Origin: a virus
Virus genome (UHGV): UHGV-0298230
Length of the DNA stretch: 24,011 bases
Reading direction: 5' to 3' (one strand)
Part shown: positions 1 to 24,011 of the stretch, piece after piece
How the letters are laid out: each line of letters starts with the position of its first letter
Position numbering within the stretch: the stretch's first letter is position 1
Made by a program: the position numbers and the translations under genes
Notes under the pieces: generated by a model
Seen by the model: only the letters and a program-made list of their open reading frames with translations
What the model was told of the DNA's origin: nothing
The model's database searches: none

Positions 1-25
1 AAATAAGCTCTTAAGCCGCGCCAAT

Positions 26-46
26 GGGTAAAATAGCGGGTAAAAT
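26..46 (+). repeat. Two tandem direct copies of the 9-mer GGGTAAAAT (26-34 and 38-46, 3-bp spacer); candidate integrase arm-type binding sites
   Basis: Exact 9-mer repeated twice; the same 9-mer recurs in both orientations at 236-280 on the other side of the putative core. Confidence 0.45.
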
Positions 47-104
47 TTTTTTCACATCTAAAAAACACCATTCCAATCAATCCCCTGCCGCTTCAAGTAG
101 ATGT

Positions 105-119
105 CTGCAGGGGACACCA
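105..119 (+). other. Candidate att core: CTGCAGGGGACACCA, resembling the 3' end of a tRNA (T-stem 3' half, acceptor 3' strand, discriminator, CCA)
   Basis: Ends in ...GGGGACACCA; resembles the 3' end of tRNA-Arg argW as I recall it; no matching 5' acceptor strand 60-90 nt upstream, so it is a fragment and not a complete tRNA; lies between the two 9-mer repeat clusters and just upstream of int. Confidence 0.5.
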
Positions 120-235
120 TTTATCAGTTCGCTCCCATCCGTACCAGTCCGCAAAATCCCCTGAATATCAAGCCTTCCGTAGATTCACAGTTCGTCATGG
201 TTCGCTTCAGATCGTTGACAGCCGCACTCCATGAC

Positions 236-280
236 GGGTAAAAAGTGGATAAAATAATTTTACCCACCGGATTTTTACCC
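236..280. repeat. Cluster of the same 9-mer in both orientations: GGGTAAAAA 236-244, GGATAAAAT 247-255, ATTTTACCC 257-265 (inverted), ATTTTTACCC 271-280 (inverted); candidate arm-type sites overlapping the int translation start
   Basis: Direct reading of sequence; the repeats end 1 nt before the int ATG at 281. Confidence 0.45.
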
Positions 281-1438
281 ATGCTCACCGTTAAGCAGAT
301 TGAAGCAGCAAAGCCGAAAGAAAAACCATACCGCCTTCTCGATGGTAATGGCCTGTACCTTTATGTCCCTGTATCCGGGAAAAAGGTATGGCAGCTTCGC
401 TACAAGATTGACGGTAAGGAGAAAATCCTGACCGTCGGAAAATATCCGCTTATGACTTTGCAGGAAGCAAGGGATAAAGCATGGACTGCGAGGAAAGACA
501 TCTCGGTTGGCATCGATCCGGTAAAAGCGAAAAAGGCTTCGTCTAACAACAATTCCTTTAGCGCCATTTACAAGGAATGGTACGAGCACAAGAAGCAAGT
601 CTGGTCTGTAGGGTATGCGACTGAACTTGCAAAAATGTTTGATGACGACATTTTACCTATCATCGGCGGCCTTGAAATTCAGGATATTGAGCCGATGCAA
701 CTGCTGGAAGTAATCCGCAGATTTGAAGATCGCGGTGCAATGGAGCGAGCCAACAAAGCCCGCAGAAGATGCGGCGAGGTTTTCCGTTACGCTATTGTTA
801 CTGGTAGGGCTAAATATAACCCGGCACCTGACCTTGCTGACGCCATGAAGGGGTACCGCAAGAAGAACTTCCCGTTTCTTCCTGCAGACCAGATCCCGGC
901 ATTCAATAAAGCACTGGCAACATTTTCAGGAAGTATCGTATCGCTCATTGCCACCAAGGTTTTACGCTACACTGCCCTAAGAACGAAAGAGCTTCGTTCC
1001 ATGCTATGGAAGAACGTCGATTTTGAAAACAGAATTATCACCATCGACGCCAGTGTGATGAAAGGACGCAAAATTCATGTGGTCCCGATGTCAGACCAGG
1101 TGGTTGAACTTCTCACTACGTTAAGCTCCATCACCAAACCAGTATCAGAGTTTGTTTTTGCCGGGCGCAACGATAAGAAGAAGCCAATCTGCGAGAATGC
1201 GGTACTGCTTGTGATCAAACAAATCGGCTATGAAGGTCTGGAAAGCGGTCACGGATTCAGGCATGAATTCAGCACGATTATGAACGAGCACGAATGGCCT
1301 GCTGACGCTATTGAAGTACAACTTGCACATGCCAACGGCGGATCTGTGCGCGGGATTTACAACCATGCTCAGTATCTCGATAAACGCAGAGAAATGATGC
1401 AGTGGTGGGCGGACTGGCTTGATGAAAAGGTGGAGTGA
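281..1438 (+). CDS. intS: Tyrosine integrase, P4/IntS-type (N-terminal DUF4102-like arm-binding domain plus C-terminal catalytic domain), 385 aa
   Basis: ORF 245..1438 begins with GTG; the first ATG is at 281 (MLTVKQIEAAKPKEKPYRLLDGNGLYLYVP...), a typical P4-family integrase N-terminus. The sequence matches my recollection of E. coli CPS-53/KplE1 IntS. C-terminal HxxR...Y-type region is present. Confidence 0.9.
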   Translation: MLTVKQIEAAKPKEKPYRLLDGNGLYLYVPVSGKKVWQLRYKIDGKEKILTVGKYPLMTLQEARDKAWTARKDISVGIDPVKAKKASSNNNSFSAIYKEWYEHKKQVWSVGYATELAKMFDDDILPIIGGLEIQDIEPMQLLEVIRRFEDRGAMERANKARRRCGEVFRYAIVTGRAKYNPAPDLADAMKGYRKKNFPFLPADQIPAFNKALATFSGSIVSLIATKVLRYTALRTKELRSMLWKNVDFENRIITIDASVMKGRKIHVVPMSDQVVELLTTLSSITKPVSEFVFAGRNDKKKPICENAVLLVIKQIGYEGLESGHGFRHEFSTIMNEHEWPADAIEVQLAHANGGSVRGIYNHAQYLDKRREMMQWWADWLDEKVE

Positions 1439-1590
1439 TCCACCTTAACCACTATCGAAGAGCACAAAGCCTTGCAATCCAGCGCAACGCTTTGTGTGTC
1501 TCAGTTTTGTCTCATCAACCATAGCAAGTATCGATCGATTGAGACTTGGATGATAGACTTCATGCCTTTCAGAATTCATTGATTAAATAA

Positions 1591-1953
1591 ATGTTAAAGC
1601 TATTTGCAAAGTACACCTCGATTGGCGTGCTGAACACACTTATACACTGGGTGGTTTTTGGTGTATGTATCTATGCCGCGCATACCAATCAGGCTCTGGC
1701 AAACTTCGCAGGTTTCGTTGTGGCTGTGAGTTTTAGCTTCTTCGCGAATGCAAGATTCACATTCAAAGCATCGACTACAACGATGCGCTACATGTTATAT
1801 GTCGGGTTCATGGGAACACTGAGTGCAACTGTTGGATGGGCTGCTGATAGATGTTCACTTCCTCCAATTGTCACTCTCATCACCTTCTCAGCCATCAGTC
1901 TTGTGTGCGGTTTCGTCTATTCAAAGTTCATTGTCTTTAGGGATGCGAAATGA
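1591..1953 (+). CDS. gtrA: GtrA, bactoprenol-linked glucose flippase (120 aa, 4-TM small membrane protein)
   Basis: Size, hydrophobicity and sequence ([24 protein letters not shown]...) typical of GtrA/YfdG; stop overlaps the gtrB start (ATGA at 1950-1953). Confidence 0.9.
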
Positions 1954-2873
1954 AGATATCTCTTGTAGTTCCTGTCTTCAATGAAGAAGAAGCAATACCA
2001 ATTTTTTATAAAACGGTACGTGAATTCGAAGAGTTGAAGCCATACGAAGTGGAAATTGTTTTCATAAATGACGGCAGCAAAGACGCTACGGAGTCAATTA
2101 TTAATGCTCTGGCTGTTTCAGATCCTCTAGTTGTTCCGCTGTCATTTACACGAAACTTTGGTAAAGAACCAGCATTATTCGCAGGGTTAGACCATGCAAC
2201 AGGCGATGCTGTTATTCCTATTGATGTTGACCTGCAAGACCCGATTGAGGTTATTCCTCATCTGATTGAAAAGTGGCAAGCAGGTGCCGATATGGTGCTT
2301 GCTAAACGATCTGACCGATCAACGGATGGCAGACTGAAGAGGAAAACCGCCGAGTGGTTCTATAAGCTACATAACAAAATTAGCAACCCGCAGATCGAGG
2401 AAAACGTTGGTGATTTCCGCTTGATGTCTCGCGAGGTGGTGGAAAACATTAAGCTCATGCCAGAGCGCAACCTGTTTATGAAGGGCGTGCTGAGCTGGGT
2501 TGGCGGACGCACCGATGTCGTTGAATATGCACGAGCAGAACGAGTCGCAGGCAGCACTAAATTTAACGGATGGAAACTGTGGAACCTTGCCCTTGAGGGG
2601 ATAACCAGTTTCTCAACATTCCCGCTGCGCATGTGGACTTATATCGGATTGTTCGTTGCTGGAATTGCTTTTCTTTATGGTGCATGGATGATTTTTGACA
2701 CGCTTGTATTCGGCAATGCTGTTCGTGGATATCCATCGTTATTGGTCTCCATTCTTTTCCTTGGAGGTATTCAACTTATCGGTATCGGTGTACTTGGTGA
2801 ATATATAGGAAGAATTTATGTGGAAGTAAAATGCAGACCACGATATATTTTAAAGAAAAAGGAACAATCATGA
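1950..2873 (+). CDS. gtrB: GtrB, bactoprenol glucosyltransferase (GT2 family, 307 aa)
   Basis: N-terminal GT2 motifs ([10 protein letters not shown]..., DGSKD, D-x-D region) and two C-terminal TM helices; classic position after gtrA. Confidence 0.92.
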
Positions 2874-4141
2874 ATAGCATAAACACAAACAGAATATTTT
2901 TGTTTTTGATTATATTTGTTATATGTTTCATCATATTCTGCATGCGTCGTCCTGATATTATTTCACACCCTCAACTATGGGCAGAGGATGGACGGGTATG
3001 GCTTGGTCAGGCTTATGCATTGGGCCCTCTGAAATCTATAATTTTAGTACAGGATGGTTACTATCAGACAATTTCAAAACTTGTTGCGACATTCTCCATG
3101 CTGTTCCCATTATATCTATCACCTTTTATTTTCACTGTTATTGCATTATCGATAAGATGCGTAATAATAACCTTCATACTATCTAATAGATTCAAAAGCG
3201 TTTCTATATATCCAAGAATATTAATTTCAATCTTCATTTTAACTATGCCACACCTTGAAGAGGTGCATGCCAACGTAACCAACACTCATTGGTATATGGC
3301 AATATGGCTATTCTTGGTGCTGGTAGCAGATAGAACTGATGGATTATATTGGAAAGCACACGACTTTTTGGTGATGGTTGTGGCTGGCCTAAGTGGGCCA
3401 TTCATTGTTTTTTTAGCTCCTGTTGCCTTACTAAGAATTACAAACGGAGATATTCTAAAAACTCCTATCAATGCAGTAAAAAATGCATTCAGAAACTTAA
3501 ACTTATTCTACATAACTTTCGCAATAGTGTGTTTAATTCAGATAGCCGCGATACTTCTCTCTTCTAAAGGCTCTCGACCGACCGCGCCACTTGGTGCAGG
3601 TGTAGGGATTTTGATGGATATACTATCCTCCAGAGTATTCCTTGGCTCATTTCTTAGTGAGAGCTTATCAAGAAAGGTGTGGGATCTGCATGCTTTAAAT
3701 TACTTTGTTTCTTTATGTGGCCTATCAATTAGTGCATACGTGCTATTAAAAGGGAACTGGAAAGAAAAAGCATTAGTGATTTTTCCTTATCTTATGTTGG
3801 GATTTGCCCTTGCCAGACCAGTCATTGCAAGAGACCAGCCTCAATGGCCTCTCTTACAAATAGGACCAGGACAAAGGTATTTTGTCATACCGGCCATATT
3901 TTGGGTGTCGATACTTCTAGCATTCACTAATATGCTTCATGGGCATGTAAAGAAATTAGCATTTTGCATAGTGGCTTGCTCAGTAATTATATCTGGAATT
4001 GTTAGCTTTAAAATTGAAAAAAGACCTAACAATGGATGGATACAAGAGGCATACAAATATGAGACAGCAGAGCCAGGGAGTCGCGTGAAAATGCACACAC
4101 TACCACACTCAGGATGGTATTTAGATATAATAAAAAAATAA
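2831..4141 (+). CDS. Serotype-specific O-antigen glucosyltransferase (GtrC-type polytopic membrane protein), 436 aa; alternative start at 2870 (423 aa)
   Basis: Highly hydrophobic multi-TM protein directly after gtrB; visibly AT-rich compared with flanking genes, as is typical of type-specific gtr genes. ATG at 2870 overlaps the gtrB stop (ATGA) and has AAGGAA 6 nt upstream, so it may be the true start. Confidence 0.8.
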
Positions 4142-4142
4142 G

Positions 4143-4170
4143 TTAAGGGCGGTATTCGCCCTTAATTTTA
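4143..4170. terminator. Bidirectional rho-independent terminator between the convergent gtrC and tailspike genes
   Basis: Perfect hairpin TTAAGGGCG-gtatt-CGCCCTTAA (4143-4165), flanked by an A-run upstream and TTTTA downstream; sits between stops at 4139-4141 (+) and 4168-4170 (-). Confidence 0.75.
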
Positions 4171-6060
4171 TCTAACTCTTGTTATCATAAAGTCAAAATC
4201 TGCATCAGCCAAGTTGCCAGAGTTATCAGTGGTCACGATCCTGATGGCTGTTGTGCTTGGCTTGCCTGCATATAGCACCTTAAACCCGTTAGTTTTAGTA
4301 CTTGCTACTACCTGAAAGTCATTTACTGTTGGTCCATATAAGAAAGCGCTATCAATTGAATATACCCCTGTGGATTGTTTTGCTATTGTTAAATAAGATG
4401 GTGCATACGCAACACCTGCCGACGTTACACTTCCAGAAATCACCGATGAAGTGCTTACCGTAGATATAGACTTGCTTATGTCCTCACTAAAATGACAGGT
4501 ATCCATTCCATTTAAAGTCATATAAGCACCTCCTGAGATAAATGGTCTCGAAGCGCTAGGTATGTATCCAAAAGCTGTTTGAGTAAAAAAATGACACCCA
4601 TTAAGGTTAACAATGACACGCCCACCACCAGTGCTTAACGCTCTAATCACATATGTACAATAACCGCCTGATGAATTCCCCCTTATAAATGTGCATGAAT
4701 TGATATTTACAATAAGAGGTGAAGATGTCATGTTATTAACCTGAATGTCTGATATTCCTTGATTTGCTTCAAAATAGCAATCAGATATATTTATCACAGA
4801 CATTGGTTCTTTAGCTCTTAGGTAAACACCTCCTGTACCAGTATCTCCCTGAGTTCCATTACCCTCAAAATTGCAGTTGTTTAGATTTATCCTTGTGCCT
4901 ATCTCTCCTTCAATTCCAAATTTTGAGTTACCACTAAAAACACCATTTATTTTTAGTGCGTTAACTGTGCTGTTTGTTCCTCCGTTGATGTACATACCGT
5001 AGTTATTATATTGAGAGTTAATTCTGTTAAATTCACTGGTAAGAACTCCTGTTATTACCAAGCCTGAATTATTTCTTACGAGATACACATCCTCAACTTT
5101 TAGGTATGCAGCATTGCTTAACCTTAATCCAACTCCAGAGTTACCAGTACCATAAACAGTGAAATTAGATAACTTCATACCGCTATGCACACCCTGCCCG
5201 CCCCCTTCTGAATTACCTATATACTCAAGGAAATCATTGCCATTGGTGTTAAATGCAGTATTCGCCATTGACTCGCCAGTAAAGTCAAACCTCTTACTTT
5301 TTCTTCCCATTACAGGAAAATTTGATCCAGAGTGGTTTACTGTAACTTTTGTGGTAGAATTGTATTGCCCATCCTTAATTTCTATACCTCCAGTACCAGT
5401 ATTAAGCATATTTTGAATAGCAGGTGAAACCTCTGTTCCAGATTTCACGCCAAACCATGAAGCCATTTTTGCGCCATTATATGAACGCTTCCAGCGACGG
5501 CCTACTGCATCAATTAATACTGTTCCATCATCATCTTCTGTCGTTGTATCATCTGAATCAAGGAAGAACCATCCTTCTCCTCCATCCTGATTATGTTCTC
5601 TTCCTACGCATTTTATTTGCGTTCCAGAAACGTTAGATGTCCTTATTTGTTCATAAGTCGCCCCAACAATATAAGATTCACCATCAACTGCTGCTAATTT
5701 GTTTATGAAAGCTGGCAATGCCTGATCGGGGTCATACTTCAGCACATTAGGAAAATAGAACTGCTGCGTACCATACGCATCATAAACAGCCATAGAATGG
5801 CCTTGCACGGTAACGAATTTGGCAATCTGTCCGTTATATACAGGGTAACCAGCCGCATTAATGATGATTGGTTGCGAAACAGGAACGTGAGAACCATCTT
5901 CGTTCTCTACATAAACCTGAATCTGGTTTTCAGGATTTACCGGGTCAGTGTCAATTTTACCGATATAAATTTTGCCATTGGCAACCGCTTTAAAAGAACG
6001 CGCCATAGTGAAGAGTTGCGAAGGCATACTCACTACAACATTGGCTGTAATGTCTGTCAT
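4168..6060 (-). CDS. Tailspike protein (630 aa): conserved P22-type N-terminal head-binding domain plus parallel beta-helix receptor-binding/O-antigen-cleaving domain
   Basis: N-terminal ~113 aa ([43 protein letters not shown]...KYDPDQ) closely resembles P22 gp9 head-binding domain; remainder has beta-helix-like repeats ([33 protein letters not shown]). Confidence 0.9.
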
Positions 6061-6135
6061 TTAATTTGCTCCAGATACAAGGAATCGCCGCAGCGTGGCT
6101 ACGGTTGGTATTTGTTGCATACCGAAACGGTACGA

Positions 6136-6164
6136 TTGTTGATTTGTACAGTAGGTTTTACGAT
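6136..6164 (+). promoter_or_regulatory. Candidate sigma70 promoter for the second mnt-like gene (-35 TTGTTG 6136-6141, 17-bp spacer, -10 TACGAT 6159-6164), adjacent to palindrome TACCGaaaCGGTA (6120-6132)
   Basis: Hexamer match and spacing only; weak. Confidence 0.3.
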
Positions 6165-6192
6165 GCCATTCCACCCATTTGGTGAGGCATTG

Positions 6193-6450
6193 ATGATGTA
6201 CAGCAAATACGATGAGGCGCAGTTCCACTTGAGGCTTACGCACGAGTTGCACGCCAAGATTAAGCAACGTGCAAAAATGAATAACAGGTCTATCAATTCC
6301 GAAATTGTGGCTACGATGGAAGAATCGCTCTCCAAACCATCACCTGTAAGCGGGTATCGTGATGAAGAAGAGAGGCTTGCCTCATTAATCTCGGAACGAG
6401 TAAAAGAAGTTGCGGCTGATATTCTTAGAAAAGAAAAAACCCGCGATTAA
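6193..6450 (+). CDS. mnt: Mnt-like ribbon-helix-helix repressor (Arc/Mnt family), 85 aa
   Basis: Sequence MMYSKYDEAQFHLRLTHELHAKIKQRAKMNNRSINSEIVATMEESLSKPSPVSGYRDEEERLA... closely parallels P22 Mnt as I recall it (…NGRSMNSE…SKPSPVTGYRNDAERLA…); SD GGTGAGG 6 nt upstream of the ATG at 6193. The long ORF 5797..6450 in the track is an artefactual N-terminal extension antisense to the tailspike. Confidence 0.8.
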   Translation: MMYSKYDEAQFHLRLTHELHAKIKQRAKMNNRSINSEIVATMEESLSKPSPVSGYRDEEERLASLISERVKEVAADILRKEKTRD

Positions 6451-6458
6451 GCGGGTTT
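6437..6458. terminator. Hairpin terminator AAACCCGC-gattaa-GCGGGTTT between the convergent mnt-like gene and the ant operon
   Basis: 8-bp GC-rich stem; on the minus strand it is followed by a T-run (TTTTTCTTTTC); the loop contains the mnt stop codon. Confidence 0.6.
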
Positions 6459-6464
6459 AATTGG

Positions 6465-6686
6465 TTAGTTATCAAAAAGTCCGTAAGTTTCTTCTTCTTC
6501 AGGTGTAAGGGGAAGAATCTCTACTCTATCTATAGATACCTTTTCAATGTACCCATGAGGTCTACTTAAAATTAAAGCTCTCTCATGCCACAGAACTCCA
6601 AGAATGTGATACCTTCCAGCATCTCCTTTTACCCTGGCTCTTCCTTTGATTCTTGGCGGCATAATGCCATATCTTTTCTTTGCCAT
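6465..6686 (-). CDS. Hypothetical small protein (73 aa), basic N-terminus and acidic C-terminus
   Basis: Start ATG overlaps the stop of the upstream gene (TAATG), indicating translational coupling; MAKKRYGIMPPRIKGRARVKGD...LTPEEEETYGLFDN; no family recognised. Confidence 0.55.
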   Translation of the reverse strand: MAKKRYGIMPPRIKGRARVKGDAGRYHILGVLWHERALILSRPHGYIEKVSIDRVEILPLTPEEEETYGLFDN

Positions 6687-7414
6687 TATGCAACATTGCT
6701 CCCATGAATCAGGTGTTGTAGTGCTTTAACACCCTCCGCATTGTAGCGGAATGCTTCCACCTGTTTGCTTGAATGCGCAGATTTATCCAAGAAGAACTTC
6801 CCGTACTGCTCAGTTTTGAGGTTGTTTGCGTTAGCAATGCGACCAATCTTGTTGGCCGTTACTCCAAGCTGCTCTGCAACCTCCCCTGCTGAGTAGTAAT
6901 GCTCTTCTATTGCCGGAAGAGGTATTGCATTAAAACCAACGAGCGGGTTGATTATACTTGCTGCCGCTGTCTGCTTTGCCTCCGGCGCAAGATTTGGCAT
7001 CAGATCGAACAGATTGGTAACAGCTTCAACCGTCATTTTCAATGTTCGCGCTTGACGATACTCAACAAGTCCACTCGCTGATTTACCGCTTTTAATGTGC
7101 GCTTCTTGCATACTTTCAAGTTGGTCTACCAGTGAGCGGCGAACGGCTTTTGACTCGCGAGCGGCAACTCGCAATGCTTGCTTGATTGACATCTCAATGA
7201 TAACCATCGAAGTTTTGTTCGCTTTTTGCACTACACTTTTTGTGTAGTGCTCTCCATCCAATTCATCTTCAATTTTCTCGATGAATTTGTTATTACGAAC
7301 CTCCGGCTCACCGCACTGTCTACGAGCCTGATTTACCATCTCAAGCAGGCGCTGGCTGTCAATGGTTTTATCCGTGACAACGGATCCGATGTTTGCTACA
7401 TTCTTAAAAGTCAT
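6686..7414 (-). CDS. Antirepressor-type regulatory protein, possibly Rha/ORF6N-like N-terminal region and KilA-C/ANT-like C-terminal region (243 aa from ATG at 7414)
   Basis: AAGGAA 6 nt upstream of the ATG at 7414; C-terminal ...YYSAGEVAEQLGVTANKIGRIANANNLKTEQYGKF resembles antirepressor KilA-C-type motifs; the ORF track start at 7501 is a TTG directly after the upstream stop. Confidence 0.65.
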   Translation of the reverse strand: MTFKNVANIGSVVTDKTIDSQRLLEMVNQARRQCGEPEVRNNKFIEKIEDELDGEHYTKSVVQKANKTSMVIIEMSIKQALRVAARESKAVRRSLVDQLESMQEAHIKSGKSASGLVEYRQARTLKMTVEAVTNLFDLMPNLAPEAKQTAAASIINPLVGFNAIPLPAIEEHYYSAGEVAEQLGVTANKIGRIANANNLKTEQYGKFFLDKSAHSSKQVEAFRYNAEGVKALQHLIHGSNVA

Positions 7415-7482
7415 TAGGCATTCCTTATGTGGTAGTAAGGGTGTGACATAGGCCGCCAGCAGCACACTGGCGGTTTTCTTTT
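7409..7482 (+). ncRNA. Candidate sar-like antisense RNA complementary to the start codon and SD of the 6686..7414 gene
   Basis: Plus-strand terminator CCGCCAG-cagcaca-CTGGCGG followed by TTTTCTTTT (7453-7482) lies in the intergenic gap of a minus-strand operon; candidate promoter -35 GTGACA (7374-7379), -10 TACATT (7397-7402); the transcript would contain UUCCUU, anti-SD to AAGGAA. Confidence 0.4.
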
Positions 7483-7501
7483 GCGCCGTCCTGTGCACCA
7501 A

Positions 7502-8140
7502 TCAATGAATCCATTCCTCGCCGCGAAGTTTTGCCAGCATTGGCTGAGCGTTCTTTACGACAAAATTGTTGGTATCAAGATTCTTCATTTCACGAAGAAG
7601 CGATTTCTTGGTTTCTTCTGACATGTAGCGAGTCTCATATGCAATATCGTAAATCCTTCCAGAAAGCTCAGAACCAATTTGCTTCATTCCTGGGTAGATG
7701 TGTTTGCACATTTGTTGACTCTTCTCCATCCACAATTGTAAGTAGCAGAGATTAACCAGCTCTTCGTCAGTAAACTGTTTTGCAATCGGTGAGCATTCTG
7801 CCTGCCGATCCAAAATATCCAGCACCCAGCGGCGGAACTCTTTGGCCTTGGGCGTAGAAGCAAACATCGCCACCAAGTGAGCGCCTCGGAGCGAGTAAAC
7901 TCTGACCGATTTGTTACGTAAGCTATTGTTTATCCCGTTGACCTTCATATTGAGGGTCAATGACATTGAGTCGGAAAATTCGTCAGCATTACGGGCATAA
8001 ATTTGGCTGATGGCATCAGTTTTTTTATAGCCGAGAGCCTTAGCTAGTTCGGCGGAGGTGAACCAGATAGACCCGCCCTCTGTTACAGGGTTAAAAGTGA
8101 ATCCTTGGAAGTTATAATCTGATTTTGCTACAATATTCAT
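7502..8140 (-). CDS. Antirepressor-type protein with Bro-N/AntA-like N-terminal domain (212 aa from ATG at 8140)
   Basis: AAGGAA 6 nt upstream of the ATG at 8140; N-terminal region (FNPVTEGGSIWFTSAELAKALGYKK...VRVYSLRGAHLVAMFASTPKAKEFRRWVLDIL) matches the Bro-N/AntA pattern; the track's longer ORF start at 8224 overlaps the arc-like gene and lacks an SD. Confidence 0.7.
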   Translation of the reverse strand: MNIVAKSDYNFQGFTFNPVTEGGSIWFTSAELAKALGYKKTDAISQIYARNADEFSDSMSLTLNMKVNGINNSLRNKSVRVYSLRGAHLVAMFASTPKAKEFRRWVLDILDRQAECSPIAKQFTDEELVNLCYLQLWMEKSQQMCKHIYPGMKQIGSELSGRIYDIAYETRYMSEETKKSLLREMKNLDTNNFVVKNAQPMLAKLRGEEWIH

Positions 8141-8215
8141 GTTAGTTTCCTTGGGTACGGTTACTGACATAGAGGCCCGGTTTGTGTTCGCGCACTTCCG
8201 GGCTTCACTATTTTT
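8141..8215 (+). ncRNA. Candidate sar-like antisense RNA covering the SD and start of the Bro-N antirepressor gene
   Basis: Plus-strand candidate promoters (-35 TTGGAA 8105-8110 / -10 TACAAT 8129-8134, or -10 TATAAT 8113-8118) inside the 5' end of the minus-strand gene; imperfect stem-loop 8173-8205 followed by TATTTTT (8209-8215) in the arc-ant gap; arrangement matches P22 sar RNA. Confidence 0.4.
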
Positions 8216-8390
8216 ACTGGGCATTAGCTCTTTCCTCTCTCAGGCTTTTAGCCAGTCGCTGCACAATCGCAGAGTTGATAGAAATTCCATCCATTTCAGC
8301 TACGCGTCTGATCTCCTCCTTCATTCGCGCTGGCAAACGAAGCTGGAAACTCTGACTTTTACGACCACTGTAAAGAACATCGCTCATCAT
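8214..8390 (-). CDS. arc: Arc-like ribbon-helix-helix repressor (58 aa from ATG at 8390; track ORF extends to 8405)
   Basis: ...SQSFQLRLPARMKEEIRRVAEMDGISINSAIVQRLAKSL... has the Arc/Mnt RHH signature; GGAG 6 nt upstream of the ATG at 8390; divergent from the mnt-like gene across an operator-rich region, as in P22 immI. Confidence 0.75.
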   Translation of the reverse strand: MMSDVLYSGRKSQSFQLRLPARMKEEIRRVAEMDGISINSAIVQRLAKSLREERANAQ

Positions 8391-8401
8391 CAATATCTCC
8401 G

Positions 8402-8475
8402 TCATAATGACATCACCGTGATGTCATGACACCATTATGATGCCATTGCTCATAATGTCAATATGATGCTACTGT
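8402..8475. promoter_or_regulatory. Divergent promoter/operator region: 21-bp perfect palindrome ATGACATCA-ccg-TGATGTCAT (8407-8427), repeated TCATAAT/ATTATGA half-sites, and a strong minus-strand promoter (-35 TTGACA at 8461..8456, 16-bp spacer, -10 CATAAT at 8439..8434)
   Basis: Direct reading; the palindrome lies at about +1 of the minus-strand promoter, consistent with an operator for an RHH repressor. Confidence 0.55.
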
Positions 8476-8510
8476 GTTTTTTATTGCTCATATGCCTTGC
8501 GAATAAGAAA

Positions 8511-8762
8511 ATGTCAGAAAAAGACGAATCAAATTTCATAGAAAGATTTACGGTTAGAATGCCTGAAGGCATGCGTAGTGCTATTGCGGAAAGGGCTAAA
8601 CGAAACGGTCGATCTATGAACTCAGAGATAGTTCAAATTCTTGAGGATGCGTTATCATCTGACGTCTCATCAGTAGACAAATCATTAGATCTTAAACAAA
8701 TAAAATCTTTACTTGATAAAATTTCCAACGAGTTACTGGATAGAATCCCAAAAGACACATAA
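8511..8762 (+). CDS. mnt: Mnt-like ribbon-helix-helix repressor (83 aa from ATG at 8511)
   Basis: MSEKDESNFIERFTVRMPEGMRSAIAERAKRNGRSMNSEIVQILEDAL... has the Arc/Mnt signature (NGRSMNSE); same length as P22 Mnt; the track start at 8463 lies inside the operator region. Confidence 0.75.
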   Translation: MSEKDESNFIERFTVRMPEGMRSAIAERAKRNGRSMNSEIVQILEDALSSDVSSVDKSLDLKQIKSLLDKISNELLDRIPKDT

Positions 8763-8808
8763 CAAAACATTATCATCCGGTGTTCTGCTCAAAACTAAGG
8801 AGGTTGGT

Positions 8809-9129
8809 GTGTATATATCGCTATCTACCATTTTTTTCATCTGCTTAGCTATTTGGCTTTTAAGAATATGGCAGGATTGCTCTGTCAGCCATGCTGCTGC
8901 GGTGAGAAATAAAAACGCCCTCATAAAAGAAGCTGAAAACGTTGTCTTATCAATGGATCACCTTTCATGGACCGAGATGACTACAGGGCAACAAGAGGTT
9001 TATGAGTGTGCGATTGAGCGGTTAAGGCTGCTTAAATCGTACAAAAAGAACCACGCACCCGACTCATTCCCATTCCTGAAAGAATGGCCGAGATGGTATG
9101 ACCCGAAAAAAGCAACCATCAACCGCTAA
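8809..9129 (+). CDS. Hypothetical small membrane-anchored or secreted protein (~106 aa) at the position occupied by sieA in P22
   Basis: Strong SD AGGAGG (8798-8803) 5 nt upstream of in-frame GTG at 8809; N-terminal hydrophobic segment (YISLSTIFFICLAIWLLRIW) then a soluble domain; no family recognised. Confidence 0.55.
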   Translation: MYISLSTIFFICLAIWLLRIWQDCSVSHAAAVRNKNALIKEAENVVLSMDHLSWTEMTTGQQEVYECAIERLRLLKSYKKNHAPDSFPFLKEWPRWYDPKKATINR

Positions 9130-9137
9130 CCAACTTT

Positions 9138-11144
9138 TTACTGCTGGGCTTTCTCACTTGAAGCCTGAATTAGAGGTGTAAGAGTTTCAGATACCCGTCT
9201 GATCGCTCTATCATAAGCAGTACTTCCTTTTGGTGTGTTTGCTAACTTTAGTAATGCGTTCCTCATCGCGCGTGACTCATAGCCCCTGCCAGCCATACCG
9301 ATACCAGCTCCAACTGCCGCAACTTTTGCAAACATTGGATTTGTAACAGATGCAAGAGCTGTTATCAGCGCTGCTGGACCAGCTACCATTTGCCCTGTTA
9401 GTGGGCTTGCGGCAGCAGTAGCTGCCTGTCTAGTGGAATCAAGATATTTCATTATCCCATCAAGCTGTTTCCCATGCTCTCCTCTGAAGAACGTCTCAGC
9501 CTGCTTCCGATTCCTTTTCATTTCATTAATAAACTTCTCAACGCTAAGCTTTCCTGAATCGCTTGTCGCCTTATCCATTGCACGCTGAACAAGTGCTGCT
9601 CTAGCATTTTGACGCCCACTATCATCAAGCAATCGATAAAGTTGCGCCCTTTCCGCTGGGCTTTGGCTGAATACTAGTTTAGTGACATCTTCTGGCGTTG
9701 TTTTACCACTCTGAATAGCTTTTTGGACACGTGTATTGCTCATCATGTCGTTGAACTTTGCCCAAGAACGATCAATACGCGACATGTTTTGCGCTTCCTT
9801 CGCACCTAGTTTTGCGCCAACCGCTTTTTTCATGTCTGTTGTGTATGCGTTATAAACAGACTGCGCAGCTTTCTCCAGCGTATCTCTATCGACCTCGTCA
9901 GGTGCTGCCATAAAGCGCTTACGTAAGTTTGTACGGTTTTCTCTAGCTAATTGCAGGTTATTTGGACCGCTGGTGATGTCATTTCTAAACTGTTGAAGGA
10001 CAGAAACAGCTGAGCGGTCTTGCGATACTCCTGGGCGAGTTAACTTGGAAATCTGCTCATCAATTGCTTTCACTGTTCCAGTGATGTCAACAGGAGTATC
10101 CCCCATCAAACTGATGATCCTGTCGTACCGCTTGCCAGCAGCCTGAATAAATTGCTGCTGACCACGAGTAGCTGATTGGTAAAGTTGTGCGTCAGATATT
10201 CCACCAACATTATCGCTAAATGTTCTAACTAAATCTTCCCTGGCCTTTTGCTGTGCATTTCTTATCCCACCTGTTCCGGCTATTGGGATTCGCTCAGCCA
10301 TAGCTCGTGCTTGCTTACCAATATTTGTTCCCGGTTCCACAAGATCTGTTGTCATCAGTGGCAAGTTGTTCTGCTTGGCAAAGTCAATCTGAGCTTGTTT
10401 TTCAGGAGCAATCTTACCCATAGCAGAACGAGACACTGCGCTTGCGGTGTTTTCTACACCCTTCAGTACCCCACCAAGACCAGCAGAAATTGCAGTTTGA
10501 ACTGGATTAACATTCTCACCGCCAGCGATCTTTGTGGCACCCTGTAAAGCTAAATCAGTAGCGCCTGATTTTAGTGTTGCACCTACAACAGACGCAGCTC
10601 TACCTGCTGGAGTGAATGCAAGAGCATTTGCCAAGAATGACGTTATATCCTGCGGTGACAAACCAGGCTTGTTAAGTGCATATTCCCCTGAAGGAAGGGT
10701 GACTATGGAATTTCCCTTCTCATCCTTCCGGATTTTCCCGCCAATACTTTGCAGTATTTTCTCCTGTGAAGCGTCGGAACCAAATAGCTGCCCCAATCCA
10801 GCACGCAGCGCATCAGTGCTTAAGCTATTAAGCTCTGGAGCAGACCCAACATTTTGCAGTCTCTCCATTTCTGGTGTCATTCGGCTTTCACCGGTAACGG
10901 CATCGCGCATTGCAGCACCTAAAACAGCCCCTTGCTCAGCAGATCGATCTAGTCCTTCCTTCTGCTGAGTGGCAAGCTGTGCATATCCTGATGCAAGTGA
11001 GTTGTCTGCTGGCGATTGCTGAACACCTTGTTGTGTTGGTGCTGACTGACCAGCAAAATACTCATCAATGGCGGTGCCAATATCTTCGGTGCTCGTACCA
11101 TCAGGAAAGGTAAATGTCTTACCGTTTGCAGTTACTTTCATCAT
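9138..11144 (-). CDS. Ejection (internal virion) protein, P22 gp16-like (668 aa)
   Basis: Position and order after gp7/gp20 homologues; N-terminus [30 protein letters not shown]; start overlaps the upstream stop (ATGA). Confidence 0.85.
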
Positions 11145-12556
11145 TCCACCGTAAATTGAATGCCTGATTTTGAGGTATATGATCCAACCTGATTCCGTGG
11201 TTCTCCTGAAGGTGTCGAATCTTGTGCTGGCGCTGCGTCAGTATTCATTGACATATACCGCTTAACGGCACTCCCCAATGATTCACCTTTTTTAACATCC
11301 AACCCCAATATCTGACCGCCATTACGCGATTGTCCAGGGTTGCCATTCGCGCTCATCCACTCGGCTTTAAACTCATTAAACTGCGCGTTTCGTCGCTCAA
11401 GGTTTGCCATTGCATCAAGCCATCTTGCGACCGTCTCAGGGTTATCCATGTCAGTTGGCGCACCCTGTCGAACAATCTCAACGTCTTTATCCGTTGCTGG
11501 GCCGGGAGGTAGGAATTTAAGAACCTGACTGTTAACAAGGGCATTTTGGCGAATGCGCAAATCACGCAATGTCGTATCGCTTCCGGTAAGTTTTGCGAAC
11601 ATGTTCTGTGCGTTACCGAACAAACCTGTCGTTGGTTTTTCTGCTCTGAACTGTTGAGCAAGCGCACTCATAGAATTGGCTGAGTTTGATGATGCTGTAG
11701 CATTGTTTACAGCCGTCTCGATGCCTTTTTCCATGTTTACTGACAGCTTAGGTGCTTCGCTAATCAACTGCTGAGCCTTTTCCTGTGCTTGCTGCATCTT
11801 AAACCCGAACTCTTGCTGATCCAGAGCCAAGCGTTGTGCTGCGATATTGTGTCCAGTCATTGCTGACTGATAGGAAAGGTTTTGCCCTCTCGCCTGAAGT
11901 GCTTCTCCAGCCTGATTGCTGCGGATTGTCTCTGCCAGTCTGCCTCGGTCAATCTCACGACCAGCCATCTTGTCCTGAACAGCAAACGCCTTTTCTGGCC
12001 CAAGCGCACCGAGAGACATAGTAGTCAGCATGTGTGATAGCTGCTCTGGATTCTGGATACCTGTCTGAATCATCCAGTCAGCATTCGCCCCCACGCGATT
12101 TAACCTGTCCTTGTTGTCAGTAATGAATTTACTGTAGGCTTCCGGTCCCTGAGAAAGAGCGACGTTAGCCCTCATGGCTAAATCGCCCATATCGTTGCGT
12201 TGCTGCTCATTAAGACCAGAAAACGCCTGTTGTGCCTGTGCAACAAACGCTGGATTTTCCTGGGCAAACTTAAATAGTCCCGATGGATCACCAGAAGCCC
12301 ATGCATCAGCGTGAACCTTATTGAACGCACTAATAGCTTTCTGTTGCTGTTCCTGATTGTAAATATCAGCAACTCCAGCCAGACCACGTAACGCGGTCAG
12401 GCCAACGTTATTTGCACCTGAGCGAGCCAGTTCATTGTTTTCGCGGATCAGACCAAGCGTTGCGTTAATGTCGCTTGCCTTTGGCGCATTCTCATTTTGC
12501 GTACCGATGCCAGCCAGAAAACCACCAGAATTAATACCCTGTTGCCACGCAGCCAT
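11141..12556 (-). CDS. Ejection protein, P22 gp20-like (471 aa)
   Basis: Same length as P22 gp20; conserved synteny gp7-gp20-gp16. Confidence 0.85.
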
Positions 12557-12566
12557 TGATTACCCC

Positions 12567-13262
12567 TTAATAAAGCAGTGAACCAAGCAGACCGATACCA
12601 GCACCGATACCAGCACCCCACGGAGTTGATGAACCAATTAATTTCGCAAGTCCAGCCCCAGCAATAGCACCAGACGCACCTCCGCCAATAGCAGATTGCA
12701 TTGCTGATGGTCTGTTGGCATTTGCCGCTGCAAGAGCCGCACTTTGCTGCGAAATCTGACTCATGTTGTTGGCATATGTCTGCCCGGCGTTTGCCTGACC
12801 TTGCAGTGCGCCAAGACCAATATTTGCCAGATTCTGGTAGTTGTTCATCTGACCAGATAGCCATTGCTGACCAAGCGTTGGTGCGATTGTTGCTAACTGA
12901 TTACCGGTTGCAGTGGAACCCAATCCACCTGTTGCTTCCGCTGCAGCCAGACTCTGATAGCGAGCCTGACCTGCAAGGTCTTTATACTGCTGAGAGTTGT
13001 AATACTGGTTAAGCGCCTGACCTTGCCCTTCCAGAGACGATAAGTTCTCGAGGCTGCCGACATACTTATCAGCCAGAGGAGTAAACGGCTTCAGGTTGTT
13101 CATGATGGTGTTGAACTGCTGATTTTGCAGATCTGCAGCATACTTCTGAGCTTCTGCTGCATACTTTGCGCTTTTATCAGAACTGCCACCTTTCCCGCCT
13201 TTTTCAGGGGAAAAAGGTTCCTCGCCGCGCAGTTTTCTGCCCAGCTTAAATGCATATAACAT
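12567..13262 (-). CDS. Ejection protein, P22 gp7-like (231 aa)
   Basis: Gly/Ala/Gln-rich low-complexity protein with hydrophobic C-terminus, typical of gp7; synteny. Confidence 0.8.
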   Translation of the reverse strand: MLYAFKLGRKLRGEEPFSPEKGGKGGSSDKSAKYAAEAQKYAADLQNQQFNTIMNNLKPFTPLADKYVGSLENLSSLEGQGQALNQYYNSQQYKDLAGQARYQSLAAAEATGGLGSTATGNQLATIAPTLGQQWLSGQMNNYQNLANIGLGALQGQANAGQTYANNMSQISQQSAALAAANANRPSAMQSAIGGGASGAIAGAGLAKLIGSSTPWGAGIGAGIGLLGSLLY

Positions 13263-13264
13263 GG

Positions 13265-13723
13265 CTATCTCCTGTGATTCAGGAAGTCGATTAGTTCTTC
13301 GCGTGTGGCGCTGTAAAACGTCACGTCATCCACGCCTTTGAAGTATTTCTTGATGGTTCCTACACGCTTAAGGCCAATCATTGCGCAGTACATCTGCCCG
13401 TGGCGGAATTTGCGTGCAGCGAACGATGTGACGCACTGAACAGTGGTGTTAGTCAGAATGTATCGCCAGAACGCCAGCCCGATTTCCTTGCTGAAGCCGC
13501 GAATCTCTGGCAGGTACATGGCGTGGCAATCGAATGTCAGCGGCTGAATCTCCTGATAGTAAACAATGCCGCCGAACTGCCCGTGCACGCTCACCTCAAA
13601 GTAACGGCATTCAGGCTTGTAGTCGTATCCATCCCCGTTGTTGCTTCCGGCAATAATGTCAGGGTGATTTCCGACTGCTTCGATCAGGTCGATGTTTCGC
13701 GTTGGTTTGAACTGAATCATCAC
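13265..13723 (-). CDS. P22 gp14-like virion assembly/DNA-transfer protein (152 aa)
   Basis: Position between tail needle and gp7 homologues as in P22 (26-14-7-20-16); assignment by synteny and size. Confidence 0.65.
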
Positions 13724-14568
13724 TGCTCCGCAATGATTTTGATTGTTGTGGCAGTAAACGCTGCACCATTTGACTGAATGGTTAACGTACTGCCATTTGT
13801 GGCAAGAAAGCCGTCTTTATCCACGCTGAAGAACGTAGCTAACAGGATGTTGTCGGTTGTTGTCGCCGCATTACGACTGCTGACCAACGTGTCAGGAACA
13901 GAGCCGGAAAAGGTTAGCTGCATTGACCTGTTTGCGGTTCCACTGGGCCATGTCCCGACAATCGACAGCTTGAAGAGCAAGGTTTTGTTCTCGTTGAACA
14001 CAACGATCTTGTTGTTAACGGTGTCGAAGAATGGTGCCAACGTGCCGGATGACGGAGTGAGCGTTTTCAGCAGGCTAACAAGGTTGGTCGGCGCTGTCGG
14101 GATGGTTACAGATACGCCAGAGTAAACAACCTCTGACTTTTTGCGAGTAGTGGCATACTCCAGAGCATCAATGCGCGTTTCATGGTCTGAAAGCGTGTTT
14201 TGAATGGCGATAACTTCATCAGTCAGATAATCAATATCGTTTTCTGCTGTCGTTAATCGGGAATCAAGGCCGACTATCGCCGATTCTGCGTTAGTGATCC
14301 TTGTTTCGTGGTCCTGAATCTTCGCTTCAGCTGATGCCAGTCGAATTTCGTGATCGACCAGAATCACATCCTGCTCATCGTTCCTGACTTGTGCGTCATA
14401 AGCGCCCTGTCCGGCCTCGTTGGCCTTGTTCGCCACGTTACCAACATCAGTACCCTGTGCGATAACGTACAGCAGATATGACTGCGAGAAGATATTGCGT
14501 GGAAGGACTGATGTGTCGAGCCGCGTAGCCTGGATGATTACCGGCACATTGAGATTCGAATCCGCCAT
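13720..14568 (-). CDS. Tail needle (P22 gp26-like) with extended C-terminal knob domain (282 aa)
   Basis: N-terminus [27 protein letters not shown], heptad-rich coiled-coil middle, C-terminal beta-rich extension as in Sf6-type needles; synteny. Confidence 0.85.
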
Positions 14569-15986
14569 TACTCAATCCTTATCTGGCAGCCAGACAGAGT
14601 GACAGGTGACTTCGTGATAACGCGCAATTTGAAGCCGACATTTTTCCTGATGCGCCCGACTCGCTTCCACAAAACACGTTTGTCATAAACGAACGGTTCA
14701 TTCTGCTCAATCATCTGCTCACGCCCGTAATTGATGCCGTCAGTGGTTGCAGAGAGGAACAGGCGGTCGGCGTACTGCGCAACGCCAGTTGACGATTCAA
14801 CCTCAAGGTCGAAAACTCTGGCGTTATCCGCTTTGAACAGTGGAGTAAACAGCAGGTGTTCCTGTTGCTTGTCGTACTGGCTGCTGATATCGAACTGCAA
14901 TTTCCCGGTAACAGATTCCAGCTTATCGCCGCACGTTATCTGATTGCCTTCGTAAATGAAGTCGATAGCGCGGTACACATCGTCATACAGGCCTGTTTTC
15001 AGCACACACCATTGCGGACCATTGGCGCTTGAAGATGCGTCGTAAACAAGAACATGGCGCGGCAGGTGAATAATCAGCAACTCATGAGCATCAAACCGCA
15101 ACGATTCCATCACGCCATCAGCCAGTTCATCAGCAGTGTAGGAGCGGAGGATTTTCTCAATGCTCGCGCTGGCGATTGGTGACACCTGACCGGAGCCAAT
15201 GATGTATACAGACGGCGCACCTGTTGCCGGATTGCTGATGAATGCATAGGAATCAGCAAACGGCGTTTTGCAGTAAGTCCCGGCGATGCCTTTTTGCACC
15301 ATCAGCGATGGCTGTGCGACATACAAAGCAGCACCAACGGTGGTTGCGCCAGTCAGGGAGAAATATTCAATCGTCGATGAACCAAAGCAGACGATGAAGT
15401 CTCGCCATGTGCCGATACCGATGATGCCGTCAGGCTGAGACTCTGCACGATATTGTGCGCTGTATCGGTCAGGGTGCGATTCGTCTTCAAGGTCAGTGAT
15501 AAACCATGAATCAGTTCCGTCTTTTGACCACGCATAACGCCCACGTAAGCGCGTAATATCGCGGACTGAGCCTAACTCATACTGAGTGAATCCGCTGTCT
15601 GTAGGCCAGTTTGAGACGGTTTTAACCGTGCCATCATAGCGATACTCGACCAGTTGACCATTAACGCCTACCGCCTGTGATGTCCTACCATGCGCCATTG
15701 ATACGCGACCACTTCCGGAGACGTCACCGACTTCGCTTTCGCCTTTGTACAGCTTGCCGCCACACACACGATAAACAGCATTCTGCGCCATGTTGTACTC
15801 GACTCCACGCGATACACCGTTTACATCAGAGCGTTTGGCAATGCCCGGGAATGAGCGAAGATATCCGCTGCTGTTGAGTATTTCTTTGGGTGTAGCCAGC
15901 ATATTCACTGGCAGATAGTCGATATAGTCAGCGTTTCTAAAGTCTTTGCCGACACCTTTCATAAGCGGAAGTTGCTGAATAGGCAT
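14568..15986 (-). CDS. Tail accessory/hub protein, P22 gp10-like (472 aa)
   Basis: Same length as P22 gp10; synteny. Confidence 0.85.
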
Positions 15987-15994
15987 TTATTCAC

Positions 15995-16477
15995 CTATGA
16001 GTTTGGGATATCGCCATCAATCAGAGGGAGATCGCCTGGATAATATCGGTCAGATGTGAACACGTCATATTTATTACCCTGTCCTACAGGAAAATCTCCA
16101 CGTCGTCGCATTGAAGGAACAACCAGAGTGTCGGTCATCAAGGCATCATATGAGCGTTGGGCGTTACTGAGAACTTGCGGAGTTGGTTCAAGGCTGTAAT
16201 CAGATAGCATTCTCAGCAATAACTGATAGCCTACTGCGTGTTTGTATTTTCTTGGAAGACCTGACTCATCATCTGGTAATGGCTGCTCATCTCCAGTTGC
16301 GAAAGCGTAACCGATGTCGCCTGGGTTAATCATCCACTCGGACATCATATCTTCCAGATCATTTACACCATCTTCAATTGATTGCGGCTCAACATCAGTC
16401 AGCGATGCATTAGAAGCAATAGCAAACTTACGAAGCGCAAAAAGGACGATCTCACCCTTTGTCAGTACTGTTGCCAT
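15995..16477 (-). CDS. Head-to-tail adaptor, P22 gp4-like (160 aa)
   Basis: Motif ...[23 protein letters not shown]... parallels P22 gp4 (…[23 protein letters not shown]…) as I recall it. Confidence 0.85.
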   Translation of the reverse strand: [160 protein letters not shown]

Positions 16478-16637
16478 TGTCTGCCGCCTTACGACCTCGC
16501 TTACTGGTCGGTTTCAATTCATCAACTGAGGCAACAAAGCCCAACTTTTCGAAAAACTGGAAGTCTTTTTCTGCGATAACGGCCTGTACATGCCCGGATT
16601 CGTTATCTGCGGCAAGGAATACACTCATGCGATCCAT
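16452..16637 (-). CDS. Hypothetical small protein (61 aa) between coat and gp4-like genes
   Basis: AAGGAA 6 nt upstream of ATG, directly after the coat terminator; overlaps the gp4-like start in another frame. Confidence 0.5.
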   Translation of the reverse strand: MDRMSVFLAADNESGHVQAVIAEKDFQFFEKLGFVASVDELKPTSKRGRKAADNGNSTDKG

Positions 16638-16645
16638 ATTGTTTC

Positions 16646-16681
16646 CTTAAAACATAAAAGGGGCGTAAGCCCCTTGTTTTT
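16646..16681 (-). terminator. Rho-independent terminator immediately downstream of the coat gene
   Basis: Hairpin AAGGGGC-gtaa-GCCCCTT (16658-16675) followed on the minus strand by TTTTATGTTTT. Confidence 0.7.
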
Positions 16682-17951
16682 ACGGATTACCGAAGAACTG
16701 ACCGCCCATGTGAGGGTTAAAGCACACATATGCAGGCAGTAAGTCAAAGCGCATTTTTTGCACGTTGGCATCGCCATCTGCGTATTTATGTACGCGGATG
16801 GAGAAACCTTCATATGTTGCAACAGCAGAATCAATACTGTGCAGTTTCGGCAGTGGGATAGAGCCAAGTCCACAGAAGAACTTGTTATAGAACAGGTTTG
16901 GCTTCATTGTCTGGCTAGCAGTGCCTACTACAGATACGGCATCGCCTGCCTCTACCTGACGACTTACAGAGTTGTACTGCGGGTTTGTAGTGTCATAAAT
17001 CGGAACACCAGAAAGCGTAACCGTCACATCGCCACCGCTGTCTGAATTAGCATCAGCAGTAACCGTTGCAGTGAAGCTAATTGGTGTGGCTCCGTTATAC
17101 AACGCCTGTTTGGTCTGCTGTTGCAGCCAGTAGGTATTGGTGAATTTAACCTGATCACCAGCTTTCAGAAAACCTGTAACGCTGGCTGTCGCTCCGGTCA
17201 ATGTTACAGTGAACTGGTATGAGTCTTTAACTGCGTTATAGGTAACAGTTGGCTGTGTTTTGACTGTCAGTGTTCCGCCAAATGCCCCCTGCGTACGAGA
17301 GGCAAGCCCATTAGACATCAGTGCGCGAATGCCGCCAAAATTGGTTGGGATCTGTGCATTCTCCCATGCAGTACGAACCAATTGATCTGAAGCGTGCAAA
17401 CCAGTCTGCGCATCAGCAAGTCGCTGTGCAGACCATGGATCCATTACAGCATAGTTTTCACCTTCATTAACGCCGAGGTCTTTCAGGAAAGATGCCGTCT
17501 GCGCAACATCAGACCATTTGGTGATTGGAGTATTGGGGCTACCAAGTGACAACGCACCGTTATTCATCATGAAGTGAGCAAGCTCTGTTTCAAGGTCGGT
17601 AACGATTCGCTGGCGAACCGGCGCGAGAATTTCCTCCAGTTGGTTAAGCTTGATCGCTTCCTCCAGTTGCTGATATTCAACAGCAACAGTGATGTAGTTA
17701 CCTACACGCCCCGTAGCTTTACCTGAGATCAGGTTGTTTTTATTTTGCCCTGAAATATCACCAGTGGGAGTACGGAGGGATGAGAATTGATGCGGACGTT
17801 TAAAGCTAACGCTATCGCCAGTGCTGGAGTTGATTTCACCTGCCAGCAACTGACGGTCTACGGTTTTCGCCAGAACTAAATCTGACATAAAACCAGGAAG
17901 GAATTTTTTCAGAACGATTTGACTGACGTTACTGTCGAGATTGTTAGGCAT
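16680..17951 (-). CDS. Major capsid (coat) protein, P22/Sf6-type (423 aa)
   Basis: Length and sequence match my recollection of Sf6 gp5 coat; position after scaffold. Confidence 0.92.
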   Translation of the reverse strand: MPNNLDSNVSQIVLKKFLPGFMSDLVLAKTVDRQLLAGEINSSTGDSVSFKRPHQFSSLRTPTGDISGQNKNNLISGKATGRVGNYITVAVEYQQLEEAIKLNQLEEILAPVRQRIVTDLETELAHFMMNNGALSLGSPNTPITKWSDVAQTASFLKDLGVNEGENYAVMDPWSAQRLADAQTGLHASDQLVRTAWENAQIPTNFGGIRALMSNGLASRTQGAFGGTLTVKTQPTVTYNAVKDSYQFTVTLTGATASVTGFLKAGDQVKFTNTYWLQQQTKQALYNGATPISFTATVTADANSDSGGDVTVTLSGVPIYDTTNPQYNSVSRQVEAGDAVSVVGTASQTMKPNLFYNKFFCGLGSIPLPKLHSIDSAVATYEGFSIRVHKYADGDANVQKMRFDLLPAYVCFNPHMGGQFFGNP

Positions 17952-17962
17952 TTATCTTTTCC

Positions 17963-18847
17963 TTATTCGATTTTTGCGCCGGGGCATAATTTGTTGAATT
18001 CGTCTTGTTTCGCATCAGCACCGCCACCACGTACTTCCGGCTCTGGCTTGATGGCTTTCTTTGGTTTTGGAGCAAGGCTTACCTGTTTGCTAATCTGCCC
18101 CAAGAGGAATGCTGCGCGAATTGGATCTGTCTCAGCGGCTACACGCTGGCGTAATTGCTGGCTCTTACCTAAGCCATAGGCGAGTAGTTCAGAGCCTTCG
18201 TCTGCACAGTGAATGATGATTTCCTGCTGAATTGGTGGTAGCTCACTAAGAACAATGGCCTCCATTTCCTGATAATCTTTCACAGGAAGTTTGGCTGCCC
18301 GTTGTTTATGCGCTTCTACCCTTTGCTGGAAACGCTGTTGGTATTCCTGTTGCTGACGTAGTTTTTGTTGCTGCTGCTGTTCGACACGGCCTTTTTTCTC
18401 ATGCCAATCAGTCAATGCCTGTTCAAACGCCTGTTCGTCATAATCACACGACTCAAGAGTCGGTTTTGGTGGAATAGCGTCTGGTTGTGGTTGCTGATGT
18501 TCCGCAGGCTTGGCTAATGCTTCCTCAAGCTGGCGGCGCAACTCACGGTTTTCTTTCTGTGTTTCTTTGAAGCCTTTGCGAAGATCTTTCACCCATTGCG
18601 GTGCAGGTTGCCCGTCAATGTGATCATCATCGTCAGCGTTAAGCTGAATTTCTTCATCACCAATACGCAAGGCGTAATCTTCTGGTGTCTCTTCGGTTTT
18701 TTCAGGATCAGTTGCCATCTCTTTTCCGTTGTCATCCTGGCTTTCATTCTCAGGCTGTGACTCTGTTTGGATGATGGTTTCTTCTGCATTTTCCTGTGTT
18801 TCAGACAGGTCAATAACCTGACCGTCGATGATCAGTTCGTTTTCCAT
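17963..18847 (-). CDS. Scaffolding protein (294 aa)
   Basis: Acidic N-terminus, Gln/Glu/Arg-rich coiled-coil middle, basic helix-turn-helix-like C-terminus; between portal and coat. Confidence 0.85.
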   Translation of the reverse strand: MENELIIDGQVIDLSETQENAEETIIQTESQPENESQDDNGKEMATDPEKTEETPEDYALRIGDEEIQLNADDDDHIDGQPAPQWVKDLRKGFKETQKENRELRRQLEEALAKPAEHQQPQPDAIPPKPTLESCDYDEQAFEQALTDWHEKKGRVEQQQQQKLRQQQEYQQRFQQRVEAHKQRAAKLPVKDYQEMEAIVLSELPPIQQEIIIHCADEGSELLAYGLGKSQQLRQRVAAETDPIRAAFLLGQISKQVSLAPKPKKAIKPEPEVRGGGADAKQDEFNKLCPGAKIE

Positions 18848-18860
18848 TGATTACTCCTGG

Positions 18861-20987
18861 TTAACTCGGCATTAAGTCTGCCGGTGACTGTGGTGGTGAC
18901 TGGAATTGCTGTTGTTGTGACTCGGCGACATCTTTCAGAAGGCGTATTGCCTCCATCACTGCTTTGTCATCGATGTTTCTGGCTTGAGCCAGTTTATAGA
19001 CAGTGTTTGCCTGACTCTCCATCGCATCCTGCTGGGCAGTAAATGCTTTGATTTGAGTTTGAGCAGTTTCGTTAGTTGCTTTTTGCGCTTCTGCCTGCGC
19101 TGCTACCATTTGCGCCTGAGCGAGAACCATTTCAGGATTTGGCTGGCTTTGTGCTGCCATTTGCGCCTGTTGAACAATCTGCTGCTCTTTCTCATTGCGT
19201 GGTTTTGCAATGCCAGATATCAGCAGTTGGTTTCGGTTGTACTCTTTGAAGTCATCAAGGCCTTCGCCATCGATATTGTCCAGAATAATACCCTGAATTG
19301 CCGGACGCATTGGGTCTGTTGGAAGCATAGAGCTAAGGACATTTGTCAGTACAGAAACCGTTGCATCACGTCGTGCTGTGTAGCTTGGTCCAACATCAAC
19401 CGTCACATCGTATCGACCGACAGAAAGGTCATTTAACGCAACAACAGCCCCTGTTTGCCTGTCAACAACCTGTGCGCTCAGGACAGCGATATCATCACTT
19501 CCATCTTCGTTAACGATGCGCACTTCACGCTCTGAACCGTACACTTCACGAGCCATTGACAGCCATACTTCACCAGCGCGTTTAAGACTTTTCGCCATAT
19601 TGTCCAGATAGATAAACGAAGCCATATCTGCTCTGTTCATCAAGTTGTTAACCGTTTCCTGAGCAATATTACTTGGCATCTGCTGCATGGCCTGACTGCC
19701 GCCTGTAACCTCCTGAATATCAGCACTGGTTTGCTGTAGTAATGCAGCCAATGCCTGATTCATAACCGCAGGCTGTGTATATCCTGCCGGGGTAGCTCCA
19801 GCGATAATGTTGCCAGATTTATCTCTCACTTCGCGCAACGGCAAGAACGCTGGGCGCTTCTTGTTGCGAGCCTCCCAGTGCTTCTCAAGTCCACGAATTT
19901 GCTCCATGCCAACTATAGGGATCTGACCGGGGTCTTGTGCTGCAGTATCAGCCAGCATTGATACCTGAAGGTTATACAAACGCTGTGGATCCATTGCTTT
20001 TGCAATGTGCCCTTCGACACGCTCAATGTCATCAATGAACCAGCGTTTTCCATAAACCGGGATGAGGGGGATATGCTCACCAGGAATACGTCGAGGTTTC
20101 TCAAGGAAACCATCACCATCCACTACGGATACATACACACGACGGCGCTTCACTGAGCGCCTTGCCACTTCCTGAAATCCAGCTATTGCCAGTTCATCTT
20201 CAATATCTTCAACCTGATCACTGTCGTATGTTGCAACCTCTCCAGTGATTGGATGTCGATAACTGATGACGTCAACAGACTCTTTACGAACTTCGTAATA
20301 CTTCGCTATGTAAATAACATCTTCATCAAACCAGTCATATTCCCAACTGGTCATAGACGTTACGTCCAGAGAAGCAGGAGGTTTCTTTCCGTATTCAGCC
20401 TCATATTTTTCAGGTGACAACGAATACATGCAGAACGCCCACAACGCGTCAGATTTGTCGTACTTCTTAGCGTCAGGGTCAAACCACACAGAGCGCGACG
20501 GGTCGTATATTGGTTCAATAGCAATACGCTGACGATCGTCCATGGGGTCGTATTCATTGACCAGCATCGACGTCAAACGGAAGCAACCGAAACCACCGGT
20601 AGCAGCGTCGTCAAATGCATTATCGCAAGCCTCACCTCCATCAGTTTCTTCGTAGTCAGCACGGAACAGACCATTTAATTTATTGGCTAACTCTTCGCTT
20701 GCCTCTCTGTCACCAGGACGAAACTTAACGGTGATTCTGTTATTGCGGTATTCTGCAATGATGCGGTTAAGTTCAGTTGCTACCTTATTGATTTCAAACT
20801 TAGGATACTTCTCGAACTGCTCATCAAGCTTAGTTCCAGCCGCCGTTGCTCCTTCCCATTGACCTCCGGGGACACGAGCAAACCTCGTAGCTTCAATGCA
20901 CTTTTCGCGCACTTCCTGCTGTGGAGAATAGGCGCGGTCAAACCTGAGCATGATCCGCTCATGTTTTTTCTCTAATGTCTCTGCCAT
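18861..20987 (-). CDS. Portal protein, P22-type (708 aa from ATG at 20987)
   Basis: P22-portal-like motifs (…GEHIPLIPVYG…, RRSVKRRRVY) and a long C-terminal Gln/Ala-rich barrel region; the track ORF start (21059) would overlap terminase by 70 nt, whereas the ATG at 20987 sits 2 nt after the terminase stop. Confidence 0.88.
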   Translation of the reverse strand: MAETLEKKHERIMLRFDRAYSPQQEVREKCIEATRFARVPGGQWEGATAAGTKLDEQFEKYPKFEINKVATELNRIIAEYRNNRITVKFRPGDREASEELANKLNGLFRADYEETDGGEACDNAFDDAATGGFGCFRLTSMLVNEYDPMDDRQRIAIEPIYDPSRSVWFDPDAKKYDKSDALWAFCMYSLSPEKYEAEYGKKPPASLDVTSMTSWEYDWFDEDVIYIAKYYEVRKESVDVISYRHPITGEVATYDSDQVEDIEDELAIAGFQEVARRSVKRRRVYVSVVDGDGFLEKPRRIPGEHIPLIPVYGKRWFIDDIERVEGHIAKAMDPQRLYNLQVSMLADTAAQDPGQIPIVGMEQIRGLEKHWEARNKKRPAFLPLREVRDKSGNIIAGATPAGYTQPAVMNQALAALLQQTSADIQEVTGGSQAMQQMPSNIAQETVNNLMNRADMASFIYLDNMAKSLKRAGEVWLSMAREVYGSEREVRIVNEDGSDDIAVLSAQVVDRQTGAVVALNDLSVGRYDVTVDVGPSYTARRDATVSVLTNVLSSMLPTDPMRPAIQGIILDNIDGEGLDDFKEYNRNQLLISGIAKPRNEKEQQIVQQAQMAAQSQPNPEMVLAQAQMVAAQAEAQKATNETAQTQIKAFTAQQDAMESQANTVYKLAQARNIDDKAVMEAIRLLKDVAESQQQQFQSPPQSPADLMPS

Positions 20988-20989
20988 GT

Positions 20990-22402
20990 TTACCAACCGG
21001 AGGATGAGGGAACGTATATTTCTGTTTCTTCGCGGACCAATGCCGGGCAATGCATACACATCATCAGCGCATCAGCCAGGTTAGGAGATGGAATACCGAG
21101 CTTCTGCTTCATTTCGACCTTAGTCATTAGCTCCAGCTTCCCGTTGTTATTGAATTTGCGCTGAATCTGCGTCAGTTCTGCAAACAGCTTCTCCAGCATC
21201 TTCTCGCCTATCGCTTCTTTGTCGAAACTCAGCATGTCGTCAGGATCTGCGTACTCCCCATGGACAACCGCCCGATATGTCAGATACAGCCTGTCAGCCA
21301 GTGCGTAATAGAATTGCGCTCGCTTATTGCGGAACACATCACCAATAGTGCGAACGTTGTCGCCCTGTACGACTTCATCAGCCCATGCTCCGGCCTGATA
21401 AGGCGCATCTTCATCGAATGGCGATTCGCTGCCCTTGAACATCGTGGCGGTGATTTTCTTACCGGAGAACGCTTCCGTTGTCTGTCTGCGTAGCCCTGCA
21501 CCAACACCATCACCATCCCACAAGTAGTGGTCAGCGCCGTCTTCAATCGCCAGCGAAGTAGCCCAGTCAGCACCCTCGTTGATGTCCATCAGCAGACCTT
21601 CGGCAATGCGCTTAACTACCGAACCGTGACGCGATGCGTAACCTTTAGCATCTGGCCCTGTATCTGACGGGTCATGCGCAGAGACAACCGCACCCTTCGC
21701 TTTCCATCCGAGTTTCTTGTGCGCATCGGTTGCGGCTTCAAGCCATTCTCGTTTGATGATTGCCATATCACTTGCGCTTACCGGCTCACCAAGCCAGATG
21801 TGACGATACAGTGTCGGATTTCTGCGTTTACACTCTTCCATCTCAAGACGGAGAACTTCAGGAAAGTGCGGATTGTCGGTGTAGTTCACCGTCAGCAGAC
21901 AAATATCATCGGGAGGATTTACGACGAATCGCTGATAGGTATCGTCGAGGATGTTTTTCGGGTTAAAGCTCACCCATATTTCGGAAAACGGCTTGCGGAT
22001 GGTTGGTATCAGGATATCCCATGATTCCTTCGTTACCGCTTCCGCTTCTTCCACCCAGCAGATATCAATACCTTCGAGCGATTTAATCTTCGTCGGGTTG
22101 TTTTTGATGCCGTAGAACATGAACTCAGCATTCGTTCCGAGATGACGAATCATTGAACGCTGAATTTCAAACTCAGCCGAATACCCTTCCCGCTCTATGG
22201 TGTCTTCAAGCAACCGGATTACCGAATCGCTGATACTGTTTTGCAGTTCACGAGCGCAGAGAATACGCACTGGCTGACGACGCGCCGCTTCAACAAGCAG
22301 CCTCGCAATTGCCCATGATTTACCGCTACCTCGACCGCCTTTGGCGACTTTGTAGCGATGCGCCTCAATGAACGGTTCAAAGATAGGATTAATCGAGGTC
22401 AT
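20990..22402 (-). CDS. terL: Terminase large subunit (470 aa), Walker A GGRGSGKS
   Basis: N-terminal ATPase P-loop KGGRGSGKSWA plus C-terminal nuclease region; sequence matches my recollection of Sf6 gp2. Confidence 0.95.
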   Translation of the reverse strand: MTSINPIFEPFIEAHRYKVAKGGRGSGKSWAIARLLVEAARRQPVRILCARELQNSISDSVIRLLEDTIEREGYSAEFEIQRSMIRHLGTNAEFMFYGIKNNPTKIKSLEGIDICWVEEAEAVTKESWDILIPTIRKPFSEIWVSFNPKNILDDTYQRFVVNPPDDICLLTVNYTDNPHFPEVLRLEMEECKRRNPTLYRHIWLGEPVSASDMAIIKREWLEAATDAHKKLGWKAKGAVVSAHDPSDTGPDAKGYASRHGSVVKRIAEGLLMDINEGADWATSLAIEDGADHYLWDGDGVGAGLRRQTTEAFSGKKITATMFKGSESPFDEDAPYQAGAWADEVVQGDNVRTIGDVFRNKRAQFYYALADRLYLTYRAVVHGEYADPDDMLSFDKEAIGEKMLEKLFAELTQIQRKFNNNGKLELMTKVEMKQKLGIPSPNLADALMMCMHCPALVREETEIYVPSSSGW

Positions 22403-22824
22403 TTTCCGAATAGAGTACTCATCGGTGATGTTTCAATCTGGATTGCGCCGCCGTCTTTGCCGACAAGCTCGTTAGTTACCTTGTCGCCATACTTACGGGG
22501 ATTCATTCGGGCCAGCGCCCATTTGCGGGTATCAACGCGAAGTCTCGCCTTTGCCACCTCAGCAGCATCTGGAATCGCATTGTCAGCAATTTCGAATATC
22601 TCTTCGAAAATAGAATCAGCTCGCGCCTCAGTTGCCTTCGCGTACTTGTCTCTAAATTCGTCATGCTCTGACAGCCAGCGAAATACAGTAGCCTTTGCTG
22701 GCATGCCGGGGCGCTTGCAAACCTTAACCAGACTTTCCCCGGAGGCAAGCAGCGCACAGATATCATCAGCCACCTCCGGCAGGTAATCCGAAGGGCGACC
22801 GACATTCTTTTTCTCAGTCGCCAT
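22399..22824 (-). CDS. terS: Terminase small subunit (141 aa)
   Basis: Immediately upstream of and overlapping terL (ATGA); N-terminal HTH-like region; matches my recollection of Sf6 gp1. Confidence 0.9.
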   Translation of the reverse strand: MATEKKNVGRPSDYLPEVADDICALLASGESLVKVCKRPGMPAKATVFRWLSEHDEFRDKYAKATEARADSIFEEIFEIADNAIPDAAEVAKARLRVDTRKWALARMNPRKYGDKVTNELVGKDGGAIQIETSPMSTLFGK

Positions 22825-22903
22825 ATTGATTATTTCCCTTCTGCTTGCTTATCCCATTCATCGCGGAATTTGGATGGGTTGTCGAAACCTTGAGTTGCCA
22901 TGT

Positions 22904-23146
22904 TTATGCTCCGGTAGTGAACAGGTCTAACGCTTCCTTCGATTTACGCACCGCTTCGATTGTGCGGGTCGTGATATCTGAATTAGCGCCGCCTGACTGG
23001 AAGTGAATTTTGAATAGCTCAAGCTTCAGCTCGTCAGTGCCAATGAACTGAAATGCTTCCTCTGCTGCTGCGTTCTGGTTCATGACCAGTTTGTAAATCT
23101 CTAACTGGAATTTCTGTTCTTCAGTCATGGGAATAATCTCTGCCAT
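22904..23146 (-). CDS. Hypothetical small protein (80 aa from ATG at 23146), positional equivalent of P22 orf80 upstream of the small terminase
   Basis: GGAG 6 nt upstream of the ATG at 23146; size and position. Confidence 0.5.
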   Translation of the reverse strand: MAEIIPMTEEQKFQLEIYKLVMNQNAAAEEAFQFIGTDELKLELFKIHFQSGGANSDITTRTIEAVRKSKEALDLFTTGA

Positions 23147-23440
23147 TGTTGGCTCCATTTATCCGTTAAAAGGGATATCAGTTAAGTTATCCCGTGTAGG
23201 GTATAAGCCATTGTCGAGACCACTCATTGAATGGTCTCTGCAATAACCGATGTCTTTCCATCAGTCCGCCACCACAAAGAATCTTTTTTGCCATAAGGCT
23301 GGAGGTTCATCTTTCAGTGGCTGCCAGTGTTATTTCCCCACTTACTGGCTTGGGTTGTTTCGCTGTACTGCCGTAACTGGTTGCCAAGAATAAATTCTGG
23401 TTTCATTATCAAGCCCACCCGTAGATAGGCTTTGTAATGG

Positions 23441-23728
23441 CTACTTCTTCAGAACTGATTCGATGAATTCACGTCGGGGATGACGATAGTTCAGAATATC
23501 TTCTGGCATCCTCATAAAGCGGTTGTTGCCGTCTTTGGCAGTAACAAAACAGCTGTGAACTCCGCAGACATCCGTTTTGATTGTGTCGCTATACTCAAAA
23601 AGCAACTGAGCCATCTTCTCTTGCCATTCTGGCGGCATAGCCTCCATGAATACTCGCGGCATCACGCAGAACGGCGCATGCGTAAGACCAAACCACAGTT
23701 GCAGGTCTTTACGATATTCTTCATCCAT
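23441..23728 (-). CDS. Hypothetical protein (95 aa), Cys/His-containing, between the lysis cassette and packaging genes
   Basis: ORF with a plausible SD-like AGGTAA upstream; preceded by its own upstream terminator; no family recognised. Confidence 0.5.
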   Translation of the reverse strand: MDEEYRKDLQLWFGLTHAPFCVMPRVFMEAMPPEWQEKMAQLLFEYSDTIKTDVCGVHSCFVTAKDGNNRFMRMPEDILNYRHPRREFIESVLKK

Positions 23729-23745
23729 CGTCTTTACCTTTGTTG

Positions 23746-23772
23746 CAATAAAAAGCCCCGCGAATGCGAGGC
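23746..23772 (-). terminator. Minus-strand rho-independent terminator (GCCUCGC-auuc-GCGGGGC with one G-U pair, then UUUUUAUU)
   Basis: Hairpin is strand-specific (the plus-strand version has a C-A mismatch); lies downstream of the Rz-like gene end. Confidence 0.5.
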
Positions 23773-23946
23773 TAAATCCTGGTATTTGTAATGACTGGCT
23801 CTTATCTCAACGCAGCCCCTTACCGCGCGCAAGATGCTCAATATCAAGCATCAGCAATGAGATGTTTAATCTGGATTCACTCCAGAAGTGATCACCACCC
23901 TGTCTACAGAGCCAGATGTGAAGGATGATGAGTAAAATTATCGCTA

Positions 23947-24011
23947 TCATCGAAGGCATTGCGTCCTGATGTATTCCTGAAGCGTTCTCAGTGCTGTTTG
24001 GTCGCGGATAA
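23947..24011 (-). CDS. 3' end of a gene running off the window edge, possibly Rz (i-spanin)
   Basis: Minus-strand frame open from the window edge to the stop at 23947-23949; C-terminus ...LQEYIRTQCLR resembles the lambda Rz C-terminus (...QKYINEQCR); position is consistent with a lysis cassette upstream of packaging genes. Confidence 0.35.
   Translation of the reverse strand, partial: IRDQTALRTLQEYIRTQCLR

What the first reader, a model, noticed from the sequence alone, without database searches (positions are those of the whole stretch)
1..290. attP-like site: tRNA 3'-end core flanked by GGGTAAAAT repeats that run into the int start codon
A 15-nt tRNA-3'-end-like sequence (105-119) without the rest of a tRNA is flanked by six copies of one 9-mer, two direct on the left and four (two inverted) on the right. 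The right-hand cluster ends 1 nt before the int ATG. This is the expected architecture of attP with arm-type sites and implies integrase autoregulation at its own promoter and start, as reported for the KplE1 intS system. It also indicates the sequence is in phage (attP) form and that the cognate excisionase lies just beyond the left edge.
Basis: partly seen in the sequence, partly recalled or inferred. Interest (0 to 1): 0.55.

Follow-up and report, generated by a model that had tools for sequence, protein, structure and literature searches.

The report
Known argW phage attachment site (attP)

Summary
Six copies of GGGTAAAAT (at most 1 mismatch) lie at 26-34, 38-46, 236-244 and 247-255 on the + strand, and at 257-265 and 272-280 on the - strand. 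Chance expects 0.06 to 0.14 copies. Bases 105-119 equal the last 15 nt of E. coli argW, and ARAGORN finds no tRNA.

- Window 1-120 matches the K-12 KplE1 attR phage side (117/120).
- Window 105-300 matches the attL phage side (194/196).
- The block shared by all three is the published 16-nt core CTGCAGGGGACACCAT (105-120).
- The integrase (281-1438) is 385/385 identical to K-12 IntS.
- Free phages IME10, Sf6 and HK620 carry 1-300 uninterrupted. Prophage records break at base 105 or 119.
- The HK620 GenBank record already annotates this core, these repeats and the promoter.
- Panis et al. 2010 showed IntS and TorI repression of PintS on the attL arm, which differs from the window at two spacer bases only.

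Corrections:
- The core is 16 nt, not 15.
- The last repeat abuts the ATG.
- torI crosses the left edge (codons 2-28, stop 29-31, inside the first repeat).

Verdict: already known, low interest.

The parts
2..31 (+). 3' end of the torI (hkaC / Sf6 gene 18) excisionase (RDF) gene: last 9 codons NKLLSRANG plus stop TAA at 29-31. The gene runs off the left edge of the window.
   Evidence: The translation is identical to the K-12 TorI C-terminus. HK620 hkaC and Sf6 gene 18 end at the same aligned position.
26..34 (+). P-arm integrase arm-type 9-mer GGGTAAAAT. It overlaps the torI stop codon.
   Evidence: Lies within the HK620 'attP repeat_region', which corresponds to window 25-47. Identical in K-12 attR. 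Reads GGGTAAAGT in the Klebsiella phages.
38..46 (+). Second P-arm arm-type 9-mer GGGTAAAAT, 12 nt start-to-start from the first.
   Evidence: Same HK620 attP repeat annotation. Reads GAGTAAAAT in the Klebsiella phages.
59..87 (+). Candidate IHF site (inference only): A-tract at 59-65 followed by AATCAATCCCCTG at 75-87, which has 1 mismatch to WATCAANNNNTTR.
   Evidence: One search finds the match, but such matches are no commoner in the window than chance (30 observed, 29.9 expected). Partly conserved in the Klebsiella phages. IHF is required for KplE1 recombination in vitro (PMC2951348).
105..120 (+). attP core CTGCAGGGGACACCAT. The first 15 nt equal the 3' end of argW, CCA included. This is the crossover region.
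   Evidence: It is the only block identical in the window, K-12 attL and K-12 attR. It equals the published KplE1 16-nt core (PMC2951348) and the 'attP core' features of HK620 and Sf6.
123..150 (+). TorI (RDF) binding block I1;2, with pentamers GTTCG at 127-131 and GTCCG at 147-151.
   Evidence: Coordinates transferred from PMC2951348, anchored on the pattL-gfp insert ends. The block is identical to K-12. GTTC and GTCC are kept in the Klebsiella phages.
186..213 (+). TorI binding block I3;4;5, with pentamers GTTCG at 190-194, GTTCG at 200-204 and GATCG at 210-214. I4 and I5 mediate TorI repression of PintS.
   Evidence: Coordinate transfer. Mutagenesis results in PMC2951348. One difference from K-12, at base 186, the first base of the block and outside the pentamers.
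215..220 (+). PintS -35 box TTGACA.
   Evidence: PMC2951348 gives TTGACA and TAaAAa as the boxes. Invariant in all phages aligned. Lies within the HK620 'prophage excision' promoter and the Sf6 pX promoter.
236..244 (+). P'-arm arm-type 9-mer GGGTAAAAA. This is P'1 of Panis et al. and it contains the PintS -10 box TAAAAA (239-244).
   Evidence: PMC2951348 states that P'1 overlaps the -10 box. Invariant in the Klebsiella phages.
247..255 (+). P'-arm 9-mer GGATAAAAT. It contains the mapped intS transcription start sites T250 and A251.
   Evidence: The start-site transfer reproduces the bases named in the paper. Reads GAGTAAAAC in the Klebsiella phages.
257..265 (-). P'-arm 9-mer GGGTAAAAT in inverted orientation, in the 30-nt intS leader. 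It forms a near-palindrome with the 247-255 copy.
   Evidence: Lies within the HK620 attP repeat_region corresponding to window 256-281.
272..280 (-). P'-arm 9-mer GGGTAAAAA in inverted orientation, abutting the intS ATG.
   Evidence: Becomes a perfect GGGTAAAAT in the Klebsiella phages.
281..1438 (+). intS integrase gene, 385 aa. Arm-DNA-binding domain at residues 2-86, central domain at 93-188, catalytic domain at 199-365.
   Evidence: 385/385 identical to K-12 IntS. Pfam hits PF13356, PF22022 and PF00589. The GTG at 245 lies upstream of the transcription start site.

Best explanation
Window 1-300 is the attP site and recombination-control region of a P22-like (Lederbergvirus) temperate phage that carries the KplE1 / HK620 / Sf6 'argW' recombination module.

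The layout, left to right, is:
- the end of torI (RDF gene)
- a P arm with two direct IntS arm-type sites
- a 16-nt core identical to the 3' end of tRNA-Arg(CCU) argW
- a P' arm with five TorI sites in two blocks
- the sigma-70 promoter PintS
- four IntS arm-type sites (two direct, two inverted) that cover the -10 box, the transcription start and the 30-nt leader up to the intS ATG.

Mechanism. The N-terminal arm-binding domain of IntS binds the TAAA-containing 9-mers while its catalytic domain binds the core. With IHF this builds an intasome that recombines attP with the 3' end of argW. The tRNA is regenerated because the core supplies its last 15 nt. After integration the P' arm and intS lie next to argW (attL), and torI and the P arm lie at the far end (attR).

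Because PintS lies inside the P' arm, IntS bound at the -10-overlapping site represses its own gene about 5-fold. TorI bound at I4/I5 beside the -35 box represses it about 5-fold as well. Integrase is therefore kept low and constant, and excision is governed by RDF supply.

Shown here: sequence identity and architecture. Shown by others on DNA identical at every mapped site: recombination of the KplE1 att sites in vitro, repression, and the start site. Their binding data are in papers I could not read. Inferred: that this copy behaves the same way.
For: - Composite structure: window 1-120 matches K-12 attR (117/120) and window 105-300 matches K-12 attL (194/196). The three-way shared block is 105-120, CTGCAGGGGACACCAT.
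- Only five bases differ from K-12 in 1-300 (47, 51, 89, 174, 186). None lies in a 9-mer, the core, a TorI pentamer or a promoter box; 186 is the first base of TorI block I3;4;5.
- IntS is 100% identical to the K-12 protein and has an Arm-DNA-bind_3 domain.
- Fifteen phage records carry 1-300 contiguously at 96.7-99.3% identity. Prophage records break at exactly 105 (beside tRNA-Arg, or features labelled attL) or at 119 (beside the excisionase). The same breakpoint at 105 appears in E. coli chromosomes.
- GenBank AF335538 (HK620) annotates the attP core at window 105-120, attP repeats at 25-47, 235-256 and 256-281, and a promoter at 215-264. Sf6 annotates likewise.
- PMC2951348 reports the 16-nt core, five TorI sites, P' sites with a TAAA motif, P'1 overlapping the -10 box, the start sites, and repression ratios of about 5 for both IntS and TorI.
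- The coordinate transfer reproduces the named start-site bases T/A at 250/251.
- Phylogenetic footprint: in Klebsiella phages about 78% identical, the 9-mers change at 13% of positions and the -35 and -10 boxes at 0%, against 33% for the remaining noncoding positions (Fisher p = 0.002 for all sites pooled against the rest).
Against: - Nothing contradicts this explanation.
- No binding or recombination was tested on this molecule.
- The two papers that mapped the IntS, TorI and IHF sites by footprinting (JBC 2007; Virology 2010) could not be read. I therefore could not confirm how many of the four right-hand 9-mers are formally named P' sites, or where the IHF and core-type sites lie.
- The generic promoter scan did not call the experimentally mapped promoter. 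It called 231-258 instead, which reflects the non-consensus -10 box TAAAAA.
- Only the last 9 codons of torI are visible.
Confidence: 0.95

Rival explanations
1. The region is attL, the left junction of an integrated prophage, with argW lying to the left.
For: Window 105-300 is 100% identical to many chromosomal attL regions annotated 'tRNA-Arg | intS'.
Against: The 60 nt that would have to hold the rest of argW lie inside the window (45-104) and are unrelated to it: 27/104 identity, which is the random level. ARAGORN and Rfam find no tRNA. Window 1-104 instead matches the phage side of attR and the end of torI.
Confidence: 0.01
2. The junction is a true attP-type sequence, but it sits inside a bacterial chromosome between tandem or rearranged prophage copies, or comes from an assembly that mixes excised-phage reads, rather than from a free phage genome.
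For: Seventeen of 5426 E. coli assemblies hold the uninterrupted 1-300. One is chromosome NZ_CP082824.1, where phage genes lie on both sides and a partially duplicated nin region is present.
Against: This is rare: 17 genomes against roughly 1900 with split attL/attR matches. The best full-length relatives of the window are free phage genomes such as N7, HF4s and Sf6. The window contains no bacterial DNA. The reading also does not change what the site is.
Confidence: 0.1
3. The 9-mers are not integrase sites but incidental A/T-rich promoter and leader elements (a -10-like TAAAA plus a palindrome), repeated by chance or for RNA polymerase binding.
For: One copy contains the -10 box. The motif is A/T-rich. 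The inverted copies give the region a modestly stable RNA fold (z = -2.3).
Against: - Two exact copies lie 190-255 nt upstream of the promoter, on the other side of the core, at the end of another gene.
- Six copies in 290 nt never occurred in 10,000 randomisations.
- The TAAA core is kept in all six copies in divergent Klebsiella phages.
- PMC2951348 treats the TAAA-containing P' sites as IntS arm-type sites and reports that changes altering IntS binding at P'1 also alter promoter activity.
Confidence: 0.02

Closest known systems
KplE1 (CPS-53) prophage recombination module of E. coli K-12: argW-attL-intS ... torI-attR (Panis et al., J Biol Chem 2007; Virology 2010; PLoS Genet 2010, PMC2951348)
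   Same: The 16-nt core is identical. IntS is 385/385 identical. The visible TorI C-terminus is identical. [quoted passage not shown]
   Different: KplE1 is integrated and defective, so its two arms are about 10 kb apart as attL and attR. Here they are joined as attP in an apparently complete P22-like phage. Five base differences in 1-300: four in spacers, one (186) at the first base of TorI block I3;4;5. The third gtr gene downstream is unrelated to K-12 yfdI.
attP of phages HK620 (AF335538), Sf6 (AF547987) and IME10 (JN600960), genus Lederbergvirus
   Same: The xis(torI)-attP-int arrangement is the same, with 97.3%, 98.0% and 99.3% identity over 1-300. The HK620 record annotates the core, the three repeat regions and the promoter at the same positions.
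   Different: A few spacer substitutions. The genes downstream of int differ: gtrABC here, oac in Sf6. No record in the collections searched covers more than 78% of the 24-kb window, which is the usual mosaicism of these phages.
Phage lambda attP (P1, P2 / core / P'1-P'3 arm-type sites; Xis, IHF and Fis sites)
   Same: Both use a heterobivalent tyrosine integrase, arm-type sites on both sides of a short core, RDF sites in one arm and a dependence on IHF. This rests on established knowledge and the introduction of PMC2951348.
   Different: The number, spacing and orientation of sites differ. The RDF sites lie in the int-proximal arm. int is transcribed away from attP from its own promoter inside the arm, so int and xis are uncoupled and int is autoregulated. 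The core lies in a tRNA 3' end.
Satellite phage P4 int / Vis regulation (cited in PMC2951348 as Piazzolla et al.)
   Same: The integrase is of the same broad type, and it is negatively regulated both by itself, at sites near its transcription start, and by its RDF.
   Different: Vis is proposed to act on the int mRNA, whereas TorI acts on DNA next to the -35 box. The att site and the tRNA target are different.

Membership tests
KplE1/HK620/Sf6 argW-type recombination module (IntS-TorI attP) | A 16-nt core CTGCAGGGGACACCAT identical to the 3' end of argW (15 nt plus 1) | tested here: met
   Window 105-120 is identical to argW plus 1 nt, and to both K-12 att junctions. It matches the published core.
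KplE1/HK620/Sf6 argW-type recombination module (IntS-TorI attP) | An IntS-type tyrosine integrase gene directly downstream of the core, transcribed away from it, with an N-terminal arm-binding domain | tested here: met
   Bases 281-1438 are 385/385 identical to K-12 IntS. Pfam hits PF13356, PF22022 and PF00589.
KplE1/HK620/Sf6 argW-type recombination module (IntS-TorI attP) | The torI RDF gene upstream, reading towards attP and ending in the P arm | tested here: met
   Only the last 9 codons and the stop are visible (2-31). They are identical to TorI and at the same distance from the core, 74 nt. The rest of the gene lies outside the window.
KplE1/HK620/Sf6 argW-type recombination module (IntS-TorI attP) | TAAA-containing IntS arm-type sites in both arms, with one overlapping the -10 box of PintS | tested here: met
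   Six 9-mers, all identical to the K-12 sequence. The 236-244 copy contains TAAAAA (PMC2951348). Met at sequence level only; see the last row of this family for binding.
KplE1/HK620/Sf6 argW-type recombination module (IntS-TorI attP) | Five TorI sites (GTTCG / GTCCG / GATCG) in two blocks between the core and the -35 box | tested here: met
   Pentamers at 127, 147, 190, 200 and 210. The blocks at 123-150 and 186-213 reproduce the published 8-12-8 and 8-2-8-2-8 spacing.
KplE1/HK620/Sf6 argW-type recombination module (IntS-TorI attP) | IHF binding sites in the arms | tested here: inconclusive
   One 1-mismatch consensus match at 75-87, and a conserved TATCAAGCC at 166-174.
KplE1/HK620/Sf6 argW-type recombination module (IntS-TorI attP) | IntS/IHF-dependent integration into argW and TorI-dependent excision; IntS and TorI binding to the mapped sites | not testable with these tools
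   Demonstrated by others for KplE1 and HK620 substrates (PMC2951348). Needs bench work for this copy.
attL (prophage-host junction) | A complete host tRNA gene immediately left of the core | tested here: not met
   No tRNA found by ARAGORN or Rfam. Only 27/104 identity to the argW side.

The most novel reading that the evidence does not exclude
The att configuration itself may set integrase supply.

Only in the attP form do torI and the two P-arm IntS sites lie about 200-250 bp upstream of PintS. No intrinsic terminator was detected between the torI stop (31) and the intS ATG (281). Transcripts that start upstream of torI could therefore read through attP into intS; the HK620 record predicts a cII-activated 'phage integration' promoter there. 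IntS bridging the P and P' arms could also loop out or block this region.

Integration would sever both connections and leave only autoregulated PintS. This would be functionally analogous to lambda's configuration-dependent sib control, but built differently.
Probability: 0.2. Interest if true: 0.3.

Novelty: already known. Interest (0 to 1): 0.07.

Why it matters
It matters little beyond correct annotation.

The finding fixes the phage's integration site (the argW 3' end) and the true int start: ATG 281, not the GTG at 245 used in the IME10 record. It shows that the window opens inside torI. It also places the phage in the well-characterised IntS/TorI module, so integration, excision and integrase autoregulation can be predicted from published experiments.

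The module is very common: 1901 of 5426 complete E. coli genomes match part of it. Recognising it quickly is useful for delimiting prophages, but it opens no new question.

Tried and rejected
- ARAGORN and an Rfam gathering scan of the whole window found no tRNA or other RNA family. The attL reading is rejected.
- The IHF consensus scan (WATCAANNNNTTR, up to 1 mismatch) gave 30 matches against 29.9 expected, which is uninformative. The two hits inside 1-300 (75-87 and 239-251) cannot be called on this basis.
- The generic sigma-70 scan called 231-258 rather than the experimentally mapped promoter at 215-244, and found no more sites than in shuffles. I did not use it.
- Folding 1-300 as RNA gave z = -2.3. 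The pairing simply reflects the inverted arm sites, and I saw no case for a structured RNA.
- I tried to read Panis 2007 (JBC) and Panis 2010 (Virology) for the footprinted IntS, IHF and core-type sites. Neither is held. The names P'2, P'3 and so on, and the IHF sites, are therefore left unassigned.
- My first transfer of the paper's coordinates used 'ATG at 2464.565 kb' and put the start sites on A/A at 252/253. Re-anchoring on the insert ends (-223 and +64) gives ATG = 2464567 and start sites at T250/A251, which match the bases named in the paper. The first mapping is rejected.
- Whole-window searches for the source record found no match covering more than 78% of the window, so the left flank could not be recovered.
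- The seventh 9-mer-like copy inside int (650-658, - strand), annotated as an attP repeat in HK620, falls within chance expectation for the window. I do not count it as part of the site.
Full report
**What is in the sequence**

Window 1-300 reads, left to right:
- a short open frame ending in TAA at 29-31
- two exact direct copies of GGGTAAAAT (26-34, 38-46)
- an A/T-rich spacer
- CTGCAGGGGACACCAT (105-120)
- a stretch of about 115 nt holding five GTTCG-like pentamers
- TTGACA (215-220)
- four more copies of the 9-mer: 236-244 and 247-255 on the + strand, 257-265 and 272-280 on the - strand
- ATG at 281, which opens a 385-codon frame.

The pattern search confirms six copies with at most 1 mismatch inside 1-280, and only six more in the other 23.7 kb. 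Whole-window shuffles predict 0.059 copies per 290 nt, so P(>=6) is about 6e-11. None of 10,000 local randomisations exceeded three copies. ARAGORN finds no tRNA in the window and Rfam finds nothing.

Three details need correcting. The last copy abuts the ATG rather than ending 1 nt before it. The identity block is 16 nt, not 15. The first copy overlaps a stop codon.

**What it is**

A megablast search of 1-300 against phage records divides the hits cleanly.
- Fifteen free-phage records carry the whole 300 nt uninterrupted at 96.7-99.3% identity. They include IME10 (99.3%), HF4s and Sf6 (98.0%), N7 (97.7%) and HK620 (97.3%). Two Klebsiella phage records cover 16-300 at about 78%.
- Records deposited as integrated prophages match only 105-300, next to tRNA-Arg or a feature labelled attL (611R6, CUS-3, phiv205-1, VT2phi_272).
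- One record (683R2) matches only 1-119, next to an excisionase.

The same breakpoint at base 105 recurs in E. coli chromosomes. In all, 1901 of 5426 genomes match part of the region, and the listed attL-type hits cover 105-300, many at 100% identity under 'intS | tRNA-Arg'.

I aligned the window with the two ends of the K-12 cryptic prophage CPS-53/KplE1.
- Window 1-120 matches the torI-side junction (attR) at 117/120.
- Window 105-300 matches the argW-side junction (attL) at 194/196.
- Outside those ranges identity falls to random (48/180 and 27/104).
- The only block common to all three is 105-120, CTGCAGGGGACACCAT. Its first 15 nt are the 3' end of argW, CCA included.

[quoted passage not shown] The window is therefore the attP composite of the two phage arms.

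**The genes on either side**

Bases 281-1438 encode a protein 385/385 identical to K-12 IntS. It has an Arm-DNA-binding domain (residues 2-86), a central domain and a catalytic tyrosine-recombinase domain.

Bases 2-31 read NKLLSRANG*, the exact C-terminus of TorI, the KplE1 recombination directionality factor. The spacing is unchanged from K-12: 74 nt from the torI stop to the core, and 176 nt from the core to the intS ATG. The excisionase gene is therefore not 'just beyond' the left edge. It crosses the edge, and its stop codon lies inside the first arm-type repeat.

**Mapping published functional sites onto the window**

PMC2951348 gives old MG1655 coordinates. I anchored them on the pattL-gfp insert: 2464344-2464630 equals -223 to +64, so the A of the ATG is 2464567. 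Under this anchor the two mapped transcription starts fall on T250 and A251, which are the very bases the paper names, 7 nt after the -10 box. An earlier transfer using the rounded '2464.565 kb' was 2 nt off and is discarded.

The TorI blocks map to 123-150 and 186-213 and reproduce the published 8-12-8 and 8-2-8-2-8 layout. The pentamers the authors mutated (GTTCG, GTCCG, GATCG) lie at 127, 147, 190, 200 and 210. The -35 box TTGACA is 215-220. The -10 box TAAAAA is 239-244, inside the 9-mer at 236-244, which matches the paper's statement that P'1 overlaps the -10 box.

The five window-versus-K-12 differences (47, 51, 89, 174, 186) miss every 9-mer, the core, every TorI pentamer and both promoter boxes; 186 is the first base of block I3;4;5. 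The published results therefore transfer directly:
- about 5-fold repression of PintS by IntS
- about 5-fold repression by TorI through I4/I5
- a narrow optimum of IntS concentration for excision
- a requirement for IHF in vitro.

Single mutations of the P' sites other than P'1 did not relieve repression, so the evidence places autoregulation at the -10 box. The GTG at 245, used as the int start in the IME10 record, lies upstream of the start site and cannot be the initiation codon of the PintS transcript.

**Independent support from divergence**

Two Klebsiella phages, Chronis and RCIP0114, share the module at about 78% identity. Differences from the window are as follows:
- 13% of 9-mer positions, with the TAAA core kept in all six copies
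- 18-20% of positions in five 8-nt windows covering the TorI pentamers
- 0% of the -35 and -10 boxes
- 33-35% of the remaining noncoding positions (Fisher p = 0.002).

**It is already annotated and characterised**

The HK620 GenBank record (AF335538) marks:
- an 'attP core' at window 105-120
- 'attP' repeat regions at 25-47, 235-256 and 256-281
- a 'prophage excision' promoter at 215-264.

The Sf6 record marks the core and a pX promoter at 214-243. Later papers treat this att site as standard knowledge. One example is the Kapi1 paper, PMC8787464. A 2023 preprint lists KplE1 among the few heterobivalent recombinase systems whose site organisation is fully characterised.

**Rivals**
- attL is excluded, as shown above.
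- An attP-type junction inside a chromosome cannot be excluded for this window, because the left flank is missing. Seventeen E. coli assemblies hold such a junction, including chromosome NZ_CP082824.1 with phage genes on both sides. This would not change what the site is, and the nearest relatives of the whole window are free phages.
- The idea that the 9-mers are incidental promoter elements fails on the two copies beyond the core, on the statistics, on the conservation and on the published site mutagenesis and repression data.

**What remains unsettled**

The papers that footprinted the IntS, TorI and IHF sites were not available. I therefore cannot say how many of the four right-hand 9-mers are formally named, or where the IHF and core-type sites lie. 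The IHF consensus scan is at chance level.

A perfect 8-nt inverted repeat, TCCCCTGC (81-88) and GCAGGGGA (107-114), is conserved in the Klebsiella phages although part of its spacer (89-97) has diverged. So is GATGT (100-104), just left of the core. These are candidates for core-type or IHF-associated elements, but they remain unexplained.

**Verdict**

It is a textbook attP of the IntS/TorI argW module, identical at every known functional position to experimentally characterised DNA. Novelty: already known. Interest: low.

The only mildly open idea is configuration-dependent coupling of torI and intS transcription across attP. No intrinsic terminator was detected between them, and the HK620 record predicts a cII-activated promoter upstream of torI. 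This is speculative and partly anticipated by that annotation.

Noticed in passing
window 245-1438: The longest ORF for the integrase starts at GTG 245 (397 aa), and the IME10 GenBank record uses that start. It lies upstream of the mapped intS transcription start (T250/A251). ATG 281 (385 aa, 100% identical to K-12 IntS) is the real start, so the IME10 annotation is probably 12 codons too long.
   Followed up: yes
window 24-164 (+) and 124-288 (-): A 46-codon ORF (MGKIAGKIFF...) spans the attP core and is annotated as hkaB in HK620 and as gene 17 in Sf6. A minus-strand ORF over 124-288 corresponds to gp28 of Klebsiella phage Chronis. Integration would split the first ORF, and both overlap protein-binding sites, so they are probably not genes.
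   Followed up: partly
window 81-88 / 107-114, and 100-104: A perfect 8-nt inverted repeat, TCCCCTGC / GCAGGGGA, has its right arm inside the core. Both arms, and GATGT just left of the core, are kept in Klebsiella phages about 78% identical, although the spacer at 89-97 has diverged. It may mark core-type integrase sites (GATGTC - TGCAGGG - GACACC), part of an IHF site, or a hairpin in read-through RNA. Unexplained.
   Followed up: partly
window 1591-4141: An O-antigen glucosylation cassette lies directly after int. It has GtrA (PF04138), GtrB (91% identical to K-12 YfdH) and a third 436-aa gene with no Pfam hit and no similarity to K-12 YfdI. The serotype-specific transferase module has been swapped, as is usual for gtr clusters.
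   Followed up: partly
window 650-658 (-): A seventh 9-mer-like copy (AGGTAAAAT) lies inside the int coding region at the position that HK620 annotates as a further 'attP' repeat. With about 5 such matches expected per window by chance, there is no evidence that it is functional.
   Followed up: partly
L007 (NZ_CP082824.1 1519151-1559450), and records NZ_CP081786.1 and NZ_CP081778.1: Uninterrupted torI-attP-intS junctions occur in 17 E. coli assemblies. One is inside a chromosome, flanked by phage genes on both sides with a partial inverted duplicate of the nin region; this suggests a tandem or rearranged prophage or an assembly artefact. Others are in 39,448-bp records that look like excised circular phage genomes.
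   Followed up: partly
L005 and L006 (Klebsiella phages vB_Kpn_Chronis and RCIP0114), aligned to window 105-120: These phages share the whole torI-attP-int architecture, but their core differs at window positions 105 and 118-120. Only TGCAGGGGACAC is shared and the CCA end is not kept. This hints at a shorter or shifted identity block with their host's tRNA.
   Followed up: no
window 4168-9129: A 630-aa tailspike with a P22-type head-binding domain (residues 1-113) has a C-terminal part that matches no Pfam family. It is followed by an immI-like region with an Ant/BRO-type antirepressor (7502-8224, - strand) and an Arc-like repressor (8463-8762, + strand). This is typical P22-like mosaic content.
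   Followed up: no

Follow-up and report, generated by a model that had tools for sequence, protein, structure and literature searches.

A metagenomic P22-like phage contig with Sf6-type virion genes and the modular patchwork usual for its group

The window analyzed here is a 24,011-bp stretch (GC 46.2% overall) that makes up the entire ENA contig k119_16470, the product of a short-read, k-mer metagenome assembly (MEGAHIT). We conclude that it very probably represents about 60% of the genome of a temperate P22-like E. coli podophage (Lederbergvirus) with Sf6-type virion genes, which came from the excised, attP-containing form and acquired its patchwork by ordinary recombination among P22-like prophages; the genome appears intact as far as the part in the window goes, its early/regulatory half falling outside. 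Along the window run an argW-type attP and IntS integrase, gtrABC, the tailspike, an immI-like "ant moron" and, reading in reverse from gene 16 to terS, the intact Sf6-type gene cluster for virion assembly (Table 1). The patchwork of interchangeable modules is real, yet it is the normal state of the P22/Sf6-like group, and the phage is an ordinary one.

Results

A single known genome collinear with the window at high identity would speak against a mosaic, and none was found. Coverage stayed below 80% in all 50,697 phage records and in every one of the 5,426 complete genomes of E. coli, and there was no collinear whole-window match among the IMG/VR and draft-genome loci examined. The best match among the phage records was N7 (65% coverage, 97.2% identity); 611R6, HF4s, Sf6 and HK620, classified like N7 as Lederbergvirus, covered 48–52%. 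Among the complete genomes, the best match was a prophage of E. coli KSC207 (78% coverage, 97.7% identity). Similarity to relatives broke at about 1447–1650, at 2810–2857, 4537, 5722, 6105, 6327, 8220, 8381–8410, 8791–8811 and 11029, at about 11880–11958, and at 12542, 13722, 14348 and 22487. Each module occurred separately in E. coli prophages at 93–99% identity, which bears out the original prediction of a mosaic genome: the modules circulate separately.

Table 1. Features of the window and segments shared with relatives (positions in bp; aa, amino acid identity or length).
Feature	Position	Strand	Description
attP core CTGCAGGGGACACCAT	105..120	.	Identical to 3′ end of tRNA-Arg argW
IntS-type tyrosine integrase, 385 aa	281..1438	+	Pfam Arm-DNA-bind_3, Phage_int_M, Phage_integrase
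gtrA, bactoprenol-glucose flippase family	1591..1953	+	Pfam GtrA_DPMS_TM; 95% aa to K-12 YfdG, 81% to P22 GtrA
gtrB, GT2 bactoprenol glucosyltransferase	1950..2873	+	Pfam Glycos_transf_2; 92% aa to K-12 YfdH, 89% to P22 GtrB
gtrC, serotype-specific polytopic membrane glucosyltransferase, 423 aa	2870..4141	+	Gene call, 8 hydrophobic segments
Bidirectional intrinsic terminator between convergent gtrC and tailspike	4143..4165	.	−16.3 and −14.9 kcal/mol, z −5.1 and −4.3
Tailspike, 630 aa	4168..6060	-	P22-type head-binding domain 5722–6060; low-GC receptor-binding domain 4168–5721
mnt2, full-length P22 Mnt homologue	6193..6450	+	Pfam Arc; 46.6% to P22 Mnt over 73 aa; divergent from tailspike gene
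Bidirectional terminator between mnt2 and arc-ant operon end	6437..6458	.	−13.8 and −12.4 kcal/mol
orf73, phrog_4977	6465..6686	-	100% aa identical in KSC207
orf242, second antirepressor-like gene, 242 aa	6686..7414	-	phrog_1726, gene call
Candidate sar-like antisense unit	7374..7485	+	Promoter-like GTGACA-17-TACATT; terminator hairpin 7450–7476, then T-run
ant, antirepressor, 240 aa	7502..8224	-	Pfam Bro-N (N-terminal) and P22_AR_C (C-terminal); PHROG anti-repressor families
arc, 58 aa	8214..8390	-	Pfam Arc; 41.9% to P22 Arc; gene call
Divergent promoter/operator region	8407..8461	.	Palindromes and Pant-like promoter
mnt1, ribbon-helix-helix repressor, 83 aa	8511..8762	+	Canonical mnt position; Pfam Arc 4.7e-18; 56.8% to P22 Mnt N-terminal domain
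orf106, one N-terminal transmembrane segment	8809..9129	+	sieA position; phrog_10450
Gene 16-type ejection protein, 668 aa	9138..11144	-	PF26808 Phage_P22_gp16; 100% aa to N7, KSC207; 32% to Sf6
Gene 20-type ejection protein	11141..12556	-	PF16928; 99% aa to N7, KSC207, APEC20/16
Gene 7-type ejection protein	12567..13262	-	PF25688
Gene 14 homologue	13265..13723	-	PF11039; 98% aa to Sf6
Gene 26 tail needle, Sf6-type knob	13720..14568	-	PF16532 Phage_tail_NK; 86% aa to Sf6 and N7
Gene 10 homologue	14568..15986	-	PF11134; 99–100% aa to Sf6 and HK620
Gene 4 homologue	15995..16477	-	PF11650; 99% aa to Sf6
Coat protein, Sf6 type	16680..17951	-	100% aa to Sf6 gp5
Scaffolding protein	17963..18847	-	99% aa to Sf6
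Portal protein	18861..20987	-	99% aa to Sf6, 32% to P22
Terminase large subunit	20990..22402	-	100% aa to Sf6
Terminase small subunit, Sf6 type	22399..22824	-	PF20901 Sf6_terminase; 91% aa to Sf6, 100% to KSC207
Segment	1-1447		Sf6, HK620, N7, KSC207 at 95–97%
Segment	105-6105/6327		Draft E. coli prophages L011, L013, L014, L016 at 97–98%
Segment	5723-8811		23 complete E. coli genomes at ≥80% coverage; KSC207 99.4%; phage JEP4 93.7%
Segment	8791-22487		N7 at 97%
Segment	13722-14348		Only phages with Sf6-type needle knob
Segment	22487-22830		Only phages with Sf6-type terS

The relatives share different parts of the window. N7 (MH717096), Sf6 and HK620 have the argW-type attP, IntS and the whole Sf6-type assembly cluster in common with it (95–97% nucleotide, 98–100% amino acid identity), and in N7 the similarity extends to genes 16 and 20, to orf106 and to the Sf6-type knob of the needle. 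However, N7 lacks gtrABC, has another tailspike receptor-binding domain and another terS N-terminus, and carries an ant moron with a P22-like 311-aa Ant and arc; Sf6 has oac in place of gtrABC, no ant moron and another gene 16/20 pair, and HK620 retains mnt and ant as remnants only. The KSC207 prophage (NZ_CP019558) matches 5723–13722 and 14348–23381 at 97–98%, with an island of identical content (mnt2/orf73/orf242/ant/arc/mnt1/orf106; 99.4% over 5723–9200) that recurs in about 20 further complete genomes of E. coli, but it lacks gtrABC and has another receptor-binding domain and the short needle type of HK620 and P22. On the other hand, argW prophages in draft genomes (GCA_020541625, GCA_013772175, GCA_002549135; IMG/VR UViG_2690316195_000001) share the int–gtrABC–tailspike cassette at 97–98% nucleotide identity, including the rare GtrC at 99–100% amino acid identity, but differ in their gene 16 alleles and in the ant moron, which is either mnt plus a 161-aa gene or a P22-like ant/arc/mnt plus a Rap1a gene. 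When L011/L012/L014, L013 and the window are compared, one gtrC–tailspike cassette adjoins three different ant morons and differing alleles of gene 16, and the window's ant moron adjoins other tailspikes in other genomes; both blocks have relatives in P22-like phages.

Could these combinations have been created by the assembler? A chimera would require that MEGAHIT joined at least two co-occurring P22-like phages through near-identical sequence, for instance at 5723–6327, where the head-binding region of the tailspike and mnt2 lie. A k-mer contig built from short reads is open to this: the two best "parents" overlap in that stretch at 97–98% identity to the window and, because its roughly 600 bp are common to both parental module types, the assembler could in principle switch strains there. 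Furthermore, E. coli very commonly carries P22-like prophages: 3,737 of the 5,426 complete genomes have some match to the window. Nevertheless, we consider a chimera very unlikely, as the exact 630-aa tailspike is present on six contigs of 20–50 kb (five of which were collapsed because their neighboring genes were mostly the same proteins), the reading frames are intact across every breakpoint, and natural prophages are equally mosaic in module combination.

The virion genes are of the Sf6 type. Tblastn to annotated Sf6, HK620 and P22 genes, together with Pfam, confirmed the predicted Sf6/P22 structural gene order (terS, terL, portal, scaffold, coat, 4, 10, 26, 14, 7, 20, 16, then the island and the tailspike), which is P22-type in order and Sf6-type in sequence. 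The virion-assembly genes are all intact, with 98–100% amino acid identity to Sf6, HK620 or N7, except for the needle (86%) and terS (91% versus Sf6). The coat protein had no tblastn match to P22, and the portal gene agrees in length with its annotated counterparts in Sf6, N7 and KSC207 (2127 nt). In the needle, HK620 and KSC207 match the N-terminal half only. Mosaic ejection proteins have been described previously (PMC10883804).

The gtrC gene and the tailspike receptor-binding domain form a single low-GC unit (37.5% and 38.6% GC, respectively) and travel together; they are co-inherited, presumably because both act on the same O-antigen, which GtrABC would glucosylate and the tailspike would recognize. 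The gtrC ATG overlaps the gtrB stop as ATGA. GtrC had no Pfam or NCBIfam match and showed no similarity to the K-12, P22, HF4s or APEC GtrC proteins; one homologue in E. coli is 99% identical, and all others, several of them named "glucosyl transferase", are at most 50% identical. In the tailspike, residues 1–113 (Pfam Head_binding) are 96–99% identical to those of HK620, N7 and 611R6, and the remainder had no DNA-level match in phage records. The receptor-binding domain shows 82% amino acid identity to the E. coli VTB97584v tailspike and is related to gp13 of siphophage Sf11 (PDB 9occ_G, E 8e-43).

Between gene 16 and the tailspike lies the ant moron (6061–9137), with three Arc/Mnt-family genes and a Bro-N/P22_AR_C antirepressor arranged as mnt2, the operon arc–ant–orf242–orf73, mnt1 and orf106. 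Homologues of mnt2 carry PF11423 Repressor_Mnt. Upstream of arc, we observed a 21-bp perfect palindrome (8407–8427), a 25-bp palindrome (8433–8457) and a Pant-like promoter, TTGACA-16-CATAAT, on the minus strand (8461–8434). The orf242 gene has 254 relatives in IMG/VR and travels with arc and a Bro-N ant in Klebsiella and Providencia phages, while orf106 is 97% identical in amino acids to its N7 homologue (N7 ORF14 by position). The island may be a working antirepressor immunity circuit.

We also observed a conserved candidate sar-like antisense unit upstream of orf242. It is complementary to the orf242 start codon and Shine-Dalgarno sequence, and its hairpin and T-run are kept in 39 of 43 distinct sequences, with variable loops; it had no Rfam match.

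How closely does the island resemble P22 immI, as had been proposed? The layout does: the P22 late-operon end 16-sieA-mnt-arc-ant-9-gtrCBA-int has every block in the same order and orientation as the window, likewise with mnt divergent from arc–ant and with a terminator between gene 9 and gtrC, the place equivalent to 4143–4165. The sequences, on the other hand, are distant (Arc 42%, Mnt 47–57%, and Ant 30% over the C-terminal 66 aa only), and the window differs from P22 in having two Mnt paralogues and an additional orf242–orf73 pair and in lacking a sar gene in the arc–ant interval. P22 also differs in its coat, terminase and scaffold types by sequence and has attP on the opposite side of int. 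The order int–gtrABC–tailspike–immI–gene 16 is the canonical P22 layout with different alleles, not an unusual graft. The expected absence of immI from Sf6 was confirmed, its slot being a 165-bp gap with zero genes; Sf6 and HK620 are known to lack a functional immI, and ten types of ant moron have been found in sixteen genomes (PMC2629481).

Could the window still be an unusual hybrid, with an Sf6 morphogenesis backbone that received a CPS-53/KplE1 lysogeny module and a P22 immI island by grafting and with the terminators as graft junctions? Apart from the lack of immI in Sf6 and of any single genome covering the window, the integrase and gtrAB do resemble CPS-53, as predicted: positions 105–2810 are 91.1% identical to K-12 intS-yfdG-yfdH, and 1–120 are 97.5% identical to the torI end. 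The matches to the two CPS-53 ends overlap at the attachment core (105–120), and phage sequence flanks this core to the left and right; prophages integrated in E. coli match from base 105 only and phage genomes from base 1, and the Sf6 and HK620 annotations have a 16-bp attP core in the same relative place. However, the integrase has about 99–100% amino acid identity to K-12 IntS and equally to the Sf6, HK620 and N7 integrases, and the IntS/TorI recombination module is common to KplE1, HK620 and Sf6 (PMC3509656). IntS is the native Sf6/HK620 integrase and not foreign to Sf6-type phages. Since the argW module is common to Sf6, HK620, N7 and KplE1, there is no notable CPS-53/Sf6 join at int, and the proposed joining of the two modules does not hold. 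CPS-53 itself is a decayed prophage that has this IntS/TorI module and likewise occupies argW; the degraded remnant has a yfdI (gtrC) unrelated to the window gtrC and none of the window's virion-assembly genes.

The terminators likewise argue against graft junctions. Both hairpins are present as predicted and fold well beyond shuffled controls on both strands, but no comparison has similarity ending at 4143–4170 or 6437–6458: prophages L011, L013, L014 and L016 are continuous through the former and 23 complete genomes through the latter. The GC content is also continuous across 4143–4170, where a composition break had been suggested; only the skew changes sign at this point, as a result of the switch in coding strand. 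These hairpins are convergent-transcription terminators that mark unit ends, not recombination breakpoints. Furthermore, the island, only 30–57% identical to the P22 proteins, is 94–99% identical to islands that more than 20 prophages of E. coli carry, and at least some of these prophages (KSC207) have Sf6-type virion genes. Such a hybrid is therefore very improbable.

Discussion

The gene content, synteny, identity breakpoints and separate circulation of each module were observed directly, and we favor ordinary recombination among P22-like prophages as their source. Recombination among the many such prophages of E. coli would yield a patchwork, with swaps at conserved flanks and domain boundaries, and the exchange would probably be homologous or illegitimate recombination between co-resident prophages. 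The O-antigen conversion slot, from int to the tailspike, is filled by gtrAB and the rare gtrC, and the slot between the tailspike and gene 16 by the ant moron. The other variable slots are genes 16 and 20 for the ejection proteins, the tip of the needle and the terS N-terminus.

Published work already covers the mosaic nature of P22-like phages, their hypervariable ant moron and the highly mobile gtrABC cassettes (PMC2629481). The architecture is fixed, and alternative alleles occupy known variable slots; because modular mosaicism is the well-documented norm in this phage group, the finding is an ordinary one.

Relationship of the window to sequenced phages and prophages

A megablast search of the whole window in 50,697 phage records returned 267 matching records, the best of which were all P22-like (genus Lederbergvirus). 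Phage N7 covered 65% of the window at 97.2% identity, followed by 611R6 and HF4s (52% coverage each), Sf6 (50%), and HK620 (48%), and none of the 50,697 records covered 80% or more of it. Similarly, 3,737 of 5,426 complete E. coli genomes showed some match and none reached 80% coverage; the best was a prophage of E. coli KSC207 (78% coverage, 97.7% identity). A single genome collinear with the window, which would speak against the mosaic origin put forward in the original prediction, was found neither among INPHARED phages and complete E. coli genomes nor in IMG/VR or the draft genomes carrying its GtrC. The window starts just past the xis/torI position and ends at 24011 within the lysis region, and the remainder of the phage genome lies outside the contig.

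An Sf6-type backbone with a native integrase

The virion genes were assigned by tblastn against annotated Sf6, HK620, P22, and N7 and by Pfam, including the precomputed hits of the called genes. The results show a syntenic late cluster, terS-terL-portal-scaffold-coat-4-10-26-14-7-20-16, followed by a tailspike with a P22-type head-binding domain, in which every virion gene is intact and of the same length as in its relatives. The Pfam families P22_Tail-4, Phage_stabilise, Phage_tail_NK, DUF2824, P22_gp7, Inj_translocase, Phage_P22_gp16, Head_binding, and Sf6_terminase were all represented, and the Sf6/P22 gene order read from the sequence earlier was borne out. Coat, portal, terL, gene 10, and gene 4 products were 99–100% identical to those of Sf6. 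Against P22, the same five were unmatched (coat and terL) or 32–37% identical (portal, 32%), with the exception of gene 10 (93%). Therefore, the gene order is that of P22/Sf6 and the sequences are of the Sf6 type.

Smaller variations were observed within this backbone. The gene 26 needle carries an Sf6-type knob common to Sf6 and N7 and not found in HK620 or KSC207, and the N-terminal part of terS is of the Sf6 type, as in Sf6, HK620, HF4s, and KSC207 and not as in N7, 611R6, or APEC20/16. These are two further domain-level swaps. Beyond terS, a 95-aa ORF matches only positions 139–230 of the 233 in the phrog_3527 profile and has a counterpart in none of the comparator loci; it may be a truncated gene of the variable rha/kilA slot that separates terS from the lysis genes.

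At the opposite end, window 105–2810 is 91.1% identical to the intS-yfdG-yfdH part of the cryptic K-12 prophage CPS-53, and window 1–120 is 97.5% identical to the other, torI-side end of the same prophage. The 120 bp also match the torI side of Sf6 and HK620; a torI gene would be located upstream of base 1. The attP core lies upstream of int and is identical to the 3′ end of argW. In integrated E. coli prophages the match begins at base 105, adjoining tRNA-Arg, and in phage genomes it begins at base 1; therefore, the contig represents an excised phage. The match to KSC207 also begins at base 1, although this is a chromosome record (NZ_CP019558, positions 9230–42897), and its torI lies directly upstream of intS, a phage-form junction. 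Consequently, either this prophage departs from the usual argW-integrated permutation or the record was assembled in phage form.

KplE1 (CPS-53), HK620, and Sf6 have a common recombination module (PMC3509656), and IntS is equally close to the Sf6, HK620, and N7 integrases, which makes it a native integrase of Sf6-type phages. CPS-53 itself is a decayed prophage that occupies argW too and has this IntS/TorI module. The resemblance of int and gtrAB to CPS-53 is genuine, but the integrase is not foreign to Sf6-type phages.

Module boundaries and terminators

Breakpoints were located by comparing the window with seventeen related loci (Table). The hairpins at 4143–4165 and 6437–6458 had been proposed as module junctions. 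Both are genuine terminators (−12.4 to −16.3 kcal/mol, z-scores −3.5 to −5.1, T-runs on both sides) lying between convergent genes, just as P22 has a gene 9/gtrC terminator between convergent genes. On the other hand, no comparison broke at 4143–4170, where relatives bearing the int-gtrABC-tailspike block continue across, or at 6437–6458, where KSC207 and other genomes bearing the neighboring island continue across. The two hairpins are transcription-unit ends.

A composition break at these sites was likewise not seen: both flanks of 4143–4170 are low in GC, and only GC skew changes sign there, because the coding strand changes. The true GC steps, near 2870 and 5721, delimit a low-GC block formed by gtrC (37.5%) and the tailspike receptor-binding domain (RBD, 38.6%), compared with 46.2% for the whole window.

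Could the combination be a chimera assembled from metagenome reads? Both module sources contain the 5723–6327 stretch, but the genes across the breakpoints are all intact and the arrangement is shared by six contigs. The exact 630-aa tailspike is on record in ENA metagenome contig ERZ27273781 k119_16470, the whole of which is the window, and it recurs in five more contigs of 20–50 kb with mostly identical neighboring genes. We consider a chimera very improbable.

Table. Positions of genes, sequence elements, and comparison-based breakpoints.
Feature	Position	Strand	Description
attP core	105–120		16 bp, CTGCAGGGGACACCAT; overlap of the two CPS-53 end matches
int (IntS)	281–1438	+	99–100% aa identity to K-12 IntS and to Sf6, HK620, and N7 integrases
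gtrA	1591–1953	+	Pfam GtrA_DPMS_TM
gtrB	1950–2873	+	Pfam Glycos_transf_2 (GT2)
gtrC	2870–4141	+	ATG overlaps the gtrB stop as ATGA; eight hydrophobic segments
Tailspike	4168–6060	−	P22-type head-binding domain and receptor-binding domain
Tailspike RBD	4168–5721	−
mnt2	6193–6450	+
Candidate sar-like antisense unit	7374–7485	+	In the 87-nt ant–orf242 gap, antisense to the operon
Promoter-like element	7374–7402	+	GTGACA-17-TACATT with extended −10 element
Predicted antisense RNA	7409–7485	+	~76 nt
Antisense-unit hairpin	7450–7476	+	Strong; followed by a T-run
arc–ant	8390–7502	−
Palindrome	8407–8427		21 bp, perfect, ATGACATCACCGTGATGTCAT
Palindrome	8433–8457		25 bp
mnt1	8511–8762	+	Divergent from arc–ant
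orf106	8809–9129	+	Small protein, single N-terminal transmembrane segment
Genes 16, 20, 7, 14, 26, 10, 4, small ORF, coat, scaffold, portal, terL, terS	9138–22824	−
Gene 26 needle knob	13722–14348
terS N-terminal part	22487–22830
DUF2560 gene, then lysis-region edge	Beyond terS	−
95-aa ORF	23441–23728	−
Breakpoint	~1447–1650		int end and int–gtrA spacer
Breakpoint	2810–2857		gtrB/gtrC junction
Breakpoint	4537		Within tailspike C-terminus; one relative
Breakpoint	5722		Head-binding/receptor-binding domain boundary
Breakpoint	6105		Upstream of tailspike
Breakpoint	6327		Within mnt2
Breakpoints	8220, 8381–8410, 8791–8811		arc/ant junction, operator region, mnt1/orf106 spacer
Breakpoint	11029		Gene 16/20 junction
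Breakpoints	~11880–11958, 12542		Inside gene 20, and at gene 20 end
Breakpoints	13722, 14348		Needle tip
Breakpoint	22487		Inside terS

The gtrC–tailspike cassette

The genes gtrA, gtrB, and gtrC form one operon between int and the tailspike, the P22 position. GtrA, a flippase, and GtrB, a GT2 transferase, are 92–98% identical to E. coli prophage homologues and 81–89% identical to the P22 proteins. GtrC matched no Pfam or NCBIfam family and was unrelated to the GtrC of K-12, P22, HF4s, and APEC20/16. In a collection of 5.8 billion proteins it fell into one 99% cluster, from E. coli; every other homologue was at most 50% identical, and these came mostly from Enterobacter, Citrobacter, and Pantoea, with several named glucosyl transferase. 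The gtrABC genes are a predicted O-antigen glucosylation operon with a serotype-specific polytopic GtrC. A 436-aa reading of GtrC was discarded: its exact-protein look-up was empty, and the called gene, of 423 aa, begins at an ATG inside that reading, at 2870.

We observed that the whole int-gtrABC-tailspike block (105–6105 or 105–6327) recurs at 97–98% identity in several draft E. coli genomes and, from int on (281–6327), at 96.9% in one IMG/VR contig. An exact 40-mer from gtrC was absent from IMG/VR, and a protein-based scan for GtrC there recovered one contig, carrying a different ant moron (the region between the tailspike and gene 16). The DNA of gtrC and the RBD had no match among phage records even in distant mode. 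Tailspike residues 1–113, the head-binding part, are 96–99% identical to those of HK620, N7, and 611R6.

The gtrC–tailspike cassette was seen beside three different islands and differing gene 16 alleles, and the island of the window was seen beside other tailspikes. These varied partners show that the modules move independently. There is a plausible functional reason for the co-inheritance of gtrC and the RBD, as both would act on one O-antigen. The linkage is not absolute, however, as strain VTB97584v has an 82% identical tailspike and an unrelated gtrC.

The RBD is homologous to the tailspike gp13 of the Shigella siphophage Sf11 (PDB 9occ_G, E 8e-43), whose receptor is the O-antigen (PMC12724387). 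The tailspike also shows 53% identity to that of Sf101 over residues 1–507, head-binding domain included. This is a case of receptor-binding domains common to different phage morphotypes.

The immI-like island

Along late transcription, the island between gene 16 and the tailspike reads orf106, mnt1, a 105-bp control region, arc, ant, orf242, orf73, a bidirectional terminator, and mnt2, with orf106, mnt1, and mnt2 on the strand opposite to the late genes. Arc is 42% identical to P22 Arc; mnt1 matches only the N-terminal ribbon-helix-helix domain of P22 Mnt (57%), and mnt2 matches P22 Mnt over nearly its full length (47%). Ant resembles P22 Ant in the C-terminal P22_AR_C domain alone (30% over 66 aa), its N-terminus being Bro-N and not P22_AR_N.

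The control region contains an arc-facing Pant-like promoter (11 of 12 consensus positions), an overlapping divergent promoter on the + strand, and two palindromes within 8407–8461 that overlap the near-consensus arc-facing promoter. These palindromes are likely Mnt- and Arc-type operators, placed as in P22. Upstream of mnt2 (6061–6192), a search for an operator-like palindrome gave only weak ones with 5-bp arms. The divergent mnt/arc-ant genes, palindromes, and promoters therefore reproduce the P22 immI layout, though the sequences are distant. The predicted likeness to immI holds for the layout and not for the sequence (30–57%). Sf6, taken earlier to lack immI, indeed has only a 165-bp gap at this position, and HK620 has annotated mnt and ant remnants.

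Is the island an import from P22? With its three Arc-family genes, it was present at 94–99% identity in 23 complete E. coli genomes (at least 80% of the 5700–9200 query), and phage JEP4 carries it at 93.7% over 73% of that query. The island belongs, as a resident allele, to the P22-like gene pool of E. coli and is not a P22 import. The stronger reading of the window as an unusual graft joined at the terminators is consequently not supported, as neither terminator is a breakpoint, IntS is native to Sf6-type phages, and the island is resident in the E. coli pool.

In three related prophages (L011, L012, L014) and in that of VTB97584v, the island consists of nothing but a Mnt-like homologue and a 161-aa gene, without arc or ant. 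The VTB97584v homologue is 71% identical to mnt2, and the other three prophages share the first half of mnt2, which belongs to the cassette. Therefore, Mnt-like repressors may act beyond the control of ant. The product of orf106 shows no sequence similarity to SieA, though it occupies the P22 sieA position, and is a possible superinfection-exclusion candidate. NCBIfam and PADLOC gave nothing informative on the island proteins, GtrC, or orf95.

A sar-like antisense candidate in a mobile cassette

P22 has the sar antisense RNA between arc and ant. Here, the arc and ant reading frames share 11 nt, which leaves no intergenic space for sar, and no Rfam family matched the arc–ant region at E ≤ 1. 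A similar arrangement occurs one gene further, before orf242, where the predicted RNA would be complementary to the orf242 start codon and Shine–Dalgarno sequence, much as P22 sar sits relative to ant. At E ≤ 1, Rfam returned two sub-threshold chance matches and no sar, the antisense unit falling in no family; the window has no tRNA genes.

Among 43 distinct sequences from 84 homologous loci, the hairpin stem and T-run are kept in 39, with varying loops and differing upstream neighbors. The stems are nearly invariant, with a single compensatory pair, in a Providencia phage, so the support is conservation and not covariation. We propose as a lead that a conserved antisense RNA resembling sar may control orf242.

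The arc/Bro-N-ant/orf242 cassette was also observed at ~70% nucleotide identity in three phages that are not P22-like, KP12 (Klebsiella), ST11-VIM1phi8.1, and PSTNGR2lys (Providencia), adjoining a tape-measure gene in ST11-VIM1phi8.1 and a tail-fibre gene in PSTNGR2lys. It is therefore a mobile moron crossing phage types and host genera. Together with the antisense unit, it may move among podophages and siphophages of Escherichia, Klebsiella, and Providencia.

Discussion

How might such a combination arise? Modules would be swapped when P22-like phages that reside together, or of which one superinfects, recombine in conserved flanking sequence: int/gtrAB, the tailspike head-binding domain, and those ends of the ejection-protein genes that are conserved. 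This agrees with the mechanism already proposed for this group. P22-like phages are mosaically related; their procapsid genes show no exchange between the Salmonella and E. coli/Shigella types, their gtrABC clusters are highly mobile, their ant moron is a rapid-flux region of which sixteen genomes show ten types, and neither Sf6 nor HK620 has a working immI (PMC2629481, the ε34 genome paper). The ejection proteins are highly mosaic (PMC10883804, on SieA). The window fits all of these published features and is a further case of the modular evolution that is well documented for P22-like phages. The original prediction was right in what it observed and held up in part in how it interpreted it. 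What is novel is solely this combination of modules, plus a tailspike/GtrC pair absent from sequenced phage isolates. Furthermore, terminators should not be taken for recombination junctions unless comparative evidence supports it.

The ant moron, with two Mnt paralogues and two antirepressor-like genes, the second of them (orf242) under antisense control, may be a distinct immI variant, and the rare GtrC and its linked RBD may form an uncharacterised combination of an O-antigen modification with a receptor specificity in E. coli; we regard these two modest possibilities as rather unlikely. The pair of tailspike and gtrC could serve O-antigen typing or host-range engineering, and the window shows that a conversion gene and a tailspike receptor-binding domain can travel as a single unit.

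Follow-up and report, generated by a model that had tools for sequence, protein, structure and literature searches.

Positions 1591–4141 of the window (the whole stretch of 24,011 nucleotides of the virus genome UHGV-0298230 analysed here) hold an intact, translationally coupled gtrA–gtrB–gtr(type) operon, lying between an integrase gene (int) and a convergent tailspike gene. As judged from sequence, this is very likely a functional lysogenic-conversion (gtr) operon, which would add a glucose side-branch to the O-antigen of the host from a weak promoter and protect the lysogen against superinfection. The cassette involves no new principle and its only unusual part is the third, specificity-determining gene, named here gtrC, which is a rare E. 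coli relative of the genes for the Shigella enzymes GtrV and GtrX in an otherwise ordinary cassette. The elements described in the original prediction were all found at the positions it gave for them, and the features of the region are as follows.

105–119, no strand assigned: att core CTGCAGGGGACACCA, with the same sequence as the 3′ end of the tRNA-Arg gene adjoining intS (argW site)
281–1438, + strand: integrase (IntS-type tyrosine recombinase), 385 aa from the ATG at 281
1459–1501, + strand: terminator-like hairpin 3′ of int, followed by CAGTTTTG (−18.9 kcal/mol, z −2.5)
1521–1536, no strand assigned: putative remnant of the P22 OxyR(C) half-site, ATAGCAAGTATCGAT, matching 8/10 of the consensus and overlapping the GATC at 1533–1536
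1531–1566, + strand: inferred gtr promoter, placed by homology, with −35 TCGATC (1531–1536), −10 TAGACT (1554–1559) and a start near 1566
1591–1953, + strand: gtrA, 120 aa, proposed flippase for undecaprenyl-phosphate-glucose (Und-P-glucose)
1950–2873, + strand: gtrB, 307 aa, predicted GT2 bactoprenol glucosyltransferase making Und-P-glucose from UDP-glucose
2870–4141, + strand: gtr(type), alias gtrC, 423 aa, predicted type-specific GT-C glucosyltransferase of the GtrV/GtrX family
4143–4165, no strand assigned: hairpin TTAAGGGCG-GTATT-CGCCCTTAA, putative bidirectional intrinsic terminator common to the convergent gtrC and tailspike genes
4168–6060, − strand: tailspike, with a P22-type head-binding domain and a divergent low-GC receptor-binding part

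The ATGA stop/start overlaps on which translational coupling had been claimed are present at 1950–1953 (gtrA/gtrB) and 2870–2873 (gtrB/gtrC), the latter depending on ATG 2870 being taken as the start of gtrC. The mechanical reading frame of this gene opens at 2831, and the NCBI annotation uses the longer form of 436 aa from that position; a start at ATG 2831 was dropped in favour of 2870, which is backed by the N-termini of homologues (MNS...), by the ATGA coupling and by an AAGGA Shine–Dalgarno sequence 6 nt upstream. The mechanical frame of int also begins earlier, at a GTG at 245, and gtrA shows no obvious Shine–Dalgarno sequence. The identities proposed for the two flanking genes are borne out by Pfam, which places Phage_integrase (5.3e-39), Arm-DNA-bind_3 and Phage_int_M domains in the int product and Head_binding (7.1e-67) over residues 1–113 of the tailspike. 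Consistent with the predicted shared terminator, the hairpin at 4143–4165 nearly fills the 26-nt gap between the stop codons of gtrC (4139–4141) and the tailspike gene (4168–4170). The + strand folds at −16.3 kcal/mol (z −5.7) and has a short U-tract (UUUUAUCU), the − strand at −14.9 kcal/mol (z −4.4) with a good U-tract (CUUAUUUUUUU). A terminator scan reported the − strand only whereas folding gives a hairpin on both; we think that the tool probably extended the stem into the T-run and in this way missed the + strand terminator. P22 carries an annotated terminator at the corresponding junction of gtrC and gene 9.

Coat, portal, terminase and Sf6-type needle genes belong to a P22-like virion module in the rest of the window, and the carrier of the operon is best explained as an argW-integrating E. 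coli phage of the P22-like (Lederbergvirus) type. The cassette is thus borne by a temperate phage or prophage, beside int and the argW att core. In the E. coli locus L001 the last position of the tRNA-Arg gene is 3015 (locus numbering), and homology to the window begins at 3001, which corresponds to window position 105; since window 1–104 is phage DNA, the att core is in its attP form. ARAGORN found no complete tRNA in the window and an Rfam scan of the whole window returned nothing. The O-seroconversion cluster of the Lederbergvirus HF4s has an identical layout (xis–attP–int–gtrA–gtrB–gtrC and a convergent tailspike gene); window 1–2827 shows 92.9% DNA identity to HF4s from the xis–int spacer onward, and the two Int proteins are 99.7% identical. 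This homology stops at window 2827, within the 3′ end of gtrB: the third gene of HF4s belongs to an unrelated family (DUF6056, 19% identity), and the receptor part of its tailspike is also different. P22 shares with the window the gtrA–gtrB–gtrC order, the convergent tailspike and the junction terminator, but has its attP between int and gtrA, and its GtrC is a Glucos_trans_II protein (PF14264) with 16.5% identity to the third protein of the window. SfV likewise differs in having a tRNA-like att sequence between int and gtrA. In E. coli itself, the argW prophage locus intS–yfdG–yfdH has the same attachment site and the same int, with gtrA and gtrB at about 94% DNA identity. We take the K-12 layout (CPS-53/KpLE1) to be intS–yfdG–yfdH–yfdI. 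A match to this argW-type locus was found in 2,627 of 5,426 complete E. coli genomes, where the slot of the third gene is occupied by a ‘glucosyltransferase domain-containing’, DUF6056, WsfD or hypothetical protein and never by the allele of the window.

The expected conservation of gtrA and gtrB is plain at the DNA level, the two genes being 85–89% identical to those of SfI, SfII, SfV, SfIV and HF4s in addition to their likeness to yfdG and yfdH. GtrA is a small membrane protein of the GtrA/DPMS type (PF04138, 6.6e-14) that matches phrog_2224 over its full length (8.6e-71, positions 1–120 of 120) and shows amino acid identities of 96.7% with HF4s, 93.3% with SfV and 80.8% with P22. GtrB has the characters of a GT2 bactoprenol glucosyltransferase with C-terminal transmembrane helices (PF00535, 2.7e-31; phrog_841, 6.6e-168, residues 1–305 aligned to profile positions 2–307 of 309), and is 91.5% identical to its counterpart in SfV, 90.2% in HF4s and 87.1% in P22. 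Together with a variable third gene for a polytopic membrane glycosyltransferase, they form one operon in the order A–B–type.

The third gene had been singled out as AT-rich, and its GC content is indeed 0.375, compared with 0.449 for gtrA, 0.435 for gtrB and 0.462 for the whole window. It is the 1272-nt stretch of lowest GC, and the 0.58% of stretches of this length that are equally low all overlap gtrC. The description of its product as a divergent polytopic membrane protein of the transferase kind also holds. The protein matches phrog_19534, ‘glucosyltransferase’, almost end to end (6.5e-70, residues 4–423 aligned to profile positions 7–423 of 425), and tblastn aligns it with GtrV (5e-82) and GtrX (2e-67), each over 94% of the query. 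GtrV of SfV and GtrX of SfX are full-length homologues of similar size (416–423 aa) encoded in the same third place after gtrA and gtrB, and they share with the gtrC product the motifs RRPD, WAED, NGYYQT, EVHANxTNxHWY, HD and SGPF; none of the three has a Pfam family. The gene of the window differs from those for GtrV and GtrX in lying in a P22-like podovirus at argW, beside int and the tailspike gene, with E. coli as the host. In the S. flexneri O-unit, GtrV and GtrX act on different rhamnose residues. The gtrC product is as distant from them (38.5% amino acid identity with GtrV, 34.8% with GtrX) as those two are from each other (35.0%), so that the specificity on which the original prediction had made the O-antigen modification depend is not readable from the sequence.

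Inspection of conserved residues and of the structural model points in the same direction as the homology searches. The WAED motif (W37-A38-E39-D40), located directly after the first transmembrane helix, does not vary among GtrV, GtrX and the 59 aligned homologues, nor do D165 and Y337 in the same set, while E131, N135, N138 and H164 are nearly invariant. The conserved acidic residues E39 and D40 fall in N-terminal periplasmic loop 2, a loop proposed to interact with Und-P-glucose (PMC3259042). The model of the gtrC product is confident and has a GT-C fold, with a polytopic membrane core and the acidic motif in the first extracytoplasmic loop. Sequence identity to enzymes of the GT-C superfamily (ArnT, ALG12, PMT, PglB/AglB/STT3, AftA/B) is only 6–12%; compared with these, the protein is smaller (423 aa) and has a short C-terminal periplasmic β element (residues ~405–421). 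A profile search of PDB sequences gave no match to the gtrC product even at an E-value of 10. In Enterobacter, Vreelandella and Brucella, members of the family adjoin gtrA and a GT2 gene in all three cases looked at. As judged from homology and the model, the gtrC product is very probably a GT-C glucosyltransferase of the GtrV/GtrX family.

It is extremely unlikely that gtrC is instead a decaying or inactive passenger, or encodes a membrane protein that is no transferase, so that the cassette would make Und-P-glucose and modify nothing. Such a reading could draw on the NCBI label of the product (‘hypothetical protein’), on its lack of matches in Pfam and NCBIfam scans, on the atypical GC content of the gene and on one substitution: the acidic residue D380, reported as important for GtrV, is replaced by N387 (RPNNGW) where GtrV and GtrX have LPD. 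However, the reading frame is uninterrupted, full-length, translationally coupled to gtrB and aligned end to end with its homologues; all 15 invariant and 27 nearly invariant residues of the family, listed here as residues of the gtrC product itself, are present; the GT-C model is confident; and the allele is kept at 99.3% in independent E. coli isolates. As for the substitution, the column of D380 holds D in only 32 of the 59 family members (E in 9, N in 7, G in 6), and an acidic residue there is therefore not a family-wide requirement; the position is more probably linked to specificity.

A transferase with another target deserves separate consideration, either a GT-C enzyme whose acceptor is not the O-antigen (core oligosaccharide, enterobacterial common antigen (ECA) or capsule) or one whose sugar is not glucose. 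The acceptor is not readable from the sequence, the C-terminal periplasmic part proposed to hold the acceptor in GtrV is poorly conserved, and the asparagine at position 387 could be cited here too. Distant members of the family lie in chromosomal polysaccharide clusters and not in prophages. In addition, GT2 enzymes related to GtrB make other Und-P-sugars, and PgfS and ArnC relatives appear in the NCBIfam scan of GtrB below the curated cut-offs. Against this, GtrV and GtrX are the only characterised members of the family and both glucosylate O-antigen rhamnose, GtrB is 90–92% identical to the GtrBs of phages shown to add glucose, and gtrC adjoins, and is co-inherited with, a tailspike of a class that uses the O-antigen as receptor. 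A target of this other kind consequently appears unlikely. We infer glucose as the sugar transferred by the favoured GtrV/GtrX-type enzyme solely from the identity of GtrB.

The allele itself is rare. No match to the gtrC DNA was obtained by megablast or blastn, in near and distant mode, among the 5,426 complete E. coli genomes; at the protein level the next-nearest sequence has 50% identity. Assemblies that carry the allele include GCA_020541625.1, GCA_047529625.1, GCA_013772175.1 and GCA_002549135.1. In all six E. coli contigs that were retrieved with the allele it stands beside the same tailspike, which is 98.4–98.9% identical in amino acid sequence in the five loci compared (L005–L009); one of them, L006, has both genes in another backbone, inserted elsewhere in the chromosome. 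The pairing is not obligatory, because L001 combines a tailspike 82% identical to that of the window with an unrelated third gene. Searches of phages by tblastn with the receptor part of the tailspike gave only matches of 30–37% identity (Sf11, Sf101), so no O-antigen specificity can be deduced from it. Tentatively, and with slightly less than even confidence, we propose that the low-GC block at about 2830–5700, comprising gtr(type), the shared terminator and the receptor part of the tailspike, is a mobile ‘receptor/anti-receptor’ module that has moved between P22-like backbones by recombination in its flanks and specifies an undescribed glucosylation of E. coli O-antigen. The 3′ end of gtrB and the head-binding domain of the tailspike may have served as these flanks.

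The region upstream of gtrA bears on how the operon would be expressed. Upstream of gtrA, a scan for the sigma-70 consensus gave nothing at its threshold, and the promoter was therefore placed by homology with P22, where the gtr transcript has been mapped to start 25 bp before the gtrA ATG and the site GATC4 lies at −33 (PMC2909390). From GTATCGATC (GATC4) to the ATG the two sequences align in register and free of gaps, with a −10 element of TAGACT in the window versus TACACT in P22, and the −35, −10 and leader are all homologous. The hairpin at 1459–1501 takes up the positions of the OxyR(A) and OxyR(B) half-sites of P22. Window 1439–1515 is kept at 87–97% in many lambdoid and Stx phages, and the site matching the hairpin is annotated as a terminator in HK620, SfII and epsilon34.

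The original prediction had counted two GATC sites here and had called phase variation by Dam and OxyR, as in P22, uncertain. The two sites lie exactly at 1437–1440 and 1533–1536; the caution stands and can be sharpened, P22-type Dam/OxyR phase variation of the cassette being unlikely in view of its upstream sequence. The site at 1437–1440 overlaps the stop codon of int, 154 nt from the gtrA ATG and upstream of the hairpin, so only one GATC belongs to the gtr promoter region. That one falls within the inferred −35 element at a distance of 58 nt from the ATG, and is kept in all E. coli relatives looked at; the OxyR-like half-site is 70 nt from the ATG, and both distances are those of GATC4 and OxyR(C) in P22. 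Taken with the homologous core promoter, these remnants are what speaks for an ON/OFF epigenetic switch under which only part of a lysogen population would be glucosylated. In P22, however, the switch depends on the 115 bp that precede the start site, with two pairs of GATC sites (four in all) and three half-sites (PMC2909390). The pairs stand at −110/−97 and −46/−33, and the half-sites, 32 nt apart at 134, 102 and 70 nt from the ATG, scored 8, 10 and 8 of 10 in our half-site scan. The window keeps one of the four GATC sites, the equivalent of GATC4, and one of the three half-sites; nothing at its A and B positions reached the reporting threshold of 7/10. A second ATAG at 1553–1556, lying 32 nt downstream from the half-site, was weighed as a possible OxyR partner site and set aside, as it scores 6/10, below threshold, and coincides with the −10 element. 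Moreover, the half-site is lost in the closest relatives, which carry the same gtrC (L005 and L007–L010) and have ACAG and a 1-nt insertion there; the promoter region of SfV is about 90% identical to that of the window without any GATC; and constructs of P22 that lack functional OxyR sites simply show activity, with 349 Miller units (PMC2909390). Taking this together, a P22-type switch is very unlikely, and gtr expression is probably constitutive, not phase-variable.

For the favoured reading as a conversion operon, the steps can be proposed on the Gtr pathway model described previously (PMC3259042, PMC7685785). On the cytoplasmic side of the inner membrane, GtrB would load undecaprenyl phosphate with glucose from UDP-glucose; GtrA would bring Und-P-glucose to the periplasmic face, and the third protein, with its GT-C fold, would attach the glucose to a specific sugar within the O-unit, with the acidic pair E39–D40 in the first periplasmic loop as its likely catalytic or donor-binding centre. 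Transcription would most likely begin at a weak promoter with intrinsic activity, the homologue of the P22 gtr core promoter (−10 at 1554–1559), and would end at the hairpin common to gtrC and the tailspike gene. The side-branch would alter the O-antigen recognised by the phage's own tailspike, giving lysogens protection from superinfection together with a change of serotype. Addition of glucose to the O-antigen of lysogens has been shown for Shigella Sf phages (PMC3259042, PMC7685785), and lysogens of HF4s gain a second side-chain glucose, as seen by NMR, and no longer permit HF4s adsorption (bioRxiv 10.1101/2021.06.09.447823).

Through O-antigen side-branches, gtr cassettes change serotype, phage susceptibility and immune recognition. 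The GtrV/GtrX family has been characterised experimentally yet has no Pfam or NCBIfam model, an annotation gap that explains why this allele is publicly labelled ‘hypothetical protein’. Among the glucose-branched O-units of E. coli, 10 of 20 have a candidate glucosyltransferase gene within the O-antigen cluster, and for the remainder glucosylation by gtr genes elsewhere is known or proposed (PMC7685785). The gtrC allele described here is a candidate source of such a modification, either an unexplained one or one not yet described, and, should the mobile module be real, it would give rise to a new O-factor of E. coli, paired with the accompanying tailspike.

The window carries a standard gtr cassette whose third gene, rare and uncharacterised, belongs to the GtrV/GtrX family. 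The original prediction placed a gtrABC serotype-conversion cassette between int and the tailspike gene; the cassette is real and that interpretation is supported. ORF calling in the window gives three ORFs on one strand, flanked by the integrase gene and a convergent tailspike gene:

1591-1953, same strand as the other two genes, gtrA
1950-2873, same strand, gtrB
2870-4141, same strand, third gene (gtrC; the mechanical ORF begins at 2831)

Translational coupling and an AT-rich third gene, both part of that prediction, are borne out: the gtrA/gtrB (1950-1953) and gtrB/third-gene (2870-2873) junctions are ATGA overlaps, and the GC content of the third gene is 0.375, compared with 0.449 for gtrA, 0.435 for gtrB and 0.462 for the window. 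The third gene is the lowest-GC 1272-nt stretch in the window; just 0.58% of such stretches reach a value as low, each overlapping the gene. The terminator proposed to be common to cassette and tailspike corresponds to a hairpin at 4143-4165, which fills nearly all of the 26 nt separating the gtrC and tailspike stops and folds on both strands (+ strand, -16.3 kcal/mol, z -5.7; - strand, -14.9 kcal/mol, z -4.4); the - strand carries a convincing T-run, the + strand a short one. In P22 this junction also bears an annotated terminator.

The first two genes are conserved, as predicted. GtrA matches PF04138 and phrog_2224 (8.6e-71) and is 96.7, 93.3 and 80.8% identical in amino-acid sequence to its counterparts in the E. 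coli Lederbergvirus HF4s, SfV and P22; GtrB matches GT2 and phrog_841 (6.6e-168), with corresponding identities of 90.2, 91.5 and 87.1%. At the DNA level, gtrAB is 85-89% identical to SfI, SfII, SfV, SfIV and HF4s and shares ~94% identity with the argW locus intS-yfdG-yfdH; of 5,426 complete E. coli genomes, 2,627 contain a match to that locus. Int, a Phage_integrase protein with central and arm-binding domains, is 99.7% identical to the HF4s integrase. Positions 105-119 reproduce the final 15 nt (3' end) of the argW-site tRNA-Arg gene, and no complete tRNA is present at the left end (1-119). The preceding 104 nt (1-104) correspond to the HF4s xis-int spacer and not to the chromosomal yfdC-argW side, and the left end is therefore the phage (attP) form.

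The remainder of the window forms a virion module of the P22 type, with genes for Arc/Mnt-like, antirepressor, injection, Sf6-type needle knob, P22 coat, portal and large terminase subunit proteins. An immI-like region spans 6184-8224:

6184-6450, + strand, Arc/Mnt-like ribbon-helix-helix gene
6465-6686, ORF of 73 aa without any Pfam family
6686-7501, ORF of 271 aa without any Pfam family
7502-8224, - strand, antirepressor with Bro-N and P22_AR_C domains

A 668-aa ORF (9138-11144) occupies the position of gp16, the ejection protein; it had no Pfam match in the scan, and its equivalents in four E. coli relatives with the same gtrC (L005-L008) are recorded with PF26808 (Phage_P22_gp16).

The third protein matches no Pfam or NCBIfam family and no PDB sequence. 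Its reading as a type-specific transferase is supported by a match to phrog_19534 'glucosyltransferase' (6.5e-70) and by homology to GtrV and GtrX: tblastn against 50,697 phage records returns only GtrV of SfV (5e-82) and GtrX of SfX (2e-67). Global identities are 38.5% with GtrV, 34.8% with GtrX and 35.0% between these two, both of which are experimentally characterised and likewise without a Pfam-A family (L003 4405-5658 and L011 23-1273). HF4s and P22 have third genes from unrelated families, DUF6056 and Glucos_trans_II respectively. In public records the window allele is labelled 'hypothetical protein'. Homologue N-termini favour the ATG at 2870, giving 423 aa, and disfavour the 436-aa NCBI form.

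Directly after the first transmembrane helix, a WAED motif (E39-D40) is invariant in 59 of 59 homologues, as are D165 and Y337; E131, N135, N138, H164, R236 and R336 are nearly invariant. We infer that E39-D40 corresponds to the acidic motif that GT-C enzymes carry in their first extracytoplasmic loop, in line with a proposed role of loop 2 of Gtr proteins in handling Und-P-glucose (PMC3259042). GtrV D380, reported to be important for GtrV (PMC3259042), is Asn387 in the window protein, and its column across the 59 members (D 32, E 9, N 7, G 6) shows a variability that would fit a role in specificity rather than catalysis. A gtrA and a GT2 gene adjoin family members in Enterobacter, Vreelandella and Brucella alike, which ties the family to Und-P-sugar donors. 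Distant members lie in Vreelandella (L012 2632-5323), flanked not by phage genes but by ones of the sugar-nucleotide and glycosyltransferase kinds, and in Brucella (L014 204-2935), where an RgpF-family gene comes next; the family is therefore not confined to phages.

Phase variation of the P22 type had been called uncertain, on the basis of two GATC sites upstream. These lie exactly at 1437-1440 and 1533-1536. In P22, phase variation requires 115 bp upstream of the start site, itself 25 bp upstream of the gtrA ATG, with four GATC sites (-110, -97, -46 and -33) and three OxyR half-sites; promoter constructs without functional OxyR sites are constitutively active (PMC2909390). The window aligns with P22 without gaps from GTATCGATC to the ATG, which puts the only GATC of its promoter in the position of GATC4 and predicts two elements:

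1554-1559, -10 element TAGACT
near 1566, transcription start

The half-site scan, which recovers the P22 sites 134, 102 and 70 nt from the ATG (scores 8, 10 and 8 of 10), finds in the window only a C-like site, ATAGCAAGTATCGAT (1521-1535), and nothing scoring at least 7 of 10 at the A and B positions. A terminator-like hairpin lying 3' of int (1459-1501) takes their place. The int 3' flank (1439-1515), including the start of this hairpin, is 87-97% conserved in many lambdoid, Stx-converting and P22-like phages, and its counterpart is annotated as a terminator in several records; this flank looks to be an int-terminator module shared by many phages. The C-like site is disrupted in the closest relatives with the same gtrC (L005, L007-L010), and SfV has no GATC in its gtr promoter region. 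Together with the activity of OxyR-less P22 constructs, the few sites in the window make a P22-type switch unlikely. Constitutive gtr expression is the best reading. The gtrA leader (1569-1590, CAGAATTCATTGATTAAATAA), with no obvious Shine-Dalgarno sequence, resembles that of SfV; a different leader (GATTATTAGCTGATAGAAGAA) precedes gtrA in the closest E. coli relatives, although the flanking sequence is E. coli-type. The leader is a small mosaic patch.

Homology to other phages ends at 2819-2858, within the 3' end of gtrB. Neither megablast nor blastn matches the gtrC allele to DNA of any of 5,426 complete E. coli genomes; in a large protein collection, a single E. coli cluster of 43 sequences, labelled 'hypothetical protein', reaches 99% identity, beyond which the nearest protein is only 50% identical. 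Six E. coli contigs with the allele were retrieved, and protein identities were computed for five (L005-L009): GtrC shows 99.3% identity, and in every case the same 630-aa tailspike comes next (98.4-98.9% identity). In one of these (L006 6258-11230, GCA_047529625.1), GtrC (99.3%) and the tailspike (98.9%) lie in another backbone, where gtrA is only 85.8% identical, int does not adjoin and the chromosomal neighbourhood differs (Peptidase_S24, PBP5-type peptidase and cobU/cobS-type genes). Its gtr upstream region also differs, with a GATC pair 71 and 58 nt and a B-like OxyR half-site 101 nt from the ATG. gtrC and the tailspike gene seem to travel together. The receptor part of the tailspike is low in GC (GC3 0.281), with phage matches of only 30-37%. 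In E. coli VTB97584v (L001 5758-9199, NZ_CP178707.1), a tailspike 82% identical to that of the window accompanies a 507-aa third gene product without a Pfam family and unrelated to the window gtrC; tailspikes of related sequence can therefore pair with differing modification enzymes.

The established Gtr model runs from GtrB through GtrA to the type-specific enzyme (PMC3259042, PMC7685785). GtrB would form Und-P-glucose, GtrA would flip it to the periplasmic face, and the third protein, as a GT-C enzyme, would add glucose to one O-unit sugar in the periplasm. Lysogens of HF4s, whose architecture is identical to that of the window, acquire a second glucose on the side chain and cease to adsorb HF4s (bioRxiv 10.1101/2021.06.09.447823). 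By analogy with such relatives, we infer glucose as the sugar, O-antigen as the acceptor and exclusion as the outcome, whereby modification of the O-unit would block the phage's own tailspike.

Follow-up and report, generated by a model that had tools for sequence, protein, structure and literature searches.

The tailspikes of the P22 and Sf6 family combine a head domain, which docks the trimeric spike on the phage tail, with a β-helix that binds and cleaves O-antigen repeats. A Lederbergvirus-type tailspike is a homotrimer, and six copies are present per virion. The carboxylates of the P22 spike (Glu359, Asp392, and Asp395) and of the Sf6 spike (Glu366 and Asp399) show a spacing of ~32 residues and lie on successive rungs of the β-helix. 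In lysogens, GtrABC glucosylates the O-antigen and blocks re-adsorption. The modularity of Lederbergvirus tailspikes, the exchange of receptor domains between phage morphotypes, and the presence of O-antigen modification genes behind the spike have been described (PMC10408124, PMC2629481, PMC12724387), and fragment-level shuffling in receptor-binding proteins is also documented (PMC10684548). The novelty of the locus presented here is limited to a particular receptor unit, and current understanding is not overturned.

The tailspike gene and its prophage setting

The locus lies in the virus genome UHGV-0298230, a stretch of 24,011 nucleotides that is referred to in full as the window and that corresponds to ENA metagenome contig ERZ27273781:k119_16470. 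Its tailspike gene codes for the spike with which a P22/Sf6-like (Lederbergvirus) temperate podophage, resident in E. coli as a prophage, recognizes its host. The gene and its parts are as follows.

4168–6060, minus strand: tailspike gene, 630 residues plus stop, ATG start, from the ORF call
5722–6060, minus strand: head-binding (tail-attachment) domain, residues 1–113, ending in KYDPDQ; PF09008
5386–5721, minus strand: neck helix, small β domain, and helix cap, residues 114–225, from AF2 secondary structure
4501–5385, minus strand: predicted right-handed parallel β-helix, residues 226 to ~520, with candidate carboxylates Glu399, Glu431, and Asp438
4171–4500, minus strand: C-terminal β-sandwich, residues ~521–630, the most divergent part; AF2 strands 539–628

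The exact 630-residue protein is found on six public contigs, including the window itself, and intact near-copies (98–99% identical) are carried by four or more E. coli assemblies of NCBI, with GCA_047529625.1, GCA_020541625.1, GCA_013772175.1, and GCA_002549135.1 as carrier genomes. All copies examined are intact ORFs of 630 residues at 98–99% identity, and the same spike is carried by one 41.5-kb viral contig in IMG/VR. A 217-residue plus-strand ORF (5797–6450) overlapping the spike gene is an artifact; the real Arc/Mnt gene is its 3′ part, at 6163–6450.

The genes around the spike were compared with those of related loci, including an E. coli prophage, L001, which encodes the VTB97584v spike.

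281–1438, plus strand: prophage integrase, IntS-type, argW/yfdC site; Pfam Phage_integrase
1591–1953, plus strand: gtrA (flippase); PF04138 GtrA_DPMS_TM; annotated yfdG in L001
1950–2873, plus strand: gtrB (bactoprenol glucosyltransferase, GT2); PF00535 and NCBIfam GT2; annotated yfdH in L001
2870–4141, plus strand: GtrC-type serotype-specific membrane protein, 423 residues; the longest ORF starts at 2831
4143–4165, no strand assigned: hairpin between the stop codons of gtrC and the tailspike gene, which converge and lie 26 nt apart; from the terminator scan
6163–6450, plus strand: Arc/Mnt-family repressor, PF03869 Arc, divergent from the tailspike gene; immI region

The window contains a complete, colinear P22-type virion gene set, with gp4, gp10, gp26, gp7, gp20, and gp16 as neighbors, and its terminase, portal, coat, tail, and ejection-protein genes are 95–97% identical to those of N7, Sf6, and HK620. 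The order of genes, in which the gp16 homologue is followed by arc/ant/mnt (immI), the tailspike, gtrCBA, and int, places the spike in the P22-type position. E. coli genome annotations list the Arc/Mnt gene as an Arc family DNA-binding protein. The integrase is 99.5% identical to the IntS of L001, which adjoins tRNA-Arg and yfdC, and in sister copies yfdC and mlaA lie directly beside the int end of the prophage, at the argW integration site. The hairpin has a 9-bp stem with five GC pairs and is bordered by an A-run and a T-run; it probably terminates transcription in both directions. In Sf6, a terminator is annotated at the equivalent position.

Head-binding adaptor and receptor unit

The initial annotation described a conserved head-binding domain of 113 residues that ends at KYDPDQ and is nearly P22-like. 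The extent of this domain is borne out: residues 1–113 align with the full PF09008 Head_binding profile (positions 1–113, E = 7.1e-67), and the phmmer matches to the PDB sequences of Sf6 gp14 and P22 gp9 end at residues 114–124. Homology to P22 also holds, but the closeness does not, as the domain is 76.8% identical to that of P22 versus 92.9% for Sf6 and 96–99% for HK620, CUS-3, N7, and 720R6. The domain is the E. coli/Shigella variant rather than a near copy of that of P22. The head domain of Sf6 gp14N, visualized in situ on the tail (7sg7), is 93% identical.

The end of the shared domain was located with a two-segment likelihood breakpoint on codon-aware DNA alignments. For all three partners, N7, Sf6, and Sf101, the breakpoint falls at nucleotide 339 of the gene, which is the junction of residues 113 and 114 and window position 5721/5722, exactly where a swap boundary had earlier been named. 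Nucleotide identity to these partners is 88–92% on the 5′ side of the joint and 30–37% on the 3′ side. In the comparison with the receptor families of the P22 gp9, Sf6 gp14, and HK620 gp9 type, identity past the joint is 30–32%, and no receptor-domain similarity to these families was detected, the phmmer matches stopping at residues 114–124. When window positions 2700–6300 were compared by megablast with 5,426 complete E. coli genomes, the head domain and arc were found in 1,170 of them. Full coverage of the receptor unit was found in none of the 5,426, and L001 alone extends into it.

Base composition follows the same division. The GC content of the head domain is 43.1% and that of residues 114–630 is 38.6%, in agreement with the lower value claimed previously for the receptor part, compared with 37.3% for gtrC and 47.7% for the rest of the phage. 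Among 1,640 sliding windows of 1,554 nt to the right of position 6060, none has a GC content below 42.3% (mean 47.9, standard deviation 2.2). The GC3 value drops from 41.6% in the head domain to 22–30% in the remainder of the spike gene, with 22% in the section encoding residues 114–225.

A monomeric AF2 model, built on 67 homologues, has pLDDT values that are mostly above 90 from residue ~130 to residue 630. The head domain is modeled poorly (pLDDT below 50) because the alignment is shallow in this region, with few of the aligned sequences carrying a head domain. The predicted elements comprise a neck helix (residues 111–123), β-strands between residues 148 and 192, capping helices (residues 200–221), stacked short strands from residue 224 to ~520, and the strands of a terminal β-sandwich (residues 539–628). 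The model contains a central right-handed parallel β-helix, the structural neighbors of which are tailspikes and depolymerases; the receptor module is thus predicted to have the different, β-helical fold that had been proposed for it, and the converse, a C-terminal part devoid of a β-helix, was checked on the model and is not what is seen. The β-helix does not, however, take up the whole of the ~515 residues originally assigned to it, since the module is divided into three parts: the neck and small β domain, the β-helix, and the C-terminal β-sandwich. An SGNH hydrolase domain, as in the deacetylase tailspikes of G7C (gp63.1) and Moo19, gave no Pfam match, and the fold matches are to β-helix enzymes.

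In phmmer searches, residues ~144–225 align with the corresponding small domain in the Acinetobacter AM24 tailspike (5w5p, E = 1e-9) and in the Klebsiella K64-1 S2-4 depolymerase, and the section of residues 114–225 also matches the N-terminal region of WceF. This section is 96–99% identical among E. coli P22-like tailspikes that have differing β-helices. The C-terminal domain is 35–51% identical to that of relatives, with the exception of the same-lineage copies and of L004 (80%), a locus that is described below.

Residues 224–629 match gp13 of the Shigella siphophage Sf11 (9occ_G) with an E value of 8e-43. A precomputed match to PF27114 (Phage_tail_beta) is also available for the tailspike; a search against NCBIfam returned no match. 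The receptor family is moderately small, as a search of 1.84 billion representatives gave 316 clusters at E ≤ 1e-3 and 45 at the stricter E ≤ 1e-30, and relatives occur in Enterobacter. Among distinct named NCBI proteins, the closest has 64% identity to the tailspike. Among 50,697 deposited phage genomes, the receptor unit is absent save for relatives with ~30–40% identity over the β-helix. The closest homologues from characterized phages, the tailspikes of Sf11 and Sf101, are only 30–41% identical over this region, and their specificity is therefore not transferable. Because the model of Sf11 gp13 comprises residues 4–59 only (PMC12724387), this β-helix family is without an experimental structure.

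In the 67 homologues, which are 24–98% identical to the query, Glu399 (in the motif NFEGNG), Glu431 (in YFEANQG), Arg257, Arg460, and Asn443 are invariant, and Asp438 is conserved in at least 90%. Glu399, Glu431, and Asp438 are likely the catalytic carboxylates and would be positioned on successive rungs; they are proposed as the active site because of their conservation and of a 32-residue spacing that resembles the P22 and Sf6 pattern.

Recombination joints and linkage to the gtr genes

The receptor unit is observed behind at least three adaptors recognized by Pfam, the P22 head-binding domain, Tail_spike_N (PF18668), and the T7 fiber N terminus (PF03906), and other relatives have an N terminus with no Pfam match. 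In addition to the joint at residues 113/114, three joints were located against individual relatives, together with one block shared with L004.

Window 5685, residues 125/126: joint against L004; nucleotide identity 36% before and 76% after
Window ~5363, residue ~232: joint against the 634–635-residue E. coli prophage spikes (L008 and L005); 94–97% before and 57–61% after
Window 5002, residue 353: joint against the E. coli VTB97584v spike (L001); 96.6% before and 61.5% after
1551–5685, no strand assigned: 4.1-kb colinear block shared with L004, comprising gtrA, gtrB, gtrC, the terminator, and spike residues 126–630

Residues 211–330 of the L001 spike are encoded by DNA that is 100% identical to the window. 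The possibility that the β-helix of the window is itself chimeric at residue 353 was considered and rejected. In a five-way comparison, the window and L004 are uniformly 80–88% identical over residues 126–630, and past residue 353 L001 is equally distant from both; therefore, the L001 type is the recombinant. By this sequence comparison, the receptor unit of the window (residues 126–630) is one coherent piece, in line with the initial annotation, and the chimeras are found among its relatives. Among E. coli P22-like prophages with this type of tailspike, exchange in practice takes place at residue ~232 rather than at 113. Residues 1–232 act as an extended shared anchor in this population, with the β-helix swapped at ~232.

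L004 is a Logan contig with tail genes that are 98.5% identical to those of the Enterobacter siphophage CobraSix. The similarity to CobraSix stops 172 nt into the spike gene and returns ~5 kb later. The same receptor unit and gtrCBA thus sit behind a different adaptor in a CobraSix-like siphophage prophage. The block is covered by a single blastn alignment (81.6% over 4,137 nt), and protein identities between the window and L004 are 93.6% for GtrC, 95.1% for GtrB, 87.5% for GtrA, and ~83% for the receptor unit. Synonymous divergence (dS) is at least 1.4, at or near saturation, in the spike, gtrB, and gtrA and is 0.49 in gtrC. A single recent transfer of the 4.1-kb block is rejected on these values; the linkage is therefore old, with later exchange at gtrC. 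Nonsynonymous divergence (dN) is 0.03–0.13 across the genes and 0.07–0.13 in the receptor unit, a codon pattern that indicates strong purifying selection.

By gene content, the genes convergent with the spike constitute a GtrABC operon, with GtrA, the GT2 enzyme GtrB, and a polytopic GtrC in order. GtrC has no match in Pfam or NCBIfam, and its homologues are named “glucosyl transferase”. A GtrC that is 99% identical to that of the window was returned from eight places, four of which are NCBI E. coli assemblies, and in all eight it adjoins an intact spike of 98–99% identity; in one of the related loci (L019), the gtr–spike unit has no adjacent integrase. The next relatives of GtrC are at most 50% identical and have other neighbors: an unrelated spike of the Tail_spike_N/pectate-lyase-like type in L014 and a Mu/P2-type fiber in L013. 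Species-representative genomes contained no close relatives of GtrC, a metagenome scan returned only relatives of 42–50% identity, and IMG/VR yielded a single contig of the same lineage along with two distant contigs. The gtr operon is absent beside the spike relatives of L006, L007, and L008, and the linkage of spike and gtr is therefore not obligatory. Covariation of the distal part of the spike with the type of GtrC fits the data, in that L001 differs in both, with L004 as the one clearly independent case. It is conceivable, if not quite probable, that residues 126–630 and gtrCBA form a long-maintained “recognize, then modify” cassette, which stays together behind different tail adaptors in an Escherichia podophage and an Enterobacter-group siphophage and in which residues 354–630 and GtrC covary because they act on the same O-antigen. 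If so, the type of spike predicts the type of Gtr and the O-antigen epitope, and vice versa.

Proposed function and comparison with known systems

Binding and cleavage of O-antigen by this spike are suggested by the neighboring gtrABC, by the homology to Sf11 gp13, and by the invariant acidic residues. In the proposed mechanism, residues 1–113 would dock the spike on the tail hub in the manner of P22 and Sf6, residues 114–225 would form the neck and small β domain, and the β-helix (residues 226–520) would bind and cleave a host surface polysaccharide, most likely O-antigen, and thereby allow the virion to move down to the outer membrane. The β-sandwich (residues 521–630) would probably aid trimer assembly or binding, if other tailspikes are a guide. 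After lysogeny, gtrA-gtrB-gtrC would decorate the same O-antigen with a sugar side-branch, and the lysogen would no longer be recognized by phages with this spike. The protein would accordingly combine a widely shared adaptor (residues 1–113/125) with a coherent receptor unit (residues 126–630). We consider it probable that all of these features belong to a Lederbergvirus tailspike composed of an adaptor and an O-antigen-cleaving β-helix next to a receptor-modifying gtrABC. The analysis shows how the domains are laid out, where the joints lie, the base composition, the predicted fold, the sequence family, and the linkage to gtr; trimer formation, hydrolysis by Glu399, Glu431, and Asp438, an E. 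coli O-antigen as substrate, and modification of that antigen by GtrC are inferred.

The spike could alternatively be a depolymerase of capsule or exopolysaccharide (K-antigen, colanic acid, or enterobacterial common antigen), with the gtr operon as unrelated cargo. P22-type head domains are indeed fused to capsule enzymes, as in the CUS-3 endosialidase and a “colanic acid degradation” spike of SEN22; the best structural matches include many capsule depolymerases from phages of Klebsiella and Acinetobacter; WceF is an exopolysaccharide enzyme; and relatives of the spike occur in Enterobacter, in which capsule is common. This reading is nevertheless unlikely given the tight co-occurrence of the spike with a specific GtrC, a member of a class of O-antigen-modifying proteins, the origin of its sequence homologue gp13 in Sf11, the infection of which depends on O-antigen (PMC12724387), and the correlation of E. 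coli Lederbergvirus spikes with O-serogroup (PMC10408124). That the β-helix is a polysaccharide lyase, or a binder that does not catalyze, instead of a hydrolase is a shade less likely still.

The gene could also belong to a decaying prophage remnant, so that its modularity would reflect no current function. The sources of the sequence are prophages and a metagenome contig, the gtr–spike unit of L019 stands apart from an integrase, and the receptor unit is in no isolated phage of the phage collection. Such decay is very improbable, however, as the ORF is intact in each copy, dN/dS against L004 is far below 1, the virion genes are complete, colinear, and 95–97% identical to those of viable phages, and a viral contig of IMG/VR carries the same spike.

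Receptor units of tailspikes set the O-serotype that can be infected, and they serve for typing and as building blocks of engineered phages. Since the present unit is absent from 50,697 deposited phages, apart from the distant relatives noted above, and yet occurs in several E. coli, it adds an unsampled specificity. The locus is also a natural example of the exchange of adaptor and receptor between a podophage and a siphophage and of a lasting linkage of a receptor-binding unit with a gene modifying its receptor. The joints at the start of the β-helix (~232) and inside it (~353) are of practical interest for the design of chimeric spikes.

The spike shares its overall adaptor-plus-β-helix design with the Lederbergvirus tailspikes Sf6 gp14, HK620 gp9, P22 gp9, and those of CUS-3 and N7. 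The head domains are 77% (P22) to 99% identical, and the genes occupy the same position after immI (arc/ant/mnt), beside conversion genes and int. The main differences are that no similarity is detectable past residues 113–124, and the receptor unit therefore belongs to another sequence family, and that Sf6 carries oac where the window has gtrABC. The tailspikes of Sf11 (gp13, PDB 9occ; PMC12724387) and Sf101 belong to the same β-helix sequence family (30–41% identity), but the domain at residues 141–225 is not alignable in either. Similar to the window, the podophage Sf101 combines a head domain of the P22 type with a gene for O-antigen modification (O-acyltransferase B) located behind the spike, whereas in the siphophage Sf11 a helical adaptor attaches the spike to the distal tail protein. 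TSP2 of CBA120 (PDB 5w6p and 6w4q), with 13–14% sequence identity to the window spike, is part of the branched spike complex of Ackermannviridae and has another adaptor.

The E. coli prophage spikes of 631–635 residues (P0003 in L001, P0004 in L005, and P0008–P0024 in L008) have the same family and architecture as the spike of the window. They are 96–100% identical to it over residues 1–232, with identity extending to residue 353 in L001, and are 51–75% identical past the joints and 31–51% identical in the C-terminal domain. L001 has an unrelated GtrC of 507 residues, and L008 is without a gtr operon. As in the window, P22, epsilon34, Hf4s, and Kapi1 have a tailspike gene convergent with gtrC-gtrB-gtrA beside int, and for the Hf4s cluster, glycosylation of the O-antigen and a resulting block to re-adsorption have been demonstrated (bioRxiv 10.1101/2021.06.09.447823; PMC2629481). 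The window differs from these phages in its type of GtrC, which shares no more than 50% identity with any other sampled GtrC, and its receptor family is distinct from that of P22 and epsilon34.

The gtrC-like gene and its probable terminator

The least GC-rich part of the window is the gtrC-like gene (37.3%), which lies beside the convergent tailspike gene.

2870-4141, + strand: GtrC-like membrane protein, 423 aa
4143-4165, between the convergent stop codons: hairpin with a perfect 9-bp stem (TTAAGGGCG ... CGCCCTTAA)

The 423-residue GtrC-like protein matches no model in Pfam or NCBIfam; copies with 99% identity are found in E. coli genomes, and all other sampled relatives share 50% identity or less. 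Within the 4.1-kb block common to the window and L004, a CobraSix-like Enterobacter siphophage prophage, gtrC is 90-96% identical at the nucleotide level (compared at window 2761-3960) with a dS of 0.49, whereas the flanking spike, gtrB, and gtrA are 72-83% identical with dS at or near saturation. Because gtrC is far more similar than these neighbors, the comparison suggests that it was exchanged separately and later between the two phage lineages. The 26-nt gap separating the gtrC and tailspike stop codons is occupied by the hairpin, which lies between an A-run and a T-run and is probably a bidirectional terminator.

Tailspike copies at other loci

L001 4719-6614: tailspike of E. coli VTB97584v (NZ_CP178707.1)
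L019 3258-8230: gtrABC-tailspike unit of E. coli assembly GCA_047529625.1

The L001 tailspike is 99-100% identical in nucleotide sequence to that of the window up to residue ~353 and ~62% identical past this point; it is a natural chimera with a joint within the β-helix. Its partner is a 507-residue GtrC, unrelated to that of the window. In L019, a Peptidase_S24 gene precedes the unit in place of the integrase, and the unit adjoins different chromosomal genes (PBP5-like and FUSC), which suggests another integration site or a rearranged prophage. Two further public loci, L018 and L020, carry a full-length tailspike reading frame at ~6341-8230 that aligns with that of the window in a single unbroken alignment at 98-99% identity. 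No gene is listed over this frame in the public gene tables, an omission that appears to reflect incomplete annotation, not a pseudogene.

Small reading frames near arc

5797-6450, + strand: 217-aa ORF, opposite and overlapping the tailspike 5′ end
8463-8762, + strand: Arc-like ribbon-helix-helix ORF
8713-9129, + strand: 138-aa ORF with a hydrophobic segment

The 217-aa ORF was rejected as a gene at its full length; the real Arc/Mnt-family gene comprises only its last 95 codons (6163-6450). The other two ORFs lie within 8390-9138, a ~750-nt stretch of low GC content (37-39%) with arc on one side and the gp16 homologue on the other, where the public record calls no gene. Other P22-like phages carry sieA at this position, as in L008, an E. 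coli P22-like prophage.

Follow-up and report, generated by a model that had tools for sequence, protein, structure and literature searches.

The immunity-I (immI) region of phage P22 lies between genes 16 and 9 and has the organization sieA-orf59a-mnt / arc-sar-ant. Its divergent promoters overlap and carry palindromic operators, an Arc-type gene leads the antirepressor operon, and an antisense RNA covers the ant ribosome-binding site. The antirepressor has a P22AR C-terminal domain, and a membrane protein gene is found downstream of a single maintenance-type repressor. The gap between genes 16 and 9 is documented as a hypervariable "ant moron" in rapid flux, with ten types in sixteen genomes (PMC2629481). 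Orphan mnt morons are found in phages Sf101, IME10, ST64T, Gally, and VSe13. A cassette of the same logic as P22 immI, arc-like / arc-sar-ant-ORF6N-small ORF, with a sar RNA detectable by Rfam, occurs in the Salmonella siphovirus SPN3UB; in this lambdoid phage it is found among the tail genes, with different operators.

The DNA analyzed here, a 24,011-nucleotide stretch of UHGV virus genome UHGV-0298230 (the window), derives from an E. coli P22-like prophage that carries a seven-gene mosaic of the P22 immI switch. The tailspike ORF (4168-6060, minus strand; Head_binding domain, E 7e-67) starts at 6060, and a gp16-like DNA-injection gene (9138-11144, minus strand) has its stop at 9138; the region 6061-9137, the island, therefore fills exactly the gap that separates the homologues of genes 16 and 9 in a P22-like late operon, the same position as P22 immI and the ant moron. 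Its seven genes encode three Arc/Mnt RHH proteins, a Bro-N/P22AR_C antirepressor, a KilA/ANT-type protein, a 73-residue protein, and a single-pass membrane protein, and the P22 features listed above have counterparts in the island, those of the operators and the antisense RNA being predicted ones. A preliminary description of this DNA had proposed an immI-type region at the sieA-mnt-arc-ant position, larger than that of P22, with three Arc/Mnt repressors and two antirepressor-type proteins. The flanking genes, ORFs, and Pfam and phrog matches bear this out, as they do the order and orientations it gave for the seven genes. The NCBI annotation of a 99.9% identical prophage in E. coli KSC207 has the identical gene set; it labels mnt1 "incomplete".

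Because the locus is already known as hypervariable, the island is best regarded as an unstudied variant and not as a new kind of system. Among 5426 complete E. coli genomes, 22 contain the six-gene core from mnt2 to mnt1, and one (KSC207) contains all seven genes. The 22 core prophages are 96-99% identical from mnt2 to mnt1 and have a different gene next to gp16; strain A28 has another gene in the gp16-proximal slot. As many as four matching places occur per E. coli genome. Phage JEP4 (MT740315) has five of the seven genes, with mnt2-orf73-ant2-ant1 at 95.5% DNA identity, but its arc is a different one, and a LexA-like (S24) repressor replaces mnt1 and the membrane gene. Phage phiKp_30 has ant2 without orf73. 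The unusual content claimed earlier thus holds insofar as no fully characterized immI is identical, but most of it recurs in JEP4 and the core in 23 E. coli genomes, at a site of known hypervariability; the island is ordinary in kind. It had also been described as an expanded immI-like island. Larger than P22 immI it is, but its sequence identifies it as two joined immI modules, a predicted orphan Mnt with its operator and a full arc-sar-ant cassette, and not as one expanded operon. We consider it likely that this mosaic, an enlarged P22 immI built from two modules, works as a switch.

In the cassette, arc (8214-8387, minus strand; 57 aa, Pfam Arc 1.1e-11), whose product aligns with P22 Arc, is the first gene of the Pant operon and diverges from mnt1 (8511-8762, plus strand; 83 aa, Pfam Arc 4.7e-18) across 123 bp that hold face-to-face promoters. 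As in immI, an Arc-family RHH gene leads the antirepressor operon, and mnt1 takes the place of the divergent RHH maintenance repressor. The Pant-like promoter (8434..8461, minus strand; TTGACA-16-CATAAT, 11/12 matches), whose -35 element is conserved in SPN3UB and in type-B loci, is overlapped face to face by Pmnt1 (8440..8467, plus strand; ATGCCA-16-TATGAT), which is the layout of the overlapping Pant and Pmnt of P22. Three operator-like palindromes of 21 bp are found here: O1 (8407-8427), which is perfect (ATGACATCACcGTGATGTCAT), O2 (8426-8446), and O3 (8452-8472). By a matrix derived from the three themselves they score 18-27 bits, against 12.0 for the next site in the window, where the motif is unique; the best site of each of 30 shuffles averaged 12.5 and never exceeded 17.5. 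Relative to Pant, O1 occupies roughly +1 to +21, the placement of Omnt in P22. Where the same Arc is paired with another divergent repressor, the entire set of palindromes is replaced, and a palindrome of 22 bp with a single mismatch (AACTTGGTTCTAGAACCAATTT) takes the +1 site. This natural swap of repressor and operator next to the same Arc assigns at least O1 to Mnt1, as its operator predicted from comparative data. The Arc operator was not located.

Mnt1 itself is 35% identical to P22 Mnt in the RHH domain only, after which similarity ends, and 63% identical to SPN3UB gp19 over the same domain. It has its own C-terminal amphipathic helix, so that the repressor facing Pant differs from that of P22 in its C-terminal part. 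Its gene has a weak ribosome-binding site. The gene had been listed as the first of two mnt-like genes; the RHH domain agrees with that label, but the true Mnt homologue is mnt2 (see below), and mnt1 is a predicted functional analogue of Mnt. The island had likewise been credited with its own promoters, operators, and terminators. By raw consensus, 8 promoter-like sites were counted where shuffles gave 6.0 +/- 2.6, and neither promoters nor terminators exceed chance. The key regulatory signals, however, are positional homologues of mapped P22 signals.

Downstream of arc, ant1 (7502-8140, minus strand; 212 aa) encodes Bro-N (1.4e-10) followed by P22_AR_C (2.6e-13). The P22 Ant architecture is P22_AR_N plus P22_AR_C; here Bro-N replaces P22_AR_N, and similarity to P22 Ant is limited to the C-terminal domain (29% identity, E 1e-9). 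P22 Ant binds and inactivates the c2-type prophage repressor; the window itself contains no repressor gene of this kind. At the start codon, ant1 and P22 ant have the context AACATGAATA in common, and the ant1 DNA is about 95% identical in SPN3UB. Inside the first ant1 codons lies a TG-extended promoter-like site (8105..8134, plus strand; TTGGAA-18-TACAAT) with the position and orientation of the mapped P22 Psar. The putative transcript (8141..8215, plus strand) would be antisense to the spacer between arc and ant1 and to the ribosome-binding site of ant1. It can be aligned with P22 sar and, like it, folds into two hairpins (-31 kcal/mol, z -4.6). The Rfam sar model (RF00262) aligns end to end over its positions 1-68, at 8141-8209, but scores 17.3 bits (E 0.32 in 161 nt), far below the gathering threshold of 43; P22, N7, and SPN3UB as controls score 97.8, 94, and 48 bits. 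Position, strand, promoter, fold, and the alignment with P22 sar agree with one another, and a sar-like antisense RNA, strongly diverged from that of P22, is probable.

The view of the island as a working switch draws on its gene content, the homology to P22 Mnt, Arc, and the C-terminal domain of Ant, the positions of the sar, Pmnt, and Omnt counterparts, and the co-variation of operators with repressors. From these we infer the binding events, the targets of Ant1 and Ant2, the timing of expression, and what orf73 and the membrane protein do. In a lysogen, Pmnt1 would make Mnt1 together with the co-transcribed small membrane protein, and Mnt1, bound to the palindrome where transcription from the strong Pant-like promoter begins, would keep arc-ant1-ant2-orf73 silent. 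When the phage infects a cell that contains no Mnt1, Pant would fire, and Ant1, possibly with Ant2, would bind and inactivate lambdoid prophage repressors; Arc would then turn Pant off. The sar-like RNA would stop translation of ant1 from read-through transcripts.

At the tailspike end, mnt2 (6196-6450, plus strand; 84 aa, Pfam Arc 3.8e-15) points towards the ant operon, with which it converges, and away from the divergent tailspike gene. Its product is 44% identical to P22 Mnt across all 83 residues of the latter, SKPSPVSGYR included, and so has both the RHH domain and the Mnt C-terminal tetramerization domain. This full-length homology marks mnt2, next to the tailspike gene, as the true homologue of P22 Mnt. 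Where P22 has one maintenance-type repressor the island has two, and its true Mnt homologue has moved to the tailspike side with an operator of its own. The proposed operator, Omnt2 (6118..6134), is a 17-bp palindrome (CATACCGAAACGGTACG) that aligns in position with the mapped P22 Omnt (GGTCCACGGTGGACC) and with the palindromes of ST64T (AGACCACGGTGGTCT) and Gally (AGACCACTGTGGTCT). Three Mnt operator classes track three classes of beta-strand (QFHLRL, QFNLRL, and HFNFRM), and IME10, Sf101, and VSe13 share both the operator core and the QFHLRL strand with the island. On these comparative data we propose 6118-6134 as the predicted Mnt2 operator; the motif has a single exact site within the window. 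The weak promoter Pmnt2 (6136..6164, plus strand; TTGTTG-17-TACGAT) aligns at every column with the mapped Pmnt of P22 (TTGAGA-17-TATCAT), and the opposing Pant-equivalent hexamers, next to Omnt2, are degenerate. An intrinsic terminator between the two convergent stop codons (6437..6458, minus strand), an 8-pair stem with five G-C pairs followed by TTTCTTTT, ends the arc-ant1-ant2-orf73 operon. On the opposite strand the same stem forms a weaker terminator for mnt2.

The promoter and operator layout of mnt2 is homologous to that of the orphan mnt morons. ST64T, Gally, and VSe13 have mnt at the same site next to the tailspike gene, and the divergent gap is about 135 bp in ST64T, VSe13, and the island, and shorter in Sf101 as annotated. 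Between gp16 and tailspike, Sf101 has no gene besides that of the mnt module, the annotation of ST64T shows mnt alone, and two further genes occur in Gally and VSe13. The island differs in that a whole second immI cassette and the membrane gene are inserted downstream of mnt. JEP4 and VSe13 have mnt2 at 96-99% identity. The 16-mer of Omnt2 occurs in 93 viral contigs, invariably beside mnt2 and/or a tailspike gene, and in about 65 of them mnt2 is the only gene found between tailspike and gp16. Most likely Mnt2 binds its own operator and regulates itself; it may also block leftward transcription that would otherwise enter the tailspike gene in a lysogen. In Kapi1, a related E. coli phage, mnt has no detectable expression in lysogens (PMC12922286), which counts against the proposed account of the island.

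These distributions bear on two other explanations. The island might be a patchwork left by recombination, in which arc-sar-ant1 and mnt1 alone form a working switch, mnt2 is the relic of an earlier, ant-less moron, and ant2 and orf73 are passengers that play no part in immunity. The rapid flux of the locus (PMC2629481) fits this, as do the degenerate Pant remnant beside Omnt2, the recurrence of every part in other combinations (the S24 repressor of JEP4, phiKp_30, A28), and the single genome with the full seven-gene form. However, mnt2 is intact, with a promoter and operator stretch that hardly varies across the 93 contigs, which argues for selection and against decay, and ant2 and orf73 are also intact, coupled, inside the Pant operon, and 96-99% identical in 23 genomes; we regard the patchwork as rather unlikely. 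A second proposal takes the two Mnt-type proteins to shield the lysogen from being induced by incoming P22-like phages whose Pant operators differ, with two antirepressor-type proteins widening the range of resident prophage repressors that the phage can inactivate on superinfection. It gains from the three different recognition strands of the three RHH proteins, from the diversity of operator classes among relatives, from the several matching places in one E. coli genome, and from the cross-talk of trans-acting antirepressors between Salmonella prophages (PMC3121763). In the 93 contigs, however, the Mnt2-type operator never lies at a Pant followed by arc-ant but only beside mnt2 or tailspike, so no incoming target for Mnt2 was found, and Ant2 is a putative antirepressor. 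Such cross-immunity seems improbable.

The favored reading, an enlarged immI switch, must also accommodate two genes that the Pant operon of P22 lacks. The first, ant2 (6686-7414, minus strand; 242 aa), belongs to phrog_1726 ("anti-repressor") and matched no Pfam family at E up to 0.1, KilA-N, Bro-N, ORF6N, and ANT included, beyond a sub-threshold DUF. Its two-domain fold nevertheless matches KilAC and antirepressor proteins, as expected of the KilA-N/KilAC (ANT) type. In Stx2a phages its homologues are found with other small accessory genes of the early-left region, and the early operon that contains them in Stx phages is not under immI control; this, with the lack of a Pfam match, means that Ant2 may not be an antirepressor. 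The second, orf73 (6465-6686, minus strand; 73 aa, phrog_4977, no Pfam match), overlaps the ant2 stop with its start (TAATG), an arrangement of translational coupling. Its product, basic and then acidic, has a small SH3/KOW-like barrel and an acidic tail, plausibly a protein-binding module, with relatives in small-gene arrays of Pseudomonas mobile elements and a megaplasmid, where they do not adjoin Ant2. Both genes are upstream of the terminator. In SPN3UB, too, a small ORF is coupled downstream of the gene for a second protein of the KilA-N superfamily, but its ORF6N effector and small ORF have no sequence similarity to ant2 and orf73.

Antisense RNAs had been claimed for the island in the plural, and the sar-like RNA justifies the claim better than the second candidate does (7374..7485, plus strand). 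The latter consists of consensus motifs, a promoter-like site (GTGACA-17-TACATT, 7374-7402) and a 10-pair terminator followed by TCTTTT, on the plus strand only. A transcript of about 7409-7485 would span the ant2 ribosome-binding site and start codon, and could possibly brake ant2 as the sar-like RNA would ant1. Its fold reaches a z-score of just -2.0. The sequence hardly varies among 17 loci, and upstream of the Stx-phage ant2 homologue it is missing.

The remaining gene (8809-9129, plus strand; 106 aa), co-directional with mnt1, has a strong ribosome-binding site (TAAGGAGGT) and encodes one N-terminal hydrophobic helix (Kyte-Doolittle 2.05, residues 3-21). It belongs to a narrow family without assigned function (phrog_10450), which in phage N7 provides the last gene of the mnt-side operon. 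SieA types A-C all share a similar predicted pattern of transmembrane helices (PMC10883804). BLASTP gave no alignment of the 106-residue protein with P22 SieA at E up to 100; with its single helix, it has the genomic slot alone in common with SieA.

Might Ant2, orf73, and perhaps the membrane protein instead be cargo directed at host or competitor functions rather than at phage repressors? Their relatives among the Stx2a accessory genes and in the Pseudomonas arrays, the barrel and acidic tail of orf73, and a membrane gene that takes the place of sieA and points the same way as the lysogenic repressor gene could all be read in this way, and immI control would then give an immediate-early, self-limiting burst for inhibiting defence, perturbing host transcription, or excluding other phages. 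The argument is one of genomic position only. The membrane protein has no SieA similarity, no solved or named anti-defence protein was matched, and against the PADLOC defence models the island proteins gave no significant or credible match, the best being marginal (E 0.001-0.004 on short stretches), which leaves the anti-defence function suggested in the preliminary description unsupported. We think it doubtful that these genes are counter-defence or host-takeover cargo under immI control.

The two modules can also be read otherwise, with the orphan Mnt2 and its operator a conserved, ant-independent device of P22-like phages and, separately, immI co-opted for effectors outside immunity, a view to which we give little credence. 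If it were true, the orphan unit could gate tailspike transcription or guard the lysogen against foreign antirepressor cassettes. The immI control would give an immediate-early pulse of Ant2 and of a member of a new family of small SH3-like proteins that Pseudomonas mobile elements also encode, and ant1 and ant2 would each be under an antisense RNA brake of their own.

The island lies in the integrase-to-terminase portion of a P22-like (Lederbergvirus-type) Escherichia coli prophage whose late genes are on the minus strand, and bases 6000-9200 match the chromosome of E. coli strain KSC207 with 99.9% identity. The tailspike ORF, which includes a Head_binding domain, starts at 6060, and the gene for the gp16-type injection protein ends at 9138; the region 6061-9137 is therefore exactly the gap between gene 16 and gene 9, which in P22 contains sieA, orf59a, mnt, arc, sar, and ant. 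Villafane et al. (2008; PMC2629481) named this gap the "ant moron" and, among sixteen genomes, distinguished ten types of it, holding as many as six genes.

Read from the tailspike gene toward gp16, the genes are mnt2 (6196-6450, plus strand; 84 aa; Pfam Arc, 3.8e-15), orf73 (6465-6686, minus; 73 aa; phrog_4977, no Pfam match), ant2 (6686-7414, minus; 242 aa; phrog_1726 "anti-repressor", 5e-101, no Pfam match), ant1 (7502-8140, minus; 212 aa; Bro-N, 1.4e-10, and P22_AR_C, 2.6e-13), arc (8214-8387, minus; 57 aa; Arc, 1.1e-11), mnt1 (8511-8762, plus; 83 aa; Arc, 4.7e-18), and a membrane protein gene (8809-9129, plus; 106 aa; phrog_10450). The start of orf73 overlaps the stop of ant2. All seven genes claimed in the preliminary description are thus recovered in the order and orientation it gave, from Pfam, PHROG, and the NCBI annotation of KSC207, which calls the identical set. 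Its view of the region as an enlarged, uncharacterised immI-type island (immI being the immunity-I region of P22) also holds, but the island is a mosaic variant of a known and notoriously variable locus. Nothing points to a defence function or to the anti-defence function it had envisaged, and searches of all seven proteins with PADLOC and NCBIfam gave no usable assignment.

Two features of the flanking sequence may be mentioned. The tailspike gene of the window (4168-6060) encodes 630 aa, while the annotated KSC207 tailspike has 657 aa (1088-3061 in our KSC207 locus, L001) and ends 81 nt further; the two may have different 3' ends or differ by a frameshift, the DNA comparison having spanned 6000-9200. 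The stretch 245-4141 comprises a tyrosine integrase gene (245-1438, plus strand), a gtrA-gtrB-like pair (GtrA_DPMS_TM, Glycos_transf_2), and a 436-aa ORF without Pfam match in the gtrC position, and resembles a cassette for O-antigen modification whose genes converge on the tailspike gene.

The gp16-facing cassette is a true relative of P22 immI. Raw counts of promoter-like and terminator-like motifs were no higher than in shuffled sequences, and we therefore relied only on signals homologous to those mapped in P22. A strong Pant-like promoter (TTGACA-16-CATAAT, 8461 to 8434, minus strand) faces the mnt1 promoter, Pmnt1 (8440-8467, plus strand), and the two overlap as Pant and Pmnt do in P22. 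Directly downstream of the Pant-like -10 element, at the position that Omnt occupies in P22, is a perfect 21-bp palindrome, O1 (ATGACATCACcGTGATGTCAT, 8407-8427), followed by two related 21-bp sites, O2 (8426-8446) and O3 (8452-8472). The O1-type motif is confined to 8405-8474 and is absent from the rest of the window, the vicinity of mnt2 included. Ant1 shares with P22 Ant the C-terminal domain alone (29% identity, E 1e-9), its N-terminal half being a Bro-N domain.

A natural swap bears on which repressor uses these operators. In five viral contigs, Arc is 95-96% identical to the island Arc and has the identical recognition strand, SQSFQLRLP, but the divergently encoded repressor has the strand DRFNIRLP instead of the ERFTVRMP of Mnt1. 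In these contigs the entire operator set is replaced, with a 22-bp palindrome carrying one mismatch (AACTTGGTTCTAGAACCAATTT) at the +1 site; what remains in common is the -35 element of Pant and a few short segments. The same pattern recurs in the siphovirus SPN3UB, where a third recognition strand accompanies a third operator type. Since Arc is the same where repressor and operators both differ, we propose that O1 at least would be an operator of Mnt1, and probably all three sites, O1 to O3, are. The Arc site would then fall within the short stretches common to both same-Arc cassette types, which were searched for an Arc operator and are too short to define one.

Judged from its sequence, Mnt2 is the genuine homologue of P22 Mnt, and the tailspike-side gene represents a separate, orphan Mnt module. 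Mnt2 is 44% identical to P22 Mnt over the full length, C-terminal domain included, whereas the likeness of Mnt1 to Mnt is limited to the ribbon-helix-helix (RHH) domain. We aligned the region upstream of mnt2 with the mnt-tailspike gaps of phages VSe13, Sf101, IME10, Gally, and ST64T and with the region upstream of P22 mnt. The mnt2 promoter, Pmnt2 (TTGTTG-17-TACGAT, 6136-6164), aligns onto the mapped Pmnt of P22, and the palindrome Omnt2 (CATACCGAAACGGTACG, 6118-6134) onto the mapped Omnt. At the Omnt position, three palindrome classes are paired with three recognition strands: GGTCCACGGTGGACC with HFNFRM in P22, AGACCAC(G/T)GTGGTCT with QFNLRL in ST64T and Gally, and ATACCGAAA(C/T)GGTAC with QFHLRL in this window, IME10, and Sf101. 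VSe13, also with a QFHLRL strand, has the same palindrome arms and one base changed beside the center (ATACCTAAATGGTAC). We considered, and rejected, the idea that a working remnant of Pant reads out of Omnt2 toward the tailspike gene, the aligned hexamers (ATGGCA, CAAATC) being judged degenerate. No Omnt2-type site was found at the Pant of the island. The only other copy of the Omnt2 core, with one mismatch, is AGACCTCATGGGTAC at 6549-6563 (minus strand) within orf73; with 0.44 core sites expected, and two matches in 4 of 100 shuffles, this copy is probably due to chance.

Several other phages likewise have mnt next to, and divergent from, the tailspike gene. It is the sole gene between gp16 and the tailspike in Sf101 and the sole annotated one in ST64T; Gally and VSe13 have two further genes between mnt and gp16. 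A scan of viral contigs with the Omnt2 16-mer found 93 loci that encode island proteins, and in every one (93/93) the site lies beside mnt2, the tailspike gene, or both. In about 65 of the 93, mnt2 is the sole gene found in the gap, and expanded versions with ant2, ant1, and arc account for about 20. The orphan Mnt unit is, then, widespread. Because mnt stands alone beside the tailspike gene elsewhere, we regard the block as an orphan-mnt moron that has taken up a complete second immI cassette together with the membrane gene, or as the converse.

The same scan returned 27 further loci without island proteins, which were set aside as not Mnt2-related; about 18 of them share the same promoter-like repeat ahead of small ORFs. 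The exact 16-mer CATACCGAAACGGTAC occurs in such island-free phage contigs (L020, L024, L037, L043, L061, L067, L099, and others) as two copies about 515 bp apart (2460 and 2975 in oriented L020), each right after a TATATA box and ahead of a small ORF, with a terminase-like gene downstream of the ORFs. The arrangement resembles a repeated promoter-operator belonging to a different repressor system.

The arc-ant1 spacer can be aligned to the sar region of P22, the AACATGAATA start context included. It would encode a plus-strand RNA of about 75 nt (8141-8215), with a promoter within the first ant1 codons (8105-8134) and a terminator, both on the plus strand. The predicted fold has the same two hairpins as P22 sar, at -31 kcal/mol (z -4.6) compared with -29.5 kcal/mol (z -5.3). 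The Rfam sar model aligns to it over the full length at 17.3 bits when 161 nt are searched, against a threshold of 43 and scores of 98, 94, and 48 bits for P22, phage N7, and SPN3UB; given these scores, we call it a putative diverged sar-like RNA and not a certified member of the family. Rfam gave no match in the whole window at gathering thresholds and chance-level matches alone in 5900-9300 at E up to 10, sar emerging with the 161-nt search only. A sub-threshold match to the SymR antitoxin RNA (8138-8209, plus strand; 18.4 bits, gathering score 61) probably reflects merely a common shape, a hairpin followed by a terminator. In the ant1-ant2 interval, a promoter-like site (7374-7402) and a terminator (7450-7476), the latter seen on the plus strand only, suggest a possible second antisense RNA spanning the ant2 ribosome-binding site; the candidate folds with a z-score of just -2.0, and the element is missing from the Stx-phage homologue. 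For both RNAs, the sequences from 15-17 related loci were too alike for a covariation check to inform.

The Ant2 family exceeds 2000 proteins, of which almost every one is annotated "hypothetical". In the structural model of Ant2 (pLDDT 70.5), an alpha/beta domain at the N-terminus is joined to a winged helix at the C-terminus, and a Foldseek search of viral models found KilAC, antirepressor, and KilA proteins at E 3e-9 to 1e-5; from these matches and the domain layout, Ant2 is predicted to be antirepressor-type by fold and architecture. PDB sequence searches with ant1 and with an ant2 profile gave chance matches alone (nsp8, designed repeat proteins). In Stx2a phages, Ant2 homologues are found in the early-left operon, without immI control. 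The orf73 family is real but narrow, with eight close relatives plus a few more distant ones (34-49% identity), some of the latter in Pseudomonas mobile elements and a megaplasmid, where the neighbors are small genes and no Ant2 homologue adjoins; a locus search with a subset alignment found six Pseudomonas loci. The orf73 product is modeled (pLDDT 78.5) as an SH3/KOW/Tudor-like barrel with an acidic C-terminal helix.

The 106-aa protein has one strongly hydrophobic N-terminal segment, its gene a consensus ribosome-binding site. It shows no similarity to SieA, and its family is narrow and without named members. The gene occupies the gp16-proximal slot in the same direction as the maintenance repressor gene, and in phage N7 it closes the corresponding operon; in related prophages this slot holds SieA or another small gene. 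On position only, it is reasonable to guess that the gene acts from the lysogen, for instance in exclusion.

Of 5426 complete E. coli genomes, 23 have the six-gene core from mnt2 to mnt1 (96-99% identity), and KSC207 alone has the seven-gene form. Phage JEP4 has mnt2-orf73-ant2-ant1 as here, with a different arc and with mnt1 replaced by a LexA-like S24 repressor. This arc-divergent gene (5509-6078 in the JEP4 locus, L002) encodes a 189-aa protein with HTH and Peptidase_S24 domains, not an RHH protein. Such a LexA/CI-like, potentially self-cleaving repressor would bring the ant1-ant2-orf73 operon under control of the SOS type. An analogous cassette is present in SPN3UB, where arc-like / arc-sar-ant is followed by an ORF6N protein gene and a coupled small ORF, so two tandem KilA-superfamily effectors after arc are not unique to the island. 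Its gp22 and gp23 were ruled out as homologues of ant2 and orf73 for want of sequence similarity, so that the likeness is one of organisation only. In this lambdoid Salmonella phage (locus L013, 1412-3874), sar is Rfam-positive, the ant DNA is about 95% identical to ant1, the coupled ORF has 90 aa, and a KilA-N domain gene is nearby. The presence of an immI-like cassette in a lambdoid siphovirus indicates that the cassette moves between phage types. The same island is broken by IS3-family elements in E. coli O111:H- 110512 and in strain HS; the prophage of HS was recorded in 2008, under the name "HS-1", as an ant moron without arc (PMC2629481). In the related coliphage Kapi1, mnt expression was not detectable in lysogens (PMC12922286), a caution against carrying over the P22 rules unchanged. 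A full-text search of the open-access and bioRxiv literature found no paper studying any version of the island.

No new class of system emerges from the island. The immI region of P22 is a textbook example of control in layers, combining a pair of ribbon-helix-helix repressors with an antisense RNA and an antirepressor, and the variant described here is an immI switch rebuilt out of exchangeable parts: repressor-operator pairs appear to be exchanged as units, effector genes independently, and an orphan Mnt is retained beside the tailspike gene. The most useful new points are the proposed assignment of operators to Mnt1 and Mnt2 through natural swaps, the widespread orphan Mnt, and three testable genes, ant2, orf73, and the membrane gene, which lie under a well-understood promoter and are easily tested. 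If the parts work as proposed, they provide natural matched repressor-operator pairs for studies of RHH specificity, and the island offers a handle on a long-noticed question, the retention of mnt in P22-like phages that have no ant.

What the first reader, a model, noticed from the sequence alone, without database searches (positions are those of the whole stretch)
6120..6450. Second Mnt paralog, convergent with the ant operon and divergent from the tailspike
P22 has a single mnt. Here a second, more P22-Mnt-like copy sits at the far end of the ant operon, sharing a 130-bp control region with the tailspike gene. That region has no copy of the 21-bp palindrome but carries a distinct 13-bp palindrome TACCGaaaCGGTA (6120-6132). 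It may repress a different promoter, possibly tailspike or read-through from the ant operon, or be a remnant of a second immunity module.
Basis: partly seen in the sequence, partly recalled or inferred. Interest (0 to 1): 0.55.

Follow-up and report, generated by a model that had tools for sequence, protein, structure and literature searches.

The report
Orphan Mnt repressor with own operator
The "second Mnt" is real. It is the widespread self-contained mnt cassette (operator, weak promoter, gene, terminator) that sits just upstream of the tailspike gene in many P22-like prophages; the small palindrome is almost certainly its own operator, not a tailspike control element.

Summary
An 84/85-aa ribbon-helix-helix gene lies at 6196 (or 6193)..6450 on the + strand. 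It is divergent from the tailspike gene and convergent with the arc-ant operon. It matches P22 Mnt over its full length (47% over 73 aa). The other copy (Mnt1, 8511..8762) matches only in the RHH domain.

TACCGaaaCGGTA is at 6120-6132. It lies at the position and in the register of P22 O_mnt, abutting the -35 of a weak Pmnt homologue (TTGTTG-17-TACGAT).

- In 18 diverged homologous loci the arms TACC/GGTA (0.99 pairwise identity) and the -10 (1.00) are nearly invariant. Flanks are 0.56-0.60 and synonymous sites are near saturation.
- The operator type follows the N-terminal DNA-reading domain, including in natural domain-swap chimeras.
- No credible promoter faces the tailspike gene.
- No second site was found in the phage DNA scanned (the window, 50 kb of strain KSC207 holding the prophage, and about 2.1 Mb of related loci).
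- dN/dS is 0.005-0.09, so the gene is not decaying.

The mnt-next-to-tailspike layout without arc or ant in between is already described for ST64T, ST104 and L. Here it coexists with a separate, orthogonal Mnt1/Arc/Ant module, an arrangement found in about 25 of 5426 complete E. coli genomes.

Verdict: a new member of a known kind. What the repressor acts on beyond its own promoter is unknown. Interest is modest.

The parts
6118..6134 (.). Predicted operator O_mnt2: CATACCGAAACGGTACG. Core TACC-N5-GGTA is 6120-6132, the centre is 6126, and the two (A/G)TAC boxes at 6119-6122 and 6130-6133 are 11 bp apart.
   Evidence: Sequence. It is the only copy in the window and in 50 kb of strain KSC207 that hold the prophage. 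The arms have 0.99 pairwise identity in 18 diverged loci, against 0.56-0.60 for the flanks. It sits at the same position and register as O_mnt of P22, ST160 and Gally. The operator type covaries with the N-terminal domain type.
6136..6164 (+). Predicted promoter P_mnt2: -35 TTGTTG (6136-6141), 17-bp spacer, -10 TACGAT (6159-6164). The inferred start is near 6171, which puts the operator centre near -45.
   Evidence: This is the best + strand site in 6030-6230, at 6.5 bits. It is homologous to P22 Pmnt TTGAGA-17-TATCAT (11.9 bits) and ST160 TTGTGG-17-TATGAT (7.9 bits). ATTG and TTACGATGC are invariant in 18 diverged loci although non-coding. No transcript data exist, so the start site is inferred.
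6196..6450 (+). mnt2: 84-aa Mnt-type repressor (alternative start ATG 6193, 85 aa), made of an RHH domain, an SKPSPVSGYR linker and a C-terminal helix.
   Evidence: PGAP annotates the same CDS in strain KSC207. dN/dS of the RHH domain is 0.005-0.09.
6437..6458 (.). Bidirectional hairpin terminator that overlaps the last codons of mnt2. On the - strand it is followed by TTTTTTCTTTTC and ends the ant operon. On the + strand the T tract is weaker (TTTAATT).
   Evidence: terminator scan, - strand; folding energy -12.4 kcal/mol (z -5.6) on the - strand and -13.8 kcal/mol on the + strand.
6086..6104 (.). Boundary sequence CGCCGCAGCGTGGCTACGG, the joint between the tailspike leader and the mnt cassette.
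   Evidence: The same motif precedes gene 9 in P22, and P22 has a second copy next to t_ant. The mnt cassette is joined to one or the other copy in different loci, for example window versus L085. CUS-3 annotates it as 'bsq1; boundary sequence'.
4168..6060 (-). Tailspike gene with a P22-type head-binding N-terminus. Its SD is GGAGC, the complement of 6068-6072.
   Evidence: Context only: no promoter was detected between it and the operator.
8407..8427 (.). 21-bp palindrome ATGACATCACCGTGATGTCAT at the start of the predicted Pant (TTGACA 8461..8456, CATAAT 8439..8434, - strand). This is the control site of the other module (Mnt1 8511..8762 +; Arc-like 8214..8405 -).
   Evidence: Context only: it shows that the two modules have separate sites.

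Best explanation
Mnt2 is the resident 'orphan' mnt cassette of the ant moron. The cassette is self-contained: operator, weak promoter, gene and terminator. It lies directly upstream of the tailspike gene in many P22-like (Lederbergvirus) phages and prophages.

The palindrome is its cognate operator, the homologue of P22 O_mnt. A Mnt2 tetramer (two RHH dimers) is predicted to read the two (A/G)TAC boxes 11 bp apart. The predicted operator centre is near -45 and abuts the -35 of P_mnt2, so the only regulatory connection the sequence supports is control of its own promoter.

Its recognition residues (Q, H, R on the beta-strand) and its site differ from those of Mnt1 and Arc, which control the adjacent ant operon from the 21-bp palindrome. 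The window therefore carries two orthogonal circuits side by side through mosaic recombination at the boundary sequence.

Shown here: homology, position, conservation, covariation, purifying selection, and absence of a tailspike-facing promoter. Inferred: binding, tetramer formation, the sign of autoregulation, and expression from the prophage.

The downstream role is unknown. My best guess is a prophage-expressed trans-acting repressor, for example against promoters of incoming relatives that carry the same site.
For: - Full-length homology to P22 Mnt; Pfam Arc domain.
- The operator is at the same place as O_mnt in the other phages. Its centre is 66-71 bp from the ATG and it is immediately 5' of the ATTG of the -35 in P22, epsilon34, ST64T, ST160, Gally and the window.
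- Conservation across 18 diverged loci: arms 0.99, -10 1.00, -35 0.87, flanks 0.56-0.60. In the same comparisons dS is about 1 or saturated.
- Covariation: every QFHLRL-type N-terminus has TACC-N5-GGTA, whatever its C-terminal domain. The two exceptions are single-base arm variants, L057 and the pseudogene L007. Every QFNLRL-type N-terminus with a palindrome has AAGACCACRGTGGTCTT, including the chimeras L076 and L079-L082 that carry the Mnt2-type C-terminus; Proteus phage Brookers keeps only one half-site. The reciprocal chimera L061 has TACC. P22's HFNFRM type has AGGTCCACCGTGGACCT.
- Architecture: 119 of 120 IMG/VR loci with this operator, and 29 of 29 with the ST160-type operator, have it between the tailspike N-terminus and an mnt gene. 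The other flank varies.
- Only one site was found in a complete prophage and in the window. Non-cassette TACC-N5-GGTA sites in 2.09 Mb of related DNA number about 40, against about 32 expected by chance (my estimate), and none has the AAA centre.
- The literature already describes mnt-only ant morons (PMC2629481; PMC8022706).
Against: - There are no binding, transcript or expression data.
- P_mnt2 is weak by consensus (6.5 bits), and the stricter scan did not report it.
- Two single changes at 6124/6128 are symmetric in position but not complementary. VSe13, for example, has TACCTAAATGGTA. The inner pair is therefore probably not read, and the perfect palindrome overstates the site.
- A gene under strong purifying selection whose only detectable target is its own promoter implies an undiscovered output.
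- The cassette's perfect linkage to the tailspike gene could be functional rather than historical.
Confidence: 0.72

Rival explanations
1. Mnt2 gates tailspike expression. Either it represses a tailspike promoter in the shared intergenic region, or it acts as a roadblock at 6118-6134 to read-through from the ant or late operon.
For: The operator always lies between upstream - strand transcription and the tailspike start codon, in 148 of 149 loci. Villafane et al. note that the P22 ant moron affects how much late transcription reaches gene 9, and that Mnt and Arc may take part (PMC2629481).
Against: There is no credible - strand promoter: the best scores 4.6 bits, against 12.5-15.4 for real Pant promoters. 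Only the tailspike SD is conserved between the operator and the gene. The same tailspike leader occurs in P22, which has no operator there. The operator-to-tailspike distance varies from about 54 to 257 bp. In most loci the upstream neighbour is gene 16 of the late operon, which is silent in lysogens and antiterminated in lytic growth (the latter from general knowledge of P22 gp23).
Confidence: 0.12
2. Simple redundancy: Mnt2 is a duplicate of Mnt1 and binds the same 21-bp palindrome at Pant.
For: Both are Arc-family RHH proteins in the same moron.
Against: They share only 43% identity over 37 aa. The strand residues differ (Q/H/R vs R/T/R) and the C-terminal domains are unrelated. The two palindromes are different and each is unique. 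In other phages Mnt2 occurs with a C2-like repressor in place of Mnt1, or with no ant operon at all.
Confidence: 0.02
3. A non-functional relic of a degraded immI region that is drifting towards loss.
For: arc and ant are missing next to it. The literature raises this possibility for phage L (PMC8022706). One Citrobacter copy (L007) is a pseudogene with a mutated operator arm, and phiKp_30 has an N-terminally truncated copy.
Against: dN/dS is 0.005-0.09 while dS is about 1 or saturated. The operator arms and the -10 are invariant across E. coli, Salmonella, Shigella, Citrobacter and Serratia loci. The cassette is present in 102 of 5426 complete E. coli genomes.
Confidence: 0.05
4. It is an RHH antitoxin or a ParG-like partition protein. 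RefSeq and PHROG label the family 'partition protein ATPase'.
For: phrog_795 is named 'partition protein ATPase'. There are weak Pfam hits to HicB and FitA-like RHH domains.
Against: The protein is 84 aa with no ATPase domain. No toxin or ParA gene is in an operon with it: the next gene is convergent, behind a terminator. It is homologous to P22 Mnt over its full length. The label looks like an annotation error.
Confidence: 0.01

Closest known systems
P22 Mnt repressor with O_mnt/Pmnt (immI region of Salmonella phage P22)
   Same: RHH domain, linker and C-terminal helix, with 47% identity over 73 aa. The operator is an odd-length palindrome with a central base pair, directly 5' of the -35 of Pmnt and 66-70 bp from the ATG. 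It is located in the ant moron between genes 16 and 9.
   Different: The strand residues are Q-H-R instead of H-N-R. The operator is CATACCGAAACGGTACG instead of AGGTCCACCGTGGACCT. There is no Pant, arc or ant on the other side of the operator, only the tailspike leader.
mnt-only ant morons of ST64T, ST104, L, SE1 and ST160 (Villafane et al. 2008, PMC2629481; Zaworski et al. 2021, PMC8022706) and of E. coli phage Gally
   Same: The cassette architecture is identical: boundary sequence, operator, weak promoter, mnt, hairpin, divergent from gene 9 with about 135-146 bp between the start codons.
   Different: A different N-terminal domain type (PQFNLRLP) and operator (TAAGACCACGGTGGTCTTA). In those phages the moron has no ant operon. 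Here a complete Mnt1/Arc/two-antirepressor module lies alongside.
Annotated homologues in phages JEP4, VSe13, Sf101 and IME10
   Same: The same protein lineage (63-99% identity) with the same operator and promoter. JEP4 also has the same downstream ant operon (95.5% DNA identity).
   Different: JEP4 has a C2-like repressor where the window has Mnt1. Sf101 has gene 16 directly after mnt. VSe13 has a short antirepressor gene and a hypothetical gene before its gene 16 homologue. None of these copies has been studied experimentally, as far as I could find.
CopG of plasmid pMV158 and its operator
   Same: An RHH repressor that reads a 13-bp pseudo-symmetric element with 4-bp inverted boxes (PMC2724298). 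The size and layout resemble TACC-N5-GGTA.
   Different: An unrelated replicon-control system. The resemblance is analogy of site geometry only. No membership is claimed.

Membership tests
Mnt repressor family (P22 Mnt type) | N-terminal ribbon-helix-helix (Arc-like) DNA-binding domain | tested here: met
   Pfam PF03869 at E 4e-15, residues 8-53.
Mnt repressor family (P22 Mnt type) | Homology that extends through the linker and the C-terminal helix that tetramerises P22 Mnt | tested here: met
   BLASTP gives 47% over residues 7-79. phmmer to PDB 1mnt gives E 3e-16 over 7-79. That this helix forms the tetramer in P22 Mnt is from my own knowledge.
Mnt repressor family (P22 Mnt type) | Forms a tetramer and binds a single symmetric operator | not testable with these tools
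   Only indirect support: two (A/G)TAC boxes 11 bp apart, symmetric about 6126.
Mnt repressor family (P22 Mnt type) | Symmetric operator immediately upstream of the -35 of its own promoter | tested here: met
   The position and register match P22, epsilon34, ST64T, ST160 and Gally. The site is conserved in 18 diverged loci.
Complete immI module (mnt-arc-ant as in P22 and epsilon34) | The Mnt operator overlaps the start of a strong divergent Pant that drives arc and ant | tested here: not met
   The best divergent site scores 4.6 bits, against 15.4 for P22 Pant. The divergent gene is the tailspike gene. The window's arc-ant operon has its own promoter and palindrome at 8407-8461.
Orphan mnt cassette of the ant moron (ST64T/L/SE1 type) | mnt directly divergent from the tailspike gene, with no arc or ant in between, inside the gene 16 to gene 9 interval | tested here: met
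Orphan mnt cassette of the ant moron (ST64T/L/SE1 type) | The moron lacks any antirepressor operon | tested here: not met
   The window has Arc-like, Bro-N/P22AR_C Ant, a second antirepressor-family gene and orf73 between mnt2 and gene 16. This combined layout recurs in about 25 complete E. coli genomes and in many IMG/VR contigs.
Type II antitoxin or ParG-like RHH proteins | Cotranscribed toxin or ParA partner | tested here: not met
   mnt2 is monocistronic, between its promoter and a hairpin, and the neighbour is convergent.

The most novel reading that the evidence does not exclude
Orphan Mnt cassettes are not leftovers. They would be a conserved, autonomous, prophage-expressed regulator, permanently linked to the tailspike gene, whose real target lies elsewhere. 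Candidates are promoters of incoming or co-resident phages (anti-antirepressor immunity), host genes, or transcription entering the tailspike gene. In that case this window would show two orthogonal RHH circuits with different jobs stacked in one moron.
Probability: 0.2. Interest if true: 0.5.

Novelty: new member of a known kind. Interest (0 to 1): 0.3.

Why it matters
It settles what the second Mnt is. It is the common tailspike-adjacent mnt cassette, not a duplication and not a tailspike regulator.

It also gives a testable operator for a new specificity class of Mnt (strand residues Q-H-R paired with TACC-N5-GGTA). Natural domain-swap chimeras make this useful for the RHH recognition code.

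A small open question becomes sharper. Mnt genes without an adjacent ant are under strong purifying selection, and so far their only visible target is their own promoter, so their actual function is unknown.

For annotation, the family label 'partition protein ATPase' in RefSeq and PHROGs is wrong.

Tried and rejected
- The repeat finder missed the palindrome because its arms are shorter than the minimum seed.
- The strict promoter scan found nothing in 6061-6192. A PWM scan with P22 controls was needed.
- The genome-contig scan gave only 3 loci.
- Searches for a second Mnt2 site found nothing above chance: in the window, in 50 kb of strain KSC207 that hold the prophage, and in 2.09 Mb of related loci, both strict and with 2-3 mismatches.
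- I looked for this operator, or the ST160-type operator, next to arc-ant as in a complete immI. There were none among 120 and 29 IMG/VR sites.
- L108 was a chance hit inside a coding region of an unrelated phage.
- The upstream in-frame ATG at 6163, used in the Sf101 annotation, was rejected as the start. It is out of frame or followed by a stop in L008, L062 and L063.
- Berggrun & Sauer 2001 (PMC30133) is not held. Statements about Mnt tetramer contacts and about Mnt's effect on Pmnt therefore rest on my own knowledge.
- Literature searches found no experimental work on orphan Mnt proteins.

Full report
**1. What is there**

The window carries the late-operon end of a P22-like prophage in reverse orientation.
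- The tailspike gene is 4168..6060 (-).
- A gene 16 homologue is 9138..11144 (-).
- Between them lies a 3-kb 'ant moron'.

From the gene 16 side, the moron contains:
- Mnt1 (8511..8762, +)
- a 21-bp palindrome (8407-8427) at the start of a strong predicted Pant (TTGACA-16-CATAAT, - strand)
- an Arc-like gene (8214..8405, -)
- a Bro-N/P22AR_C antirepressor (7502..8140, -)
- a second antirepressor-family gene (6686..7417, -)
- orf73 (6465..6686, -)
- a bidirectional hairpin (6437-6458)
- the gene in question, mnt2 (6196 or 6193..6450, +)

The interval from mnt2 to the tailspike start codon is 132-135 bp and contains TACCGAAACGGTA at 6120-6132.

**2.

Mnt2 has the Arc/RHH domain (E 4e-15). It aligns with P22 Mnt through the linker and the C-terminal helix: 47% over 73 aa, and PDB 1mnt at E 3e-16. 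Mnt1 resembles P22 Mnt only in the RHH domain (38 aa), and its closest solved relative is AmrZ.

The two copies are 43% identical over 37 aa.

**3. The layout is not unusual**

Many Lederbergvirus genomes have mnt directly divergent from the tailspike gene, with no arc or ant in between: SE1/ST160, ST64T/L, Gally, Sf101, IME10 and VSe13. Only P22, epsilon34 and close relatives have arc-ant between them.

JEP4 has the same Mnt2 (98.8% identity) and the same downstream antirepressor operon, but a C2-like repressor where the window has Mnt1.

The Mnt2 cassette is present in 102 of 5426 complete E. coli genomes. The whole three-RHH arrangement is present in about 25. Strain KSC207 is 99.9% identical over 5950-8800.

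In IMG/VR the flank on the far side of mnt2 varies: gene 16 directly (the majority), the ant operon with Arc-like plus Mnt1, or the ant operon with a C2-like repressor.

The literature already names this interval the 'ant moron' and records mnt-only versions (PMC2629481). [quoted passage not shown]

**4. The palindrome is the O_mnt homologue**

In P22 the 17-bp O_mnt (AGGTCCACCGTGGACCT) is immediately 5' of the -35 of Pmnt (TTGAGA-17-TATCAT) and 66 bp from the mnt ATG. ST160 and ST64T have TAAGACCACGGTGGTCTTA abutting TTGTGG-17-TATGAT. Gally has AGAGACCACTGTGGTCTTA abutting TTGAGG-17-TAAGAT.

The window has CATACCGAAACGGTACG abutting TTGTTG-17-TACGAT. Its centre is 67-70 bp from the ATG, and it has the same odd symmetry about one central base pair.

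In an alignment of 18 diverged upstream regions (E. coli, Salmonella and Shigella phages, a Serratia genome, and IMG/VR contigs; the Citrobacter pseudogene L007 is not among them), mean pairwise identities are:

| Segment | Mean pairwise identity |
|---|---|
| Arms TACC/GGTA | 0.99 |
| -10 | 1.00 |
| -35 | 0.87 |
| Operator centre | 0.78 |
| Left flank, boundary sequence, tailspike leader | 0.56-0.60 |

Positions 6124 and 6128 vary (G/T/A and C/T), sometimes non-complementarily, as in VSe13 TACCTAAATGGTA. The perfect 13-mer is therefore one allele. The conserved site is two (A/G)TAC boxes 11 bp apart with an AAA centre. That spacing is what two RHH dimers one helical turn apart would need (inference, by analogy with the Arc and Mnt tetramers, from my own knowledge).

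**5. Covariation**

About 60 distinct upstream sequences encode the N-terminus MYSKYDEAQFHLRL. They are fused to at least five different C-terminal domains. All carry TACC-N5-GGTA, with two single-base exceptions: L057, and the pseudogene L007, whose mnt carries a stop codon.

Mnt proteins with the N-terminus MGRDDPQFNLRL all carry AAGACCACRGTGGTCTT. This includes the chimeras L076 and L079-L082, whose C-terminal half is of the Mnt2 type. The reciprocal chimera L061 (QFHLRL N-terminus, P22/ST160-type C-terminus) carries TACC. The site follows the DNA-reading domain, not the rest of the protein.

**6. A functional gene with no second target found**

dN/dS of the first 48 codons is 0.005-0.09 against the window, while dS is about 1 or saturated.

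The site is unique in the window and in 50 kb of strain KSC207 that hold the prophage. Relaxed searches give chance-level hits. In 2.09 Mb of related phage DNA there are 200 cassette sites and about 40 other TACC-N5-GGTA sites. My estimate of the chance expectation is about 32, and none of the 40 has the AAA centre.

Of 120 IMG/VR sites matching the operator, 119 lie between a tailspike N-terminus and mnt; the exception is a coding-region coincidence in an unrelated phage. All 29 ST160-type sites have the same layout. No copy of either operator sits next to arc-ant.

**7. No tailspike control element was detected**

The best - strand sigma-70-like site in 6030-6230 scores 4.6 bits. The positive controls score 15.4 (P22 Pant) and 12.5 (this window's Pant).

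Between the operator and the tailspike ATG only the tailspike SD is conserved. The boundary sequence (CGCCGCAGCGTGGCTACGG, 6086-6104) recurs as a motif, although its mean pairwise identity across the 18 loci is only 0.56. P22 has the same leader without an operator, and the boundary sequence is where the cassette is joined in different ways in different loci.

The distance from the operator to the tailspike start varies from about 54 to about 257 bp. The operator-to-(-35) junction never varies.

**8. Mechanism, with its limits**

The best-supported reading is that Mnt2 binds 6118-6134 and regulates its own weak promoter. The start is inferred near 6171, which puts the site centre near -45. Transcription would end at the hairpin that also terminates the convergent ant operon.

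Mnt1 and Arc would run the antirepressor operon independently from 8407-8461.

The sign of autoregulation and the biological output are unknown. Possible outputs are trans-repression of promoters on incoming relatives, a host target, or a roadblock before the tailspike gene. None has evidence here.

Binding, tetramerisation and expression are inferred, not shown.

**9. Verdict**

It is a new member, with a new operator specificity, of an already described kind. Interest is modest (0.3).

Noticed in passing
window 8407-8475; L015, L018 and L056 upstream of their Mnt1-type genes: The palindrome at the ant-operon promoter also changes with the type of Mnt1. The 83-aa ERFTVRMP type has ATGACATCAC(CG/CA/TA)TGATGTCAT. 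The 107-aa DRFNIRLP type has TTGGTTCTAGAACCAA instead. L056 (RFTVRLP, 107 aa) has a degenerate TGACACCAACATGATGTCA.
   Followed up: partly
L001 7509-8078 (JEP4); about 20 IMG/VR loci: In many relatives the same antirepressor operon is paired with a divergent C2/LexA-like 189-aa repressor instead of Mnt1, and sometimes without the Arc-like gene. The regulator of this ant operon is therefore itself swappable.
   Followed up: partly
L076, L079-L082 and L061: These are natural Mnt domain-swap chimeras. L076 and L079-L082 have an ST160-type N-terminus with an Mnt2-type C-terminus; L061 is the reciprocal. The recombination point is near the SKPSPVSGYRD linker.
   Followed up: partly
L007 about 3930-4252 (Citrobacter sp.): The mnt copy has an in-frame TAG (SK*DE), and its operator arm reads AGTA instead of GGTA. 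Gene and site appear to be decaying together.
   Followed up: no
window 6086-6104; L005 2085-2103 and 2200-2218 (P22): The boundary sequence (G)CGTGGCTACGG marks the joint of the mnt cassette. P22 has two copies flanking a short segment between ant and gene 9, and different loci join the cassette at one or the other.
   Followed up: partly
window 6686-7417 and 7502-8140: The ant operon encodes two antirepressor-family proteins (phrog_1726, and phrog_245 with Bro-N + P22AR_C), plus a conserved 73-aa ORF of unknown function (phrog_4977) at 6465-6686.
   Followed up: no
window 2831-4141: A 436-aa multi-pass membrane protein lies downstream of the tailspike gene. It matches phrog_19534 ('glucosyltransferase', moron category) and is probably an O-antigen modification gene. 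Strain KSC207 lacks it and has the integrase there instead.
   Followed up: no
RefSeq records of ST64T, SE1, Sf101, epsilon34 and others; phrog_795: The Mnt family is widely labelled 'partition protein ATPase', or 'chromosome segregation ATPase' in Sf101. An 83-aa RHH protein cannot be an ATPase, so this is a propagated annotation error.
   Followed up: no
L090 (NZ_CP019558.1) 180-7700 versus 39980-47500: The KSC207 chromosome record starts inside the prophage and repeats its early region about 39.8 kb later, with frameshifted nin genes in the first copy. This is either a tandem or partial prophage duplication or an assembly artefact. PGAP also calls Mnt1 there 'incomplete, missing C-terminus'.
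   Followed up: no
LC768498.2 (Klebsiella phage phiKp_30) 6031-6225: This phage carries only residues 21-85 of an Mnt2-type protein (98.5% identical), without the DNA-reading strand. It is a truncated copy in a different host genus.
   Followed up: no

What the first reader, a model, noticed from the sequence alone, without database searches (positions are those of the whole stretch)
6465..6686. Translationally coupled 73-aa protein with basic N-terminus and acidic tail at the end of the ant operon
The start overlaps the upstream stop (TAATG), implying stoichiometric co-expression with the second antirepressor-type gene. The composition (Lys/Arg-rich N-terminus, EEEE-containing C-terminus) suggests a nucleic-acid-binding or protein-mimic function. 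No known family is recognised.
Basis: inference. Interest (0 to 1): 0.45.

Follow-up and report, generated by a model that had tools for sequence, protein, structure and literature searches.

The report
Small SH3-like cargo gene, ant operon
The 73-codon reading frame is a real, conserved gene at the end of a P22-like prophage's antirepressor operon. It encodes a small SH3-like barrel protein from an uncharacterised family carried by phages and plasmids, and what it binds is still unknown.

Summary
ORF 6465-6686 (-) starts inside the stop of the upstream gene (TAATG) and has a basic N-terminus and an acidic tail. A strong intrinsic terminator follows it directly.

It is a real gene. pN/pS is 0.08 in its own frame, and AlphaFold gives pLDDT 90. 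The predicted fold is a five-stranded SH3/Tudor/KOW-like barrel.

"No known family" is only partly right. The protein is a full-length member of phrog_4977 (function unknown). Profile searches found about 136 clusters in Escherichia, Salmonella, Klebsiella, Serratia, Citrobacter, Pseudomonas, Stutzerimonas and Burkholderia. All share the basic arm (Y-G-x-M-P), the barrel and the acidic tail.

The window is a Sf6/HK620-type P22-like prophage. The gene is the last cistron of the Arc/Mnt-type "ant moron" operon: promoter, arc, ant, a second antirepressor, then ORF73.

It is optional. Sibling prophages lack it as a clean indel of about 210 bp. In other genera the only gene shared between contexts is the homologue itself.

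My best reading is a self-contained binding protein that uses the antirepressor operon for its expression, not a subunit of the antirepressor. Its target is unknown. This is an ordinary phage accessory gene of modest interest.

The parts
6465..6686 (-). ORF73. A 73-aa protein of family phrog_4977: basic N-terminal arm (residues 1-16), predicted five-stranded SH3-like barrel (strands 16-19, 26-32, 37-41, 47-51, 55-58), and an acidic C-terminal helix and tail (59-73).
6684..6688 (-). TAATG stop/start overlap between the upstream antirepressor-type gene and ORF73. A GGGAG lies upstream, with about 12 nt between its last base and the ATG, which is a long spacing for a Shine-Dalgarno site.
   Evidence: the junction is identical in 43/43 close loci
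6428..6458 (-). Intrinsic terminator (AAACCCGC-UUAAUC-GCGGGUUU followed by UUUUUCUUUU) that ends the ant operon 7 nt after the ORF73 stop. It is shared back-to-back with the convergent mnt-like gene.
   Evidence: -14.3 kcal/mol, z = -4.3
6686..7414 (-). Second antirepressor-type gene: phrog_1726, 242 aa from the PGAP start (the longest ORF reaches 7501). Its last ~300 nt (to about 6980) form one ~98%-identical block with ORF73.
   Evidence: A Serratia ORF6N antirepressor hits the same PHROG through its N-terminal part.
7502..8140 (-). Ant-type antirepressor with Bro-N and P22AR_C domains (the longest ORF reaches 8224).
8214..8405 (-). arc-like ribbon-helix-helix repressor gene, the first cistron of the operon.
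   Evidence: (PF03869, E = 1e-11)
8434..8461 (-). P_ant-like sigma-70 promoter, TTGACA-16-CATAAT (11/12 matches).
6196..6450 (+). Convergent mnt-like Arc-family repressor gene between ORF73 and the tailspike gene. The coordinates are mapped from the PGAP annotation of E. coli KSC207.

Best explanation
Shown. ORF73 is a real protein-coding gene and the last cistron of the Arc/Mnt-type P_ant operon in the 'ant moron' of a Sf6/HK620-type P22-like prophage. It encodes a small protein with no recognisable catalytic domain. The protein has a conserved basic N-terminal arm (Y-G-x-M-P), a predicted SH3/Tudor/KOW-like five-stranded barrel and an acidic tail. It belongs to an uncharacterised family (phrog_4977) carried by phages, prophages, plasmids and genomic islands of Gamma- and Betaproteobacteria. 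Here it is an optional add-on, fused by a TAATG overlap to the 3' end of an antirepressor gene.

Inferred. The gene uses the antirepressor operon only as an expression platform. By analogy with P22 (PMC12111858), that means a burst right after DNA entry, before Arc shuts the promoter, and again from late read-through transcription. Because no partner gene recurs across contexts, the protein most likely acts alone. It would bind, stoichiometrically, a macromolecule common to many proteobacterial hosts or their resident elements: either nucleic acid or a protein that handles nucleic acid. It would not be a subunit or regulator of the neighbouring antirepressor. The target itself is not identified.
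For: Coding and fold.
- pN/pS is 0.08 in frame only.
- Homologues exist in other genera.
- The AlphaFold model has pLDDT 90 and pTM 0.72, with five strands and a C-terminal helix.

Operon.
- Promoter, arc, ant, phrog_1726 gene, ORF73 and terminator lie on one strand.
- The ant moron is described as a high-flux accessory region in PMC2629481.
- P_ant and late-promoter transcription of immI are described in PMC12111858.

Optional cargo.
- A clean indel of about 210 bp separates this prophage from siblings, and the upstream gene keeps its C-terminus there.
- The ORF is in 54 of 5426 complete E. coli genomes. The wider 1161-bp query that includes the upstream gene matches in 141.

Autonomy.
- An all-against-all BLASTP of neighbours over 11 contexts found only the ORF73-family gene shared between unrelated contexts.
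- The contexts are: Klebsiella prophages after the ejection-protein genes with no antirepressor; a Salmonella plasmid-like contig (resolvase, Tn3-type transposase, PilO); Burkholderia and Pseudomonas arrays of small genes; Stutzerimonas contigs and a Pseudomonas plasmid beside SprT-like and orphan methyltransferase genes.

Family-wide architecture is shown.
Against: - In every close copy (43/43) the gene is welded to the same upstream gene by TAATG. It also shares a ~98%-identical block with that gene's C-terminal ~100 codons, while the flanks fall to 70-80%. This fits a functional pair at least within Escherichia.
- A Serratia homologue also lies two genes from an ORF6N-type antirepressor that hits the same PHROG.
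- No binding target, nucleic-acid affinity or phenotype was tested.
- Expression timing is taken from P22 and was not measured for this phage.
Confidence: 0.5

Rival explanations
1. ORF73 is a dedicated partner of the upstream ORF6N-type antirepressor: a chaperone, specificity factor or inhibitor. It would be made in a fixed ratio through translational coupling.
For: - The TAATG junction is invariant in 43/43 loci.
- ORF73 and the C-terminal ~100 codons of the upstream gene form one ~98%-identical block with sharp boundaries.
- Nearly every E. coli copy sits next to that gene: 52 genomes cover at least 80% of the joint region and 54 carry the ORF.
- In phage JEP4 the pair is kept although the regulator upstream differs.
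- A Serratia homologue lies near an antirepressor of a related PHROG.
Against: - The upstream gene is intact, with the same C-terminal residues, in prophages that lack ORF73. About 60% of E. coli genomes matching that region do not have the ORF.
- Homologues in Klebsiella, Salmonella, Pseudomonas, Burkholderia and Stutzerimonas have no antirepressor neighbour, and no partner recurs.
Confidence: 0.17
2. ORF73 is an establishment or anti-defence protein. It would be made in the first minutes after DNA entry and would neutralise a host immunity component or a resident element's factor.
For: - It sits in an operon that, in P22, fires before repression is set up (PMC12111858).
- Homologues on Stutzerimonas contigs and a Pseudomonas plasmid lie beside an SprT-like gene and divergent orphan C5 and N6 methyltransferase genes. 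Orphan methyltransferases are enriched in anti-defence leading regions of plasmids (PMC11541004).
- Other homologues sit next to TIR, CBASS, RES and toxin-antitoxin genes within mobile DNA.
- It is small, has no recognisable catalytic domain and is optional, like many anti-defence proteins.
Against: - The evidence is purely contextual.
- The Pseudomonas plasmid is typed non-mobilizable, and no oriT or leading region was mapped.
- In Klebsiella prophages the gene lies in line with late genes (ejection proteins, lysis, tailspike), not early ones.
- There is no similarity to any characterised anti-defence protein. PADLOC models defence genes rather than anti-defence genes, and it gave nothing.
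Confidence: 0.2
3. ORF73 has a late or virion-associated role, for example an injected or DNA-associated small basic/acidic protein.
For: In Escherichia, Klebsiella and Serratia prophages the gene occupies the same slot after the ejection or internal-virion protein genes. In Escherichia and Klebsiella that slot precedes the tailspike gene. In Klebsiella it is co-oriented with the late genes.
Against: Homologues also occur on a plasmid, on plasmid-like contigs and in non-phage small-gene arrays. Sibling phages with the same virion genes lack it. That slot is a known accessory hot spot (PMC2629481).
Confidence: 0.08
4. The ORF is a chance reading frame or a decaying remnant with no function.
For: Short ORFs are frequent in the window. 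A few database variants carry frameshifts in the A-rich 5' end.
Against: pN/pS is 0.08 in this frame only. The family is conserved across two proteobacterial classes. The fold prediction is confident. The initiator Met is conserved in 95% of members.
Confidence: 0.03

Closest known systems
PHROG family phrog_4977 (unknown function)
   Same: Full-length match, E = 1e-53, residues 1-73 against profile positions 1-73 of 73. 77 of 78 members of the wider family hit only this PHROG.
   Different: The family has no annotation, so membership gives a name but no mechanism.
Accessory genes of the P22-like 'ant moron' / immI region (Villafane et al. 2008, PMC2629481)
   Same: Located between the gene-16-type ejection protein gene and the tailspike gene. 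Present or absent between otherwise syntenic phages. No role in morphogenesis is evident.
   Different: It has no promoter of its own and is translationally fused to the antirepressor operon. None of the named P22 genes in this region is identified with it; that is taken from annotations and the paper, not from a sequence comparison.
SH3-like small barrels: Tudor (PHF19/PHF1), retroviral integrase C-terminal domain, NusG/Spt5 KOW, SH3
   Different: Sequence identity is 7-18% and no Pfam hit to KOW, Tudor or SH3 models. The conserved N-terminal Y-G-x-M-P arm and the acidic tail are specific to this family.
CarS of Myxococcus xanthus, an SH3-topology antirepressor that mimics operator DNA (recalled from my own knowledge; not retrieved here)
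   Same: A small SH3-like protein linked to antirepression. It is the only precedent I know for this fold acting against a repressor.

Membership tests
phrog_4977 | Significant full-length match to the family HMM | tested here: met
   E = 1e-53, 180 bits, residues 1-73 against profile 1-73. 77/78 relatives also match.
SH3-like barrel fold (Tudor/KOW/SH3/integrase C-terminal domain superfolds) | Five-stranded, strongly bent antiparallel barrel of about 50-60 residues | tested here: met
KOW / Tudor / SH3 sequence families | Match to the family's sequence profile (KOW motif, Tudor aromatic cage, SH3 ALYDY/WW motifs) | tested here: not met
   No Pfam hit at E <= 1 for the window protein or any of 78 relatives, apart from unrelated noise.
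P22 Ant / Bro-N / ORF6N / KilAC antirepressors | Presence of a Bro-N, ORF6N, P22AR_C or ANT domain | tested here: not met
   None was found in ORF73. The two upstream genes carry them (Bro-N plus P22AR_C; phrog_1726).
Moron (independently expressed insert in a phage operon) | Present or absent between related phages at the same site | tested here: met
   A clean indel of about 210 bp separates this prophage from those of E. coli VTB96929v and 1506.
Moron (independently expressed insert in a phage operon) | Own promoter and terminator | tested here: not met
   No promoter-like site lies between the upstream gene and the ORF on the minus strand, and the start overlaps the upstream stop. Only a terminator follows.
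CarS-type DNA-mimic antirepressor | Strongly acidic surface that mimics operator DNA and binds a repressor's recognition helix | tested here: not met
   Net charge is about +3, with a +2 barrel, and only the tail is acidic. Repressor binding cannot be tested with these tools.
Translationally coupled gene pair | Downstream translation depends on termination of the upstream cistron | not testable with these tools
   Only the TAATG overlap and a distant GGGAG (about 12 nt before the ATG) can be seen.

The most novel reading that the evidence does not exclude
phrog_4977 would be a previously unrecognised family of SH3-like 'entry-burst' proteins. Phages, plasmids and islands of Proteobacteria would make them immediately after DNA entry to disable a conserved host immunity or nucleic-acid-surveillance component. 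In this reading, E. coli P22-like phages captured the gene onto the antirepressor operon because that operon fires before repression is established.
Probability: 0.2. Interest if true: 0.6.

Novelty: new member of a known kind. Interest (0 to 1): 0.3.

Why it matters
The ant moron of P22-like phages is a known hot spot for accessory genes, and few of those genes have assigned functions. This analysis turns an anonymous ORF into a defined object. It is a selected gene with a confident SH3-like fold and a conserved N-terminal motif. Its family is spread over several kinds of mobile element, and it shows clean natural presence/absence variants. That makes it a simple target for deletion, pull-down and defence-panel experiments. 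If the target proves to be a host defence or nucleic-acid-handling factor, it would add a new small inhibitor family. If not, it remains one more phage accessory protein.

Tried and rejected
- Sequence families. Pfam, NCBIfam and PADLOC gave nothing for ORF73. A Pfam scan of all 78 relatives gave only scattered noise.
- PDB by sequence. A profile search found nothing below E = 0.5.
- Domain fusions. Longer family members carry only acidic or coiled-coil-like extensions with no Pfam domain. One nucleotidyltransferase 'fusion' (P0140) lacks the N-terminal arm and looks like a miscalled gene.
- Recurring partner gene. None was found by all-against-all BLASTP of neighbours.
- One genome per species (GTDB). 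No relative was confirmed.
- Phage and plasmid collections. Only phage JEP4 carries a close copy. Distant hits were few: phage NCTB, two Stenotrophomonas phages and seven Pseudomonas plasmids.
- Structured RNA. Rfam found none in 5900-9000.
- Coding on other frames or the opposite strand. Rejected by pN/pS.
- Frameshift extension of the upstream protein. Rejected because homologues stand alone with their own conserved Met.

Full report
**1. The observation**

The reading frame 6465-6686 on the minus strand encodes 73 residues: MAKKRYGIMPPRIKGRARVKGDAGRYHILGVLWHERALILSRPHGYIEKVSIDRVEILPLTPEEEETYGLFDN. The upstream ORF ends at 6686 with its stop included. Its TAA (6688-6686) and the ATG of the small ORF (6686-6684) therefore share one base, giving TAATG. 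A GGGAG lies upstream of the ATG, about 12 nt away, which is a long spacing for a ribosome-binding site. Residues 1-16 carry net charge +6 and the tail -5.

**2. Gene or chance ORF?**

Short ORFs are common in this window: 42 of at least 40 aa overlap 3000-10000. Length alone therefore proves nothing. Three independent lines show that this one is real.

- Polymorphism. 42 IMG/VR viral contigs carry the ORF at 96-100% protein identity. Their 16 distinct haplotypes have 22 segregating sites, 14 of them at third codon positions. pS is 0.087 and pN is 0.0072, so pN/pS is 0.08 in this frame. The other five frames give 0.22-3.7.
- Distant homologues. An exhaustive phmmer scan of 1.84 billion representative proteins found relatives at 35-47% identity. 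Profile searches raised this to 102 and then 136 clusters. The named members come from Escherichia, Salmonella, Klebsiella, Serratia, Citrobacter, Cedecea, Pseudomonas, Stutzerimonas, Burkholderia and Paraburkholderia.
- Fold prediction. With a 78-sequence family alignment, AlphaFold2 gives mean pLDDT 90 and pTM 0.72.

PGAP already annotates the gene as WP_001085631.1, hypothetical protein.

**3. Surroundings**

The window is a mosaic Sf6/HK620-type P22-like (Lederbergvirus) prophage or phage. No complete E. coli genome or phage record covers it fully. The best matches are 78% coverage in E. coli KSC207 and 65% in phage N7.

The small gene lies in the region between the gene-16-type ejection protein gene (9138-11144, minus) and the tailspike gene (4168-6060, minus; head-binding domain E = 7e-67). 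Villafane et al. called this region the "ant moron". [quoted passage not shown]

On the minus strand the order is as follows.

- A sigma-70-like promoter, TTGACA-16-CATAAT, at 8461-8434.
- An Arc-family gene at 8214-8405 (PF03869).
- An Ant-type antirepressor with Bro-N and P22AR_C domains at 7502-8140.
- A second antirepressor-type gene at 6686-7414 (phrog_1726, E = 8e-101).
- ORF73.
- A terminator hairpin with a U-run at 6458-6428 (-14.3 kcal/mol, z = -4.3).

Arc/Mnt-family genes on the plus strand flank the operon at 6196-6450 and 8463-8762. "At the end of the ant operon" is therefore correct.

In P22, P_ant is repressed by Arc during the lytic cycle, and the region is also transcribed from the late promoter (PMC12111858). 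That P_ant fires immediately on infection, and that Mnt keeps it off in lysogens, is established P22 biology that I recall from my own knowledge. Applying this timing to the present phage is inference.

**4. What the protein looks like**

The model has an N-terminal arm without regular secondary structure but modelled with confidence. Block pLDDT is 81 for residues 1-10 and 92 for 11-20. Five strands follow (16-19, 26-32, 37-41, 47-51, 55-58), then a short helix at 62-68 in the acidic tail.

The structure searches gave these results.

| Library | Best matches |
|---|---|
| PDB, Foldseek | The same classes, E around 0.05-0.2 |
| BFVD (viral), Foldseek | Nothing better than E = 0.005; all top hits uncharacterised |

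The fold is thus a generic SH3-like small barrel. This is a binding scaffold, and no specific relative could be identified.

Across 78 family members P10 and W33 are invariant. Y6, G7, M9, A17, G21, G30, R42 and I52 are at least 96% conserved, and position 20 is always K or R. The N-arm is net positive in 99% of members and the tail net negative in 94%. The E. coli clade sits on a long branch at 31-46% identity to all others. It has replaced two otherwise common aromatic residues, W29 with L and W49 with K.

**5. Relation to the upstream gene**

Evidence for a link:

- All 43 close copies have the identical TAATG junction and the same upstream gene family.
- A sliding-window comparison shows a ~98%-identical block running from about 6980 to 6465. 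This covers the last ~100 codons of the upstream gene plus ORF73. Identity falls to 72-81% in parts of the upstream gene's 5' half and to 67-77% past the stop.
- Phage JEP4 keeps the pair although its regulator upstream differs.
- 54 complete E. coli genomes carry the ORF, and 52 cover at least 80% of the joint region.

Evidence against an obligate link:

- The prophages of E. coli VTB96929v and 1506 have the upstream gene ending in the same residues (…HGSNVA). The same terminator follows directly. The ORF is missing as a clean indel of about 210 bp.
- The region matches in 141 E. coli genomes, so most carriers of the upstream gene lack the ORF.

**6. Contexts of distant homologues**

| Host | Context |
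|---|---|
| Klebsiella prophages | After three large ejection-type genes (one with an SLT domain) and a small ORF; before the lysis cassette and tailspike; no antirepressor |
| Serratia prophage | After similar large genes; followed by an Ash-family gene and an ORF6N antirepressor (phrog_4792, which also hits phrog_1726) |
| Salmonella plasmid-like contigs | Among TIR/SLATT genes, RelB/ParE, Hha, ProQ and PilO |
| Burkholderia | In an array of small genes with GmrSD_N and Fic proteins |
| Stutzerimonas contigs and a Pseudomonas plasmid | After an SprT-like gene, divergent from C5 methyltransferase, PAPS-reductase-family and N6 methyltransferase genes |
| Pseudomonas chromosomes | Long arrays of small genes, one next to a CBASS/RES island |

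An all-against-all BLASTP of all neighbours within about 3.5 kb over 11 contexts found that, between unrelated contexts, only the ORF73-family gene itself recurs. Longer family members carry only acidic or coiled-coil-like extensions without any Pfam domain. The family therefore behaves as a self-contained, single-gene cargo of mobile elements.

**7. Mechanism**

Shown: a selected gene; the last cistron of a P_ant-type operon; a start that overlaps the upstream stop; a predicted SH3-like barrel with a conserved basic arm and an acidic tail; optional presence; an autonomous family.

Inferred: the protein has no recognisable catalytic domain and acts by binding. Its expression follows the antirepressor operon. 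Because no partner gene travels with it across genera, its target is most likely something present in many proteobacterial hosts or their resident elements.

I put about 0.5 on this general statement. Within it, binding to nucleic acid (basic arm plus barrel, as in integrase C-terminal domains and KOW domains) and binding to a protein cannot be separated with the present data. Confidence in the rival readings is as follows.

- Dedicated partner of the upstream antirepressor, 0.17. The evidence for and against is given in section 5.
- Establishment or anti-defence protein, 0.20. This rests on the early-burst operon and on neighbours such as orphan methyltransferases, which are enriched in plasmid leading regions (PMC11541004). 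It is weakened because no leading region was mapped and the Klebsiella copies lie among late genes.
- Late or virion-associated role, 0.08.
- No function, 0.03.

**8. Comparison with known systems and novelty**

The protein is a member of phrog_4977, which has no annotation. At fold level it is an SH3-like barrel, but it fails the sequence definitions of KOW, Tudor and SH3 families. It is not an Ant, Bro-N or ORF6N protein. It meets the presence/absence criterion of a moron but not the own-promoter criterion.

The only precedent I know for an SH3-topology protein acting in antirepression is CarS of Myxococcus. I recall this from memory and did not retrieve it. ORF73 is not acidic overall, and no CarS structure appeared among the best structural matches listed, so that remains only a lead.

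Overall this is a new, better-defined member of a known kind: small accessory proteins of phage moron regions. Interest is modest at 0.3. The most novel reading not excluded is a new family of entry-burst inhibitors, with probability about 0.2.

Noticed in passing
window 6465-6980: ORF73 plus the last ~100 codons of the upstream antirepressor-type gene form a ~98%-identical block across 43 loci. The flanks drop to 67-81%. This looks like a recently spread mosaic module whose left boundary lies inside a gene.
   Followed up: partly
window 6196-6450 (+) and 8463-8762 (+): Two Arc/Mnt-family repressor genes flank the ant operon. One sits at the usual mnt position and a second lies between ORF73 and the tailspike gene. 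In E. coli KSC207, PGAP marks the gene at the first position as an incomplete pseudogene.
   Followed up: no
window 6640-6686 (5' end of ORF73); proteins P0003, P0004, P0006: A few database variants replace the basic N-terminal arm with a frame-shifted sequence and rejoin the frame near residue 19-20. The A-rich 5' end (AAAGAAAAGA) may be prone to this. These are singleton or two-member clusters, so they may be sequencing errors.
   Followed up: no
window 2831-4141 (+): A 436-aa ORF just beyond the tailspike gene. By eye it is rich in hydrophobic stretches and looks like a multi-pass membrane protein. It has no Pfam hit at E <= 0.001. It could be a surface- or O-antigen-modifying accessory gene, but no topology or function was tested.
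   Followed up: partly
L060 1-6700 and L062 1-6400 (Stutzerimonas contig / Pseudomonas plasmid pNY5530-NR1): A conserved block holds C5 methyltransferase, PAPS-reductase-family and N6 methyltransferase genes. It is divergent from an SprT-like gene, a small ORF, the ORF73 homologue (98 aa) and two hypothetical genes. It resembles an anti-restriction or establishment module.
   Followed up: partly
L052-L054 and L064-L065 (Klebsiella), L051 (Serratia): Homologues occupy the same slot after the ejection-protein genes in podophage-like prophages of other genera. In Klebsiella the slot precedes the lysis genes and tailspike. In Serratia an Ash-family gene, an antirepressor and a 536-aa ORF that looks like a large terminase subunit by eye follow. 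The accessory hot spot seems to be conserved beyond P22-like phages of E. coli and Salmonella.
   Followed up: partly
NZ_CP019558.1 (E. coli KSC207): The record holds two places that match ORF73 and its upstream region. This suggests two related prophages, or a duplicated module, in one genome.
   Followed up: no

What the first reader, a model, noticed from the sequence alone, without database searches (positions are those of the whole stretch)
7374..7482. Textbook plus-strand terminator in the gap of a minus-strand operon: candidate second sar-like antisense RNA
CCGCCAG-cagcaca-CTGGCGG followed by TTTTCTTTT (7453-7482) is a strong intrinsic terminator, but only for the plus strand. The surrounding genes are all on the minus strand. 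A plus-strand promoter candidate (GTGACA-17-TACATT, 7374-7402) lies inside the 5' end of the downstream antirepressor-type gene. The predicted ~75-nt transcript is exactly antisense to that gene's SD and start codon, the architecture of P22 sar RNA.
Basis: partly seen in the sequence, partly recalled or inferred. Interest (0 to 1): 0.65.

Follow-up and report, generated by a model that had tools for sequence, protein, structure and literature searches.

The report
Second sar-like antisense RNA gene
Between two antirepressor genes of a P22-like E. coli prophage lies a promoter-to-terminator unit on the opposite strand that most likely makes a ~70-nt antisense RNA blocking translation of the second antirepressor, and the same unit sits in front of at least five antirepressor-type gene families in Enterobacterales prophages.

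Summary
The hairpin CCGCCAG-7-CTGGCGG plus TTTTCTTTT (7453-7482, + strand) is the best terminator-like site in 20 kb. GTGACA-17-TACATT (7374-7402) carries an extended -10 (TGc) and lies in codons 5-14 of the minus-strand gene 6686-7414.

The promoter match alone is no better than chance. The case rests on comparison:
- The block from promoter to T-run stays in front of this gene whatever lies upstream.
- Of 79 distinct contexts retrieved by the hairpin alone, 73 have xxGACA-17-TGnTAnnnT at the same place and 4 have TTGACT-16-GATAAT.
- These contexts cover five antirepressor-type families.
- Stem variants show compensatory changes and many G·U pairs that exist only on the + strand.
- Synonymous variation in codons 1-14 is about 6-8 times lower than in the rest of the gene, except at a spacer codon.

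The layout matches the annotated P22 sar and shares its TTGCTAnA -10 context. The RNA is not a member of Rfam sar (RF00262).

Verdict: a real, unannotated sar-type cis-antisense RNA gene, a new member of a known kind, in a portable mosaic cassette. No transcript data were available, so expression and repression are inferred.

The parts
7374..7379 (+). -35 hexamer GTGACA of the predicted antisense promoter, encoded by ant2 codons 12-14 (V-V-T)
   Evidence: xxGACA lies exactly 17 nt from the -10 in 73 of 79 hairpin-anchored contexts. Codons 12-14 are invariant at synonymous sites inside the hexamer.
7394..7402 (+). Extended -10, TGc + TACATT, encoded by ant2 codons 5-7 (N-V-A)
   Evidence: TTGCTAnA is shared with the annotated P22 Psar and with the arc-ant1 element of this window. 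Codons AAT/GTA/GCA show no synonymous variation. The TG is kept even when Ala becomes Pro (CCA) or Ser (TCA).
7409..7482 (+). Predicted ~66-74 nt antisense RNA ('sar2'). The start at about 7408-7410 is inferred from the -10 position and the 3' end falls in the T-run.
   Evidence: Fold: -25.1 kcal/mol, two stem-loops, z = -2.2. Homologous predicted RNAs are 63-82 nt long. Of 114 unique RNAs, 100 fold better on this strand than on the complement.
7410..7447 (+). 5' stem-loop (SL1). Its inner stem is 7423-7428 paired with 7435-7440. The anti-SD UCCUU (7422-7426) lies in the 5' arm.
   Evidence: A 5' hairpin that carries the anti-SD recurs in the other UTR types.
7450..7482 (+). Intrinsic terminator: 10-bp stem (7 core G-C-rich pairs plus A-U and G·U extension), 7-nt loop, UUUUCUUUU tail
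   Evidence: Covariation and + strand G·U pairs in 37 distinct homologous hairpins.
6686..7414 (-). Target gene ant2: 242 aa, PHROG 1726 'anti-repressor', annotated 'KilA protein' in phage JEP4. SD at 7422-7426, ATG at 7412-7414.
7502..8140 (-). Upstream gene ant1 (Bro-N + P22_AR_C antirepressor). The ant1-ant2 gap holds the terminator.
   Evidence: The gene upstream of the cassette is an Ant of this type or of the P22 type in nearly all loci.
8214..8405 (-). arc-like repressor gene, first gene of the operon that contains ant1 and ant2
   Evidence: Pfam Arc, 1e-11.
8434..8461 (-). Pant-like promoter TTGACA-16-CATAAT (11 of 12), the likely source of the arc-ant1-ant2 mRNA and convergent with the antisense promoter
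   Evidence: It sits in the same position as the annotated Pant/Pmnt pair of P22.

Best explanation
Window 7374-7482 is a small independent gene on the + strand. A sigma-70 promoter with an extended -10, embedded in codons 5-14 of the minus-strand antirepressor-type gene ant2, starts transcription at about 7408-7410. The RNA polymerase stops at the intrinsic terminator 7450-7482 in the ant1-ant2 gap. The product is a ~66-74 nt RNA with two stem-loops.

The RNA is perfectly complementary to the ant2 mRNA from about 68 nt upstream of the AUG to a few nt past it. That stretch includes the SD and the start codon. By analogy with P22 sar, it pairs with the arc-ant1-ant2 transcript and blocks ribosome binding at ant2. 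The duplex probably also exposes the mRNA to RNase III. Ant2 is therefore only made in a short burst, or when Pant transcription outruns or occludes the convergent antisense promoter.

Shown here: the sequence elements, their conservation, the strand on which the structure is selected, and the geometry. Inferred: promoter activity, the 5' end, pairing in vivo and repression.
For: 1. Anatomy. The best terminator-like site in 20 kb works only on the + strand. The promoter has a TG extension.

2. Linkage to the gene. In 80 IMG/VR loci retrieved through the Ant2 protein, the block from promoter to T-run accompanies the gene behind at least four different upstream genes.

3. Promoter behind the hairpin. 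Of 79 distinct contexts retrieved by the hairpin alone, 73 have [G/T][T/C]GACA-17-TGnTAnnnT 39-57 nt upstream on the same strand. Another 4 have TTGACT-16-GATAAT. The remaining 6 are ordinary gene-end terminators. The strict motif never occurs on the other strand or downstream.

4. Several gene families. The downstream genes belong to Phage_pRha, Bro-N, KilA-N+ANT, ORF6N and the Ant2 family. ORF6N bodies supply TCGACA (V-D-P), while Rha and Ant2 bodies supply GTGACA (V-T). Both sit 17 nt from the same -10.

5. Terminator structure. In hairpins retrieved through proteins, 97.6% of cells are paired and 3 pairs show changes on both sides. Twenty cells are double-changed against 6.4 in shuffles (0 of 500 shuffles reach this). 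There are 45 G·U cells and one non-standard cell (unpaired on the + strand; its identity is not reported) in the core pairs, so the structure is kept on the + strand and not on the mRNA strand.

6. Synonymous sites. Diversity is 0-0.04 in ant2 codons 1-14 and 0.23-0.34 elsewhere. The spacer codon 11 varies freely, and amino-acid changes are tolerated in codons 2-4.

7. Comparison with P22. The annotated sar has the same layout and shares the TTGCTAnA -10 context.
Against: No RNA data of any kind were available.
- The promoter match (9 of 12) is at chance level in this window when taken alone, and TACATT departs from consensus at positions 3 and 5.
- Low synonymous diversity at a gene's 5' end can also come from constraints on translation initiation, or from recent recombination of the leader segment.
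- The near-invariance of the core stem may partly reflect its use as a recombination junction rather than only terminator function.
- Strong convergent transcription from Pant could keep the promoter silent for most of the cycle.
Confidence: 0.75

Rival explanations
1. The hairpin is an insulating terminator only. It stops stray or convergent + strand transcription, for example read-through from the mnt-like gene at 6193-6450 or spurious starts inside ant2, from running antisense into ant1 and arc. The promoter-like match would then be a by-product of a conserved N-terminal peptide.
For: A + strand RHH gene lies downstream, and its terminator (6437-6458) has only a weak T-run on the + strand. 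The promoter match alone is not above chance.
Against: The same terminator occurs in loci that have no + strand gene downstream, such as SPN3UB and KP12. It is always paired with a promoter at a fixed 39-57 nt.

The leader peptide itself varies (NVA, NLA, TLA, KIA, NVP, NLS), while the bases that form TG, TA and T are kept. Synonymous sites under the hexamers are frozen while the spacer varies. Two unrelated protein bodies supply different -35 hexamers at the same spacing.
Confidence: 0.1
2. The inverted repeat works in the minus-strand mRNA as an intercistronic stabiliser, an RNase III site or a translational-coupling element between ant1 and ant2.
For: The minus strand also folds a hairpin here, and the SD can be sequestered (-19.5 kcal/mol). 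An RNase III or stability role could coexist with the antisense RNA.
Against: Among 37 distinct hairpins, 45 cells are G·U on the + strand, including an internal pair in 11 sequences. These become C·A mismatches on the mRNA strand. The reverse case is at most one cell: the single non-standard cell in the core pairs, whose bases are not reported.

The + strand folds better in 100 of 114 predicted RNAs. The conserved T-run is on the + strand side only.
Confidence: 0.07
3. The palindrome is a DNA site: either an operator for a dimeric repressor (Arc/Mnt-like or other), or a conserved linker that only serves homologous recombination between phage modules.
For: It is a perfect 7-bp inverted repeat that is nearly invariant across many genera. 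Mosaic junctions fall right at its edges, and loops are reassorted among bodies.
Against: The spacer between the arms varies in length (5, 6 or 7 nt among the 33 loop variants tallied) and in sequence, which does not fit a fixed protein contact. Arm changes are compensatory in the RNA sense and include G·U pairs. The T-run is always present.

A linker role does not exclude the RNA gene, and would not explain the fixed promoter.
Confidence: 0.05
4. It is a chance co-occurrence: an ordinary hairpin plus a random promoter-like match, with no function.
For: Promoter-like sites at this threshold are as common as in shuffled sequence.
Against: The hairpin is expected 0.00 times in shuffles. The pair is conserved in 167 of 177 unique contexts, and the strict promoter motif was not found on the opposite strand or downstream in any of the 177. 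The strand-specific structure and the synonymous-site pattern also argue against chance.
Confidence: 0.02

Closest known systems
P22 sar RNA (Rfam RF00262; Liao et al. 1987 and Wu et al. 1987, as cited in PMC2629481 and PMC12111858)
   Same: It is a cis-antisense RNA of about 70 nt. Its promoter lies inside the first codons of an immI antirepressor gene, and its terminator lies in the intergenic gap upstream of that gene.

It has two stem-loops and is complementary to the SD. The -10 is preceded by TTGC (TTGCTAnA). It sits in an arc/mnt-controlled operon.
   Different: The sequence and the terminator differ, and RF00262 does not match. The target is a second, unrelated antirepressor-type gene downstream of ant rather than ant itself.

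The predicted RNA covers the start codon, whereas P22 sar starts next to it. The anti-SD lies in a stem arm rather than a loop. The -35 is closer to consensus (GTGACA against GTGTTA) and the -10 is further from it.
The arc-ant1 element of this same window (8105-8212, +), a direct positional counterpart of P22 sar
   Same: It has the same architecture and the same TTGCTACA -10 context. It is on the same strand and in the same operon.
   Different: Its terminator is different (GAGGCCCGG...CCGGGCUUC). Its 5' stem-loop resembles P22 sar (GUUAGU...ACUGAC). Its target is ant1. Rfam RF00262 does not match it either.
c4 RNA of P1/P7 and the CA RNA of N15 (antisense control of ant; from my own knowledge, not tested here)
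   Same: They are small RNAs that hold back antirepressor synthesis in an immI-type region.
   Different: Those RNAs are processed from the same-strand leader transcript and act on sites upstream of the target. The element here is on the opposite strand, with its own promoter and terminator.
Plasmid copy-control and other phage cis-antisense RNAs (CopA, RNA I, lambda OOP, P22 sas; from my own knowledge)
   Same: They are short, structured, constitutively made antisense RNAs that end in an intrinsic terminator.
   Different: Their targets and biology are different. Whether the variable terminator loop seen here acts as a kissing-loop specificity determinant, as in plasmid systems, is unknown.

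Membership tests
sar-type cis-antisense regulator of an antirepressor (functional class defined by P22 sar) | Promoter on the opposite strand inside the 5' end of the antirepressor gene | tested here: met
   GTGACA-17-TGcTACATT lies in ant2 codons 5-14. It is conserved in 73 of 79 hairpin-anchored contexts, and synonymous sites under the hexamers are frozen. Promoter activity itself was not tested.
sar-type cis-antisense regulator of an antirepressor (functional class defined by P22 sar) | Intrinsic terminator for the antisense strand in the intergenic gap upstream of the target | tested here: met
   Covariation and + strand G·U pairs. There is no T-run on the minus strand.
sar-type cis-antisense regulator of an antirepressor (functional class defined by P22 sar) | Short RNA (about 60-80 nt) with a 5' stem-loop plus terminator, complementary to the target's ribosome binding site | tested here: met
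   Predicted length 66-74 nt with two hairpins. It covers the SD at 7422-7426 and the AUG at 7412-7414. Homologues are 63-82 nt.
sar-type cis-antisense regulator of an antirepressor (functional class defined by P22 sar) | Target is an antirepressor in an arc/mnt-controlled immI operon | tested here: met
   mnt, arc and ant1 (Bro-N + P22_AR_C) are identified, and ant2 matches PHROG 1726 'anti-repressor'. Antirepressor activity of Ant2 has not been tested.
sar-type cis-antisense regulator of an antirepressor (functional class defined by P22 sar) | The RNA is made and lowers translation of the target | not testable with these tools
   No transcriptome or genetic data are accessible. It needs a Northern blot, 5' RACE and reporter assays.
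Rfam RF00262 (sar RNA sequence/structure family) | Covariance-model score at or above the gathering threshold (43 bits) | tested here: not met
   P22 scores 97.8 bits. The window gives no RF00262 hit at gathering, or at E <= 10 over 6300-8800.
Intrinsic (Rho-independent) terminator | G+C-rich stem, short loop, U-tract immediately 3' of the stem | tested here: met
   10-bp stem with 6 G-C pairs, 7-nt loop, UUUUCUUUU tail, -15.3 kcal/mol.
c4/CA-type processed antisense RNAs of P1, P7 and N15 | RNA encoded on the same strand as ant, upstream in the same transcript, and released by processing | tested here: not met
   The hairpin's T-run and the promoter are on the strand opposite to ant2.

The most novel reading that the evidence does not exclude
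The unit from promoter to terminator (about 105-115 bp) may be a self-contained, portable 'brake' module. It recombines as a block onto unrelated antirepressor-type genes. It gives them their RBS, their start codon and a 14-20 codon N-terminal leader whose main job is to encode the antisense promoter, together with the RNA that represses them.

In tandem arrays (arc-sar1-ant1-sar2-ant2), each antirepressor would then carry its own private RNA repressor. The reassorted terminator loops (33 variants on one stem) might define specificity classes for cross-repression between a resident prophage and a superinfecting phage.
Probability: 0.45. Interest if true: 0.7.

Novelty: new member of a known kind. 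Interest (0 to 1): 0.55.

Why it matters
P22 sar has been the single textbook case of RNA control of an antirepressor since 1987. If this element is expressed, sar-type control is a general, modular solution rather than a P22 peculiarity. It would be used by prophages of many Enterobacterales genera for at least five antirepressor-type families, and it can occur twice in one operon.

Three consequences follow:
- It identifies an unannotated RNA gene in 77 of 5,426 complete E. coli genomes.
- It explains an odd conserved N-terminal extension on Rha, ORF6N and KilA-type proteins.
- It offers a direct way to test how tandem antirepressors are controlled individually during lysogeny decisions and superinfection.

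Tried and rejected
- Rfam. There was no hit at gathering over the whole window. At E <= 10 over 6300-8800 only noise appeared, such as SgrS at 13 bits on 7388-7481. RF00262 does detect P22, so the negative result is meaningful.
- Promoter statistics within the window. These were uninformative, with 24 sites against 31 expected, so I relied on conservation instead.
- Minus-strand terminator. Rejected, because no T-run follows the hairpin on that strand.
- Operator or DNA-site reading. Rejected on variable loop length, RNA-type compensation and G·U pairs.
- mRNA-structure reading. Disfavoured by the strand asymmetry.
- Isolated phages. Only JEP4, phiKp_30, KP12, the SPN3UB group, Midgardsormr38 and two Klebsiella phages carry related cassettes, and none annotates an RNA there.
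- Literature. Four full-text searches and five papers found only P22 sar, with no second sar-like RNA. The library lacks most subscription journals, so prior description cannot be excluded.
- The 271-aa ORF from TTG 7501. Rejected as the real ant2 start. It merely reads through the hairpin in frame. The ATG at 7414 has a good SD and is the start annotated in JEP4.
- Protein homology searches, structure prediction and a covariance model of the cassette. These were not run, because the question was about the RNA element and the pattern- and protein-anchored retrievals were sufficient.

Full report
**What is in the sequence**

- Promoter: GTGACA (7374-7379), 17 nt, TACATT (7397-7402). The -10 is preceded by TGc, so it is an extended -10.
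- Terminator: CCGCCAG (7453-7459), cagcaca, CTGGCGG (7467-7473), TTTTCTTTT (7474-7482).

The scan tool reports both sites. Over window 1-20000 the hairpin ranks first of 31 terminator-like sites. It folds at -15.3 kcal/mol with z = -3.0. On the minus strand it is followed by CCTA and not by a T-run, so it can terminate + strand transcription only.

The promoter match by itself means little. At the same threshold the window has 24 such sites against 31 expected from shuffles.

**Context**

The window is a P22-like (Lederbergvirus-type) E. coli prophage. It is 95% identical to phage JEP4 over this region and is present in 77 of 5,426 complete E. coli genomes.

The locus is an immI-type region, in this order:
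- mnt, 8463-8762 (+)
- divergent Pant-like and Pmnt-like promoters, 8434-8467
- arc, 8405-8214 (-)
- ant1, 8140-7502 (-), with Bro-N and P22_AR_C domains
- the gap that holds the hairpin
- ant2, 7414-6686 (-), PHROG 1726 'anti-repressor' with no Pfam match
- a 73-aa ORF
- a terminator at 6437-6458
- a second mnt-like gene on the + strand
- the tailspike gene

The ant2 SD (AAGGA, 7422-7426) and its ATG (7412-7414) both fall inside the predicted + strand transcript.

**Does the pair travel together?**

I retrieved 80 IMG/VR loci through the Ant2 protein. This retrieval is blind to the hairpin. In these loci the stretch from GTGACA through the T-run is conserved in front of the gene, while the sequence beyond the T-run belongs to at least four different upstream genes.

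I then retrieved loci through the hairpin alone. This retrieval is blind to the promoter, and it gave 79 distinct contexts.
- 73 contexts have [G/T][T/C]GACA-17-TGnTAnnnT on the hairpin strand, 39-57 nt upstream. The motif lies inside the first 14-20 codons of an opposite-strand gene whose ATG is 26-39 nt from the hairpin.
- 4 more contexts have a different and better promoter, TTGACT-16-GATAAT.
- The remaining 6 are ordinary terminators at gene ends, which serves as an internal control.

It is never on the other strand or downstream. Part of that set was retrieved with a pattern that included the promoter, so the 73 of 79 figure is the unbiased one.

A combined promoter-plus-hairpin pattern is found in 30 stretches from 28 species-representative genomes, mostly Enterobacterales. 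These include Yersinia, Serratia, Pantoea, Erwinia, Citrobacter, Rahnella, Raoultella and Buttiauxella.

**What lies downstream and upstream**

The genes behind the cassette fall into five families: Phage_pRha, Bro-N, KilA-N+ANT, ORF6N and the Ant2 family. All are antirepressor-type modular proteins.

In the Rha proteins the Pfam domain starts at residue 15-20. The leader that encodes the promoter is therefore an N-terminal extension.

Leaders are mosaic.
- The same leader, MTKLTLANNGGSVT, sits on an Ant2-type body in L177 and on a Rha body in L156 and L178. Nucleotide identity starts at GTGACA.
- The MQQS...NVAN leader sits on both ORF6N and Rha bodies. In that case identity starts at the -10, and each body supplies its own -35: TCGACA from V-D-P, or GTGACA from V-T. 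Both are exactly 17 nt from the -10.

Two unrelated protein families therefore keep a -35-like hexamer at the same spacing, which is hard to explain except by selection for a promoter.

The gene upstream of the cassette is almost always an Ant of the Bro-N/P22_AR type or of the P22 type itself, with N-terminus [20 protein letters not shown]. The arrangement arc-ant1-cassette-second antirepressor is thus a common one.

**On which strand is the structure selected?**

Protein-anchored retrieval of the ORF6N family revealed stem variants: CCGGCAG/CTGTCGG, CCGGTAG/CTATCGG, CCGGTAG/CTACCGG and CCGCCAA/TTGGCGG.

I aligned 37 distinct hairpins and counted pairs.
- 97.6% of cells are paired.
- Three pairs change on both sides: C-G to G-C or G·U, C-G to U-A or U·G, and G-C to A-U.
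- 20 cells are double-changed against 6.4 in shuffles, and 0 of 500 shuffles reach this.
- Sliding the partners by 1-3 columns drops pairing to 20-58%.

There are 45 G·U cells, including an internal pair in 11 sequences. On the mRNA strand these would be C·A mismatches. At most one cell could be the reverse case: the single non-standard cell in the core pairs, whose bases the tool does not report.

The + strand also folds better than its complement in 100 of 114 unique predicted RNAs. The hairpin is therefore maintained for the + strand transcript. This fits a terminator for an antisense RNA and does not fit an mRNA element.

**Is the promoter constrained beyond the protein?**

I analysed a codon alignment of 53 distinct ant2 sequences.
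- Synonymous pairwise diversity is 0 in codons 1-4 and 0.04 in codons 5-14. It is 0.23-0.34 elsewhere in the gene.
- Amino-acid replacements are frequent in codons 2-4 (0.19).
- Within the promoter span, the only freely varying synonymous site is codon 11 (TCC, TCT or TCA), which lies in the spacer.

Across families the residue at the -10 varies among V, L and I, but the codon is always NTA (GTA, TTA, CTA or ATA). The next codon is GCA, CCA or TCA, which always keeps the CA that gives the TG of the extended -10.

**Comparison with P22 sar**

The curated P22 record annotates the following:
- sar RNA at 15021-15090
- its terminator at 15021-15058
- its promoter at 15097-15125, inside ant codons 3-12. 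The promoter is GTGTTA-17-TATACT preceded by TGc, with the start adjacent to the ATG.

P22 sar folds into two stem-loops. The three promoters, P22 Psar, the window's arc-ant1 element and the element under study, align on TTGCTAnA.

The candidate's hexamers (5 of 6 and 4 of 6, plus TG) are as close to consensus overall as those of the mapped P22 promoter (3 of 6 and 5 of 6, plus TG).

The predicted RNAs of all UTR types share the plan of a 5' hairpin carrying the anti-SD followed by the terminator.

Rfam's sar model scores 97.8 bits on P22 but finds nothing in the window. This is a different RNA family of the same functional kind.

**Most likely mechanism**

A constitutive, moderately strong promoter fires against the arc-ant1-ant2 transcript and makes a ~70-nt RNA. 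This RNA pairs with the ant2 translation-initiation region, blocks ribosome entry and probably triggers cleavage of the duplex.

Because Pant is much stronger (11 of 12 matches) and convergent, the antisense promoter may be occluded while Pant is active. It would then take over once Arc shuts Pant off, as proposed for P22. That step comes from my own knowledge of the P22 literature and was not tested here.

All functional steps are inferred. The sequence logic and its conservation are shown.

**Rivals**

- A pure insulating terminator does not explain the fixed, conserved promoter.
- An mRNA stability or processing hairpin is contradicted by the strand asymmetry.
- A protein operator or a mere recombination linker is contradicted by variable loop length, RNA-type compensation and the T-run. 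A linker role may coexist, because mosaic junctions sit at the promoter and just after the T-run, and loops are reassorted among bodies.
- Chance is excluded.

**Novelty and limits**

No Rfam family, no annotation in any related phage record, and none of the papers searched describes a second sar-like RNA or this cassette. The paper library is incomplete, so earlier mention cannot be ruled out.

I class it as a new member of a known kind. The portable-cassette reading is the more novel possibility.

The main limit is the absence of any expression data. The comparative sets are also related sequences and not independent trials.

Noticed in passing
window 8105-8212 (+): This is the positional counterpart of P22 sar, lying between arc and ant1. 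Its promoter is TTGGAA-18-TGcTACAAT (8105-8134), with a start expected at about 8141 next to the ant1 ATG (8138-8140).

Its 5' stem-loop (GUUAGU...ACUGAC) resembles that of P22 sar. Its terminator is GAGGCCCGG...CCGGGCUUC, followed by ACUAUUUUUA. It folds at -31 kcal/mol with z = -5.4. Rfam sar does not match it.
   Followed up: partly
window 7415-7501 and 8141-8224 (-): Both antisense-RNA regions are open in frame with the gene downstream of them. Mechanical ORF calls therefore extend ant2 to TTG 7501 (271 aa) and ant1 to ATG 8224 (240 aa).

The recurrent 'KNSEA.KCANTNRAS' N-termini in many loci are just the translated sar1 terminator hairpin. This is a likely source of mis-annotated starts in databases.
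   Followed up: partly
L086-L315, terminator loops: 33 different loop sequences (5-7 nt) sit on essentially one stem. The same loop recurs with many different RNA bodies and flanks; for example, CTCCACA occurs with 16 bodies. Identical bodies also carry different loops.

This suggests crossovers within the stem. Whether loops act as specificity determinants is unknown.
   Followed up: partly
window 7483-7501 and homologous loci: A ~25-nt segment lies between the stop codon of the upstream Ant gene and the T-run, for example GCGCCGTCCTGTGCACCAATCA in the window and GCGCCATCCCATGCGCCCATCAG elsewhere. It is conserved behind many different upstream genes. Its role is unexplained.
   Followed up: no
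window 6193-6458: A second Mnt/Arc-type RHH gene (6193-6450, +) lies between the tailspike gene and the ant operon. It is convergent with the operon, and the two share a hairpin terminator at 6437-6458 that has a strong T-run on the minus strand only. Phage JEP4 annotates it as 'regulatory protein mnt'. The region therefore has two mnt-like genes flanking the ant operon.
   Followed up: no
window 8693-8722 (+): This is the third of only three TG-extended promoter-like sites in 20 kb (TAAACA-18-TAAAAT). It lies at the 3' end of mnt, just before the 138-aa ORF 8713-9129 (PHROG 10450, unknown function, in the position sieA occupies in P22).
   Followed up: no
L206, L207, L213, L223, L233 (genome-contig hits): The promoter-plus-hairpin pattern also hit contigs labelled Anaerolineae, Clostridia, Oscillospiraceae and Chryseobacterium. 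Three of these hits (L206, L213, L223) have bodies unlike the cassette and are probably chance matches. The other two (L207, L233, both Chryseobacterium) were not examined and may be contamination.
   Followed up: no
L070-L073 (IMG/VR loci with an Ant2 relative): A diverged Ant2 relative (matching residues 5-238, probably with a GTG start) lacks the CCGCCAG terminator. It still has TGcAATATT in its first codons and a different small hairpin (AATCTCCGC-gagt-GCGAGGATT) upstream with a poor T-run. This may be a decayed or alternative version of the cassette.
   Followed up: no

What the first reader, a model, noticed from the sequence alone, without database searches (positions are those of the whole stretch)
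8105..8215. Candidate sar-like antisense RNA over the Bro-N antirepressor start
Near-consensus -10 elements (TATAAT at 8113-8118, TACAAT at 8129-8134) on the plus strand sit inside the 5' end of the minus-strand antirepressor gene. A plus-strand stem-loop plus T-run (8173-8215) lies in the arc-ant gap. The resulting transcript would carry UUCCUU complementary to the antirepressor SD. Together with the finding at 7374-7482, this suggests each antirepressor gene has its own antisense regulator.
Basis: partly seen in the sequence, partly recalled or inferred. Interest (0 to 1): 0.6.

Follow-up and report, generated by a model that had tools for sequence, protein, structure and literature searches.

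The report
Divergent sar antisense RNA over ant
This is a diverged, unannotated copy of the classic phage P22 "sar" antisense RNA, a roughly 75-base transcript predicted to block translation of the prophage's antirepressor gene; the kind is well known, so the finding is real but ordinary.

Summary
No expression data were available.

**Context.** The window is the immI ("ant moron") region of a P22-like E. coli prophage, in reverse orientation to P22.

**Layout on the + strand:**
- A promoter (TTGGAA, 18 nt, TG-n-TACAAT) occupies ant nucleotides 7-37, where P22 has Psar.
- The predicted start, 8141, is the base next to the ant ATG.
- The RNA folds into a 5' hairpin carrying the anti-Shine-Dalgarno UUCCUU in its loop.
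- A terminator hairpin and U-run follow, overlapping the arc stop codon. P22 sar has the same layout.

**Homology.**
- The region is 76% identical to the P22 sar region.
- A covariance model built only from P22-type relatives finds it as the single significant hit in the window.
- All 80 loci retrieved with the Ant protein carry the element abutting the ant ATG.
- Across 68 distinct variants, 97.5% of stem positions pair, and 9 of 15 pairs show compensatory changes.

**Limits.**
- Rfam's sar model (RF00262) misses this allele.
- No fetched public record annotates it.
- The TATAAT at 8113-8118 is a non-conserved synonymous polymorphism.

**Seen in passing.**
- The 119-bp sar unit recombines independently of arc and ant.
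- The second antirepressor gene has its own antisense unit. It has the same layout, but the sar models do not detect it.

The parts
8105..8110 (+). Predicted -35 of the Psar-like promoter. It reads TTGGAA with an 18-nt spacer, or TGGAAG with a 17-nt spacer.
   Evidence: Found by the promoter scan. The block CC[T/G]TGGAAGTT is conserved in all Bro-N-type ant relatives. It overlaps ant codons N-F-Q-G, so coding constraint also contributes to its conservation.
8126..8134 (+). Extended -10, TGC-TACAAT, at ant nucleotides 7-15. This is the counterpart of the P22 Psar -10 (TGC-TATACT).
   Evidence: The hexamer lies at ant nucleotides 7-12, the same offset as the 3' end of the annotated P22 Psar at 15097-15125. 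It is present in 80 of 80 Ant-selected loci: 31 of 32 distinct upstream sequences have TACAAT and one has TACACT.
8113..8118 (+). TATAAT, a possible allele-specific second -10. It is not conserved.
   Evidence: With TTAAAA at a 16-nt spacing it scores 10 of 12. Many relatives read TGTAAT, a synonymous TAT/TAC change in an ant Tyr codon, and P22 and KP12 lack it.
8141..8215 (+). Predicted sar-like antisense RNA of about 72-75 nt.
   Evidence: The ends are inferred from P22 sar (15090 to 15021). Model R1 scores it at 80.2 bits. The independent model R2 scores it at 33 bits, E = 2e-4, as the only significant hit in the window. The fold z-score is -4.56.
8141..8168 (+). 5' hairpin. The stem pairs 8141-8146 (GUUAGU) with 8163-8168 (ACUGAC), and the anti-SD lies in the loop.
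   Evidence: Seen in the fold. All 6 pairs show compensatory changes across the family. Of 72 variants, 71 fold into this architecture.
8147..8152 (+). Anti-Shine-Dalgarno UUCCUU, the complement of the ant SD (AAGGAA).
   Evidence: Read directly from the sequence. Most family variants carry a pyrimidine-rich UUCC, CUCC or UCUC motif at the same loop position.
8172..8206 (+). Terminator hairpin: 9 outer pairs (GAGGCCCGG with CCGGGCUUC), an internal loop, then 4 inner pairs.
   Evidence: Seen in the fold. The outer helix pairs in 100% of cells, and 3 pairs show changes on both sides. On the minus strand no T-run follows the hairpin.
8211..8215 (+). U-run of the terminator, overlapping the arc stop codon (TAA at 8216..8214).
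   Evidence: Read from the sequence. P22 sar likewise ends 2 nt inside the arc stop codon.
7502..8140 (-). ant1, an antirepressor of 212 aa with Bro-N and P22_AR_C domains. This is the target gene.
   Evidence: Pfam and PHROGs matches. RefSeq annotates the same start codon in relatives.
8214..8405 (-). arc, an Arc-like ribbon-helix-helix repressor. The start codon is uncertain (8405, 8390 or 8387).
   Evidence: PF03869 match at E = 9e-12.
8434..8467 (.). Divergent, overlapping promoters of the Pant and Pmnt type. Minus strand: TTGACA-16-CATAAT. Plus strand: ATGCCA-16-TATGAT.
   Evidence: Found by the promoter scan; the minus-strand site scores 11 of 12. The arrangement matches P22.
8511..8762 (+). 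mnt-like ribbon-helix-helix repressor gene.
   Evidence: PF03869 match at E = 5e-18.
7374..7484 (+). Second antisense unit, over the start of ant2 (ATG 7414..7412). It has the same layout as sar but the sar models do not detect it. It comprises GTGACA-17-TG-n-TACATT, a predicted start near 7409, a terminator hairpin at 7450-7476 and a U-run.
   Evidence: Found by the scans. The layout is conserved across at least 5 divergent types of downstream gene, with compensatory changes in the terminator stem. Model R1 does not hit it.

Best explanation
The interval encodes a diverged homologue of the phage P22 sar RNA, a cis-encoded antisense RNA of about 72-75 nt.

**Shown or directly read from sequence.**
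- A sigma-70 promoter (TTGGAA, 18 nt, TG-n-TACAAT) lies inside ant codons 3-13.
- The predicted start, 8141, is the base adjacent to the ant ATG.
- The RNA is the exact complement of the whole arc-ant intercistronic leader, including the ant Shine-Dalgarno sequence.
- It ends at an intrinsic terminator overlapping the arc stop codon.
- The RNA folds into a 5' hairpin that presents the anti-SD in its loop, followed by the terminator hairpin.

**Inferred from P22.**
- The RNA would pair with ant mRNA made from Pant or by read-through from the late operon.
- Pairing would occlude the ribosome-binding site and so keep antirepressor synthesis low once Arc has shut Pant down. This would protect the establishment and maintenance of lysogeny.
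- The convergent Pant and Psar promoters probably interfere with each other.
For: **Context.** This is an immI-type region: a mnt-like gene, divergent Pant/Pmnt-like promoters, arc, ant, and a tailspike gene downstream.

**Positional identity with annotated P22 sar.**
- The -10 is at ant nucleotides 7-12 in both.
- The 5' end is at position -1 of the ant ATG in both.
- The 3' end lies in the arc stop codon in both.

**Sequence and fold.**
- The region is 76% identical to the P22 sar region, with shared blocks TTGCTA.A.TATTCATGTT.GTTT, TTACTGACA and GA.GCCC...GGGCTTC.
- Both fold into the same two hairpins: the window at -31.0 kcal/mol (z = -4.56) and P22 at -29.5 kcal/mol (z = -5.26).

**The family.**
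- A pattern scan gave 120 viral loci with 72 distinct RNA bodies, and 71 of the 72 fold the same way.
- On the model-based alignment of 68 distinct sequences, 97.5% of cells pair.
- Nine of 15 pairs and 84 cells show changes on both sides.
- No shuffle out of 500 reached any of the five measures, and slid-partner controls pair in only 26-56% of cells.

**Strand.** G-U wobbles make up 187 of 1017 cells (18%). These would be A-C mismatches on the mRNA strand, so selection appears to act on the + strand RNA.

**Independent tests of membership.**
- Model R2, built only from P22-type relatives, hits 8141-8218 (+) at 33 bits, E = 2e-4. The next best hit scores 9.6 bits.
- In a sample selected through the Ant protein, 80 of 80 loci have the element exactly abutting the ant ATG.
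- Rfam RF00262 itself accepts sister alleles (L026 at 59 bits, L063 at 48 bits, L009 at 47 bits). L063-type bodies sit next to an ant gene 99% identical to this one, and L026-type bodies next to an 83%-identical one.

**Literature.** The P22 sar mechanism is RBS occlusion, and sar is detected in infected cells (PMC7968456, PMC13397905, PMC12111858, PMC2629481).
Against: - No expression data exist for this allele.
- Rfam RF00262 gives no hit in the window, even at E <= 10 over 1.2 kb.
- The -35 is weak (4 of 6). The whole promoter overlaps coding sequence, so part of its conservation could be due to the protein.
- Promoter-like hexamers are no more frequent here than in shuffles.
- The U-run is separated from the hairpin by 4 nt (ACUA), so termination efficiency is uncertain. 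P22's proven terminator is similarly imperfect.
- The pattern scan fixed the -10, the CAT and GARGCC by construction.
- The covariation alignment was fitted to the model.
Confidence: 0.82

Rival explanations
1. The conserved hairpins act in the sense arc-ant mRNA, for example as an RNase processing site, a stabiliser, or a structure that limits ant translation. On this view there is no functional antisense transcript, and the promoter-like hexamers are by-products of the conserved Ant N-terminus (M-N-x-[I/V]-A).
For: The complementary hairpins can also form in the mRNA leader (-22.9 kcal/mol, z = -2.33). Watson-Crick covariation cannot tell the two strands apart. The -10 overlaps conserved codons.
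Against: - About 18% of paired cells are G-U wobbles on the + strand, which become A-C mismatches in the mRNA.
- The + strand fold is much stronger (z = -4.56 against -2.33).
- The U-run follows the hairpin only on the + strand.
- -35-like hexamers appear at a 17-nt spacing in unrelated ant coding contexts.
- The P22 homologue is an experimentally established RNA, seen again in RNA-seq (PMC13397905).
Confidence: 0.08
2. A short + strand RNA is made but has no specific regulatory role. The terminator merely stops stray antisense transcription from entering arc and mnt, or the promoter acts mainly by convergent transcriptional interference with Pant rather than through RNA pairing.
For: Pant and the Psar-like promoter face each other about 300 bp apart. 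Any antisense RNA here is complementary to the SD by construction.
Against: - A mere insulator would not need the 5' hairpin, which is conserved and covaries and presents the anti-SD in its loop.
- The transcript covers exactly the leader from the ATG to the arc stop codon in all variants.
- P22 sar is reported to act by blocking the RBS (PMC7968456).
Confidence: 0.07
3. Chance: near-consensus hexamers and a GC-rich hairpin occur together in an AT-rich intergenic gap with no function.
For: The hexamer count is not above the shuffle expectation.
Against: - The fold z-score is -4.56.
- All 80 Ant-selected loci carry the element.
- Covariation is strong.
- An independent model detects it.
- The element matches P22 sar in position and sequence.
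Confidence: 0.01

Closest known systems
Phage P22 sar RNA (Rfam RF00262; NC_002371 15021-15090, Psar 15097-15125)
   Same: - It is antisense to the arc-ant intercistronic leader.
- The promoter lies in ant nucleotides 7-35, with TG-n-TA...T.
- The 5' end is adjacent to the ant ATG.
- The terminator overlaps the arc stop codon.
- It has the same two-hairpin fold.
- The region is 76% identical.
   Different: - It scores below Rfam's threshold, with no hit at E <= 10.
- The terminator hairpin is a different allele: GAGGCCCGG with an internal loop, against P22's perfect 14-bp stem.
- The RNA is about 5 nt longer.
- The target ant gene is a Bro-N/P22_AR_C type of 212 aa rather than P22 Ant of 300 aa.
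- The RNA has not been observed experimentally.
Sar genes annotated in other P22-like phages (for example epsilon34; PMC2629481)
   Same: The same immI 'ant moron' context and the same family.
   Different: Those are near-identical to P22 sar. That paper reads the E. coli HS-1 type moron, which carries this window's 119-bp cassette at 95% identity, as differently regulated because it lacks a recognisable arc. The passages retrieved from the paper do not mention a sar there.
Phage P1/P7 c4 antisense RNA (immI; controls icd-ant translation). From my own knowledge, not checked here.
   Same: A small RNA that represses antirepressor synthesis by masking a ribosome-binding site in an immunity-I region.
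   Different: c4 is processed from the same transcript as its target and acts on short complementary sites. It is not a cis-antisense transcript from the opposite strand. No sequence relationship was tested.
Other cis-antisense RNAs that occlude a ribosome-binding site: IS10 RNA-OUT, lambda OOP, P22 sas. From my own knowledge plus PMC7968456 and PMC13397905.
   Same: Short, hairpin-rich RNAs that end at an intrinsic terminator, are fully complementary to a translation-initiation or coding region, and have an exposed loop for initial contact.
   Different: They belong to unrelated loci and have unrelated sequences. OOP acts on the 3' end of cII through RNase III.

Membership tests
sar RNA (biological family defined by P22 sar) | Transcribed antisense to the arc-ant intercistronic region, with the 5' end next to the ant start codon and the 3' end at the arc stop codon | tested here: met
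   The predicted RNA spans 8141 to about 8215. The ant ATG is 8140..8138 and the arc stop is 8216..8214. In P22, sar is 15090..15021, ant starts at 15091 and arc ends at 15022. The ends are predicted, not mapped.
sar RNA (biological family defined by P22 sar) | Psar promoter inside the first ~35 nt of ant, on the opposite strand | tested here: met
   TTGGAA-18-TGC-TACAAT occupies ant nucleotides 7-36, against nucleotides 7-35 in P22. It is conserved in 80 of 80 Ant-selected loci. Promoter activity cannot be tested with these tools.
sar RNA (biological family defined by P22 sar) | Two-hairpin structure: a 5' hairpin containing the anti-SD, then a terminator hairpin and U-run | tested here: met
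   Folds of the window and P22 RNAs. Of 72 variants, 71 fold this way. In the family alignment 97.5% of cells pair and 9 of 15 pairs covary.
sar RNA (biological family defined by P22 sar) | Detectable sequence and structure homology to P22-type sar, independent of the window's own sequence | tested here: met
   Model R2, built from 10 P22-type relatives with no window-type sequence, scores 33 bits, E = 2e-4 (a rough value), as the only hit in 24 kb on both strands. Pairwise identity is 76%.
sar RNA (biological family defined by P22 sar) | immI gene context: mnt-type repressor, divergent Pant/Pmnt promoters, arc, ant | tested here: met
sar RNA (biological family defined by P22 sar) | A ~70-nt RNA is made and represses ant translation by pairing with the ribosome-binding site | not testable with these tools
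   This needs a Northern blot or dRNA-seq, plus reporter fusions.
Rfam RF00262 (sar) as curated | Score at or above the gathering threshold of 43 bits | tested here: not met
   There is no hit in the window at the gathering threshold, and none at E <= 10 in 7300-8500. The model works on P22 (97.8 bits) and on sister alleles L026, L063 and L009 (59, 48 and 47 bits). It misses 12 of the 16 diverse loci scanned. The miss therefore reflects a narrow model, but operationally this allele lies outside RF00262.
SymR antitoxin RNA (RF01809) | Score at or above the gathering threshold of 61 bits | tested here: not met
   It scores 18.4 bits, E = 1.4, at 8138-8209. This is a chance resemblance between hairpin RNAs.

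The most novel reading that the evidence does not exclude
The most novel reading the evidence allows has two parts.

**A shuffling regulatory cassette.** The sar unit would be a self-contained cassette of about 119 bp. It has a promoter module (8102-8140) and an RNA-body module (8141-8220). It recombines at precise joints among unrelated ant bodies, arc-like genes and upstream repressors, which are Mnt-type or CI/LexA-type S24 proteins.

**A second antisense RNA.** Tandem antirepressor genes would each carry their own antisense RNA. The one over ant2 (about 7409-7480) would be an undescribed RNA family with the same design as sar, though the sar models do not detect it. That would make layered antisense control a general rule of antirepressor modules well beyond P22.
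Probability: 0.5. Interest if true: 0.45.

Novelty: new member of a known kind. Interest (0 to 1): 0.3.

Why it matters
- **Reach of the sar circuit.** The textbook P22 sar circuit is not peculiar to P22-type Ant. It accompanies Bro-N-type antirepressors in many E. coli, Salmonella and Klebsiella prophages.
- **Annotation gaps.** The current Rfam model and genome annotation miss most of these alleles. Several records instead extend the ant ORF over the RNA gene.
- **Practical use.** A broader sar model would correct those annotations.
- **Prediction.** Antirepressor output in these prophages, and hence induction and cross-induction, should be under antisense control.
- **Biological novelty.** This is modest, because both the mechanism and the family are already known.

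Tried and rejected
1. **Rfam at gathering and at E <= 10** gave nothing relevant in the window. The weak SymR and ctRNA matches are chance.
2. **MAFFT plus RNAalifold on 51 variants** recovered only the base of the terminator. Indels put the 5' hairpins out of register. I replaced this with a hand-structured seed and a model-based alignment.
3. **TATAAT 8113-8118 as the main -10** was rejected, because it is a non-conserved synonymous polymorphism.
4. **The upstream ATG at 8224 as the ant start** (240-aa ORF) was rejected. SPN3UB and KP12 call ant from an upstream start that overlaps arc. I favour 8140 for three reasons:
   - the Shine-Dalgarno spacing fits;
   - the ATGAATAxTxTAGCAA block is conserved;
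   - RefSeq calls the 8140 start.
5. **The second antisense unit as a sar paralogue** was tested with model R1 and gave no hit.
6. **The primary P22 papers** (Liao 1987; Schaefer and McClure 1997) are not held in the library. Statements about promoter interference rest on my own knowledge and on secondary sources.
7. **A transcriptomics paper on Salmonella prophages** (PMC7067206) held nothing on this element.

Full report
**What the window is**

The region around the finding is the immunity-I ("ant moron") region of a P22-like (Lederbergvirus) prophage of E. coli, in the opposite orientation to P22.

On the minus strand lie:
- a tailspike gene (4168-6060);
- a second antirepressor gene, ant2 (6686-7414; phrog_1726);
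- ant1 (7502-8140; Bro-N plus P22_AR_C);
- arc (8214-about 8390; PF03869).

On the plus strand lies a mnt-like ribbon-helix-helix gene (8511-8762). Divergent overlapping promoters sit at 8434-8467, including TTGACA-16-CATAAT on the minus strand.

The closest phage record is Escherichia phage JEP4, at 95.5% identity over 6048-8220. Parts of 7900-8420 occur in 76 of 5426 complete E. coli genomes.

**Check of the observation**

All features are at the stated coordinates:
- TATAAT is at 8113-8118 and TACAAT at 8129-8134.
- UUCCUU is at 8147-8152. It is the complement of the ant Shine-Dalgarno AAGGAA, which lies 6 nt upstream of the ATG at 8140..8138.
- The hairpin is at 8172-8206, and the T-run at 8211-8215 overlaps the arc stop codon.

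The hexamers alone are not above chance: the scan found 7 promoter-like sites against 5.8 +/- 2.5 in shuffles. The RNA from 8141 to 8216 folds at -31.0 kcal/mol against -16.8 +/- 3.1 for shuffles (z = -4.56; 0 of 200 shuffles fold as well). It forms two hairpins: a 5' hairpin (8141-8168) with the anti-SD in its loop, and a terminator hairpin.

**Comparison with P22**

The P22 record annotates these features:

| Feature | Coordinates in NC_002371 |
|---|---|
| sar | 15021-15090 |
| sar terminator | 15021-15058 |
| Psar | 15097-15125 |
| ant start | 15091 |
| arc end | 15022 |

Relative to ant and arc, the window has the same layout. The -10 is at ant nucleotides 7-12, the start is at the base adjacent to the ATG, and the end lies inside the arc stop codon.

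- The two regions align at 76% identity, with shared blocks across the extended -10, the start codon, both arms of hairpin 1 and the base of the terminator.
- P22 sar folds into the same two hairpins.
- Rfam's sar model scores P22 at 97.8 bits.
- It gives no hit in the window, either at the gathering threshold or at E <= 10.

**The family**

A pattern fixing only the -10, the start codon and GARGCC retrieved 120 viral contigs with 72 distinct RNA bodies.

- Of these, 71 fold as a 5' hairpin starting at +1 or +2, a short linker, and a terminator.
- Hairpin 1 occurs in at least ten arm combinations that are complementary to each other. Examples are GUUAGU/ACUGAC, GUCGA/UCGAU, AUCAGUU/AACUGGU, GUUCG/CGGAC and GUUAAUUC/GGGUUAAC.
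- I built a covariance model (R1) from 11 window-type and P22-type sequences, with 15 hand-assigned pairs. It aligned 69 matches.

Results on that alignment:

| Measure | Result |
|---|---|
| Cells forming a standard pair | 97.5% |
| Pairs with a change on both sides | 9 of 15, including all 6 of hairpin 1 |
| Cells with a change on both sides | 84 |
| Shuffles reaching any of the five measures | 0 of 500 |
| Cells paired with partners slid by 1-3 columns | 26-56% |

The alignment was fitted to the model, so these numbers lean towards the structure.

G-U wobbles account for 187 of 1017 cells. These would be A-C mismatches on the mRNA strand, which points to selection on the plus-strand RNA. 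In the same direction, the sense-strand leader folds less well (z = -2.33), and only the plus strand has a U-run after the hairpin.

**Tests of membership that do not depend on the window's own sequence**

- *Independent model.* R2 was built from ten P22-type relatives only. It finds 8141-8218 (+) at 33 bits, E = 2e-4 (a rough value). This is the only significant hit in the window; the next best scores 9.6 bits.
- *Sample selected through the Ant protein.* All 80 loci (76-100% amino-acid identity) have an R1 hit exactly abutting the ant ATG, and all keep TG-n-TACAAT (one has TACACT). These loci are fairly close relatives, so this shows consistency rather than deep conservation.
- *Bridge to Rfam.* RF00262 accepts sister alleles L026, L063 and L009 (59, 48 and 47 bits) but misses 12 of 16 diverse loci. 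L063-type bodies sit beside an ant gene 99% identical to this one, and L026-type bodies beside an 83%-identical one. The window's allele is therefore linked to curated sar through intermediates. The Rfam miss reflects a narrow seed.

**Mosaic structure**

BLAST against E. coli genomes shows sharp joints at 8102, 8140/8141 and 8220.
- Some genomes share only 8102-8220. E. coli HS is an example, at 95% identity, with a different ant body, a barely recognisable ribbon-helix-helix gene in place of arc, and a CI/LexA-type HTH-S24 repressor in place of mnt.
- Others share the ant gene up to the ATG but carry a different RNA body.

The promoter module and the RNA-body module thus shuffle as units.

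**Which -10?**

TACAAT with its upstream TG is the counterpart of the Psar -10 and is conserved. TATAAT at 8113-8118 rests on a synonymous TAT/TAC polymorphism and is missing from many relatives and from P22. It could add a longer transcript in this allele, but it is not part of the conserved design.

**Mechanism**

[quoted passage not shown] This includes Ant made from late-operon read-through transcripts (PMC7968456, PMC12111858, PMC2629481). The RNA is seen in P22-infected cells (PMC13397905).

*Supported here:* the gene layout, the fold and its conservation.

*Not shown here:* transcription, termination and repression. Interference between the convergent Pant and Psar promoters is my recollection of the 1987 papers, which the library does not hold.

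**Novelty**

The kind is known. This allele is not recognised by Rfam. It is not annotated in any of the fetched records, two of which (KP12 and SPN3UB) extend the ant ORF across it. I rate it a new member of a known kind, of modest interest.

**The second antirepressor**

The second antirepressor has an analogous antisense unit. The promoter is GTGACA-17-TG-n-TACATT at 7374-7402, and the terminator is at 7450-7476 with a U-run.
- The layout is conserved across at least five divergent types of downstream gene, with compensatory changes in the terminator stem.
- The predicted RNAs are 64-75 nt.
- The sar model does not detect it, and Rfam has no significant match.

It is the more novel lead.

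Noticed in passing
window 7374-7484 (+): A second antisense unit lies over the start of ant2 (ATG 7414..7412). It comprises GTGACA-17-TG-n-TACATT, a predicted start near 7409, a terminator hairpin at 7450-7476 and UUUUCUUUU. The same layout (nnGACA-17-TGnTA[C/A]ATT plus a plus-strand terminator with compensatory stem changes) recurs across at least 5 divergent types of gene downstream of ant1. The predicted RNAs are 64-75 nt. The sar models do not detect it and Rfam has no significant match.
   Followed up: partly
window 8102, 8140/8141 and 8220: These are sharp mosaic joints. The 119-bp sar cassette (8102-8220) occurs on its own in E. coli HS-type prophages with a different ant body and a different upstream gene. 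Other genomes share ant up to the ATG but carry a different sar body.
   Followed up: partly
L003 (E. coli HS, NC_009800) 1613-2527: In the HS-type module the sar cassette is flanked by a 57-aa protein with only sub-threshold ribbon-helix-helix similarity (ParD-like at E = 8e-4, Arc at E = 0.011). In place of Mnt there is a divergent HTH plus S24-peptidase (CI/LexA-like) repressor. The epsilon34 paper (PMC2629481) described HS-1 as lacking arc.
   Followed up: partly
window ~6196-6450 (+): There is an additional Arc/Mnt-like ribbon-helix-helix gene (PF03869, E = 4e-15) on the plus strand, between the tailspike gene and orf73/ant2. It is convergent with them, and a terminator-like hairpin lies at 6437-6458 on the minus strand. 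JEP4 annotates its homologue as 'regulatory protein mnt'. The module therefore has two Mnt-like genes.
   Followed up: no
L206 (SPN3UB) 942-1664; L005 (KP12) 936-1619: These GenBank records call ant from an upstream ATG, the equivalent of window 8224. The annotated ORF then overlaps arc and covers the whole sar region. RefSeq E. coli records use the shorter start. No fetched record annotates an RNA here.
   Followed up: partly
L026, L063 and L009 against 12 other loci: Rfam RF00262 recognises only 4 of 16 diverse sar-family loci at its gathering score. The curated model therefore covers a minority of the family's alleles.
   Followed up: partly
window 6465-6686 (-): A conserved 73-aa ORF (phrog_4977, unknown function) lies immediately downstream of ant2. 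Its start overlaps the ant2 stop codon by one base.
   Followed up: no
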